Source: Candidatus Firestoneibacteriota bacterium (GTDB lineage: Bacteria; Oederibacteriota; D2-FULL-39-29; JBDRBU01). From it: a stretch of DNA of 52,313 nt. The DNA lies in assembly GCA_043822305.1 (NCBI GenBank), contig JBDRBU010000039.1, positions 1-52,313 of the forward strand, given 5' to 3'. The position numbers and the translations under genes are program-made. Below are positions 1 to 52,313 of the stretch, one piece after another (positions within the stretch are counted from its first letter, which is position 1; each line of letters opens with the position of its first letter). The notes under the pieces are model-generated. The model did not search any database, was not told the DNA's origin, and worked only from the letters and a program-made list of their open reading frames with translations.

Positions 1-34
1 TTACTTTAATTTTACTTTTATCAAAATTAACCAT
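1..34 (-). CDS. 5' end of a gene running off the window (MVNFDKSKIKV...)
   Basis: ATG at 34-32 with GGAGG (42-46) 7 nt upstream; frame open to the window edge. Confidence 0.6.
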   Translation of the reverse strand, partial: MVNFDKSKIKV

Positions 35-144
35 TTGGTAACCTCCTTTAAAAGGTATAAACTTTTTCCTTTACATATAGGTTACCATATTATATACTAT
101 AGATAATAAAAAATATTACATTAAACTTGAGGAAGTCTCTACAT

Positions 145-3100
145 TTACTTTAAATAGTTTTTTATAATTTCAATATTACTTTTCTTTATATCTTTTGTAA
201 GCAGAACTGCCTTCCCATCTTTATATTTAATATATATTTTTTCCTTATCTTCAAATACTACCTTAACATTATATTTTCTGGCTAAAAATTTTATTTCCAA
301 AATTAAAAATAGATTTTCAATTTCTACTGGAATTCTTCCAAACCTATCTAAAAGTTCTTCTTTTATACCATGTAAATCTTCATTATTTTTAGTCGCCATC
401 ATATCTTTATAAATATTAATTCTTTGAAAACTATCCGGAATGTAAGTTTCCGAAATAAAGGCATCAACCTTAATATTAATTTCAACATCTTCTTTGATTT
501 CTTCAGGTTCGCAAGGTACTCCTTTTATTTTTAAAACCGCTTCTCTTAAAAGATTTAAATATAGTTCAAATCCGACTCTGACGACATCACCATGCTGTTC
601 TTTTCCTAAAATATTTCCGGCGCCTCTAAGTTCAAGATCTTTTATTGCTATTTTAAACCCCAGACTTAATTCATCACACTCTTCAATAACATCAAGTCTT
701 CTTCTTGCAACCTCAGTTAAAACTTTTTTTGATGGATACATTAAATAGGCATATGCTTGTAACTTGCTTCTGCCAACTCTTCCTCTTAATTGATAAAGTT
801 GTGATAAACCAAACTCATCCGCATTCTCAATAATAATAGTATTTGTATCTGGATTATCTAATCCAGACTCTATAATTGTGCTACACACTAAACAGTTATA
901 CTTTTTTTTATAAAAGTCTAACATCACTTTTTCTAATTTACTTCCTGGCATTTGGCCATGAGCAATGGCAACTTTTATATCGGGTATTAATTCTTTTATT
1001 TTATTAAATGCTTTTTCTATTGTCTCAACTTTATTATATACATAATAAATTTGACCTCCCCTTTCTATTTCTTTTAATATTGCACCTTTAATTATTTTCT
1101 CATTATATTCTAATATATAAGTTTGTATTGGGCTTCTGCCTGCTGGCGGGCTATTTATATTACTTATCTCTCTAATTCCACTTAAAGAAAAATACAATGT
1201 GCGCGGTATTGGTGTGGCTGACAAACTTAAACAGTAAATTGATTTCTTTAGTTTTTTGAGTTTTTCCTTCTGAATAACTCCAAATTTTTGTTCATCATCT
1301 ATTATTAGTAAACCTAAATCTTTAAAATCAATATCTTCTTGAATCAATCTATGCGTTCCTATAACTAGATCAATACTTCCTGATTTTAATTTTAAAACAG
1401 TATTTTTTTGTTCGTTTTTTGTTGTAAATCTACTTAACATAGAAATATGTATTGGATAACCCCCCATTCTTTCTGAAAAAGTATTAAAATGTTGTTCGGC
1501 TAAAATTGTAGTAGGACAAATCACGGCTACTTGCTTACCATCTAAAACAGCTTTAAAAGCAGCTCTTATGGCTACTTCCGTCTTTCCAAAGCCAACATCT
1601 CCACAGATTAATCTATCAATTGATCTTCCTTCTTCCATATCTTTCTTAATATCTTTTATGGTTTTTAACTGGTCTTCTGTTTCATCATAAATAAAAGAAT
1701 CTTCAAATTCCATTTGCCAGGGTGTATCTTTTGAAAAGGCAAATCCTTTTAATGTTTCTCTGGCCGCGTATAATTCAAGTAGCTCCATGGCTACCTTATT
1801 TGCGCTTTCCTTTACTTTTTCTTTTGTCTTTTCCCAAACAGATGTTCCTAACTTTGAAAGAGGCGGGATTGCTTCAAACCCAATATATTTAGAAATTTTA
1901 TTTATGTCTTCAACTGGAACATACAGTTTATCGTTACCTTCATACTCTAATGTTATAAAATCTTTCTCCCCCCCTTGTAACTTTATACTTTTTAATCCAA
2001 GAAATTTTCCTAGACCATAATTTATATGAACAACAAATTCGCCTGTCGAAATATCCACAATATCCTTAGCAGCCGTAAACCCCGTTAAAGATTTATCTTT
2101 AAACGGGGTAAATCTTTTTTTGCCCTTTTCGTATCTGATGTTTTTATACCGGCCAAATATTTCGTCATCTGTTAAAACTGCTAATTTTATATCTTCAAAA
2201 TAAAATCCTGATGATAAACTTCCTATTATAAAGTCTACTTTGGCCTCACATTTGTTATCAATCAATATTTCAATAAACCTGTTTTTTTCGCCTTCATTAT
2301 TGAAATAAATTTGTATATTATAATTTTTTTCCTGTAATCTGTTTAATTCTTCTATGATTAATTTTATATTTCCATGAAAAACAGGTAAATCTTTTATCCC
2401 GAATTGAAATTCATGCTGTATTTGATGTGAATTATAAATTATATTGTTTCCGTTTAAATTAATTTTTTCTTTAAATTTGTCTTTTTCTTCCTCAAAATCA
2501 GTAGTTTCATCAATAAATATAACCACCTCTTTGGAAAAGTAATTTAAAATACTATTTTCACCAAGAACATTCTCATCAGCCGGTAGCACTTCAATATTTT
2601 CAATAAGAGAAATAGACCTTTGAGTTACTAAATCAAAGTATCTTATGGAGTTTATTCTATCTCCATCAAATTCAAATCTTATGGGGTTGTTATCTGTCAT
2701 GGGATATATATCAAGTATCCCGCCCCGAACACTTATTTCGCCCCTTTTTTCAACAAATGTCTCCATCTTATACCCAAGGGTTATTAATCTTTCCACAAGA
2801 TTCACTAAATTAAGATCATCATCTCGTTTTATATTTATTATTGATGTTATAAATTTTTCTTTATCGGGAGCAGGAACAAAAAATGTTGAGTATGTTGAGA
2901 CCAATATTTTAATATTTCCTTCAAACAATTTTTTAAAAACTAATATTCTTTCGGATTTTAACTCTATTGATGGTGATAATTTGCAAGTATCAAGAAATTC
3001 TATTGGAGGGAGAAGTTCGATATCTTTATCATTTTTTAAAAGAGTAATCAAATCATAATAAATTTCTCTGGCTTTATCTATCTCTTTTGTAAGTATAAAT

Positions 3101-3249
3101 AAAGGGGTTTTTAAAGATGACAAGAAATAAGCAGTCGCAGAATTTTTCAAACCACTTACTTTTGTAGTTTTAGTCTTTTCAAAATTAGATTGGATAGAAC
3201 TGTAAACTTCTGCATCTTTTATTAAATCTAAGTTTTTTTCATTTAACAT
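145..3249 (-). CDS. mfd: Transcription-repair coupling factor
   Basis: UvrB-like N-terminus (RGGILDIYP), RID (VVHINYGLG), helicase motifs GDVGFGKT, DDEQ, SATPIPRT, QLRGRVGR, TRG/TRCF C-terminus. Confidence 0.97.
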   Translation of the reverse strand: MLNEKNLDLIKDAEVYSSIQSNFEKTKTTKVSGLKNSATAYFLSSLKTPLFILTKEIDKAREIYYDLITLLKNDKDIELLPPIEFLDTCKLSPSIELKSERILVFKKLFEGNIKILVSTYSTFFVPAPDKEKFITSIINIKRDDDLNLVNLVERLITLGYKMETFVEKRGEISVRGGILDIYPMTDNNPIRFEFDGDRINSIRYFDLVTQRSISLIENIEVLPADENVLGENSILNYFSKEVVIFIDETTDFEEEKDKFKEKINLNGNNIIYNSHQIQHEFQFGIKDLPVFHGNIKLIIEELNRLQEKNYNIQIYFNNEGEKNRFIEILIDNKCEAKVDFIIGSLSSGFYFEDIKLAVLTDDEIFGRYKNIRYEKGKKRFTPFKDKSLTGFTAAKDIVDISTGEFVVHINYGLGKFLGLKSIKLQGGEKDFITLEYEGNDKLYVPVEDINKISKYIGFEAIPPLSKLGTSVWEKTKEKVKESANKVAMELLELYAARETLKGFAFSKDTPWQMEFEDSFIYDETEDQLKTIKDIKKDMEEGRSIDRLICGDVGFGKTEVAIRAAFKAVLDGKQVAVICPTTILAEQHFNTFSERMGGYPIHISMLSRFTTKNEQKNTVLKLKSGSIDLVIGTHRLIQEDIDFKDLGLLIIDDEQKFGVIQKEKLKKLKKSIYCLSLSATPIPRTLYFSLSGIREISNINSPPAGRSPIQTYILEYNEKIIKGAILKEIERGGQIYYVYNKVETIEKAFNKIKELIPDIKVAIAHGQMPGSKLEKVMLDFYKKKYNCLVCSTIIESGLDNPDTNTIIIENADEFGLSQLYQLRGRVGRSKLQAYAYLMYPSKKVLTEVARRRLDVIEECDELSLGFKIAIKDLELRGAGNILGKEQHGDVVRVGFELYLNLLREAVLKIKGVPCEPEEIKEDVEINIKVDAFISETYIPDSFQRINIYKDMMATKNNEDLHGIKEELLDRFGRIPVEIENLFLILEIKFLARKYNVKVVFEDKEKIYIKYKDGKAVLLTKDIKKSNIEIIKNYLK

Positions 3250-4394
3250 GAATTTTTAAAATGTAATCTTTGCAATATATTCTTTGTATTTTTTAAAATC
3301 TTCACTATCCTCTCTGTTGCTTTACCATCTCCATATGGATTATTTGCATTACTCATTTTATTATATAATCTTTTATTATGTAAAAGTTTTGTAGCCCATT
3401 TAATTATCTTGTTTCTATCAGTCCCTACGAGTACGGCCTTTCCTGCTTTAACTCCTTCCTGTCTTTCTGTAACATCTCTTAAAACTAAAACCGGTTTTCC
3501 AAGTGATGGTGCTTCTTCTTGAATACCACCCGAATCTGTTAGAATTAAATAAGACTTAAACATAAGATAGCAAAACTTATCATATTCCAAAGGTGGGAGT
3601 AAAAAAATATTCTTTAAGTTACTTAAAATTTCCTTAACGGGTCTTTGAACATTTGGATTTAGATGGACCGGATAAACTAGACTTACATCTTCTTTTAATG
3701 CTATTTCTTTTATAGCCTTACAGATATTTTTAAATCCAATTCCAAAATTTTCTCTTCTATGACCTGTAATTAATATAATTTTTTTATTAAAATTAATCCC
3801 AAAATTTTCACAGAAATATCTTTTATACTTTAAATCGTCTTCCCTGACTTTTTCTACAGTCATAAGCAAAGCATCTATAGCCGTATTCCCTGTAACAAAT
3901 ATCTGTTTTGGATGGACACCTTCTTTTAATAAATTATTTTTTGCCATCGAAGTTGGAGCAAAATGAATATCAGATAAATGCGTTGTTAGTCTTCTATTAA
4001 TTTCCTCCGGGAAAGGTTGATATTTATTATTTGACCTTAATCCTGCTTCGATATAACCAACCGGAATTTTTAAATAAAATGCACATAAACTACCGGCAAA
4101 AGTAGTCGTCGTATCACCCTGAACAATAATAATATTCGGTTTCTCTTTTCTTAATATACTTTCAAGTTTCAATAAAATATTAGAAGTAATATTAAAAAGG
4201 GATTGATTTCTTCTCATGATTTTTAAATCATATTTTGGCTTTATATTGAAAATTTTCAGAACCTGTTGCAGCATCTCTTTATGCTGACCTGTTACACAAA
4301 CAACAGAATTTGGCAGTTTTTTGATCAGAGGAGCTAATTTTATTGCTTCGGGTCTTGTTCCAAAAACGAACATGATTTTCATAAGTTTATCCAT
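3243..4394 (-). CDS. wecB: UDP-N-acetylglucosamine 2-epimerase (non-hydrolysing)
   Basis: GTRPEAIK, TGQH, QGDT, HRREN, DSGGIQEEAP, NPYGDG motifs. Confidence 0.96.
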   Translation of the reverse strand: MDKLMKIMFVFGTRPEAIKLAPLIKKLPNSVVCVTGQHKEMLQQVLKIFNIKPKYDLKIMRRNQSLFNITSNILLKLESILRKEKPNIIIVQGDTTTTFAGSLCAFYLKIPVGYIEAGLRSNNKYQPFPEEINRRLTTHLSDIHFAPTSMAKNNLLKEGVHPKQIFVTGNTAIDALLMTVEKVREDDLKYKRYFCENFGINFNKKIILITGHRRENFGIGFKNICKAIKEIALKEDVSLVYPVHLNPNVQRPVKEILSNLKNIFLLPPLEYDKFCYLMFKSYLILTDSGGIQEEAPSLGKPVLVLRDVTERQEGVKAGKAVLVGTDRNKIIKWATKLLHNKRLYNKMSNANNPYGDGKATERIVKILKNTKNILQRLHFKNSC

Positions 4395-5478
4395 TGAAAT
4401 TATTTATATTGCAAGCAACATAAGTAATGGCCTCTTCTGATATTTCGGGATAATTTGGGAGTGATAAAACCTCTTTGGCTGCTTTTTCGCTTTCCGGAAG
4501 ATTAACATTATATCCTAATTTTTGGTAAGCTTCTTGTAAATGAATTGGACATGGATAATGTATTGCTGTTGATATACCTTTTTCCTGTAAATATTTTTGT
4601 AATTTTTCCCTTTCTTTAACTCTGACTGTATATTGATGATAAACATGTTTTACAAAATCTAATTCATATGGAATAACAACATTCTTCAATAGGTTATTAT
4701 AGATTTTGGCATTCCTTCTTCTTTTTTCATTCCATACTTCCAAATATTTAAATTTAGTATGAAGAATTACTGCCTGTAATTCATCTAATCTTGAATTTAT
4801 ACCAATATGGCTATGTATATATTTTTTTGATTCACCATGTGTCCTTAAACTTTTCAATTTTTTGGCTAATTCTTCACTGTTGGTTAAAATCATCCCCGCA
4901 TCTCCACATGCTCCTAAATTCTTTGTTGGGTAGAAACTTAACGCTCCTATATCTCCGAACGAACAAACTTTCCTGCCTTTATACTCCGCCCCTATGGCTT
5001 GAGCAGAATCTTCAATTATTTTTAAATTATACTCTTTAGCTATACTTAATATTTCATCTAAATCTACTGGTTGGCCATACAGATGAACCGGAATTATTGC
5101 TTTTGTGTTTTTTGTAATCTTATCCTTTATCTGTGTGGTATCTATATTATATGTGTCTGGTCTTATGTCAACAAATACCGGTTTTGCTCCGGTTAATGAT
5201 ATAACCCCTGCTGTGGCAAAGAAAGAAAACGAAGGGATTATAACTTCATCTCCACTTCCTATATTTAAACTCTTTAATGCTAAAAAAAGTGCATCTGTCC
5301 CAGAATTTACTCCAATGGCATATTTTACTCCAGTATATCTTGCTACTTCTTCTTCAAATTTTTTAACTTCAACTCCCAAAATAAAATTCCCATTTCTTAA
5401 AACATTTTCAATTGCTTTATCAATTTCACTTTTTATACTTAAATATTGTGCTTTTAAATCAATCAATGAAACTTGCAT
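4387..5478 (-). CDS. DegT/DnrJ/EryC1/StrS PLP-dependent sugar aminotransferase
   Basis: NSGTDAL, PVHLYG, EDSAQA, SFYPTKNLG (PLP Lys), GINSRLDELQA. Confidence 0.95.
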   Translation of the reverse strand: MQVSLIDLKAQYLSIKSEIDKAIENVLRNGNFILGVEVKKFEEEVARYTGVKYAIGVNSGTDALFLALKSLNIGSGDEVIIPSFSFFATAGVISLTGAKPVFVDIRPDTYNIDTTQIKDKITKNTKAIIPVHLYGQPVDLDEILSIAKEYNLKIIEDSAQAIGAEYKGRKVCSFGDIGALSFYPTKNLGACGDAGMILTNSEELAKKLKSLRTHGESKKYIHSHIGINSRLDELQAVILHTKFKYLEVWNEKRRRNAKIYNNLLKNVVIPYELDFVKHVYHQYTVRVKEREKLQKYLQEKGISTAIHYPCPIHLQEAYQKLGYNVNLPESEKAAKEVLSLPNYPEISEEAITYVACNINNFNG

Positions 5479-5504
5479 ATTCCCTCTTTTGAGATTTCAA
5501 AATC

Positions 5505-6134
5505 TTATCTCCTTTTTTTTATTTCATCGCCGGTCATAGGAACAAATCTAACAGGGATTATACTTTCTTCTTTTAATTTGCCTTTTACTTTTCTTGCTCT
5601 TTTTAATTCCTGAAATACATCTCCAACGGGTATTATTAATCTTCCGCCTTCTTTAAGTTGATTTAACAATGGCTCTGGAATTTTTGAAGGAGCACAGGTT
5701 ACAATTACGACATCATATGGCGAGTGTTCTTCCCAACCTAAAAATCCGTCTCCACATTTTACTTTTATATTTTTGTATCCAGATTCATTTAGTTTTTTCT
5801 CGGCACCTTTGGCTAAACTTTCAATTATTTCTATTGTATAAACCTCTTTTGCTATCTCGGCTAACACAGCCGCTTGATACCCCGACCCTGTTCCTATTTC
5901 TAATACTTTATCATCTTCTTTTAACTCTGCTAATTCTGTCATTATGGCCACTATATATGGCTGGGAAATAGTTTGGCCTTCACCAATAGGCAAAGGATTA
6001 TCATCATACGCTTGATTTATTAGTTCTTCAGAAACAAATCTGTGTCTTTCTACTTTATATAATGCATCTAATACTTTTTTATCTTTTATCCCTCTGGCTA
6101 TTATTTGATTATCAACCATCTCTTTTCTTTTCAT
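5505..6134 (-). CDS. pcm: Protein-L-isoaspartate O-methyltransferase
   Basis: [30 protein letters not shown] motifs. Confidence 0.95.
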
Positions 6135-6179
6135 CTTATAATAATTATCCTTCTTTATGCTTTTTTAAACCTGGGATTT

Positions 6180-6208
6180 ATTTTATCAAAAAATATGCTA
6201 AATATCAA
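6180..6208 (-). promoter_or_regulatory. Putative sigma70 promoter for pcm-degT-wecB-mfd
   Basis: TTGATA-17 bp-TAAAAT with extended TG. Confidence 0.5.
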
Positions 6209-6272
6209 TAGTGATTTTAATTTGATTTTTTTAGTCAAGATATGAGATGTGCCCTATTAATCGGAGAGAAGA

Positions 6273-6296
6273 TCCCCCCGCCTTTAGACGGGGGGA
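6273..6296 (-). terminator. Hairpin downstream of csp (probable terminator)
   Basis: TCCCCCCG/CGGGGGGA stem followed by a pyrimidine run on the minus strand. Confidence 0.6.
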
Positions 6297-6303
6297 GATT
6301 CAT

Positions 6304-6507
6304 TTATATCCTTGTTACATTTATGGCTTGCGGACCTTTAGCGCCCTGTGTTACTTCAAATTTCACTTTCTGTTCAGCAGCTAAGGTTTTAAACCCATCG
6401 CCCTGAATTGCAGAGAAATGAACAAACACATCACCACCACCATCTTGTTCAATAAAGCCGTAACCTTTGGCTTCATTAAACCACTTCACTTTGCCTGTCT
6501 TTTCCAT
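6304..6507 (-). CDS. cspA: Cold-shock protein (copy 1)
   Basis: KWFN, RNP1 KGYGFI, RNP2 VFVH; AGGAGG RBS. Confidence 0.95.
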
Positions 6508-6585
6508 TGCTTAAACTACCCTCCTTTAAAACGATTTATCCCGTTAAAAAAATCTTACGGGACTTTTTTAATTATAAGTCCTTAA

Positions 6586-6701
<116 letters not shown>

Positions 6702-6812
6702 AATAAATTTTAATGAAATCAAATTACACTAACGCAGGTTAAAGACTGCGACTACCAATTACCATTATTCGTATAATTCGTTCTATTCGTTATTAAAAGG
6801 CTTAATTAATAT

Positions 6813-10190
<3,378 letters not shown>

Positions 10191-10425
10191 ATATTAAGTA
10201 AAGCCTTTTAATTCTTTTAATTTCGGCGCAATTTCTATTTCATTTCAAAGAACCATTTTTGTAATGTGTTATTTATTCCAAAAAATTTTCTCTTATTTTT
10301 CTATTAAAATTATATCAAATATTAGTTTTTTTGTAGTTATCTGATTCATCCCCCATATTTATTATTTATCATATTTATAACATAGTATATGGCATGCCAT
10401 AAACCTGAACAAAGTGAATGGTTTA

Positions 10426-10501
10426 TGGTGGAGATGAGGGGACTTGAACCCCTGGCCCTCTGCTTGCAAAGCAGATGCTCTCCCAGCTGAGCTACATCCC
10501 C
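10426..10501 (-). tRNA. tRNA-Ala(TGC)
   Basis: Cloverleaf, anticodon TGC, encoded CCA, in 16S-23S spacer. Confidence 0.97.
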
Positions 10502-10508
10502 AATATAT

Positions 10509-10585
10509 TGGTGGGCCTATCCTGAATTGCACAGGACACCTCACCCTTATCAGGGGTGCGCTCTAACTAACTGAGCTATAGGCCC
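10509..10585 (-). tRNA. tRNA-Ile(GAT)
   Basis: Cloverleaf, anticodon GAT, encoded CCA; non-canonical T-loop TGCAATT. Confidence 0.95.
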
Positions 10586-10676
10586 TCTCACAAGGTGCTC
10601 TACTGCCCCTATAAATAATTCCATAAAAAAAAACCAAACAGGAGTATATTCTTTCAACCTTATATACATCATTGCT

Positions 10677-12297
<1,621 letters not shown>

Positions 12298-12340
12298 AAA
12301 TTATTTTTTTAACACCAAAAAGGTTTACTCAAATAACTCC

Positions 12341-12360
12341 TGTTCAGTTTTCAAAGATCA
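12341..12360 (-). promoter_or_regulatory. boxA-like antitermination element in the rrn leader
   Basis: TGATCTTTGAAAACTGAACA; related TGGTTCTTTGAAATG at 10241-10255 before the 23S. Confidence 0.65.
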
Positions 12361-12518
12361 ATTTAAACAAAAAAAGCGTCTTACGACGCTCATTTAAAAA
12401 AATCCATAGTTACCCTTTCTATATTCAAGGGCCTTCTCTCGATTTCTTTAAACGAACACCGTATCTCGTTTAAATCACCTGCCTTTTAAATAATCTATCA
12501 AAGCTAAATCTTATTATA

Positions 12519-12547
12519 ACTATAACACAAATCTTAAAACTTGTCAA
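12519..12547 (-). promoter_or_regulatory. rrn promoter P2
   Basis: TTGACA-17 bp-TATAGT with extended TG. Confidence 0.75.
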
Positions 12548-12562
12548 GTATTTTAATATTAG

Positions 12563-12591
12563 ATTATACTAAAAAGTTAATATCTTGTCAA
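12563..12591 (-). promoter_or_regulatory. rrn promoter P1
   Basis: Perfect TTGACA-17 bp-TATAAT with A-tract upstream. Confidence 0.8.
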
Positions 12592-12706
12592 GCATTTTTT
12601 AATAAAAAATGAAAATATTTACATCTTAAAAAGTCTTATAAAAAATAAGGGGTTTTCTTTAAATTACTACATTTGATTGAAAAAATATTTACTTCTACCT
12701 TTTTAA

Positions 12707-14587
12707 TTATTTTTTAATCTTGTTTATTATATTCTTTATTTCTTCTTTAAGTTTTTCTGTTGTTTTTCTGGTTTCTTTTACAAAATTATCATCAATTGCT
12801 TTACCATGAGCCAGATCGTAATCATCTATTATCTTTTTGCCTCTTTCATCATCCTTCTCTTTTGAAATTTGAACATCCTTTGCTACTTTTTCTTGCATTT
12901 CAATAAGTTTTTCTAAACATTTTTTTATTCCTAAATCTTTTAATTCTGAATTTAATATTTTCTTCTCGTGTTCCCATCTACTATCATCTGTTTTATTATT
13001 CAAAATCTCTTTTAATTTTTCTCTGGTTTCATTTTTTTTAATATGTTCTTCTAATTTTCTTTTTAATCCAGATAATGCATAATATTTAATATAAAAATCG
13101 TACACTTTTATTCCCACCGCCTTACTTTCTTCAAGCATATAATTCTTCCCAAGACCATCAATATCTTTATTAGTATAAACTTCCTTTTTATCTTTTATAT
13201 TTTGCAACCTTCTCCTGGCATCAATTATTAAATCAATTATATCTGGTCTAAAAACTTCAAAAGCGAATTTACACCTTTTGGCTTTATTTCTCTTTATATA
13301 TTTGCCTTCATTTCGTTTTAAGGCGAAAATATTGAATAATAAAACCCAACCTGGAAAAATTTCATTAAATGCTGGAGATATTCCAGGGAAAGAATTAGCC
13401 GGTAAATTAATTAAAGAAAAAGGAAAAGTTACTTTTTGTGGAAGAGCACTAACCGCAGTAGAAATAATAGTATAAGGTGCTTTTGTAAAATTAGAAGGAA
13501 ATTTTATACTTACTCCTAAGCCAAAAAATGTTCCTTCACCTGGCCAAACTTCCTGATCCGGTGCTCTTGATGTATGATTACTACCAACATTAGCCCCATA
13601 TCCAACATTTCCCTTGCCTTCTGGCCAAAATGCTGCCGTCAGGAGTGCTTGATGATGAAATCCTATAAATGGTCCAAGAAGACAAGAAGTTACTTCCCCT
13701 TCACCAACTCCTGTATTTGGACCTAAAAGAGAATTATTAACTTTACCATGTCTTTCCACATGGGAATGTTCAACAAGAATAGAAGATGATACAATCCCCA
13801 TTGTCGTTACTTCAGAACCCCACTGCAAAATAGAATCAGACACCGATGCACCATATGAAATTTCTGTTTTTTCTTCATCATTACTTAATAAAGTACAATT
13901 GTTAACTCTTAAAGCATTAATGACTTTTGCAGAATCTCCCATAAAACTATTCCTTACCTCAGGTGTATTAATAATTCTTACATTTTTCCCAATATATCCT
14001 TTATTTATAGTAATTAGACTTAAATATTTATCAATAAAGATTTTAAATTCCTCTAATAATTTTTTATCGCCTCTTGATTTTGTAATTTTCTCGGCAATCT
14101 CTACTGTTATCTCAGCAAAAGAATAAATTTCCCGGCCACCTGTTTCTATACATAAGGACATTTCTATACCATTTCCAAAAGTATTTTTAGAATCAGCTGT
14201 TATAGTGCCATTATTTATTAATATGGCCCCTGCGTTTATAATATAATTTGAGAGTAATTTTACATCCTTTATTAAAACATTATTGCCAATTTCACAGTTA
14301 ATTATCGTACTATTATAAATCCCGGATGGTATATCAGCACTTTCATATTTAATATTTTCTTTAAAACTTCCCAGCATTATTTCACCATAGAAAGTTGAAT
14401 TAAAAACACGCAAAGGATTAAAATCAATATTTACTTTAATTTTATTCCAATCAGAGCTATGATTACCATTTTGTTCTAATTTGATAATTTCTTCCTTTTT
14501 TAATTTTCTTAAGTTCTTCCCCTCATGTCTTTTTATTTTGTGACACTCATTAATTAACTCGGAATTTTTTAATATATCTTCTAACAT
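12707..14587 (-). CDS. DUF4954-family beta-helix protein
   Basis: N-terminal LRKL..EI..LE.NGN..DW, GIYNSTI, GPFIGFHHQ, GSNH motifs; repeat-like beta strands. Confidence 0.75.
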   Translation of the reverse strand: MLEDILKNSELINECHKIKRHEGKNLRKLKKEEIIKLEQNGNHSSDWNKIKVNIDFNPLRVFNSTFYGEIMLGSFKENIKYESADIPSGIYNSTIINCEIGNNVLIKDVKLLSNYIINAGAILINNGTITADSKNTFGNGIEMSLCIETGGREIYSFAEITVEIAEKITKSRGDKKLLEEFKIFIDKYLSLITINKGYIGKNVRIINTPEVRNSFMGDSAKVINALRVNNCTLLSNDEEKTEISYGASVSDSILQWGSEVTTMGIVSSSILVEHSHVERHGKVNNSLLGPNTGVGEGEVTSCLLGPFIGFHHQALLTAAFWPEGKGNVGYGANVGSNHTSRAPDQEVWPGEGTFFGLGVSIKFPSNFTKAPYTIISTAVSALPQKVTFPFSLINLPANSFPGISPAFNEIFPGWVLLFNIFALKRNEGKYIKRNKAKRCKFAFEVFRPDIIDLIIDARRRLQNIKDKKEVYTNKDIDGLGKNYMLEESKAVGIKVYDFYIKYYALSGLKRKLEEHIKKNETREKLKEILNNKTDDSRWEHEKKILNSELKDLGIKKCLEKLIEMQEKVAKDVQISKEKDDERGKKIIDDYDLAHGKAIDDNFVKETRKTTEKLKEEIKNIINKIKK

Positions 14588-14600
14588 TTGTATATCACTC

Positions 14601-14978
14601 CTATCTAACTAACCCCACGACAGAGATTACGTAATCACCATCTATTGAAAAATCTATTAACATTTTTTTAATTTTTAATTTCCAGGCAAACTGCTTTGTG
14701 CTTCCATGTAATTTAATCCTGGCATGATTAAACTTATTATATTGAACCTCTATTTCATTAAAATGAGCAGACTCGCTCCAACCGATTCCTAATGCTTTCA
14801 AAAATGCTTCTTTAATCGTAAATATTGTTGCAAAATATTTATAATTTTTTTTCTTGTTTAAGGTTAATTCGGCAGGATGAAATATTCTTTTTTGAAAATT
14901 TTTCCATAAAGGTTTGAAAAATATCTTTTTCATTCTATTTAACTTAAATATATCTATCCCTATTCCAAATAAAGTCAT
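14601..14978 (-). CDS. acpS: Holo-ACP synthase
   Basis: GIGIDI and F..KEAFLKALG motifs; adjacent to ACP. Confidence 0.85.
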   Translation of the reverse strand: MTLFGIGIDIFKLNRMKKIFFKPLWKNFQKRIFHPAELTLNKKKNYKYFATIFTIKEAFLKALGIGWSESAHFNEIEVQYNKFNHARIKLHGSTKQFAWKLKIKKMLIDFSIDGDYVISVVGLVR

Positions 14979-14990
14979 AAAACAAAAATT

Positions 14991-15233
14991 TTATTTTTTG
15001 GATTCTAAAATTTTAGATATAAATTCTACGGCTTTGCCTACTGTTTTAACTTGAAGAGCTGACTCTTCTGGCATCTCTATTTCAAACTCTTCTTCAAATG
15101 CGGCAACCAATTCTATGCTTGCAAATGAATCTGCTCCCAGATTTTTTACAAAATCAGACTCTAATTTTATCTCTTCTTCTTTTAACTTTAACTGTCTGGC
15201 CACTACTTTTTTTACTCTCTCTTCAACTGTCAT
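14991..15233 (-). CDS. acpP: Acyl carrier protein
   Basis: LGADS(F) phosphopantetheine site, EEEF, TVG; start moved to the ATG at 15233 behind AGGAGG. Confidence 0.9.
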   Translation of the reverse strand: MTVEERVKKVVARQLKLKEEEIKLESDFVKNLGADSFASIELVAAFEEEFEIEMPEESALQVKTVGKAVEFISKILESKK

Positions 15234-15252
15234 GAATTCCTCCTTGTATTTA

Positions 15253-15313
15253 TGATTTTCCATAATGTAAAATCAATATATTAGGAATAGTTGGTTGCAA
15301 AGCAACCAGACTA
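15253..15313 (+). repeat. ~60-bp structured dispersed repeat, copy A
   Basis: TGATTTTCCATAATGTAAAATCAATATATTAGGAATAGTTGGTTGCAAAGCAACCAGACTA; its TAG is the stop of the adjacent GlmU-like gene. Confidence 0.85.
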
Positions 15314-16570
15314 TGATTTCTTCTTTATCCAATAATTCCTATCGGACTTAGTTGTATCGTATAAATATCCCAACAATTCTTCCTCTCCCTTTGACATTTC
15401 TTTTTTTCTTCTCGACATAGACATCTTCGCGGTATCTAACATGCTTTTTAACCCATAACCTTTAAAAAACCTATTATTAAAAAACCAGGTAAAAGACGGA
15501 ATGTATTTTGGAAGAACACCTCCACTACCAACTAAATTACACATAATTCCGGTTATGGTTCCTGTGTTAAAATATGTTCCTATACTTGTTTTAGTATGGT
15601 CTCCAATAAAACAACCTACTTTTGTATCCTTAGAATCCATTAATTCTCCTTTCATATACAAAGAAACAGTAGTGTAATCATTTTTTAAATCACTATTAGT
15701 CGTTAAAGCACCTAGGTTTACCCATTCACCTATATAAGCATGTCCTAAAAATCCATCATGATATTTATTTGAATACCCGTGTATAATACTATCCTCAACT
15801 TCTCCACCTACCCGACAAACCGGGCCAAGAGCTGTCCCTGTTCTTATATTTGCTCCAAAAATCTGCGTTCCTTTGCCAATCGCCGTAGGGCCCTCTATTC
15901 TTGAATTCGGAAAAATAATTACATCTTCATCAATAATTATAGATCCACCATTAGTATCTAATGTTACAAAAGGCTGAATTTCTGCATTTTTGGCTATATA
16001 AACTTTATTTTTATCACCATAAATAACAGATTGTGGAGCAAATTTACCTTCAATGACTCCGCCTTTATTTATAAATTTAAAATCATCTTCAATCGCTCTT
16101 GGATTTTCATGGACTAAATTCCAAGGATATTCAATTAAATATGCCTCTACTTTTACATTTTTAATATTTATTTTAATCTGACTAAGTAACTGTTCAAAAT
16201 TTGCACCACCATATTTTGCAATATTTTGTTTGTTTACTCTAGCGTAAACAAGATCATCACCTGAGACACCAACCTCTTCTGTGCCATTTAATTCAAGTTT
16301 TGCATCAATAAACAGCCATCTTCCGTTTATAAACAAACAATCATCTTGTTTCAAAACATCTAAATTGTTAACATTAGATGCTCCTAACTTTTCTTTCATA
16401 TATGCTTCCAGATAATCACGCACAAAATAAGTAACCTTGACATTTTTAAATTTTCTTATGATTTTTTCAGCAAGATTAGTCTGTCCACATTTCAAATGAA
16501 AAACTGGCCTTAGATATGAAATGGGATACAAATTATCGAATTTCTTATCTTCAAAAAAACATATTTGCAT
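15311..16570 (-). CDS. GlmU-related putative sugar nucleotidyltransferase with left-handed beta-helix domain
   Basis: LYPI..RP N-terminus, INGRW, YPWNL, GGEVEDS, SNKYHDGFLGHAYIGEWVNLGA, SDLKN. Confidence 0.85.
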   Translation of the reverse strand: MQICFFEDKKFDNLYPISYLRPVFHLKCGQTNLAEKIIRKFKNVKVTYFVRDYLEAYMKEKLGASNVNNLDVLKQDDCLFINGRWLFIDAKLELNGTEEVGVSGDDLVYARVNKQNIAKYGGANFEQLLSQIKINIKNVKVEAYLIEYPWNLVHENPRAIEDDFKFINKGGVIEGKFAPQSVIYGDKNKVYIAKNAEIQPFVTLDTNGGSIIIDEDVIIFPNSRIEGPTAIGKGTQIFGANIRTGTALGPVCRVGGEVEDSIIHGYSNKYHDGFLGHAYIGEWVNLGALTTNSDLKNDYTTVSLYMKGELMDSKDTKVGCFIGDHTKTSIGTYFNTGTITGIMCNLVGSGGVLPKYIPSFTWFFNNRFFKGYGLKSMLDTAKMSMSRRKKEMSKGEEELLGYLYDTTKSDRNYWIKKKS

Positions 16571-16581
16571 TTTTTACCTCC

Positions 16582-17781
16582 TTATTTTTTTCTACTTACC
16601 ATTTCAAAAGTATCAACAGCAATCCTTACTTCTTCATCAGTCGGAATCACAAAAACTTTTACTTTTGAATCATCAGTACTTATAATTTTTTCCTTTTCTT
16701 TGCTTTCGTTTCTATTTTTATCAATTTTAATACCCCAAAATTCCATATGGCCACAAATCTGTGCTCTTAAATCTACTGCATTTTCTCCTATGCCACCGGT
16801 AAAAACTATGGCATCAACTTTATTTAAAACAACCATATATGAACCAATATATTTTTTTATACGGTAACAAAACATATCCAGCGACAATTTCGCTCTTTCG
16901 TTCCCCTGTTTAGCAGCATTTTCTATGTTTCTTACATCATTACTTACTCCAGAGACACCAAGCAAGCCGCTTTTCTTGTTTAAAATATTGTTAATCTCAT
17001 TAATTTTTATCCCTGCTTTTTCTTCAAGGAAAAATATTATAGCTGGGTCAATATCTCCAGACCTTGTCCCCATGATTATCCCTTCAAGCGGAGTTAACCC
17101 CATGCTGGTATCAACAGATTTGCCTTTTTCAACTGCAGAAATACTACACCCATTTCCAAGATGACATGTAATAGCATTAATGCCGTATTTATCTTTCTTC
17201 ATAAGTTCAGCCGCTCTTCTGGCTATATATCTATGGGATGTTCCATGAAAACCGTACTTTCTTATCTTATGCTTTTCATAAAACTCATATGGAATAGCAT
17301 ATAAATATGCTGTCTTTGGTATGGTTTGATGGAACGAGGTATCAAAAGAAGCTACCTGTGTAACTCTTGGGAGCAATTCTCTAGCCGCTTTTATACCAGC
17401 TAAATTTGGTGGATTATGTAAAGGCGCCAAGTAAATAAACTCCTGGATAGCCTTTACCACTTCATCCGTAATGATGACGGAATCTGTAAACGCTTCTCCA
17501 CCATGCACCACGCGGTGCCCTACTGCAGAAATTTCAGAAACATTTTTAATAACACCTATGTTTTCATCAACTAATAAATCTATGATTAATTTTAAGCCTT
17601 TTTCGTGATTATTGATTTGCTCTTCTTTTTCGGATTTTTTTCCTCCAGCATCATGATTTATTTTTGAAGACTTCTCCCCTATCTTTTCAACCAAACCTTT
17701 GGCAATAATTCTTTCACCAGGCATTTCAAATAATTTATATTTTATTGAAGAACTACCGCTATTTAAAATTAAGATTTTCAT
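16582..17781 (-). CDS. ackA: Acetate kinase
   Basis: NSGSSSIK, GHRVVHGG, APLHNP, YGFHGTSH, HLGNG, FTGGIGEN, PTDEE. Confidence 0.97.
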   Translation of the reverse strand: MKILILNSGSSSIKYKLFEMPGERIIAKGLVEKIGEKSSKINHDAGGKKSEKEEQINNHEKGLKLIIDLLVDENIGVIKNVSEISAVGHRVVHGGEAFTDSVIITDEVVKAIQEFIYLAPLHNPPNLAGIKAARELLPRVTQVASFDTSFHQTIPKTAYLYAIPYEFYEKHKIRKYGFHGTSHRYIARRAAELMKKDKYGINAITCHLGNGCSISAVEKGKSVDTSMGLTPLEGIIMGTRSGDIDPAIIFFLEEKAGIKINEINNILNKKSGLLGVSGVSNDVRNIENAAKQGNERAKLSLDMFCYRIKKYIGSYMVVLNKVDAIVFTGGIGENAVDLRAQICGHMEFWGIKIDKNRNESKEKEKIISTDDSKVKVFVIPTDEEVRIAVDTFEMVSRKK

Positions 17782-18780
17782 TCATCCCCTCTGCTGGGCC
17801 TTAACAGCCATTATGGCCGCCACTCCTACTATATCTTTTACACTGGCACCACGAGAAAGGTCGCTCACTGGTTTGGCAAATCCTTGAAGTATCGGGCCAT
17901 ATGCTTTTGCATTAGCCAGATACTGAGTTAGTTTATAAGCAATGTTGCCTGCTTCTAAATCCGGAAATATCAATACATTTGCTTTTCCAGCAACATCACT
18001 TTTACTTTTAATTTTTTTCTCTGCTACTTTTGGAACCAAAGCTGCATCTGCTTGAAATTCTCCATCTATCATTAAATTAGGAAATTTTTCTTTAACTATA
18101 TTTAAGGCTTGAACTACTTTATCTATATTAGGATGCGAAGCGCTTCCTTTCGTAGAAAAAGAAAGCATAGCAATTCTAGGTTCTATCCCTAAAATTTCTT
18201 TCGTGCTTAAACCTGAAGCAAGAGCAATATCCGCTAATTGCCTGGGGGTAGGATCTATGTTTACGGCACAATCAGCAAAAACAAATATTTTATCTTTTTC
18301 ACCTAAAAATTCTGGCACAACCATTATAAAAAAACTTGATGGGGTTGAAATCCCCTGCTGAAAACCTATGGCTAACGTAGTAACCTGTAATATTGTAGCC
18401 GTGGCCGTTGATGCTCCGGCAACCATACAATCGGCATCACCAGTTGAAACCATCATGGCTCCATAGAATAAACTCTTCTTAACAAGTCTTTTGGCTATAG
18501 CTTCTGTAACTTCTTTTCGTTTATTCATATAAGCAGATGTATATTTATCTATGACCGTAGAACTTGCAGGATTAATAATTGTAACTTCATCCAAGCTAAC
18601 ATTAATTTTTGCTGCTAAACTTTTAATAATCTCGGTTTCCCCTAAAATAATTGGCTGGCCGATTTTTTCTTTTGCTATTTCTACGGCGGCACCTAAAATT
18701 CTTTCATCTTCGCCTTCTGGCAGTACTATTTTCTTAACACTTTTTTTTGCCTGCTCTTTAAATTTCTCAATCAAATCCAT
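17782..18780 (-). CDS. pta: Phosphate acetyltransferase
   Basis: [40 protein letters not shown] at 18780 behind GGAG. Confidence 0.96.
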
Positions 18781-18802
18781 AGCCAACTCCTTAAAAATCT
18801 GC

Positions 18803-19573
18803 TTATTTCTTTGGAATATATTTAAATCTTTCTGTTGAATATTTCCTTTTTAACAACGAAGATGCTTCCTGATCAAGTATAAAAATAGTATCTTGATGCA
18901 TTTGTAAGAAACTTGCAGGAACCATAGCGGTTATAGGACCTTCTACTGATTTTGCAACTGCTTCTGCTTTATTCTTGCCATTGGCTAAAAGTATAATTTT
19001 TTTTGCTTCAAGTATAGTGCCTATTCCCATTGAAACGGCATACCGAGGGACATCTTCTTTTTTTGCAAAGAATCTTGCATTATCATCTATAGTTCTTTCA
19101 TCCAATGCTATTATTCTTGTCCTTGAGCTTGAGGAAGAACCTGGTTCATTAAATGCAATATGACCATTACTACCTATGCCTAATACTTGAATATCAACAC
19201 CACCACATTTTATAATTTTTTCTTCATATAGTTTGCATGCCTCAGGGATATCCTCTGCTATTCCATTAGGTACATTTGTATTTTCTTTTTTAATATTTAT
19301 ATGTTTAAATAAATTCTCCCACATAAAATAGTGATAACTTTGACTATGACTTTCCTCCACTCCAACATATTCATCTAAATTAAAACTCCTTACATTTGAA
19401 AAATCCATCTTGCCTTCCTTGTTCATCCTTATAAGTTCTTTATACATCTTTACCGGCGTACTTCCTGTTGCCAGCCCTAAAACAGGGCTTTTCTTACCAT
19501 TAAGAACCTCTGCTACAATTTCTGCACCTAACTTGCTCATCTCTTCTACATTTTCTTTTACTATAACTTCCAT
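18803..19573 (-). CDS. nagB: Glucosamine-6-phosphate deaminase
   Basis: [28 protein letters not shown]. Confidence 0.96.
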
Positions 19574-19603
19574 AAAATTTTCTCCTTCCTTATAATTTAA
19601 AAT

Positions 19604-19627
19604 CCCCAGTAAGTTCCCTTACTGGGG
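19604..19627 (-). terminator. Hairpin between csp copy 2 and nagB
   Basis: CCCCAGTAAG/CTTACTGGGG 10-bp stem followed by ATTTT on the minus strand. Confidence 0.65.
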
Positions 19628-19653
19628 TAGAATAATTGTTAAGATCTAATTAA

Positions 19654-19857
19654 TCAGATTCTAACAACATTTATGGCTTGTGGACCTTTAGCCCCTTGCG
19701 TAACTTCAAATTTAACAGCTTGCTCGGCAGCTAAAGTTTTAAACCCATCGCCTTGAATAGCAGAGAAATGCACAAATACATCTCCACCACCATCCTGTTC
19801 AATAAAACCATAACCTTTGGCTTCATTAAACCACTTCACTTTGCCTTGCTTTTCCAT
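19654..19857 (-). CDS. cspA: Cold-shock protein (copy 2)
   Basis: 64/67 residues identical to copy 1; RNP1/RNP2. Confidence 0.95.
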
Positions 19858-19898
19858 AACTTCTTTCCCCTCCTTTCTAACGCGATTTATTTATTACA

Positions 19899-19927
19899 AT
19901 AATAACAGTTTGGGCTATTATTGTCAA
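19899..19927 (-). promoter_or_regulatory. Promoter of csp copy 2
   Basis: TTGACA-17 bp-TATTAT with extended TG. Confidence 0.65.
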
Positions 19928-19947
19928 TTTTTATTTTACCTTTTGCC

Positions 19948-20952
19948 CTACCTTATGAAAAATATTTTTGGGTCAATTAACTTGCTATTTTTCCAGACAG
20001 CAAAATGAAGATGGCATCCAGTGGAACGACCGGTACTTCCGGCTAACGCAATAATTTTTCCTTTTTTTACCTTCTGACCGCTTTTCACAAGTAATTTTGA
20101 ATTATGTCCATACAGTGTGACATATCCATTACTATGTTTAATTTTTACTGCATTACCTAATCCCCCATTTTCTCCTGCAAAAGTAATAATTCCATCTGCA
20201 ACTGCACAAATTTTTTCACCATATGCAACTTTTATATCAAGTCCATCGTGATGTGACCTTTCATGAGTAAAAGGGTCCTGACGATAACCCATATATGATG
20301 AATAATTGTTTTTGCCATTTAAAATTGGGTAAGCAAATATTCGTGTTAAAGCAAACTGCTCTCTTATCTCGTCAGACATATTTATTGGTTCAACATCCGG
20401 AATAAATAAATATTTATTTTCTATGATTTGATTTTCTATATTATTATTCTGCCAGACTATTTCTTTATCTATTTTATATAAATCTGCTATAGATTCTACT
20501 GTTTCCCGGGGTTTAACTTTATGCAAAACACCTTTTTTACTTATAACTATTATTTCCTCATTAAGATATGCTTCTAAAGTCCTTAAAAACGGATTTGCTC
20601 CGACAATTGTATCTAGACTTATTTCGTATCTCTTGGCCACATGTTTCCATAAATTATTTCCCATTTTTATTTTATATTTAAAAACTCCCAAATGTTTTGC
20701 TAATAAATTCGCTCTAACATTTTCATAATAAGCATTTAGGTTTCTTGTCCATCCTTTTTCAAATATTTCATTCGTTTTTTTTTCAAGTTCTTCCTGTGAA
20801 TAACTAATTTTTGGTGGAGGAATTTTTATATTTTCTTCTTTCAATAATCCTTTTAAAAGTATTGTTATTAAAAACAATGTTAAAAGTATAAAACTTATTC
20901 CATAAAAAACGATATAATTATTATTTATTGTTTCTCTTATCGGTTTTTTCAT
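19948..20952 (-). CDS. LysM + M23 peptidoglycan metallopeptidase
   Basis: N-terminal TM, two LysM-like repeats, HDGLD, YGH, GRSTGCHLHF. Confidence 0.9.
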   Translation of the reverse strand: MKKPIRETINNNYIVFYGISFILLTLFLITILLKGLLKEENIKIPPPKISYSQEELEKKTNEIFEKGWTRNLNAYYENVRANLLAKHLGVFKYKIKMGNNLWKHVAKRYEISLDTIVGANPFLRTLEAYLNEEIIVISKKGVLHKVKPRETVESIADLYKIDKEIVWQNNNIENQIIENKYLFIPDVEPINMSDEIREQFALTRIFAYPILNGKNNYSSYMGYRQDPFTHERSHHDGLDIKVAYGEKICAVADGIITFAGENGGLGNAVKIKHSNGYVTLYGHNSKLLVKSGQKVKKGKIIALAGSTGRSTGCHLHFAVWKNSKLIDPKIFFIR

Positions 20953-22270
20953 GTTTTAAAACAACAATGGATGGCTTCCCGCTTAGATATTTATTAGCCA
21001 CTTTCTTCACATCATCTAAATTAACTTTCTTAATATTATCTAAATAAAAAAGTTCTAATTTATAACTTGAAATTGCTTCATAGTAACCCAAACTATTTCC
21101 AATAGATTCATTCGTTTCATGTTCAAATATGTAATTATTCTCTATAATTGCTTTTGCCTTATTCAACTCATTTAAGGAAACTCCTTCTTTTGTTTTATTT
21201 ATTTCTTCCATAATTTTATCTTCTAAAATAATTTCATTCTTCTCCTCAAGTGTAGCGCGAATATTAAATAATCCTTCATCTTTCATAGTTGAATAACTAC
21301 TTCCTATCGAATAACAAATCTGCAGTTTTTCTTTTAAGTGGCTATATAGTCTTGAACTCCTTCCCTGCCCGATTATTACTGTTAATACATCCATGGTATA
21401 CGTATCTTCATTATCTACATTTGGAGCAAGCCAGCTAACGGCAAGGTAACATTTCTTGAAATTTGTTTCTTTTTCTACTTTTAAACTATTGAATTCGGGT
21501 TTTATATTTGCACTTGGCAAATGAGTTTCTGTATTATCTTTTGGAAAATATTTCTTTATCTTCTTTACAATTTCTTCTGTATTAAAATCTCCTGTAATGA
21601 CTATGATCATATTCTCTGGCACATAAAATTTATTATAATAGGCAACTATATCTTCCCTGCTTAAATTTTCTATTATTTCCTTTTTACCAATTACTGGCAT
21701 TTTATATGCGTGGTTAATATAAGAGATGCTATTTGAAAGATTAAATAAAGTTGAAAACGGTTCATCTTCTTGCCTTAATATTTCTTCAACCACTACTTTT
21801 CTTTCTTTCTCTATTTCATCCTTATCAAAGGCTGGATTTAGGACACTATCAATCAGACCATCTATGGCCAGATCAATAAAATCTTTTGCTATTGTAGCAT
21901 AATAAAAGGTATAATCCTTTGAAGTTGCACCATTTAATTTTCCACCAACACTTTCTATCTCTTGACTAAGTTGACTTACTCCCCTTTTTTTAGTTCCTTT
22001 AAATATCAAATGCTCTATGAAATGCGATAGGCCGTTATTTTTTTCATCCTCATTTCTACTACCCACTTTAAACCAGATTTGTAGGCTAACTATATTATTT
22101 GGAATTTCTCTTGTAATTATAGATAACCCATTGGCTAAGGTCGTTTTTTTTACAATTTCTTCTTTCTCAGAAATACATTTCTTTTCAATAACAGTAGCAC
22201 AATTAGAAAGCAGGATAATAGCACTAAAAATTAACAACCAACCACTGTATTTAAATATAATTTTTTTCAT
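20921..22270 (-). CDS. M16 (pitrilysin) zinc protease, probable lipoprotein
   Basis: HFIEH (HxxEH), GSRNE, SSRLY; LLSNC lipobox-like signal. Confidence 0.9.
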   Translation of the reverse strand: MKKIIFKYSGWLLIFSAIILLSNCATVIEKKCISEKEEIVKKTTLANGLSIITREIPNNIVSLQIWFKVGSRNEDEKNNGLSHFIEHLIFKGTKKRGVSQLSQEIESVGGKLNGATSKDYTFYYATIAKDFIDLAIDGLIDSVLNPAFDKDEIEKERKVVVEEILRQEDEPFSTLFNLSNSISYINHAYKMPVIGKKEIIENLSREDIVAYYNKFYVPENMIIVITGDFNTEEIVKKIKKYFPKDNTETHLPSANIKPEFNSLKVEKETNFKKCYLAVSWLAPNVDNEDTYTMDVLTVIIGQGRSSRLYSHLKEKLQICYSIGSSYSTMKDEGLFNIRATLEEKNEIILEDKIMEEINKTKEGVSLNELNKAKAIIENNYIFEHETNESIGNSLGYYEAISSYKLELFYLDNIKKVNLDDVKKVANKYLSGKPSIVVLKHEKTDKRNNK

Positions 22271-22517
22271 ATTATTTTCCTTTATAATCTAAATTCCTAA
22301 ACTGATTATAACTATGATAACAAATTTACAATATCGATGTCAAAAGATTTATAACTTTTTTTTCAAAAGAGCAGATAAATAAATAATCTTATCCTCCCAT
22401 TTTTCCTACTTCAGCGGAACTTAGGATAGATAAAAGCAGTAAAATTTATCAACAATTTAGTTTTTTTTAGAGCCGACTTCTAGCACAGGCTCTTAAACAT
22501 GATTGTTACTGGCAAAA

Positions 22518-23267
22518 GATTCAATCCACGCCCCCGCACGGGGGGCGACAAAAAACTTTCCTCATCTTTTACTCTTGGGAAGTTTCAATCCACGCCCCCG
22601 CACGGGGGGCGACCTAATAGTTTCAATTTGGGATTATCTTTGAAGTGTTTCAATCCACGCCCCCGCACGGGGGGCGACTCGTTGTCGGGGCAATCTTAAC
22701 CCAACGGCAATGTTTCAATCCACGCCCCCGCACGGGGGCGACCTTTTCTTTTTCCGTTTTGTTTTTCTTGTTTATCGTTTCAATCCACGCCCCCGCACGG
22801 GGGGCGACTGGATATAAATACTGGCCGGATATTGTTTATTACGTTTCAATCCACGCCCCCGCACGGGGGGCGACTACTAACTACTGGACCGTGTGCAATT
22901 ACAGGAGGGTTTCAATCCACGCCCCCGCACGGGGGGCGACGTCAATATGTGGATATGGTCAAAAATCCTAAAACGTTTCAATCCACGCCCCCGCACGGGG
23001 GGCGACTGGTTAACTATAAAAAAATTATAGGTTAACCGTTGTTTCAATCCACGCCCCCGCACGGGGGGCGACCGTCCTGTGTATGTTGTTCATATATCCA
23101 AATAGGTTTCAATCCACGCCCCCGCACGGGGGGCGACCTATTTCACCTATTCCTCTACATTTCATAGAAGTTTCAATCCACGCCCCCGCACGGGGGGCGA
23201 CTTAGTAGTTATGTATTCTCTCTTGATTGTGTATAGTTTCAATCCACGCCCCCGCACGGGGGGCGAC
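22518..23267 (-). CRISPR. Type I-C CRISPR array: 12 repeats, 11 spacers
   Basis: 32-bp repeat GTCGCCCCCCGTGCGGGGGCGTGGATTGAAAC; spacers 32-34 nt; degenerate trailer repeat at 22518; repeat at 22712 is one base short. Confidence 0.98.
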
Positions 23268-23443
23268 TGTTATTTATATAGATCTTATTTTTTCAGTAAG
23301 TATTTCAAAGATCTTGCGATGTTGACCTATTATTATGATTATTTGGTTCCTATTTCTTCTATATCTTTTGATAATTCTGCAATTCATTTCCATTTTTACA
23401 TTTGCGAACCTCATGGGGTTTTTACAATAGATTAACATTCGCA
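23268..23443 (-). promoter_or_regulatory. CRISPR leader
   Basis: AT-rich non-coding stretch between cas2 and the first repeat; TGCGAA/TTCGCA inverted motif near cas2. Confidence 0.75.
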
Positions 23444-23734
23444 TTATATTAATAACGGCTCATCCAAAGATATTGATTCTTTGGCTCCGACATGTTCAAC
23501 TCTCCTCTTCCAATTAGATCCAAGATAATAAAATCTTATAGAATCTTTTTCTGGATCAATTATATTGCAAAGTCCATTCTTAAGTCTTGCCCATTGCTCC
23601 GGGTCCACATCACATTCAAAAACAGATAACTGCACCCTTTGTCCAAAGTTTTTGCAAGTTTTTGCGACTCTTCTTAATCTTCTTCTTCCTTCGGCATCCA
23701 TAGTGTTTACATCATAAGTAATTACGACCAGCAT
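23444..23734 (-). CDS. cas2: Cas2
   Basis: ITYDV, RRLRRVAK.C..FGQRVQ.SVFEC, DSIRFY. Confidence 0.97.
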   Translation of the reverse strand: MLVVITYDVNTMDAEGRRRLRRVAKTCKNFGQRVQLSVFECDVDPEQWARLKNGLCNIIDPEKDSIRFYYLGSNWKRRVEHVGAKESISLDEPLLI

Positions 23735-23737
23735 TTA

Positions 23738-24769
23738 TTATCTCCAAACATAAGCAGGATATCCATCTATTTCCCCGCGTATGCACCTTGCGAACAATAA
23801 TGCCTGATAAAAAAAGATTAGACCAATAGGCATTTTCTCGTTTAAATATAAATGCGTAATCTCTTCTTGTTTTCTTTTTTGATATTCTATTATCAATTCT
23901 TTTCTTGTTTTATCTGTCATCAGTACTGCACCATTTTCCATTTTCTCAAAACCATTTCCTTTTACCTGTTCTCTGTTAATAAGGTTTAATGCAACTCTGT
24001 CTCCAAGAAAACTTCTAAACTCTTCCATTAAATCAAGTGCAAGCCCGGGTCGACCAGGTCTGTCCTTATGCAGAAAACCAACATATGGGTCAAGCCCAAC
24101 CGTCTCAAGAGCAGACCTGCAATCATGCATGATTAGAGTGTAAACAAATGACAACAAGCAGTTTACATTATCTAATGGAGGCCTTCTATTTCTCCCGTTA
24201 AAAACAAATTCATCTTTTTGGGAAATGATTGCTTCATTAAAAACAGAAAAATATGTTTTTGCTGCATCACCTTCAATCCCTCGTATTTCAGCTTCGCTCA
24301 TTTTGTTTTTAAGTCTTTTAATGCTTATACTTAACTCATTTATTGCCCTGCCTACTTTATCCGCGTTTATCTTATCGGAATGATCCCTTACGACCCTGGA
24401 TAATACGGTGCGGGAATTATTTATTTTTGCCATAAGTATTTCTGATGCAATTTTTGTGCAATATCCAGAATTATCAGCCAATCTGTATTGTTCCCTCCTC
24501 AACAAAACATTACCACAAACCTCTCCCCGGACACTGGCAAGAAATTTTCCATTATCATTCAAATATGTTATTGCTACAGATTTTTCCGAACAATAACCCA
24601 TAAGATGAGGCGTTATTATAGTATTTCCAAAGCAAACAATACTACTGACTGCCAATAAAGGAAATTGTACTTTTGTTTTATCTTGTTTTTCCACAACCAC
24701 CGTCTCGCCTTCTTTATGCAAATAGGAGCCAGGAGTCGTAATATATATAGTGTTAAGATATTTTCTCAT
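23738..24769 (-). CDS. cas1: Cas1 (type I-C)
   Basis: MRKYLNTIY start at 24769 overlapping the cas4 stop; GNVLLRR.QY, RGIEG, RRPP, LALDLMEEFR. Confidence 0.96.
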   Translation of the reverse strand: MRKYLNTIYITTPGSYLHKEGETVVVEKQDKTKVQFPLLAVSSIVCFGNTIITPHLMGYCSEKSVAITYLNDNGKFLASVRGEVCGNVLLRREQYRLADNSGYCTKIASEILMAKINNSRTVLSRVVRDHSDKINADKVGRAINELSISIKRLKNKMSEAEIRGIEGDAAKTYFSVFNEAIISQKDEFVFNGRNRRPPLDNVNCLLSFVYTLIMHDCRSALETVGLDPYVGFLHKDRPGRPGLALDLMEEFRSFLGDRVALNLINREQVKGNGFEKMENGAVLMTDKTRKELIIEYQKRKQEEITHLYLNEKMPIGLIFFYQALLFARCIRGEIDGYPAYVWR

Positions 24770-25398
24770 TCCATCATTTTCTGAAAGTATTTGTCTGCTG
24801 AAACAGCTTTTTGTAATTTTTTTGGCATACAGTAGTTTAAAAAAGAGCATCTGTCGCATTTATTCTCTTCGTATTCTGCTTTTGAAGTAAATCCTTTCTT
24901 AATAAACTCATGTAATTCTACCGCCAACCTTGTTGTTTCTTTTCTCAATTCATCACTAAAGAAAACCTCTTCACGTCGTCTTGTTCTCCCGTAGAATATA
25001 TATCCTTTTTCTATTTTACAATTCATCATTTCCTCAAGGCAGATTGCTTGGGCACAAAGTTGAATTCTATCACAATTATCAGTCTTTGTCTTACCTCTTT
25101 TGTATTCTATGGGTGTTACAAGATCCACCCCTTTATCATTTTTGCTGTATTCAATAACATCTGCCTTGCCGATAAGTCCAAGATCGTACGACCTTATCGG
25201 CACATCTGTTTCAATTTTCACATCTGAATCGTGTTTTGATTTTCCTTTATGAACATTTTCATGCATTATCCTCCCTTCCGCTGTAAAAACATTCTCAAAC
25301 CAAATACTTTCAATGTGAATGAATGCACACTGCCTTTTGCAGTATGAATAATGCTGTATTCCGGATAAAGCAAGTAGGTCTTCATCATCGTAAATCAC
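24766..25398 (-). CDS. cas4: Cas4
   Basis: SGIQH..YC.RQ, G..DV.E, EYKRG, QLCAQ, C-terminal CxxC..C. Confidence 0.96.
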   Translation of the reverse strand: MIYDDEDLLALSGIQHYSYCKRQCAFIHIESIWFENVFTAEGRIMHENVHKGKSKHDSDVKIETDVPIRSYDLGLIGKADVIEYSKNDKGVDLVTPIEYKRGKTKTDNCDRIQLCAQAICLEEMMNCKIEKGYIFYGRTRRREEVFFSDELRKETTRLAVELHEFIKKGFTSKAEYEENKCDRCSFLNYCMPKKLQKAVSADKYFQKMME

Positions 25399-25415
25399 AA
25401 TTATTTCCCATTATG

Positions 25416-26516
25416 CTATTTATCATTCTTTGCCGCTTCAAGTCGCAAGCGAGCCATCCGTATTGATTCATTCAGTTTCTTTTCAAGTACTTCACGAGGC
25501 GGTAATTCTGTTAAATAATCCGCGACTCGTATACCGCTTTTTCCAAGTTCCAACAATTCCACCTGCTCATCGGATTTTCCTGCACAAAGAATCAGCCCAA
25601 GAGGATGCGATTCTCCCGGATTTCTCTCGTATTTATCCAACCATCGCAAATAAATTTCCATTTGACCTTTATATTCCGGTTTGAATTTATCCAGTTTTAA
25701 CTCTATGGCAACAAGTCTTTTTAAACCCCTATGATAAAACAGCAAATCCAGATAAAAATCATCTCCCCCTATTATCATACGTTTTTGTCTGGCAAGAAAC
25801 GAAAAACCCGTTCCTATTTCTAAAATAAATGCTTCAAGATCGCTCAATATTGCAGATTCAATATCTTTTTCCTGATAAGCGCCTTTAAGCCCCAAAAAAT
25901 CCAGAAAATATGGATCTCTAAATACAAGATCTGGCGTTAGTTTGTCCTCTTCACGCAGTTTGGAAAGTTCAATGTGGGCAAGTTTTTCCGGTTTTTTCGA
26001 CAGTGCTGTTCGTTCAAATAGCATACCGCCTATTTTTGCCCTCAGTGTTCTTACATTCCAACGCTCTATTCTGCACATTTCTGCATAAAAATCGCGTGCA
26101 AGTTGATCTTTAACCGGTAATATCTCTACAAAATGGCTCCAACTTAATTGTCGTGACAGTGTCACGACAATCTGTTCGATTGGGAAACATTCAGCAAATT
26201 TTACCATTCGCGCCAAATTGCGATCACTAAAACCATCACCATATAAAGGCATCAATTTTGCCGACAGTGTCGGCAAAATCTCCAATCCGTATTCTGCTCT
26301 TTTTTCTTTGAGTATTTCCCGTCTTATTCGGTCCCCTACATGCCAGTAAAGCATCGTTAATTCAGTATTAGCAAAGTAGGCCACCCGCCCGCGAGCAGAT
26401 TCTATAAGCCCTCGTATTTCGGATAAGATATTGCTGTTTGCAGGATTAAAAGCAGTGATCACCGCCATTTTCTTAATTCTAATATTCTTTTTACCTTCCC
26501 CTTCTATATTTTTCAT
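25416..26516 (-). CDS. YhcG/DUF1016 PD-(D/E)XK nuclease
   Basis: LYW.VG, LSWSHF, FRDPY.LDFL, G.GF.F..RQ, DLLFYH, IELK, GQM..Y, GLILC. Confidence 0.92.
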   Translation of the reverse strand: MKNIEGEGKKNIRIKKMAVITAFNPANSNILSEIRGLIESARGRVAYFANTELTMLYWHVGDRIRREILKEKRAEYGLEILPTLSAKLMPLYGDGFSDRNLARMVKFAECFPIEQIVVTLSRQLSWSHFVEILPVKDQLARDFYAEMCRIERWNVRTLRAKIGGMLFERTALSKKPEKLAHIELSKLREEDKLTPDLVFRDPYFLDFLGLKGAYQEKDIESAILSDLEAFILEIGTGFSFLARQKRMIIGGDDFYLDLLFYHRGLKRLVAIELKLDKFKPEYKGQMEIYLRWLDKYERNPGESHPLGLILCAGKSDEQVELLELGKSGIRVADYLTELPPREVLEKKLNESIRMARLRLEAAKNDK

Positions 26517-26537
26517 TTAACTCCCCGCATTTAAGGT

Positions 26538-26680
26538 AATATTTTTATGCATTATCCTACCTGCGATGCAAATACATTAAAAACCAAATACCATCAATAC
26601 AAATAAAAGTGTATTTTCTTTTGAAAAAAAGCGATGTTCTATTGAAGAAAGAGAAATTTATTCCTTATCATTAACCTCAT
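26538..26680 (-). pseudogene. Decayed duplicate of the cas4 5' end
   Basis: Frameshifted translation ISLSSIEH..FICIDGIWF.NVF...GRIMHKNI matches Cas4 LALSGIQH..FIHIESIWFENVFTAEGRIMHENV. Confidence 0.8.
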
Positions 26681-26683
26681 ATA

Positions 26684-27598
26684 TTATAGTTTTTCTACTA
26701 TTTTATTTGGATTATATATTTCAGGAGTAATTTCTGCAATCTTTTTCACTTTTATTGAATATTCTTCTGCTGTTTTTGGCACCTCAACTTTTGGGGCAAC
26801 TTCTAACGTTCGATGGATAACTGCAGATGAATATTGCCCTGTAGGACAATTATGTTGCCACCATATTACAGCTATGACTTCCATACTGCCTTCGGGTCTC
26901 GCAGAAGAAGCATCATTATCAAACAAATGCTCAAGCGAGTTTTTTATTGCTTTTGCATCTTCATCACTAAATCCTGTTTTTGAAGCAAGCTGTGGATTTG
27001 CAGAACCATACGATACATATAAACCATAATCAACACGGTGCTTCATTCCCATTGTATCAGATGCTTTCTTTTTACCATCCCCTTCCCCACTAACGCTTTT
27101 AGTAATTTGGATACTGCTCACTTCAATCGGTAAAACAGAAAAAGCGGGATGGATTGAAACAGGGCCGCGTATTCCGATAGAAACACTTTCTTCTGTCTGA
27201 TCATTTTCAGCACTACCTTCATTTTTATTTTTCTTGCTTTTCCCACTTTCCTTTTTATATGCAAAAACCTGGCCAAAAGCACGAACATCTATCCATTTTT
27301 TACACGCTGCCTCACTAAATTTTTCTTTGTCCTTTATCACATCACCCAATTCACCTTTTACTCTGTCACGCAGACTTTTATAATTATCTGCTCTATTATC
27401 GTCCGACTGAACAAATATGGCATTTCCAGCATCCATCAAGCGGTTTCTGATTTTACGCTTTAGGCAAACATCAGAAACTTCTCCCATCCCATCGTAATTA
27501 ATCCGTGGACGGTTTCCATTAAGAGGGTCCCCGTTTGGATTAGCATTTTTTACGCTGAATACAATTGCAAAATCAATTTTATTCTTTAAGCTGGTCAT
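26684..27598 (-). CDS. cas7: Cas7c/Csd2
   Basis: NPNGDP..GNRPR, SDVCLKRKIRN, DVRAFG, GPVS, TMGMKH, ND.SSARP. Confidence 0.96.
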   Translation of the reverse strand: MTSLKNKIDFAIVFSVKNANPNGDPLNGNRPRINYDGMGEVSDVCLKRKIRNRLMDAGNAIFVQSDDNRADNYKSLRDRVKGELGDVIKDKEKFSEAACKKWIDVRAFGQVFAYKKESGKSKKNKNEGSAENDQTEESVSIGIRGPVSIHPAFSVLPIEVSSIQITKSVSGEGDGKKKASDTMGMKHRVDYGLYVSYGSANPQLASKTGFSDEDAKAIKNSLEHLFDNDASSARPEGSMEVIAVIWWQHNCPTGQYSSAVIHRTLEVAPKVEVPKTAEEYSIKVKKIAEITPEIYNPNKIVEKL

Positions 27599-27619
27599 AG
27601 TAATTCCTCCTTATGTTTT

Positions 27620-29590
27620 TTACTGAGTTTCCTCAGTATTATTATCTTTCTTTTTAGATTTACTTATTTCTATTTCTTCTCCTATCTTTGCTAACTGACA
27701 ATGATAGCCAAGCAGATATTCACCGGATAGTTTCTTATCGCTGGTGAAATCATTTTCTGCAAACATGTTCACAACTTCGGTGATATTTTCTTGTTGCTTC
27801 TTTGACTTTTTTCCCAATCTTGCTTTATATGGCGATAAGGATAATTCAATTGTTCTCCAAGTACTGTAAGGATGATCAGAAAACCTCTGCATTAATCTTG
27901 CAGCATTTGTTTGTCTTTTTTCACCAGAACTTTCTAAAGCCCATTGCTCAAGATTATCAGCCAATGCCAAAAGTCTTCCGTAAAGATAATCTCTTGTCTT
28001 TCTGTTTTCATCTAAAGCCATATCATATCCCTCCTTTTCTTTATATTTTTTATAAAGCGCACAAGCGATGCTCAATGTCTTTTTCCATTCCCATTTTTCC
28101 AACCCTCCCCTATTGGAAGCTCTTCTAACAGCAGATTCAACAATATCTCGAGAAATTTGCAATCCATCAATTATACATGGTAATATTCGTTCGACGGTTG
28201 CCTTCTTGATTTTTTCATCAGATTTGCTTCCATACGCTGCTTCCGCAATATCTTTTGGAGCAGGCGCACCAACAAATGAAATGTATTTTTTTATTTTCTT
28301 ATTACCTTCAATTACATCTATATACCGATAATTATGTGCCCACTTACAGGATTCATGCCAGTTTTCAACTCTCTCTAAAAATTCAGATCCTGTTAATTCT
28401 CGATAAAATGTAATTGCCATACGACCGGGAGTTGCTGAATCAAGCCCCATAACCACAATTCTTTCTGTATTCCCTAATTCGGCCTTGTATCCTGCTATTT
28501 TATTCTTCAGCTTCAAAGCAAAAATCTGTGCTGTTGCATCAGAAGCAACGTCATCCTCCTTAAATTCTTCCTCTCCTAAAAAAGATAGCGAGTCATCACG
28601 AAGGTCAGGAGTTTGTTTTCCAGAGATTGCCCAAGAAACAATTGTTGGATCACCTTTATATCCTTGACGGCTGATAAGCCAACGTAAAGTGTTATGAGCT
28701 TTTTGCGTTATTTCAAAACCAACACCACAAGTTTGATATCTATTGTTTTTAGCAGAGTCATTAAAGCGGCCTCGAAATGTAAAACCGTCCCAGTCATTGG
28801 AAGATATAATTTTTGCTTTATCTCCATCATTTCTTAACTTAGCAGAATGCATATCTGTTGCAAATAATTCTTTGCCGGTAACATAACAGAGGGTTTTAGT
28901 GTTTTTTGTACTTTTATAATACTCCATCCAACTGTCCCAGAGAGTTTTATCCTCCCATACTTTTGAGCAAGGATCATTAGATACTTCTACTTCCCATCTG
29001 ACAAAAGCGTCTTGCTGCCATTCAGTACCCTTAATACGATTGAACAAATCCGTTTTTTTACTTTGCGTTCCATCCCATTTCTTCAAAAGTTTTTCATCTT
29101 CACCCAGAACCAATATTTTATAAGCAATTAAATTTTCAATCACATTGCCTTTTGTTATAAACTTTAAGACAGCTTTTGCTTTTTGATGACTAAAATTAGA
29201 ATTACACCATTGTTCCAAAAGCTCTTTGTAAGAATCGTGATAAATCTTATAATCTTTAGGCTTTTTATTCTTCTTATCATCTTTCTTCTTTTGATAATAG
29301 TCCACATAATCTTTGGCTATGTATTGCAGTTTATCACACAAAGGATGGGGCGATTCTCCGCTTGTTCGACCACCAGAACTTTCTGTACAGGGAATAATTG
29401 TTCTTGCATCGTTTATAGAAACAACTCTGGCTCTCTTAAAATTACCTTGCACATCTATTACTATCTCAATATGTGCTTTCTGCGTCGTGTGGCAAATTGG
29501 TAAAAGAGGCACTTCGTTTTCATTATCTGTATTGCCAATCATCGACTGGCAATTTTCATAGGTTTCATAAAGTTTTTGAATCCAACTCAT
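27620..29590 (-). CDS. cas8c: Cas8c/Csd1
   Basis: MSWIQKLYETY start behind GGAGG; PHPLCDKLQY, CYVTG, ISSND, YLYGRLLA, LLGYH.Q. Confidence 0.95.
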   Translation of the reverse strand: MSWIQKLYETYENCQSMIGNTDNENEVPLLPICHTTQKAHIEIVIDVQGNFKRARVVSINDARTIIPCTESSGGRTSGESPHPLCDKLQYIAKDYVDYYQKKKDDKKNKKPKDYKIYHDSYKELLEQWCNSNFSHQKAKAVLKFITKGNVIENLIAYKILVLGEDEKLLKKWDGTQSKKTDLFNRIKGTEWQQDAFVRWEVEVSNDPCSKVWEDKTLWDSWMEYYKSTKNTKTLCYVTGKELFATDMHSAKLRNDGDKAKIISSNDWDGFTFRGRFNDSAKNNRYQTCGVGFEITQKAHNTLRWLISRQGYKGDPTIVSWAISGKQTPDLRDDSLSFLGEEEFKEDDVASDATAQIFALKLKNKIAGYKAELGNTERIVVMGLDSATPGRMAITFYRELTGSEFLERVENWHESCKWAHNYRYIDVIEGNKKIKKYISFVGAPAPKDIAEAAYGSKSDEKIKKATVERILPCIIDGLQISRDIVESAVRRASNRGGLEKWEWKKTLSIACALYKKYKEKEGYDMALDENRKTRDYLYGRLLALADNLEQWALESSGEKRQTNAARLMQRFSDHPYSTWRTIELSLSPYKARLGKKSKKQQENITEVVNMFAENDFTSDKKLSGEYLLGYHCQLAKIGEEIEISKSKKKDNNTEETQ

Positions 29591-30353
29591 TCGCCACCTC
29601 CTTTTCACAAAAGCTATCCAATATACCATATTCATTAGTTCCAATTGTTAATAGCGTTGCATCTTTCATTGATCTTAGATACTTTCGTATTTCACAATCC
29701 TCAGGACGTATAAACTCGATTACGCCATTCTTCATTTTTGGTCGCCAAAAACGCGACCAAAATTCATCTTTCTCAAATTCACTTGGATAATCAAACCCAT
29801 GAAACATCAAATCAAATCCGACTTCGCCATAATTATCGTAAAAACTGCTTCCTTCCGCAAATTTACATGGTTCAACATAGCCCTGACATTCGCGCGCTCC
29901 CAAAAATATATCTCGTCTCCCTCCCTTTTCAATCATTCGTTTAGCAACAAAATAATGTTTATTTTCATTTCTATCATTTTCTAAATCTTCTCTTTTAAAA
30001 TTCCATTCAAAGTGTGCTTGAACTTGATATTCAACATCTGATAGATAGGTGTAAATTGAAAGACTATTGAAAGGTTCTTTTTTTTTACTCATATCCCGCA
30101 AACCAGGATAAACACCGTTATAATTCAATGGCTTAGCACTCTTTGTTTGTGTCCTTATCGGCTTCATAATTCTTACTTTATCTATAATCCATATAATAGT
30201 TGGCTTCCAATATACAGAACTCATAATTCCCTTAATCGCCTCGTAAGTTGGAATATGATAAGAGCATTTTTCACCTCCAATTTTGGTCAATGGGTCAGAA
30301 AAAAGCGCGTATTTCGCTGTTACTTTAAACTCTACGATATTTTTCATTTTCAT
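29565..30353 (-). CDS. cas5: Cas5c
   Basis: YALFSDP..K.GGEK.SY..PTYEA, YWKP, FLGAREC. Confidence 0.96.
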   Translation of the reverse strand: MKMKNIVEFKVTAKYALFSDPLTKIGGEKCSYHIPTYEAIKGIMSSVYWKPTIIWIIDKVRIMKPIRTQTKSAKPLNYNGVYPGLRDMSKKKEPFNSLSIYTYLSDVEYQVQAHFEWNFKREDLENDRNENKHYFVAKRMIEKGGRRDIFLGARECQGYVEPCKFAEGSSFYDNYGEVGFDLMFHGFDYPSEFEKDEFWSRFWRPKMKNGVIEFIRPEDCEIRKYLRSMKDATLLTIGTNEYGILDSFCEKEVANELDSKTL

Positions 30354-30368
30354 GGATTACCCTCCTTG

Positions 30369-32864
30369 CTATAGGCATTGATAACTAATTTGTTCTACCG
30401 GATTTTCCACCAATCCAATTATATCACTATAATAATTTTTATGAACACATAATACATCTATACCTTTCTGTGCTTGAAAAACCGCGCCGTTCTCAATCAA
30501 TTTACCCAACACATTAGAAAACACATTAACAGAATAACGCTGAGATCTTTTTAACAATTTATATTGTTTTTTTATGTCTTCTTCAGAACAGAGATCATTA
30601 ATAATTTTCTTTCCTTCATCACTGTATGGTACAACTACCCCACGAGTAGGTGCATTAATCACACAAAAAGACTTCGAAGCGGACATGAATGCTTGTCTTA
30701 AAAAAATCTGCGGGTACTCTTGATTATTTATACGCTTAAACTCTTTTACAGACAAAACATTTGTAGAGAGCAAAGTAAACAGGTCATCATTTCTGCCAAC
30801 CACAGATACTTCGTTAACAGGATACTTCATCTCGTCTTTTCTTTCGTAGAAATAGTATTTGTAATACAGTTCCATCGCTTTAGGCCCAAGAATATCGTTG
30901 TCAAATTTATCGGGGTTGTTTTTAAACTCATCCAATACTCTTTCTGCCTTTTCTTTTCCTATTCGTATATCTCTTAGTTTGTTTAGATTTTCTGTTGCAG
31001 AATTTATTATTAAAACCTTTCCTAACTCAGATCTTCTACCATGCCTATTACATCTTCCTGCAGCTTGAGCAATGGAGTCCAATCCAGATAAAAACCGGAT
31101 AACAGAACCAAAATCAATATCTATCCCTGCTTCAATTAACTGTGTGCTAATACATAAAACTAATTTTTTATCATCTAGACTTGCCCTCATTTCAGCAAGT
31201 CTATCTATTCGGTGAGCAGGGCACATATTTGTACTCAAATGAAATATTTCAGATTTCTTGTTTTGTAAGCATTGTTGATATAATTCATAAGCTGCCGTTT
31301 TAGTATTTACAATCACTAGTGTACTACCTGTCGTTTTAAGACTCTCGAAAATCAAATCTTTTATTTCTTCATTTTTCCAGCCGCCTTCTTTTCTTTTATC
31401 AAATATTTCAACTCTTTTAAGATCATTAAAAAGTTTTTTTGCATTTGGAATTATTTTTTGGTTATCCTCTATCTTTAGCGATCTGGATACTGGTTCTACT
31501 TTATCAAGCAGCGGTTGTGTTGCAGTACATAGCAATACTGTTGCTCCACAATTATTTACCAAGAAGTTTATTGCTACATTGAACAAATGGACGCATTTTA
31601 ATGGTATTGCTTGAACTTCATCAAATACAATTACTGCATTTGCTAACTGATGCATTTTTCTAGCGTTCCTAGTACCATAGCCAAAAAGCGACTCCAATAA
31701 CTGCACATTTGTAGTAATTACGATAGGAGCATCCCAATCCTCGGAAAGTATTTTTTGTTTTTTGCTTTCCTTTTCAGGGGTTAAATTTGAATGATGCTCT
31801 AACACTACTCTATTTAGATATTTCCCTTTTTTATCTTTATCTTCCAGTATAATTCTAATTTCTTCAGCATTCTGGTCAATAATTGAAGTATAAGGAAGTA
31901 CATATATTATTCTATCCATCTTATGATCTTTTGCATGATACAGTCCAAAACGAAGGCTAGCAAGAGTTTTCCCTCCACCAGTCGGTACAGTTAATTGATA
32001 TAATCCTTTAGACTGCTTAGAAAATTTCTGACATTGTTCGGAAACATAACATCTTAATTCATCAATTTTGTTCTCGTTTTTAAATAATTTTAGTTTAAAA
32101 TCTAACTTCTCAATCAGCGTATCCCACGATATATATCTACCATTGTTCCTTAGTTTTGCTAAAGCCGGAGATTCAAAGTCGGCAGTATCAAGTCTATCAG
32201 CATCTATCAAACAACTATATAGAAAACGAATCATCAGCCCTGATTTAAAATAATAAGTTTCTTTAGAATCTTTATTTTTTTTAAAAAAACTTTTAAGAGC
32301 TTTTACTATGTCTTCAATCAATTCTTTTGATGTTAAATTTCTTTCAATAAGTTCCTTGAAATCTTTATCTAACTTACCCCATACTTCATTTAAATGTGTT
32401 TTTTCTTCAGCCTTCTTCATCCGATTATTAAAAATATCTTTGCCTTCAGGCGAAATACAATCAATTAATCCAGAATGATGTGATGCGATACATAATGATA
32501 GCGCTTGTACAGCAGCATTATTTACAGAATCATCACTACAAGCATTTTTGTTAAACAACTTATTAAAGATTAATTGTGCCCCTGCACTGGAATGATCCAC
32601 TCTGCCTTTTTTACCAACTGAATCCACATAATCATCCTCATCAGGTGCAATTAAACCAACAGCAGATTTAATATAATCACTAAACTTCTTGCTAACTTTG
32701 CCTAAGTCATGTAATAATCCTATCAGTTCGCCTTGTTTCTTTAATCCAATTTTTGAAGCAAATATTCCTGCTTGTTTAGACACATTTTTAAGATGACTTA
32801 ATAAATCCTGTATTTTTCCATCTTTTTCTCTTCTATGCGCAATATAAATTTCATGTTTTGACAC
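30369..32864 (-). CDS. cas3: Cas3 (HD nuclease + SF2 helicase)
   Basis: HDLGK, HH, DAD; PTGGGKT, DEVQ, TAT, QAAGRCNR. Confidence 0.96.
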   Translation of the reverse strand: MSKHEIYIAHRREKDGKIQDLLSHLKNVSKQAGIFASKIGLKKQGELIGLLHDLGKVSKKFSDYIKSAVGLIAPDEDDYVDSVGKKGRVDHSSAGAQLIFNKLFNKNACSDDSVNNAAVQALSLCIASHHSGLIDCISPEGKDIFNNRMKKAEEKTHLNEVWGKLDKDFKELIERNLTSKELIEDIVKALKSFFKKNKDSKETYYFKSGLMIRFLYSCLIDADRLDTADFESPALAKLRNNGRYISWDTLIEKLDFKLKLFKNENKIDELRCYVSEQCQKFSKQSKGLYQLTVPTGGGKTLASLRFGLYHAKDHKMDRIIYVLPYTSIIDQNAEEIRIILEDKDKKGKYLNRVVLEHHSNLTPEKESKKQKILSEDWDAPIVITTNVQLLESLFGYGTRNARKMHQLANAVIVFDEVQAIPLKCVHLFNVAINFLVNNCGATVLLCTATQPLLDKVEPVSRSLKIEDNQKIIPNAKKLFNDLKRVEIFDKRKEGGWKNEEIKDLIFESLKTTGSTLVIVNTKTAAYELYQQCLQNKKSEIFHLSTNMCPAHRIDRLAEMRASLDDKKLVLCISTQLIEAGIDIDFGSVIRFLSGLDSIAQAAGRCNRHGRRSELGKVLIINSATENLNKLRDIRIGKEKAERVLDEFKNNPDKFDNDILGPKAMELYYKYYFYERKDEMKYPVNEVSVVGRNDDLFTLLSTNVLSVKEFKRINNQEYPQIFLRQAFMSASKSFCVINAPTRGVVVPYSDEGKKIINDLCSEEDIKKQYKLLKRSQRYSVNVFSNVLGKLIENGAVFQAQKGIDVLCVHKNYYSDIIGLVENPVEQISYQCL

Positions 32865-33096
32865 AAATTACTCCCTTAAGTCACCTTTTCGAGGTCATTT
32901 AAAAACTCCCGATGTAAATTTTTTAAGAGATTCTATTATACTTTTCTTTCTTTTCCAATCCAACTTTTTTTGTAAACTTTTCCACTTTTCCCGATTTTTC
33001 ACTTTTTCCCTCATTTTATGCTATATGCTCACAACTCCTTTTAATAGTGTTTGCCATTCCTTATCGGCTTCCTTGCTGGAATGAGCATAAAATACT

Positions 33097-34947
33097 TTAG
33101 GTTCGGTCAAAAGGTATCTCCTTGTGCTTTTCTATCTTAGGAAACATCATACTATCTGCAAAAATATCCTGGAAACATGGTGAGGATGATAAATCAACAT
33201 ACTTTACATTTTTAGCAATTTCTTCTGCTTCTTTTCTTGAATCAACTGAGACTAATGCTTTTCTTGCTCCTTCTTCGGCTGCATTGCCACAGAATATTAT
33301 TTTTTCTAAACTTATTTGAGGAATTAAACCTATAGCCAGAGCTTTTTCTGCTCTAATATAATTACCAAAAGCACCTGCTATTAAAACTTCTTTTATTTCG
33401 TTAGCACCTATTCCTAATTCTTTCATTAGAATGGTGATACCGGCTAACATCGCCCCTTTTGCCAGTTGAATTTCCCTTATATCTTTTTGATTTAATGTTA
33501 TCTTTTTATCATCGTCTTCTACAAATACAAATTCATTTCCATTCTCATGAACCCTTATCCTTGATCTTAGTTCTTGAGGCAATATATCTTTTAACTCATC
33601 AGGGGATTTTATTCGACCAGTCACATCAACAATATTATTTTCTACCAGGGAAGCCATGGCATCAATTAATCCACTCCCACAAAATCCTCTTGGTAAAGTA
33701 TCTCCTATTGTTTTGTAGGAAATTTGACCATTGATAATATCTATTCTTTCAATTGCACCATTGGACGCTCTCATTCCATGTTTTATATGTGCTCCTTCAA
33801 AGGCAGGACCAGCCGCACATGATGCACAAAGTAATTTTTTACTATTACCCAGAACGACTTCACCGTTTGTTCCTATATCAATGGCTAACTTAATATCCTT
33901 ACTTTTATGTAAATCTGTGGCTAATATTACTCCCACAGTATCTCCTCCTACCCATCCTCCTATAATCGGGAAGACATTAACAAGTCCTTCTGGATTAATA
34001 TTTATATTAAGTTGTTTTGGTTTAATTCTAATAATACTTTGCCCTAATTTTGGTGTAAAAGGATAAACCGCCAGACTTGATGGTTCTACCTTTAAGAGCA
34101 AATGTTCCATGGTAGTATTGCCTGCAAAAACTACATCATAGATTTTATCTGGCATAATATCTGCTTCTTCGCAGGCCTCTGTAATTATTTTATTAATTAT
34201 ATGAATAATTTTATTGTTTAAATTCTTTAATCCATTTTTATTCTGGATACAAAAATCTAATCTAGAAATTACATCATCACCATATACAACCTGTGGATTC
34301 ATATCTGCTGAAACTCCCTTTATTAGACCAGTATTTAGTTCTACAAGAGTTCCAACCACAGTAGTAGTACCTATATCAAATGCCATTCCATATAATTCAC
34401 CGGTGGTATCTTTTGATTCTAAACTTACTAATTCTTCATTCATTATTATTGCAGTAATAAAACCTTTGCTTTTTTTTATAACATCTTTAAATGATTCTAG
34501 TTTTATTGATAGTTTTAAGTTTGATTTCCTGATTTTTTCTTTTAAAGAATGAACATTTTCAAAACTAAAAATTGTTTTTTTAACAGCTGGCTTTAAACAA
34601 ACCTGAGTAGCCATACCCGAATCTAAAATTTTTTGAGTTTGCAATCTTGAACTTCCCGGAATAGATATCACCACATTCCCTAAAATTTTAGTTCTACAGG
34701 CAAGTCTAATTCCTTTGGCCATTTCTTCTTTTGATAAAAGTTCTTGTTCAATATAATCCACAGGAGAAACATTACCCTCTATCTCAACTTTACATTTGCC
34801 ACATTTACCAACCGCACCGCATGGGAAATCTAAATTAATATTTGCTTCATGAATAGCAGCAGCAATAGTAATATTTTGATGGATATGTATTTTTTTACCC
34901 TCTGGCTGGAAAATAACTTTTATTTTACTCATTCCTTGACTTCCCAT
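33097..34947 (-). CDS. ASKHA-domain corrinoid reactivating ATPase (RACo/DUF4445) with N-terminal 2Fe-2S domain; start may be 34932
   Basis: CGAVGKCGKC...RLAC, DIGTTT, GNTTM, DIGTNGE, AAGPAFEG, AGAFG. Confidence 0.9.
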   Translation of the reverse strand: MGSQGMSKIKVIFQPEGKKIHIHQNITIAAAIHEANINLDFPCGAVGKCGKCKVEIEGNVSPVDYIEQELLSKEEMAKGIRLACRTKILGNVVISIPGSSRLQTQKILDSGMATQVCLKPAVKKTIFSFENVHSLKEKIRKSNLKLSIKLESFKDVIKKSKGFITAIIMNEELVSLESKDTTGELYGMAFDIGTTTVVGTLVELNTGLIKGVSADMNPQVVYGDDVISRLDFCIQNKNGLKNLNNKIIHIINKIITEACEEADIMPDKIYDVVFAGNTTMEHLLLKVEPSSLAVYPFTPKLGQSIIRIKPKQLNININPEGLVNVFPIIGGWVGGDTVGVILATDLHKSKDIKLAIDIGTNGEVVLGNSKKLLCASCAAGPAFEGAHIKHGMRASNGAIERIDIINGQISYKTIGDTLPRGFCGSGLIDAMASLVENNIVDVTGRIKSPDELKDILPQELRSRIRVHENGNEFVFVEDDDKKITLNQKDIREIQLAKGAMLAGITILMKELGIGANEIKEVLIAGAFGNYIRAEKALAIGLIPQISLEKIIFCGNAAEEGARKALVSVDSRKEAEEIAKNVKYVDLSSSPCFQDIFADSMMFPKIEKHKEIPFDRT

Positions 34948-34997
34948 AATGTAAATAAAATATTAGGAATAGTTGCCCGCATTAGGCGGGCAGACTA
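34937..34997 (+). repeat. ~60-bp structured dispersed repeat, copy B
   Basis: TGACTTCCCATAATGTAAATAAAATATTAGGAATAGTTGCCCGCATTAGGCGGGCAGACTA; its TAG is the stop of the PorV-like gene. Confidence 0.85.
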
Positions 34998-36416
34998 CAA
35001 TCTCTTTTTAATTTTTAAACTTAAATTCATAGTTGCAGAATATAGTTTTGACTCGGATAAAACTTCTTCAGTTTCGCCAAATAATGAAACTCCAGTTTCA
35101 ACATCAACAACTCTAATATTTATATAAAACTTGTCAGCCAATTTGCTTACACTTCCAACTATCATTTTTTCAACATTTAATAATTTACCAATTTCTACGG
35201 CACATTCAACTTCTGTACATCCAGTTTTCTGAAATGCCTGTTCTTTCAAAATCTCATGCATATTCGCTCGTTCTAAAACTAATAAATCCTTTGAATTTGA
35301 TAAACTTGTCCTGAGTAGATCTGAAATTATGCTTGTCTGAGATTTTGATACATCATTAGCAACCAGGTCAATAACGGCTACGGCTATTTTTTTTTCTACT
35401 GCTTCGGTTTTGATGATCCCTGTATGATTTAAAGACCCGGCACTACTATTAACTATTTCACTAGATTGAACTACCTGATTAACCTTTTGACCAAACGAAT
35501 AACCTAATGATACTCTATGCGTATATCCTAAATTTCCATATGGCACATAAGCATAATCTAAACTAAATCCACTGATATTAAAACCAACTCCTGCTGTAAA
35601 TCCAGAAAGCCCGTCATACTCTGCTATCCCTATTCTTGTTGTCCAACCAGCTCTTAGGGCAAAATAATTTTTCACCACCCAACTTTCTACTCCAATCCCA
35701 ATTTTTACATTATTATCATTCGGAATAGTTAAATCACTCACTAAATTAAACTCTGGAACAACTTTCCAATAAATTCCTGCTTTTAGATTAAAAGGAAGAC
35801 TTTCGTCAGTTCTTCCAAAATTTACAGAGGTTCCTAGATTAAAAGCACTAAGACCTAAAGAGAAATTTTCAAATATATCTTTGGCTAAAAGTCCTAAATC
35901 AATTGCAAAACTACTTGATTTCTCTAATTCAATAAAATTAACGATATACTTTACATTTAAGCCGTAGTATAATCTCTTATTAGATATCTTAAAATAATTA
36001 CTGTAAGATAAACCAATGTTTAAATCACACGCATTAAATGAACCTGTGTTTTCTCCTAAAACATTATAGGCATTTAAACTTCCACCATTTAAATAGATAA
36101 AATTAACTCCAAGAGTTCCTATGTCTTTTACTGGAAGTGCAAATGCAAAATGTTCTTCTGAAGTATCAATAAGCCAGACAAGATGCGAGGCAGTAATTTC
36201 TGGAAATTCTAAAGAGCCAAGCCCTGCTGGATTCCAGTTTATGGAATTAATATCGTCTGATAAACCAACATATGATTCCCCCAGACTAACAGGCCTTGCC
36301 CCAACTCCTATTTTTAAAAAAGAAGCAGCATAAATAGGGACAGACACCATTATTATTATGATAGCAAGTAAACAAATAGGGACAGCCCTTACTTTTTTGT
36401 TGATTTGATGAATCAT
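34995..36416 (-). CDS. PorV/UPF0164-like outer-membrane beta-barrel fused to a CsgG/HfaB-like domain
   Basis: Signal peptide; FLKIGVGAR...GE, WNPAGL, DYAY...LG.THR; C-terminal LER...ILKEQ...GC....CAVEIGKLL. Confidence 0.8.
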   Translation of the reverse strand: MIHQINKKVRAVPICLLAIIIIMVSVPIYAASFLKIGVGARPVSLGESYVGLSDDINSINWNPAGLGSLEFPEITASHLVWLIDTSEEHFAFALPVKDIGTLGVNFIYLNGGSLNAYNVLGENTGSFNACDLNIGLSYSNYFKISNKRLYYGLNVKYIVNFIELEKSSSFAIDLGLLAKDIFENFSLGLSAFNLGTSVNFGRTDESLPFNLKAGIYWKVVPEFNLVSDLTIPNDNNVKIGIGVESWVVKNYFALRAGWTTRIGIAEYDGLSGFTAGVGFNISGFSLDYAYVPYGNLGYTHRVSLGYSFGQKVNQVVQSSEIVNSSAGSLNHTGIIKTEAVEKKIAVAVIDLVANDVSKSQTSIISDLLRTSLSNSKDLLVLERANMHEILKEQAFQKTGCTEVECAVEIGKLLNVEKMIVGSVSKLADKFYINIRVVDVETGVSLFGETEEVLSESKLYSATMNLSLKIKKRL

Positions 36417-36504
36417 GCCTTTAAAATATCATATTTTTTTACAAAATACAATAAAAATGTTCTCTGTTGATTTTTTATCTTAATAGATGTAAAATATATT
36501 TAGC

Positions 36505-37937
36505 ATGAATATCCTGGAAAAATTAAATAGTATTCCTTCTAAATCTGGTGTATATTTATTTAAAGATAAAGAAGGCAATATCATTTATGTTGGAAAATCT
36601 GCTTGTTTAAAAGATAGAATAAAATCTTATTTTTCAGAAAGCGGACGATATGATTTAAAAGTATCTGCTATGATTTCTCAAATAAAAGATTTTGCATATC
36701 TAACAACATCAAATGAAATTGAAGCATTAATACTTGAAAACAAATTAATAAAAAAATACAAGCCAAAATATAATATTTTGTTTAAGGATGATAAAACATA
36801 TCCATATATTAAAATTTATTCAAATGAAGAATTTCCACATCTAAGTTTTACCAGAAGAATTCTTCCTGATAAGGCAATGTATTTTGGTCCATATGTAATT
36901 GGTTCTGTCCGAGAAATAATAAAAATTATTCAAAAACAATTCAAAATAAGAGATTGTTCAATATCTTTAGATAAAAAATTAAAAAGAGGATGCTTGAAAG
37001 AACAAACGGATTTCTGTAGTGCTCCTTGTATGGGAAAAATTACTAAAGAAGAATATAAAAAGATTGTAAAAGAAGTTATAGAATTCTTAAAAGGTAAACA
37101 AAAAAATTTAATAAACAAATTAGAAGAAAAAATGAAAAAAGCATCTAACTCATTACAATTTGAAGATGCATCATTATACAGAGACCAGAAAAATTTAGTT
37201 AAACTAATACAATCTCAAAATGAAAAAAATGTAAAGTTATGTAATATGGCAAAAGAAGAAAGCAAATTAATTGAAGTAAAAAAAGCAGAAACAAATCTAA
37301 GAGATATCTTAAATCTAACTAAAGAACCTAAAATTATAGAAGGAATAGATATATCAAATATATTCGGCGATAAAGCAACCGGTTCTGTTGTTAGATTTAA
37401 AAATGGCAAGCCCGATAAAAACGGATATAGAAAATTTAAAATAAAAGAAATTACTGGAATAAATGATACTGAAATGATTAAAGAAGTTGTAGAAAGAAGA
37501 TACAGGCGTGCCATAGAAGAAAAAACATTACCTGATTTGATTTTAATAGATGGAGGAAAAGGACAGTTGAATTCTGCTATTTTTGTATTAAAAAAATTAG
37601 ATTTAAGTATTCCTGTTATATCAATAGCAAAGAAAAATGAAGAAATTTTTATATCCGAAAAATTAGAGTCATTAAAACTTCCAAAAAATTCTTCTTCGTT
37701 ACACTTGCTTCAATATGTAAGAGACGAAGCACATAGATTTGCAATTAAATATCATAAAATATTAAGAGATAAAGAAATTAAAAAATCTATTTTAGACGAA
37801 ATACCAGGTATTGGGAAAAAAGAAAAACCTTGATATTGAAAAATATAAAAGATATAAATAATATAACAAATGATGAGATTAAAAAGACAAGAGGTATTCC
37901 AAAAAATCTTGTAGGAAAAATAATCAAAAAATTATAG
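36505..37937 (+). CDS. uvrC: Excinuclease ABC subunit C with a frameshift at 37816-37821 (ORF as given stops at 37833)
   Basis: GIY-YIG (GVYLF, YVGKS), UVR domain, DISN, DGGKGQ, RDEAHRFA; HhH continues in the -1 frame to TAG at 37935-37937. Confidence 0.92.
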
Positions 37938-37960
37938 GTCTAATTGCTTCGCAATTAACC
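37935..37960 (-). repeat. Diverged hairpin-only relative of the ~60-bp repeat
   Basis: TAG-GTCTAATTGC-TTC-GCAATTAAC versus TA-GTCTGGTTGC-TTT-GCAACCAAC (copy A reverse complement): compensatory GG/CC to AA/TT. Confidence 0.55.
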
Positions 37961-37992
37961 ATGACCATTATATTGGACACTAAGGAAAGTCA

Positions 37993-39429
37993 ATGAAAAT
38001 AAATAATTTACTAAATACAGTATACAATCTTTCTAAAAAAAAGAAACTAAAAGTTTATATAGTTGGCGGATTTATAAGAGATTATTTATTAAAAAAACCT
38101 CTTGAAGAAATAAAAGATTTAGATTTTGCTGTATTTGGTAATACTATAAAATTTGCAAAAGAATTTAGTAAAACTGTTAAAGGAAGTTTAGTTATACTTT
38201 CAGAGAAATTTCAATTAGTAAGGGTAATTGTAAATAAAGTTTATACTTGTGACTTTACTCATGGTAAAGGTAAAAATATTCTTCACGACTTAAAAGAAAG
38301 AGATTTTACAATAAACTCACTTGCTGTTGACATTAATCATAAAGATGAAATTAAAGAGTATATTATTGATAAATTTAACAGCAAAAAAGATTTAAAAAAG
38401 AAATTCATAAAAGAGATAAATAAAAAAATTTATTTTAAGGATCCCGTAAGGTTACTTAGAGCAATCCGTTTTTCTGCTACTTTGAAGTTTAATATTGCTA
38501 AAAAGACAAAAAACCACATAAAAGAATTTGCTAATCTAATAACATATTCATCGAGAGAAAGAATTAGAGATGAATTGTTTAAAATTCTTGAAGTTAACAA
38601 CAGTTTTAAATATATAAAATTATTAGATAAATTAACTCTTTTAGAAAATATTTTTCCAGATATAAAAACCATGAAAGGAGTAGAACAACCAGGCTATCAT
38701 CATTTAGATGTCTGGGGACATTCATTAGAAACATTAAAAAACTTAGAACTTATTATAAAAAAAATTGATCTTAATTTACCTCAAAATATTAAAGAAAATA
38801 TTTGTAATCATTTAAATAAAAAAATTGGTGGGTTTTGCAAATTATCGTTATTAAAACTAATTAGTTTATTCCATGATATTGGAAAACCAGAAACAAAATT
38901 TGTTGATAAAGATGGCCATACACATTTTTATTATCATGAAAATGTAGGAATGAACAAGTTTAGCAAAATAGGCAGGGAATTGAAATTAAGTAATAAAGAA
39001 ATAAAGATCGGAAAAATAATCATAAAAAATCATTTAAGAGTTGGCTATCTATGTGATTTAAAAAAAATTACCAAAAAGGCCGTTCGTAAATTTTTAAGGG
39101 ACTGCGGAGATTTAACTATTGATGTCTTATTGCTCTCATTATCAGATAGACTTTCTGCAAAAGGTGTAAAAGTAGATGAAAAAATCATAAATGAACATAA
39201 GAAAGTAATAGAGAAACTTTTTGTAGAATATTACAAAGTAACCATTTCAACTCCACTTCCAAAACTTATAAATGGCTATGACCTAATGAAGAAGTTTAAT
39301 TTAAAACCATCCCCTCTTATCGGAGCTTTATTAGATAAGGTAAAAGAAGCGCAAGAATTAAAAAAGATTTCAACAAGAAAACAAGCATGGGCATTAGTAA
39401 AGTTGGCAATTGGGGCAAAAATAGCTTGA
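37993..39429 (+). CDS. Class II tRNA nucleotidyltransferase with HD domain (probably CC-adding)
   Basis: VGGFIRD, DLD, ERDFTINSLA, DPVRLLRA.RF, ERI..EL, HDIGK. Confidence 0.88.
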   Translation: MKINNLLNTVYNLSKKKKLKVYIVGGFIRDYLLKKPLEEIKDLDFAVFGNTIKFAKEFSKTVKGSLVILSEKFQLVRVIVNKVYTCDFTHGKGKNILHDLKERDFTINSLAVDINHKDEIKEYIIDKFNSKKDLKKKFIKEINKKIYFKDPVRLLRAIRFSATLKFNIAKKTKNHIKEFANLITYSSRERIRDELFKILEVNNSFKYIKLLDKLTLLENIFPDIKTMKGVEQPGYHHLDVWGHSLETLKNLELIIKKIDLNLPQNIKENICNHLNKKIGGFCKLSLLKLISLFHDIGKPETKFVDKDGHTHFYYHENVGMNKFSKIGRELKLSNKEIKIGKIIIKNHLRVGYLCDLKKITKKAVRKFLRDCGDLTIDVLLLSLSDRLSAKGVKVDEKIINEHKKVIEKLFVEYYKVTISTPLPKLINGYDLMKKFNLKPSPLIGALLDKVKEAQELKKISTRKQAWALVKLAIGAKIA

Positions 39430-40203
39430 CCGACCACCTATCTTTATCCGAACTATCTTTTTCTGACAGGTAAAACAGGGCTTTCCTGCTCGCCGGTAGA
39501 CGCGGTGGTATCTCTGGTAATTTCCCTTTTGTCCACCTGAATCAACATAGTCACTTACACTTGAACCCCTATACTTAATAGCTTTTTTTAAAACCTCTTT
39601 TATATTCCGATAAAGTCTGGTTATCTGAATCTGGCTGAGGGTGTGAGCATGTTGTAGAGGATGAATGTGTGCTTTATGCAAAATTTCATCAGCATAAATG
39701 TTGCCAATACCGGCCAAAAATGATTGATTAAGAAGTAACGATTTCATTCGCGCTTTTTTTGATTGAATTATCTTCTTAAATTTATTCAATGAAATCTTAA
39801 GTGGTTCTAAACCAGCAGGAGTCAATCCCTCGACCAGAGAGGTATCAGCTAAACAGAAGTACCCAAATTGACGCACATCAAGATAATGTAATTGCTGGCC
39901 GGTAGATAGTTTAAAGACAAGATGAGTGTGCTTAGTTACTGGCGCATCTTTTGAGATGTAAAGCAACTGCCCGGTCAGTTTAAGATGGATAAGGAGACTC
40001 CTTCCCTTGGAAAGGTTAATAACTATCATCTTGCCTCGCCGCCATACTTTCTGAATAGTGGCTCCTGAAACGAAGGTGATAAAATCTCCTGCATCACCCC
40101 TAACTATCTTGGGTAAAATTACTTTTACTCCTACAATCTTTTTCCCTACAATCTGCTTTTGCAAGCCACGGACAATAGTTTCTACCTCTGGTAATTCTGG
40201 CAT
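39394..40203 (-). CDS. mutM: Formamidopyrimidine-DNA glycosylase
   Basis: PELPEVE, RRGK, GIGNIYADE, C-terminal zinc finger CFTC...FCPNCQ. Confidence 0.97.
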   Translation of the reverse strand: MPELPEVETIVRGLQKQIVGKKIVGVKVILPKIVRGDAGDFITFVSGATIQKVWRRGKMIVINLSKGRSLLIHLKLTGQLLYISKDAPVTKHTHLVFKLSTGQQLHYLDVRQFGYFCLADTSLVEGLTPAGLEPLKISLNKFKKIIQSKKARMKSLLLNQSFLAGIGNIYADEILHKAHIHPLQHAHTLSQIQITRLYRNIKEVLKKAIKYRGSSVSDYVDSGGQKGNYQRYHRVYRRAGKPCFTCQKKIVRIKIGGRSSYFCPNCQLY

Positions 40204-40215
40204 CTATCCTTTCCT

Positions 40216-40599
40216 TTAGTTATGGTCTGATTTCCACAACCCATGAAGGTTACAATATTCTCTGGCCTCTGTTCCTTCGGCCGTACCTCCAAATTGAGCC
40301 TCTGGGTTATCGCCCGGCTTTAGAAATTTTCTGCATGCTTTATCGCCCCTCATGATCTCAATCCACTCGATGTAATGTTTTTCCTCCATCGGATGGGCAA
40401 CTGAACCAACTTTAACTATTATACCTTCTTCTGTTTTTTCTATCACCGGCACATGTTTTTCCAGGGAGGCATCAACGGTATTTTCTTTAAGCAGTGTCAT
40501 TTGTTGTCCGCAACAAATTAATTCTCCGACCCCTGAATACAACATCTCAATCATATTCCCACAGACATTACACTTATAAACTTGCAACAACTGAGTCAT
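40216..40599 (-). CDS. dfx: Desulfoferrodoxin (superoxide reductase)
   Basis: CNVCGN...CCG, EKHVP, HPM...H, CNLHGLW. Confidence 0.96.
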
Positions 40600-40622
40600 C
40601 TTACTACCTCCATCAATAATTT

Positions 40623-40686
40623 GGTATTGTCAAAAGTTTTTTGACAATACCTCCCCCTTGACAAAGGGGGAATATGGAAATATAAT
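40623..40686 (+). promoter_or_regulatory. Two abutting palindromes overlapping a perfect plus-strand sigma70 promoter
   Basis: GGTATTGTCAAAA/TTTTGACAATACC (40623-40651), TCCCCCTT/AAGGGGGA (40652-40671); TTGACA 40658-40663, 17 bp, TATAAT 40681-40686. Confidence 0.7.
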
Positions 40687-40715
40687 CCTCACGGCTTTTA
40701 CTGACTATTTACAAA

Positions 40716-41804
40716 TTAGGTGCCTTTATTGAATAACCACTTAAATTCGCTTACTATTGATTTAACTACATTTTCCTTAATACCAGGTAATACATTAAAT
40801 GTATAGGTTTCTATTTCTATATGTCTATCAGGTTTAGTAGCTTTAGATAAAAAAGACTTGTTTAGAAGAAAAGATGTTGAATTCTTGCTTTTAAAATGAA
40901 GAGGTACATGAAAGTGTATCCGCCATTCCCCACAAGGGTTTTCTTTAATAGCCGGGAGCAGATCAACAAATTTTAATTTAACTCCATCAAAAAATACTCT
41001 TGTTTGATGTAAATAAACATTATCCATGAAAGGTAATAAAATATCCTGTTTATTATTGCAAGAACATGGCCATCTAAGTGCAGATGTAATCTGGATTTTA
41101 GGGACAGGAATTTTTAACGATTCTAATTTAGTAATTGTTTGTAAGGGATCTTCAAAATTACAAGCGAAATGACATGTATCTAAGCAAATTCCTATAAATT
41201 CCATAATTTTTTTATGCCCAACAAGTTTTAACTTCTTCCAGAATTGTATAATATCTTCGGTTGATTCCAAATAGCAATCCGGTTCAGATTCGATGGCTAA
41301 TATTATTTTCTTTCCGGTTTTATTTGCTAATTGATAAAAATATTCACCACACTTAATAATATTATTAATAGCTTTATCGGGCAATATTTTACCATAGGTT
41401 ACTGGTAGAGTACTAATAGAACCAGTCGTATCTTCGGGTAACAGTTTTATTAATATATTCCCGAGTAATTTTGTATATTCAAGTCTTTTTTGTGTTGACC
41501 AATCTGGTTGATATACTTTTTCCCTAACCGGTTTACTATGAAAATATCCATATGGAAATCCATTAATAGTAAAGACATACATTCCATGCTCACGAAGATA
41601 CTCTTTGAAATATTTAATTTTTGTAATTAATTCTGTGGCTGCTCTTTTAGATAAACGAAGTCCTAACCCAAAAGGTTTATCTGGAGAAATAGAATTTTTA
41701 ACAGCTGTAGTATATTTTTTAATGGAATGAAAATTTTCTTTCCAGGTTTCTCCTGGATGTATGTTCAAACAATAAGTTAAATGTGTTCCCTTTTTCCAAT
41801 GCAT
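40716..41804 (-). CDS. eboE: EboE (xylose-isomerase-like TIM barrel)
   Basis: HLTYCLNIHPGE, GLGLRLS, TINGFPYG.FH, VY.PDW, YLHQ, WRIHFHVP, EIETYT. Confidence 0.92.
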   Translation of the reverse strand: MHWKKGTHLTYCLNIHPGETWKENFHSIKKYTTAVKNSISPDKPFGLGLRLSKRAATELITKIKYFKEYLREHGMYVFTINGFPYGYFHSKPVREKVYQPDWSTQKRLEYTKLLGNILIKLLPEDTTGSISTLPVTYGKILPDKAINNIIKCGEYFYQLANKTGKKIILAIESEPDCYLESTEDIIQFWKKLKLVGHKKIMEFIGICLDTCHFACNFEDPLQTITKLESLKIPVPKIQITSALRWPCSCNNKQDILLPFMDNVYLHQTRVFFDGVKLKFVDLLPAIKENPCGEWRIHFHVPLHFKSKNSTSFLLNKSFLSKATKPDRHIEIETYTFNVLPGIKENVVKSIVSEFKWLFNKGT

Positions 41805-42931
41805 ATTTTATGTTTTTTCATCTCTTTTATTGATTCCAATATTATTTTTTTGGGTAATTCCTGTATATTGATTTGTTTCCCAAATCCATCTGGCATAGGT
41901 ATGCTCAAATTGCCACCCAGATGTTCGCGAAATTGTTCTAATCCTTTATATATTGTTTTATATTTTAAAGCCGGATGCCATAGTTTAATCCCGCATTGCT
42001 CCATGGAGTAACACACATATTCACAATCGGATTTTTTTATCAATCCTAATCGGGTAGCACAATGTAAATCTAAAGCAATGCCAATTCCTACGGCTTCACC
42101 GTGTCGCAACTTATATTTGGAGAGACTTTCTAATCTATGTGCAGACCAATGACCAAAATCAAGTGGTCGGCTTAAACCAAATTCAAATGGGTCACCGCTG
42201 TTTTTTATATGATTAATATGTAGTCTTGCACATTTATAAATCATTTCTTCCATTATTTTCTGATCTCGATTAAATAATTTCTTTGCATTTTTAGAAAGAA
42301 AATCAAGAAAGATTATATCTTTTATAATAGCTACTTTAAATGCTTCAGAAATACCACTAATCCAGTCGCGCTGAGAAAGAGTTCGTAAAAAATTATAGTC
42401 GTTTATTACTCCAAATGGAGGATAAAAAGTTCCATAATAATTTTTAATCCCAAACTGGTTTATTCCATTTTTAACCCCAACACCTGAATCAGCCTGTGAA
42501 AGAACAGTTGTTGGAATACGAATCTGCCTTAATCCACGATGGGTAATAGTAGCAGCAAAACCAACAGCATCTAAAACAGCACCTCCGCCTATAATCATAA
42601 CAAAAGAATGCCTGCATAAATGAGATTTAAGGATAAGTTTATTTATCTTTTCAATAGACTTCATCCCGTTTTTTATTTGTTCGCCACCTTGGACTAAATA
42701 AGGATCAGCAACTAAATCAACATTCTTTCTATACTTTTGAGACCATTTTATTATGTTTTTTACTAAATAGTTATTGCCAGGGATCAGTCCTTTATCAATA
42801 AATACAATTATTTTGGATTTTTTATCTTCAGGAAGTAAATTAATCAGACTCTTATTCGTCTGGCTAAAAATATCTCTTGTAAAAATAACATCATAAAAAA
42901 ATTTAATATTTAATAGCAGGTTTTGTTTCAT
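41777..42931 (-). CDS. eboD: EboD, 3-dehydroquinate-synthase-like sugar phosphate cyclase
   Basis: GGGAVLDAVG, PTTVLSQADSGVGVKNG, DPFE.G..RPLDFGHWSAH, HGEAV. Confidence 0.9.
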   Translation of the reverse strand: MKQNLLLNIKFFYDVIFTRDIFSQTNKSLINLLPEDKKSKIIVFIDKGLIPGNNYLVKNIIKWSQKYRKNVDLVADPYLVQGGEQIKNGMKSIEKINKLILKSHLCRHSFVMIIGGGAVLDAVGFAATITHRGLRQIRIPTTVLSQADSGVGVKNGINQFGIKNYYGTFYPPFGVINDYNFLRTLSQRDWISGISEAFKVAIIKDIIFLDFLSKNAKKLFNRDQKIMEEMIYKCARLHINHIKNSGDPFEFGLSRPLDFGHWSAHRLESLSKYKLRHGEAVGIGIALDLHCATRLGLIKKSDCEYVCYSMEQCGIKLWHPALKYKTIYKGLEQFREHLGGNLSIPMPDGFGKQINIQELPKKIILESIKEMKKHKICIGKREHI

Positions 42932-44187
42932 GTTTTCAAAATCTTTTTAAACTCACGAGAAAGCTCAAGCAAATTTTTTGGTTTTTTATGTAATTTAAAA
43001 TCGGAAGCCCAACAACATTTTGATTCTGCATCAGATATCCCGTGTGACCCTTTTATTTCCTTCGACCAAAAAAAGAGTTCGCATGGATCATATCCTGGTT
43101 TATTGTGAATATCCACATGTTTAGCAAAATCTGGAGGAATGTCCGAGTTGTCCCACCATGGATACGCAAACCAAGAATTCGGTTCAGCAATTAGAATAAT
43201 ATCGCCTGAACGAGAATGGGCTAACCCTGATTTCTTTTTTTCTTTGTTACTAAGAATTTGTCCAATTCCGGATATATTTTTAAAAATATCAACAATACGA
43301 GATTTATTCAAATCTTTTCTTACAACAATATGAGCGATCTGATGATCAACAACAGCAAAGACACTGCTTGTGTATAGGTCCGGATAACACATCCCCTTTA
43401 CATTTCGTGTATTAAATAATCCTTTCTCTCTTAAAATCCGGTTGGGGAAAATAGTTTTATTTACTTGTCTCATGGCATAGTCGCTAAATATCAATACATT
43501 GTAATCATATTCTTTTGATTTTTGAATTAAATTTATAAGTATTTTTTTTAATTGAGTAAAAGATTTTTTTGCTTTATTAGAATTTGGCCCGCTCTTTTGT
43601 AGTTCATAATCCAAGTGCGGCAAATAAGTTAAAACTAAATCAGGCATTTCTTTTTTCATTAATTCTATAGTTGCTTCTGCTATCCATTGTGAAGATTTTA
43701 CCGAAGCTAAAGGTCCCCAGTAATTTAAAAGATTAAAAGGTCGTTTTAAACTTTTACATAGATCCGGATAGATATTAGTAGGCATTGAAAAACAATCTGA
43801 AATCATCCCGCCCTGGTGTTTATGAATAGGTGCGGGCGATAAAATAATATCCGAATCTAATCCTAAACTTTGTTGCCAGAAAATTTGAGCTACTTTTTTA
43901 CCCGATTTTCTAAAACTCTCCCATATTCTTCGTCCATTGATCAGAGAAGAGGATTGCTCCCAAAAAAATACTTTATCTAATTCTCGTAAATAAAACCCAT
44001 TCCCAACTATCCCATGTTTACTTGGTAATTCAGCTGTTTTAAATGTAGCTTGAACAGTACAAGTGAGAGATGGAAAAACGCTTTCAATTGGATTAAATAT
44101 TAATCCTTCGATTTCATCTCCATTATTATTCTCAATCAGGAAATCATATCCTAAGGCAGCTATTTGAATAACAATAATTTTATCCAT
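42928..44187 (-). CDS. eboF: EboF-like alkaline phosphatase / nucleotide pyrophosphatase family protein
   Basis: FPSLTC.VQ.T, HGIVGNG, YLPHLDY, DHQIAH, VDIH.KPGYDP.ELF, KGSHG; ATG at 44187. Confidence 0.88.
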   Translation of the reverse strand: MDKIIVIQIAALGYDFLIENNNGDEIEGLIFNPIESVFPSLTCTVQATFKTAELPSKHGIVGNGFYLRELDKVFFWEQSSSLINGRRIWESFRKSGKKVAQIFWQQSLGLDSDIILSPAPIHKHQGGMISDCFSMPTNIYPDLCKSLKRPFNLLNYWGPLASVKSSQWIAEATIELMKKEMPDLVLTYLPHLDYELQKSGPNSNKAKKSFTQLKKILINLIQKSKEYDYNVLIFSDYAMRQVNKTIFPNRILREKGLFNTRNVKGMCYPDLYTSSVFAVVDHQIAHIVVRKDLNKSRIVDIFKNISGIGQILSNKEKKKSGLAHSRSGDIILIAEPNSWFAYPWWDNSDIPPDFAKHVDIHNKPGYDPCELFFWSKEIKGSHGISDAESKCCWASDFKLHKKPKNLLELSREFKKILKT

Positions 44188-44191
44188 AAAT

Positions 44192-45142
44192 CTAACTTCC
44201 CTCAAATTTATAACTCAATAGTAAACTTAAAAACCAGAGAGCATATAAGATTATAGCAAACTGAAGCATATTAGGTAAAGCAATTAAAATAAAAGCTGAT
44301 TGAAGTAAAATTAAACTTCTGATTAAGGAAGTAATTTTACCTGTCACAATAACTTGGGAATATTTAATTATTAGAATATTTACTATGATGAGAATAGAAC
44401 TTAACACACCCAGAATTGAAAAACCTGTTCTAACCATTATTAATAATAATCCAGAGGCAATAACACCATTGGCTATTAAAATCAGTATTTTTGATGGTAT
44501 TTTTTTGACTTTCCATAATGCAAACAAGATACTAGGAATAGTTGGTTGCGAATGCAACCAGACTACAACTTCTTTGTAAGCAACTGCTGAAATAATGGCA
44601 ACATAGCCAGTCTCAATTATAGCTATTAGTATTACTAAATCCGGTAATGCTGTTAAATTTTCTGAGGCTCCAAGTATAATATTCATCCCCCGACATAATC
44701 CCATAACCATAAATCCTAATACTGGAGATATTTTGCGAACAACACCGTTATATAAAAATATTAAAACAATCAATATAATAGTTACAATAAAAGTATAATT
44801 ATTTAACAACTTACTTATAAATAAAGATATAAAGATTAATATAAAAGTAACAAACAAAACTGATGAAGGATTTATTATTCCAGCAGCAAGAGGTCTTGAT
44901 GGTCTTTCTAATTTATCTTGTTTAATATCAAACAAATCATTAAGTAATATTCCGGACAAGTAAAGACAAACAGATATAGTCATGAGTAAGAATAAATTAG
45001 AATATTTATTTTGATTGGTTAGGAGATTCCCTATTAAAAAACCAACTAATACATCTCCCGGTAATGTAAAGATATTCGGTAATCGTAATAATTTAGCCCA
45101 AGATTCTATTTTTTTTAAATACATTTGATTATGGGAAGTCAT
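44192..45142 (-). CDS. eboC: EboC UbiA-family prenyltransferase
   Basis: LRLPNIFT..GD, LND.FD...D..ERPSRP, MGLCRG.N; multiple TM segments. Confidence 0.88.
   Translation of the reverse strand: MTSHNQMYLKKIESWAKLLRLPNIFTLPGDVLVGFLIGNLLTNQNKYSNLFLLMTISVCLYLSGILLNDLFDIKQDKLERPSRPLAAGIINPSSVLFVTFILIFISLFISKLLNNYTFIVTIILIVLIFLYNGVVRKISPVLGFMVMGLCRGMNIILGASENLTALPDLVILIAIIETGYVAIISAVAYKEVVVWLHSQPTIPSILFALWKVKKIPSKILILIANGVIASGLLLIMVRTGFSILGVLSSILIIVNILIIKYSQVIVTGKITSLIRSLILLQSAFILIALPNMLQFAIILYALWFLSLLLSYKFEGS
44506..44565 (+). repeat. ~60-bp structured dispersed repeat, copy C (in frame within eboC)
   Basis: TGACTTTCCATAATGCAAACAAGATACTAGGAATAGTTGGTTGCGAATGCAACCAGACTA. Confidence 0.85.
45128..45141 (-). 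repeat. 14-bp left arm of the repeat at the eboB/eboC junction
   Basis: TGACTTCCCATAAT, identical to the first 14 bp of copy B. Confidence 0.6.
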
Positions 45143-45978
45143 CGTTGATATTCTGATACAGGCACAGGTGTAAGATTAAATTGAGGTTTCCAGTTAGGAG
45201 AATGACTGTATAAACTCATGGCATTGTCATGAACTAATTTATTAACAACTTTTTCACTATGACCATCTTTAATCAGGTATTCAACAACTTTTATTAGAGA
45301 AACAGGATCAGAAACACCCCAATCTGCTGAACTATTTACAATAAGTTTATCAGCTCCAAAATCCTTAACCATATTAGATACCCTTGATGGATTTAGTTTT
45401 GAATAAGGATAAACTGTTAAACCACAAAAACATTCTGTTTTTAAAGATATGGGCAGACTATCTTCTGTGTTATGATCAATTACAATTCTTTTTTGATTAA
45501 CTCCTTCTGCTTTGATTATATCTGTAATAATTTTTGCTCCCTCACATTTCGGTTTATGAGGTAGATGTATAATAACTGGCATTTTTCTTTTTTCAGCCAG
45601 AAGCAGTTGTTTGCGAAATACCATAATTTCATTTTTTGTATTATTATTAAGTCCAATTTCTCCAAGGGCAACACAACGAGGATGCTCAAGATATTCGTCA
45701 ATTCCTGCAAGTACTTCATCAGCTAATTTTATATTTTCTGCCTCTTTGGGATTTACAGAAATAGCTGCATAGTGGTCTATTCCAAACCGTTTAGCTCTTA
45801 CTGTTTCAAATTCTAATATAAGTTGAAAATAATCAAAGAAAGTTCCAGCATACCGTCTTTCACTTCCAAGCCAGAATGAAGGTTCCACACACACACGAAT
45901 ACCAGCATCAGACATGGCCTGATAATCATCTGTTGTGCGTGAAAACATATGAATATGCGGTTCTATAATATTAATCAT
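45139..45978 (-). CDS. eboB: EboB TatD-family hydrolase
   Basis: PHIHM.SRTTDDY, EPSFWLG, NPKEA, GEIG, DHN, NSSADWGVSDP. Confidence 0.92.
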   Translation of the reverse strand: MINIIEPHIHMFSRTTDDYQAMSDAGIRVCVEPSFWLGSERRYAGTFFDYFQLILEFETVRAKRFGIDHYAAISVNPKEAENIKLADEVLAGIDEYLEHPRCVALGEIGLNNNTKNEIMVFRKQLLLAEKRKMPVIIHLPHKPKCEGAKIITDIIKAEGVNQKRIVIDHNTEDSLPISLKTECFCGLTVYPYSKLNPSRVSNMVKDFGADKLIVNSSADWGVSDPVSLIKVVEYLIKDGHSEKVVNKLVHDNAMSLYSHSPNWKPQFNLTPVPVSEYQR

Positions 45979-46038
45979 AGTCTGCCCTCATAAGGTGGGC
46001 AACTATTCCTAATATCTTATTTACATTATGGAAAGTCA
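45978..46038 (-). repeat. ~60-bp structured dispersed repeat, copy D (inverted)
   Basis: TGACTTTCCATAATGTAAATAAGATATTAGGAATAGTTGCCCACCTTATGAGGGCAGACTA on the minus strand; contains the peptidase stop and the eboB RBS. Confidence 0.85.
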
Positions 46039-46847
46039 TATAACATAAGATTTTTATATTTTTTGATAATTCTTTCTCGTGATGTAACCAGGGACTTTGG
46101 ATTTTCAATTAAATCCGTGGCACTCCAGGCATCCATACAAAATTTTTCAATATATTTGTAAGATAAATATCCATAACCTTTATCGCCCCACTCTTCACTC
46201 CATGAATTTTTAAATTTAAATAAACTTTTATTTTCATTATAACCAACAATACAAATAGCATGCCCACCAATCTGTTTATTTTTTTTTCTGGGGAAAGAAA
46301 TAAAACCAGTATTTGCTACTTTTTCTGTCATCCAGTTATCAAAAACAACAACTCCAACTAAAAAAGGGCCATTTATCACCAGACTCCTTTTCATTTCAAG
46401 TACAGAGTTTAATCTTGCATATGCTAAAATCTTAAAAGGTTTTGCAATCTTATCTATATTTTTCTTTGGTTTATCTGTCTGATGTGGTTTATACGGCCAG
46501 TATTTTTCCGGTGGAACGCCATATTTTTGTAAAACTTTCATGGCAACTCTTGGATGTGTTCCTTCTTCATTTGGCATACCATCTATTCGTTTACAACACC
46601 AATAAACATATCGTACACTTAAATCAATATATTTATTTCTTTCCTTTTTCTCCTGATATTCTTTTACTCCATCAACGGAGGCAAAAGCAACACATGTTCC
46701 TTCATCACCTTGATTACCAACTGGACTCATTTTGTTTGTGTAATCAATAAAATCTGGCAATTTAATTGGAGGTAAAACTATAGCCATAGGTAAATCTCTA
46801 TGGTCAACTTTATCTTTTTTATATCCTAAGAAAAATTTATATTTCAT
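46026..46847 (-). CDS. C1 (papain-family) cysteine peptidase
   Basis: QG..GTC.AFA, GGHAI.IVGY, KNSW...WG..GY. Confidence 0.92.
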   Translation of the reverse strand: MKYKFFLGYKKDKVDHRDLPMAIVLPPIKLPDFIDYTNKMSPVGNQGDEGTCVAFASVDGVKEYQEKKERNKYIDLSVRYVYWCCKRIDGMPNEEGTHPRVAMKVLQKYGVPPEKYWPYKPHQTDKPKKNIDKIAKPFKILAYARLNSVLEMKRSLVINGPFLVGVVVFDNWMTEKVANTGFISFPRKKNKQIGGHAICIVGYNENKSLFKFKNSWSEEWGDKGYGYLSYKYIEKFCMDAWSATDLIENPKSLVTSRERIIKKYKNLMLYDFP

Positions 46848-46850
46848 AAT

Positions 46851-47161
46851 TTATGACAAAAATTGTAAATACTTTAGGGATTTAATCCTTTCTTTAAATG
46901 GAACTGAATTAGGCTCATATTTTTTCCTAAAATCTTCATTAAGTGAAACAAGGGTAATACCATACTCATTATTTTTGCTCACTCCGTCTTCGGTTTGCAC
47001 CATTCCTCATAAGACTTAACAATCCCACATCTTTTCTTCATCATAAAAGCATAACACGGATACCTGCAACCACGAGAACACCCTTCCACATGGTTTAAGC
47101 AGTAGTCCGAGTATTCAACTCCTGTGTGATATAGCAATGACTTACGAACAATAGTTTTCAT
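46851..47161 (-). pseudogene. SplB-like radical SAM pseudogene (internal deletion and truncation)
   Basis: N-terminal NHVEGCSRGCRYPCYA fragment joined out of frame to YGITLVSL...EP.....RIKSL, then a stop. Confidence 0.75.
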
Positions 47162-47174
47162 AAAAATATATTAT

Positions 47175-48200
47175 TTATTCTTCTTTCTTATGATTATTCT
47201 TGGCTTTTTGTGTTATCATTTTTGTCACATGGTCAAAGTCTGAAAGGTAATTCTTTCCCCTCTCTTTTCTGTATTCATCAAATTCCTTTTCGGCTTTTTT
47301 TATTGCATGTTCAGCACTCACACTACCGGCATTAGTAAGGAGTTTTCTCTCACTTAATTTTAAAAATTCATCAAGTTTCGTTATCCATTCAGCCATTTTC
47401 ATCAGTCTGCCGTTAACTGCCTGCAATTCTGCAAAATCAAGATATAGGGACACAATCAGATTAAGCTGTTTCAGTTCACTTTCGACAAGATAATTTTTAG
47501 CAATCTTAATATCCTGCACGGTAATGTATTTGCCCTTGATATTAGTAAGTCCCATTAGCGGCTTTTTACCATTAGCCCGTTTTGCAATAATTTCCGCAGC
47601 CGTATAACCGTGAACGGCATAGTGCATCTTGTTTTGTACTGTCGCAAAGAATTCTTTAGTTAGTTTATCATCTTTTCTATAATCAATGCTGGTGGCATAG
47701 ATATCAGTTGCTTTCTGATAAAAATTGCGTTCACTACTCCGAATATCTCTTATCCGTTGGAGCAATTCTTCAAAATATCTGGCTCTTTGTCCGCCCTGCT
47801 TTAATCGTTCATCATCAATGGTAAATCCTTTAACTATATATTCTTTTAACCGCTGTGTTGCCCAAATGCGAAATTGCGTGCCACACAACGATTTTACCCG
47901 ATAACCCACTGAAATAATAACATCTAGGTTGTAATGCTTTACATCGTATTTTTTACCATCCGTGCCAGTTCGTCGGAATTCCCGACATACTGTTTTTTCA
48001 TCGAGTTCGCCTTCTTTAAAAACATTGTTTATATGCTCTGTAATGGTACTGCGTCCTTTATCAAATAGTCCCGCCATCTGGTCCTGAGTAAGCCATGCTG
48101 TATCTCCTTGAAGAACAACATCCACTTTTGTTTTTCCATCATCACTTTTGTACAATATAACAGGCAAACTGTCTTTTGTATTTTTATCTAACATTATCAC
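47175..48200 (-). CDS. RhuM-family protein
   Basis: WLTQ.QMA.LF, YNLDVIISVGYRV.S..GTQFR.WAT..L.EY..KGF..DDERLK, RIRDIRSSER. Confidence 0.92.
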   Translation of the reverse strand: MIMLDKNTKDSLPVILYKSDDGKTKVDVVLQGDTAWLTQDQMAGLFDKGRSTITEHINNVFKEGELDEKTVCREFRRTGTDGKKYDVKHYNLDVIISVGYRVKSLCGTQFRIWATQRLKEYIVKGFTIDDERLKQGGQRARYFEELLQRIRDIRSSERNFYQKATDIYATSIDYRKDDKLTKEFFATVQNKMHYAVHGYTAAEIIAKRANGKKPLMGLTNIKGKYITVQDIKIAKNYLVESELKQLNLIVSLYLDFAELQAVNGRLMKMAEWITKLDEFLKLSERKLLTNAGSVSAEHAIKKAEKEFDEYRKERGKNYLSDFDHVTKMITQKAKNNHKKEE

Positions 48201-48248
48201 CTCAACTAATTAATAGCGGTTGTCCCATTTTTACTGTTATTATTTTAC

Positions 48249-51200
48249 CTAACTGTTTTCAATAATTTTTATTTCATCTTCTGTTAAACCGTATAATTTA
48301 TAGACAATTTTGTTAATTTGGTGTTCGTATTCTTTGACTTTTGTCTGTTTATTCGAATTATTAATATAATCTTCGTCTTTTGTTATTGCAAGAATTTTAT
48401 TTACATGCTCAATTAATGGTTTTTGCTTTGATTTTGAGCATTTTTTTATGGGTAGTTGCTTCATATGATTTGGATAAAAATGTGTACCATCGTATAATAG
48501 TTCATTTACATAGAATTTAATAATATTGGAATTCAATATTCCCTGTAAATATTTCAATGAATAGTTTTTCGAGACTTCAATTTTTTCTTTTGTGATATTC
48601 CTCCTTACTGTTGAGTAACTGACATTAATAAATTTATACCATAGTGTTAAGACAACAACAGAATCGTTACAATAATACTCTTCCTCATCATAAATAAATC
48701 TTAATTTTGTTATATCGCTTAATGTTCTTAATCCTACCAATTTTTCATTTTCAAACAGTTCAGCAAACATTGAATTATACATTACATCTGGTCGATAATC
48801 TAAATATTTGTAATCTTTTATTGACCAATATCCCATATTTTTGCCTTCGAAATATTTTTTATAATGACCACTTTGATTTGTTTTCTTAATAAAGTTATCT
48901 TTCCCGACATCTAATTTTTCACTGCTTGGTCGTAATCCATAATTTACAGAACAAATATCATCAACTTTAAAACAATTACATTTAATATTTTTAATTAATT
49001 GAATTTTATTATCTGTAAGATTTATTCGAAAATTATTTTCATCGGTTTCATTAAATATTTCTTGATTTAACTGACTGTAATCCTCATTATTAAATTTATA
49101 AATATCTATTAAACTATTTATATCGATAATCTTAATTTTATTATTAAATGATTCTATTTTTGTTAATTGAAGTATGCAGGTTCTAACCGTTGCGGCATCA
49201 AAAATATCATAATTAAAATTAATTATCTTATCAATCCTATATTGCAGAAAATATTTCCTCAACAAAAGCCCATAACCTTGAGATAAAAATTTATTTGACG
49301 AAATAAAAGTCAATGTTCCAGAAGTTTTTAATAACGTTATTGATTTTTCATAAAACAACACATATATATCATATTTCTGATAAGCGGTTTTAAAACACCC
49401 AATATTCACTTTTATATTTTTGTCTACCTTCTCAACATTAATATATGGAGGATTTGCAATCACAATATCAAACCCTCCTTTCTCTTTAAACACCTCATAA
49501 AAATTAAGTTTCCATAGAAAATATGGACGGACTTTATCTTTACGAATTTTATCAGGAATATCTATGTATTCCATTTTCTTTTTTTGCAATTCCGGGAGTT
49601 TCTTTCTATCTTCTGGTTTTTGAGGATTTAGGTTCTTGATTATACCATCTACACCTTTTATTTTCTCTTCTATTGAGTTTTTTATTAAATCGTATTCAAT
49701 ATCATCTATAAACACACGAAGTTTCTTCTTTTTTTCAGGATCATATTCCGTGAAATATTCTAGATGATATTTTTGTAAATCCTTAAATAGTTTTTCAGCT
49801 TTTTGCGGGATTAAGAATGATTGCATAACCTTTGGTTTTCTTTCCTCTTCAATCTTATCAATTTCTTTTTTGAGAACAGTCATATCTTTCTCAATTTTCT
49901 TTATTAAAACATGATCTCTTTTAGCTTTTGTTTTCTCTTCTAAAAGAGATTTACCTTTAATATTTAATTGATCTTTAAAATATTCAAGTTTCTCGTCTTT
50001 GGCTATTTTACCTTCGTATTCACCTTCAAATAGTTTTTTATTTTTTGAATCTATCATCCTTTCATCAAATAATTTTATTGATTCTTCCCCTATAATAAGT
50101 TCTTCAAGTAAACTATTACCGCACATTATTTTATAATCAAGGTTAGGTAACGGGTCTATTTTATCAAGTTCATGATCAACCACTAAACTAAGCCATAAGC
50201 GAAGTTTAGATATATCTACTGCTCCTGGATCTATATCTACTCCGTAAATACAATTCTGAATGGTTTCTTTCTTTAAGGAATATTCCTTTTTATTAGTTAT
50301 TATTCGCCTTGATCCTACAATTTCGTTAAGCATACCAACAAGAAAAGCTCCTGATCCGCAGGCAGGATCGCATACCTTAATAGTTACTAAAGCTGAATCT
50401 AACAATCCTTTTTCTTCTTCTGTAAACTTTTCATTTTTAAAAATTATTAGTTTCCTAATTTTTTCAATATCAATTTTTGTTTCTGTATTAAGGTAATTTA
50501 TTAGACTTTCCTGACACATATAATGAACTATCTCTCTTGGTGTATAATAAGCCCCCTGACCTTTTCTAATATTTTCAGGAAGCAGGTTTTCAAATACCTT
50601 ACCTAACATTTCAGGATCAACTGCAACTTCTTTTTCTAGGGGTTCATCTTCTTTTACTGTAAAGTTATATAAATCAAATACTTCTAATATTTCATCAAAA
50701 ATATTATCTTCCAGATAAATTGCCGTATTTTTCCAATCATAAGACGGTTCAAATAAACCACCATTTAAAAAAGGTATTCTGCTTTTGAAATATTTCGAAT
50801 AAGAAGGATCTACTGTATTTCCCCGTGGGTTGTTTAATGTATCATAAAATAATGGTTCTAAACAATCATTATAGAAGTTCTTTTTTTCTTTTATAGCATT
50901 ATTTATTAAAGTTCTTAAGAAATACTTATCTCCCTGTCCCCATTTTTCATTCTCTGAAACTCCAAGCCATCCTTTTTTCTGCAAGAAATAAAGAAAAACA
51001 ATTTGACCAAGCAGCTTTTTTGCAAAATTATCTATATCTATTTTTTCTTTACTTGCTATTATTTGAAAGGATTTATTTTTCTTTAAGCTGTTGGATAAGT
51101 TATCAAACAAGACCCTGTATTTCTGATAAAACTCTCTGGTTACTTTCTCAACACTAAAAGCATCTTCTATCTCTGAAATTAAAGGGTTGTCCTTATCCTC

Positions 51201-51674
51201 TAGTATATGAAGTAGCTGCTTTCTTGCGGTATAACAAGGTTCTGTTTCACCCACAAGAAAAGAATATCTTTTAGGAGGAGTTGATACCTCAGCTTTTGCG
51301 CCTTTATCGATTAGTTTATATTCCATTTTAACAAACGATAAACGCCAATCAGGATTATCAGAATAAAAGGCAACAAAAGCTGAATCTCTTAAATTATCTT
51401 TTAGATATTTTGCTATTAGTTCTCTCTGGAAGGATCTGGCTCTTTCTACCTTAGTATCGCCAACTAATTCAACAGCAAGAATTTCTATGTTTTTATTTTC
51501 TTGATCAGTATAATCGCCAAGGAAGGAAAATTCTTTTATAAATTCAGAAAATCTATTTTCAATCTTTATTTTCTTTGGGCTGATATCATCTTTTTTAAAT
51601 AAATCTTTCGCAAACAAAAGAAATTCATCAAGATTAAATTTATTGCCAAGCGTTCTTTCTATTAACTGTTTCAC
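48249..51674 (-). CDS. Eco57I-like type IIG restriction-modification enzyme / N6-adenine methyltransferase
   Basis: PFLNGGLF, DPEMLGKVFE, GAYYTPREIV, DPACGSGAF, NPPY, C-terminal TRD. Confidence 0.88.
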   Translation of the reverse strand: MKQLIERTLGNKFNLDEFLLFAKDLFKKDDISPKKIKIENRFSEFIKEFSFLGDYTDQENKNIEILAVELVGDTKVERARSFQRELIAKYLKDNLRDSAFVAFYSDNPDWRLSFVKMEYKLIDKGAKAEVSTPPKRYSFLVGETEPCYTARKQLLHILEDKDNPLISEIEDAFSVEKVTREFYQKYRVLFDNLSNSLKKNKSFQIIASKEKIDIDNFAKKLLGQIVFLYFLQKKGWLGVSENEKWGQGDKYFLRTLINNAIKEKKNFYNDCLEPLFYDTLNNPRGNTVDPSYSKYFKSRIPFLNGGLFEPSYDWKNTAIYLEDNIFDEILEVFDLYNFTVKEDEPLEKEVAVDPEMLGKVFENLLPENIRKGQGAYYTPREIVHYMCQESLINYLNTETKIDIEKIRKLIIFKNEKFTEEEKGLLDSALVTIKVCDPACGSGAFLVGMLNEIVGSRRIITNKKEYSLKKETIQNCIYGVDIDPGAVDISKLRLWLSLVVDHELDKIDPLPNLDYKIMCGNSLLEELIIGEESIKLFDERMIDSKNKKLFEGEYEGKIAKDEKLEYFKDQLNIKGKSLLEEKTKAKRDHVLIKKIEKDMTVLKKEIDKIEEERKPKVMQSFLIPQKAEKLFKDLQKYHLEYFTEYDPEKKKKLRVFIDDIEYDLIKNSIEEKIKGVDGIIKNLNPQKPEDRKKLPELQKKKMEYIDIPDKIRKDKVRPYFLWKLNFYEVFKEKGGFDIVIANPPYINVEKVDKNIKVNIGCFKTAYQKYDIYVLFYEKSITLLKTSGTLTFISSNKFLSQGYGLLLRKYFLQYRIDKIINFNYDIFDAATVRTCILQLTKIESFNNKIKIIDINSLIDIYKFNNEDYSQLNQEIFNETDENNFRINLTDNKIQLIKNIKCNCFKVDDICSVNYGLRPSSEKLDVGKDNFIKKTNQSGHYKKYFEGKNMGYWSIKDYKYLDYRPDVMYNSMFAELFENEKLVGLRTLSDITKLRFIYDEEEYYCNDSVVVLTLWYKFINVSYSTVRRNITKEKIEVSKNYSLKYLQGILNSNIIKFYVNELLYDGTHFYPNHMKQLPIKKCSKSKQKPLIEHVNKILAITKDEDYINNSNKQTKVKEYEHQINKIVYKLYGLTEDEIKIIENS

Positions 51675-51676
51675 AA

Positions 51677-52180
51677 CTATTTATCCTTATAAACTAATAA
51701 TTCAGATAGAATAACTTCTCTTGGAGAATTAGTATAACAAGAATTGCTTGAAACCGATTCGGTAAAGTAATTATCCGGAATACCGCTTCTTATTTTTGCC
51801 AAGACCTTCAAGGGATTCTTTTCTCTTTTTACTTCCTTAACCAGTTCTTTTGTAATATTTTTACCAAGAGTACCTTCCTGAAGCAATTTTAATACTTTTT
51901 GGATATATTCTTCGTCTTCTTCAGTATATTTATTATATTTCTCTACTGCTTTTAGGATTTGAATTAACCTTGTTTCATTGCTCCTGCTTCCCGACTTTTT
52001 AAACTCCCTTATTTCTTCAGTTGTTGCTATTTTAAATCCTTCTTTATTAGCGGAAAGATACTTGTAATATTCGGGAGATAGTTTTTCTCTTTTTTCATCT
52101 GACTTACATTTAAATTTTTTAGCTGCATTAAAGAAATCCAGTTCCTTTACTTCTTTAGCACTGGCCTCAAATATTTTGGG
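51677..52180 (-). pseudogene. C-terminal remnant of a larger gene (probably the helicase usually found upstream of this MTase type)
   Basis: Frame is open from 52180 with no start or RBS at its 5' end and ends ...PREVILSELLVYKDK; cut by an in-frame TGA at the putative IS boundary. Confidence 0.6.
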
Positions 52181-52313
52181 TCATTCGTAAATAATGTGGG
52201 AGAAATAGGAGAAAGCATTAAGCTATAAGGGGAAATAAAAAAGCACCGATTACCGAAGAAAACTGATATAGTTAGGTTTATGACAACCAACTTAATCAGG
52301 AGGTAACCGATGC
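52179..52313 (+). mobile_element. Probable left end of an insertion sequence
   Basis: Abrupt junction GGTCATTCGTAAATAA..., TGATATAGT extended -10, AGGAGG and ATG at 52310 at the window edge; the transposase itself is not visible. Confidence 0.5.

Follow-up and report, generated by a model that had tools for sequence, protein, structure and literature searches.

A family of short two-hairpin repeats enriched at stop and start codons in a Candidatus Firestoneibacteriota genome

In this study, we describe a short non-coding repeat (56-64 nt) that consists of two back-to-back stem-loops and is enriched at codon boundaries in the genome of a Candidatus Firestoneibacteriota bacterium. Empty orthologous sites, tandem or nested copies and copies lying in frame within genes support the idea, already put forward in the initial annotation, that this repeat is a non-autonomous mobile element. 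The repeat family occurs in a single small order only. Taken as a whole, the observations are best explained by single-strand cutting and joining performed in trans by an HUH-type enzyme, a reading that we hold tentatively and rate at somewhat less than an even chance.

The window, i.e. the whole stretch of DNA analysed, spans 52,313 nt (assembly GCA_043822305.1, contig JBDRBU010000039.1, positions 1-52,313, forward strand) and contains five full copies and one remnant. The four full copies of subfamily F1, correctly delimited from the start, scored 72-78 bits with a covariance model, the best unrelated match in the window reaching 18 bits. What had been taken for a partial copy at 37935-37960 turned out to be a full copy of subfamily F2. 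The features considered are the following:

15253..15313, plus strand: full copy, subfamily F1, 61 nt; read on the minus strand, it opens with the TAG of the GlmU-like gene
34937..34997, plus strand: full copy, F1, 61 nt; source of the TAG that ends the PorV-like gene
37937..37992, minus strand: full copy, subfamily F2, 56 nt; found by profile search and covariance model
44506..44565, plus strand: full copy, F1, 60 nt; in frame within eboC, adding 20 codons
45128..45141, minus strand: remnant of the left end, 14 nt; supplies the TGA of eboB at the eboB-eboC junction
45978..46038, minus strand: full copy, F1, 61 nt; same sense as the neighbouring genes
45978..46005, minus strand: 3' hairpin of the latter copy, as an example; 4-bp foot, bulged G on the 3' arm, 7-bp upper stem, the foot being the element end
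46006..46038, minus strand: tail stem-loop of the same copy, as an example; TGACT (first five bases) paired with the five bases before the hairpin
15311..16570, minus strand: GlmU-like gene (TIGR03991, above cut-off); TAG at 15313-15311 within the element
34995..36416, minus strand: PorV/PorQ-family gene (NF033709, above cut-off); TAG at 34997-34995 within the element
36505..37937, plus strand: uvrC, with a frameshift near 37820
37993..39429, plus strand: CCA-adding/poly(A) polymerase family gene (cca); start codon adjoining the element
44192..45142, minus strand: eboC-like UbiA prenyltransferase gene (best match NF035940, below cut-off), carrying the in-frame copy
45139..45978, minus strand: TatD-family gene of the ebo cluster, called eboB after the initial annotation
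46026..46847, minus strand: papain-family C1 peptidase gene; stop TAA at 46028-46026 inside the element

Copies had been described as forming gene junctions, which applies to those listed at gene boundaries but not to the copy at 44506..44565, located inside eboC. The copy upstream of acpP (15253..15313) immediately precedes the TAA that formerly ended the GlmU-like gene, and that upstream of the RACo-domain gene (34937..34997) lies three codons before the former stop of the PorV-like gene. The copy at 45978..46038 contains the TAA of the C1 peptidase gene and, as previously noticed, both the ribosome-binding site of eboB (GAGG, within a hairpin arm) and, just downstream, the A of its ATG, which is the last base of the element. 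Supply of stop codons was verified for the GlmU-like (TAG), PorV-like (TAG) and C1 peptidase (TAA) genes, but not for uvrC as it had been claimed: the assembled ORF ends at 37833, after the frameshift, and only the G of the stop in the downstream frame (37935-37937) comes from the element. Read on the plus (sense) strand, this F2 copy carries that last base together with a TAAGGA Shine-Dalgarno, and the ATG of cca adjoins it (gap 0). Similarity between eboC and its orthologue in the relative G002 stops at the insertion point, and a clean 20-residue gap was not seen in the eboC alignment. The eboB-eboC junction of G002 is a plain stop-then-ATG; the remnant at this junction, which does supply the eboB TGA, is not significant on its own (E 4.9, profile search).

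Covariation of the 3' hairpin, reported initially, was confirmed, with 8 of the 11 pairs changed on both sides and a score equalled by 0/500 shuffles; structure is thus preserved despite sequence change, and the right end of the element is set by the stem foot, not by sequence. The competing hairpin that had been drawn in the left part shows no covariation (366/500 shuffles reach its score). A different helix of 5 bp, closing an AT-rich loop with a conserved motif, covaries when tails of this genome and of relatives are considered together: among 62 distinct tails, positions 4 and 5 are paired in all, positions 2-3 are Watson-Crick in 19 and tandem G.A/A.G in 40, and the terminal pair changes from T:A to C:G in relatives. 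The alignment of this genome alone displays one compensatory change and 67.8% standard pairs for this helix. Wobbles in the 3' hairpin alone (three G-T, one A-C) do not fix which strand is folded. GTAG at the hairpin foot, on which the assignment to REPs had been built, is incidental, its G being a flanking base that is present in 4/25 GACTA-ending copies. A promoter role was also considered and rejected: F2 can give TTGACT-16-TATAAT, but the -10 box is not preserved outside this subfamily, and a promoter would be at most a possible side effect.

The genome scan that had been suggested did reveal further copies. The covariance model gave 71 matches in the whole genome and the profile search 52 full-length matches at E<0.01, as compared with two matches (best E 1.1) in the reversed genome; tails and hairpins occur in shuffled combinations across subfamilies. 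A scan of genome contigs yielded two matches, both titled Candidatus Firestonebacteria, and pattern searches yielded none in viral contigs and six in metagenome contigs, all of which resemble tRNA-side or tail-only copies of relatives. Phage and plasmid searches returned partial AT-rich matches only (E 0.4), and no catalogued Rfam family matched at gathering score. The openly searchable literature gave no description of the family, subscription journals and IS databases being outside the scope of this survey.

Empty orthologous sites, sought in relatives as had been recommended, were found. The glmU-acpP junction is empty in the 4/4 relatives in which gene order is kept, the element is absent from the uvrC-cca junction of relatives, where the two genes often overlap, and a 57-nt in-gene copy corresponds to a clean 19-residue gap in 10/10 aligned orthologues. 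Additionally, a duplicate of tRNA-Arg in two relatives carries an element inserted exactly in the T-loop; at this site, as for the 57 nt matching a 19-residue gap, insertion occurred without target duplication. Copies form head-to-tail arrays and are nested in one another and in REP loops, and the three in-gene copies (57, 57 and 60 nt) all keep frame. The sequence to the left of the element varies from copy to copy, without following that of the hairpin foot. Orientation is 41:11 in favour of the genes and 36:16 with respect to the inferred leading strand, both orientations being present in this crude estimate, for which at least two contigs are apparently miscalled.

Regarding placement, a native stop immediately follows the element at 10 of the 52 loci and an ATG at 9, as against 0.90% and 0.97% of tolerated positions, respectively. 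Where an ATG flanks the element, it is a real start in 9/9 loci (27% expected). The element supplies a stop codon in 25/52 loci, and copies of the TAAGG Shine-Dalgarno variant are at start codons in 8/13 cases versus 1/39 for the others (Fisher p 1.4e-5). Stop-codon sites are occupied in both orientations. These placement statistics make an effect on translational coupling plausible. In the relative G004, related elements lie within other repeat remnants and not on codons, which may mean that boundaries are targeted in this genome alone.

Such enrichment could be obtained with no targeting at all, if insertion was wide, with a loose AT-rich preference, and if copies in spare DNA were deleted while those bearing a stop or a ribosome-binding site were kept and may now tune coupling; spread would perhaps result partly from inter-copy recombination. 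The concentration of the Shine-Dalgarno variant at start codons is what a survival filter predicts, and the frame kept by all three in-gene copies as well as the shuffling of tails and hairpins among subfamilies point the same way. However, the GTAG REP of the same genome, which bears a TAG too, is found at a native stop in 0/56 loci and before an ATG in 0/56, and supplies the stop in 4/56, whereas the ATGs flanking our element are all real starts. We consider this explanation unlikely.

In the single-strand cut-and-join reading, the strand starting with TGAC would fold into the two back-to-back stem-loops, and this fold would bring both ends to the stem feet, side by side. A trans-acting enzyme, most likely an HUH/Y1-type single-strand nuclease-ligase, would excise the element as a small single-stranded dumbbell circle, to be joined into new sites whose target is not duplicated. 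Insertion in this genome would prefer the narrow stop-start zone of operons, where the element would survive thanks to ends that restore the junction (with TAG on one strand and TGA on the opposite one, and a terminal A completing a split ATG), one subfamily bringing in addition a TAAGG Shine-Dalgarno located six bases upstream of the ATG. What we infer here is which strand folds, the existence of the circle, the class of the enzyme and the share of enrichment due to targeting rather than selection. We counted in favour of this reading the six Y1 genes and the multi-copy IS200-type element of the genome, available in trans; Y1 enzymes recognise bulged hairpins on single strands, according to PMC8266576. 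Against it, we counted the want of an element-flanked Y1 gene, the ends of the resident IS200 element, which bear no resemblance to the repeat, the variable left flank, the presence of both orientations relative to the leading strand, the fact that no circle or excision was seen, the weak tail-helix support from this genome alone and the position of G004 copies off codons.

Clustering of copies around a RAYT/TnpA(Y1) or tyrosine recombinase gene had been anticipated, but the neighbourhood of the copies in the genome holds no Y1, integrase, RT or GIY-YIG gene. None of the six Y1 genes is flanked by the element (nearest 14 kb), and neither the element nor its tail flanks any of the 17 Y1 loci in the incomplete assemblies of four relatives; three one-mismatch tail matches in two of these loci were judged to be due to chance. 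The RAYT-like Y1 genes of this genome are all below the NF047646 cut-off. With no element-flanked Y1 gene and a foot tag that is not conserved, the proposed REP/RAYT membership is not supported. In one metagenome contig, a Y1 gene is located some 330 bases away from a tail copy, but this gene has short end repeats of its own. Finally, the genome gave no TnpB above cut-off, no IS110 recombinase (PF02371) in its 96.8% complete, 125-contig assembly and no Y2 transposase (PF04986), control searches for the latter being without match too.

It is also conceivable, albeit unlikely, that the family represents an undescribed single-strand integration system reading translation boundaries, in which stop- and start-specialised subfamilies would carry the displaced signal and a 60-nt dumbbell circle would be closed by tandem G.A pairs; if true, this would amount to minimal, scar-free DNA insertion at gene junctions.

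A tyrosine recombinase, also proposed initially, would use the folded strand as a double-stranded site (cf. integron attC or CTX-phage attP), with one-strand exchange at targets resembling the circle junction. The joined ends would indeed lie within an uninterrupted duplex that includes extrahelical bases, many F1 sites are flanked by TA on their left and by TG(A) on their right as in a tandem junction, the genome encodes XerC, XerD and two further tyrosine recombinases, and the tail resembles a XerC half-site. Nevertheless, F2 sites are unlike the F2 junction, RYYYAAC/GTTRRRY boxes are absent from the ends, arm spacing varies by up to ~8 nt, the dif-like arm is variable at its inner positions, and the element ends are not at a Xer crossover position. 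Additionally, none of the 4/5 tyrosine recombinase matches scanned reaches the cut-off of the integron integrase model TIGR02249, the fifth being below the Pfam cut-off. We find this route quite improbable.

An RNA route, i.e. reverse transcription into place guided by ribosome position, as for the IIB1 group II introns settling on start or stop codons (PMC12584367), would fit the codon-exact placement, the 41:11 orientation with genes and the presence in the genome of a reverse transcriptase and of a group II intron placed one base beyond a start codon, but is very doubtful, given that stop-codon copies occur in both orientations, that in-gene copies all keep frame and hence are not spliced out, that no intron domain or Rfam match was obtained and that the only reverse transcriptase found adjoins Avd, i.e. 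belongs to a diversity-generating retroelement.

Exact ends, the absence of target duplication, two covarying helices and a preference for native stops and starts that can be measured, and that has no counterpart in a second repeat of the same genome, make the question of targeting versus selection testable. They bear on the way in which tiny repeats, among them REPs and Rickettsia palindromic elements, insert. For genome annotation, the consequences are spurious upstream ATGs (acpP, RACo gene) and additional peptide loops, both contributed by the element.

Hairpin repeats supplying stop codons are already in print: in PMC3733652, which also mentions Rickettsia palindromic elements, TAG stops are often provided by the ends of GTAG/CGTC REPs, some of which lie in frame in genes. 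REPs, BIMEs and REPtrons (PMC3733652, PMC6006769 and PMC8266576) share with our element small, dispersed, bulged hairpins, mostly between co-directional genes, and tandem or composite forms. Like a REP, the element is a short palindrome in many dispersed copies with structure conserved over sequence. Unlike GTAG/CGTC REPs, it has no conserved GTAG (GT[AG]G)/CGTC foot tag, some subfamilies lacking TAG; it always bears a 35-nt tail that folds into a separate helix, forms direct and not inverted arrays, has no flanking transposase or cognate RAYT and, in contrast to the GTAG REP of the same genome, sits exactly on native stop and start codons. Its ends are not complementary to each other, so that it has no terminal inverted repeats, and no target-site duplication, unlike MITEs. 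Integron attC sites are defined by RYYYAAC/GTTRRRY boxes at their foot and recombine at G|TT; they share a folded single strand, an extrahelical base, structure over sequence and stop codons at the foot, whereas the element lacks R boxes, cassette array and IntI, and interrupts housekeeping operons. Compared with Xer dif/pdif sites, it has no XerD-type arm, its loop length is variable and its inner arm bases vary. It thus falls outside the defining features of REP, MITE, attC and dif.

Rickettsia palindromic elements are hairpin repeats lying in frame in working genes, with no known mover. These features are shared, but our element is shorter, and only 3/52 of its loci are in-frame inserts, the typical copy being on gene boundaries with stops in most frames. 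PATEs are non-autonomous IS200/IS605-type derivatives. With such derivatives, whose mechanism is described in PMC8266576, the element has in common two subterminal hairpins, a non-coding nature, no target duplication and a resident IS200-type TnpA; unlike them, it lacks a constant target word of 4-5 nt on the 5' side of its left end and departs from the rule, given there, by which a guide at the hairpin foot matches that target. Moreover, its ends coincide with the stem feet instead of lying 10-20 nt from them, and are not homologous to those of the resident IS200 element. IS900-type IS110 elements insert between the ribosome-binding site and the start codon, and thus, as our element does, settle on translation signals and restore them. 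IIB1 group II introns (PMC12584367) are likewise mobile DNA that sits on translation signals and restores them. Both are kilobase-sized and carry a ribozyme or a recombinase, whereas our element, which has no ribozyme match in Rfam and, unlike a self-splicing intron, keeps frame in 3/3 in-gene copies, is unspliced and only 60 nt long.

The four full copies of the element described for the window in the initial annotation (15253-15313, 34937-34997, 44506-44565 and, inverted, 45978-46038) were all recovered at these positions, the supposed partial copy near 37935 turned out to be a fifth full copy, of the second subfamily (37937-37992, minus strand), and the 14 bases at 45128-45141 are probably a remnant of the element. 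The window is one entire contig of an assembly of 2.15 Mb (31.6% GC, 125 contigs). It also harbours a group I intron match within the 23S rRNA gene (7838-8126; Rfam RF00028, 64.7 bits), a 196-nt segment present twice (6317-6512 and 19667-19862, 87% identical) with a GTAG REP, a separate repeat of this genome, nearby at 6755, and a type I-C-like CRISPR locus (22516-32864; array of 12 repeats with cas2, cas1, cas4, cas7, csd1, cas5 and cas3) in which cas4 and cas7 are separated by a YhcG/DUF1016 gene. A frameshift at an A-run (37810-37835), either an assembly error or real, removes the C-terminal region of uvrC. The ebo-like cluster (40716-45978; EboE, dehydroquinate synthase-like, phosphodiesterase, EboC-like and TatD-family) was present in only 1 of 12 relatives with the TatD-family protein as query.

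Genome-wide, 52 full-length copies were retrieved at E<0.01 by an iterated profile (reversed-genome control: 2 matches, best E 1.1), and the covariance-model scan proposed initially, with a model built from 43 copies, yielded 71 matches at E<=0.01. With a structure-aware pattern there were 48 matches; one was false and was removed, leaving 47 copies of 56-64 nt (41 distinct sequences). Copies form head-to-tail arrays or are nested in one another, and other small repeats are nested in them. Subfamilies were distinguished by the hairpin foot, as follows.

Subfamilies of the element
F1: foot GGAA then TAGT; end GACTA
F2: foot GTCA then TGGT; end GACC
FB: TACT; end GAGTA
F3: TGCA; located within the loop of GTAG REPs

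The GTAG REP is abundant across the genome (56 near-exact copies counted), and the loop of several copies houses either an F3 element or a second hairpin. On contig C34 (20670-20885), the hairpin of an F1 copy contains an insert of ~210 nt with inverted ends and a 9-base direct repeat on both sides, probably a separate MITE.

The element is real and mobile: empty orthologous sites, which the initial annotation had suggested looking for in support of its mobile-element reading, were found in relatives. A transglutaminase-like gene on contig C71 contains two copies of 57 nt each, both in frame. The first corresponds to a clean gap of 19 residues in all 10 orthologues aligned (of the 12 relatives with a match, one lacked the locus and another, whose gene has an internal stop, was omitted), and the second to a gap of 17-23 residues. 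The glmU-acpP junction is free of the element in all four relatives with the same gene order, and none of 11 relatives has it before cca, three showing a stop-start overlap of 4 bases there. The eboC copy is in frame and similarity with the orthologue of relative G002 ends where the element begins, the alignment showing no clean gap. In relatives G004 and G008, where the 3' end of a tRNA-Arg is duplicated, the element lies in the T-loop of the duplicate; the adjoining intact tRNA-Arg shows the target site, with no duplication at the element insertion.

Of 98 other genomes in the phylum, 4 had covariance-model matches, one or two each, and all 4 belong to a single sister family. More was found with the pattern of the tail, the left part of the element: two small families in G004 (six hairpin-bearing copies and one truncated; six loci) and a few copies in G010. 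In both genomes the same tail precedes a different hairpin, nested within other repeat remnants and off codons; the tail is therefore the shared part and the hairpin exchangeable. A pattern scan of viral contigs gave no match, and the six matches in metagenome contigs were all of the relatives' type. In four stretches from relatives (L014, L015, L103, L104), a duplicated tRNA-Ala 5' half and, after it, the tail module precede the intact tRNA, this unit being tandemly repeated in L103.

The 3' hairpin is built from a foot of 4 bp and an upper stem of 7 bp, with a G bulging out of its 3' arm. Its reported covariation held, with 95.3% of cells paired (n=468), both sides changing in 8 of 11 pairs, a score reached by 0 of 500 shuffles and slid controls dropping to 24-39%; the counts are inflated by related copies, yet one pair shows four distinct stem sequences. 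Covariation was absent from the competing left hairpin also put forward; supported instead was a tail helix, in which the first five bases of the element pair with the five preceding the 3' hairpin. A set of 62 distinct tails was compared, drawn from this genome and relatives and including two that are probably spurious. Positions 4 and 5 pair in every tail, G-T wobbles included; at positions 2-3, 19 tails have Watson-Crick pairs and 40 have tandem G.A/A.G. As terminal pair, 51 tails have T:A and 5 have C:G (one C:G spurious); six further copies with a C:G terminal pair occur in G004. This helix is less secure than the 3' hairpin, because this genome's alignment alone holds a single compensatory change. 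Tandem G.A pairs are stable, and since only the strand starting TGAC accommodates wobbles and G.A pairs stably, we infer that this strand folds; the element would then be a pair of stem-loops set back to back, its two ends lying at their feet.

Placement was assessed at 52 hand-curated loci (tandem and nested copies merged; F3 copies lying in REPs excluded, as were fragments with the left end only) by removing the element in silico and scoring the junction against native genes, which were simple ORF calls, related copies not being fully independent. The junction lies immediately before a native stop at 10 loci (background 0.90%, p 4e-11; 9 loci if C41:3225, which takes its TAG from an adjoining half copy, is dropped) and immediately before an ATG at 9 (background 0.97%, p 2e-9), the background being 171,095 non-coding and gene-end positions. 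Triplet preference alone does not account for this: of 30 stop triplets flanking the element, 10 are genuine stops where 6.8% would be expected, and all nine flanking ATGs are genuine starts, against an expected 27%. The GTAG REP control gave 0/56 for both positions, and supplies a stop at 4/56 loci versus 25/52 for the element. Among 13 loci with TAAGG as their sense-strand end, 8 come just before an ATG, compared with 1 among the 39 others (Fisher p 1.4e-5). Orientation relative to genes is 41:11 (same:opposite), stops being supplied in both. Selection without targeting, ranked second among the overall explanations of the element, appears unlikely.

We tentatively favour single-strand cutting and joining of the element by an HUH-type enzyme acting in trans; once circularised, the element would form a dumbbell. 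Six Y1 proteins are encoded in the genome, one of them an IS200-type TnpA; the IS200-type element is multi-copy, lies at contig ends (C64, C2, C86, C87) and breaks the assembly. Foot and 3' end of the element covary as the TnpA-REP guide rule predicts (GTAG-CT, GTGG-CC, GTAC-GT; PMC8266576); plain stem pairing accounts for this equally well, and at the left flanks the rule breaks down. The anticipated clustering around a Y1 or tyrosine recombinase gene was not seen, no Y1, tyrosine recombinase or RT gene being near any copy in the genome; IS110 was not found in this assembly (96.8% complete), nor TnpB above its cut-off. XerC, XerD and two further tyrosine recombinases are encoded, and action of such an enzyme on the folded strand, ranked third, is improbable. 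One tyrosine recombinase (C94:14266-14880, 204 residues) consists of the catalytic domain only, and C81 and C95 carry two dif-like sites in which the XerD arm is good. An RNA route of movement, ranked fourth, is the most doubtful. The genome also encodes a DGR-type RT; it belongs to a diversity-generating retroelement (C65:2935-5947), together with Avd and an FGE-sulfatase-like target gene lying upstream. A group II intron without ORF lies one base past a start codon on C32 (L099:1245-1910).

A literature search that did not extend to IS databases returned no description of this family. REP ends supplying TAG stops, and in-frame REPs, are already published (PMC3733652), and the accessible part of PMC4607514 holds nothing on IS900 targets. 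The element fails the defining tests of MITEs, as well as those of integron attC and dif sites. Compared with REPs, to which one of the initial readings had likened it, and with PATE-type repeats, it fails the defining tests but works alike.
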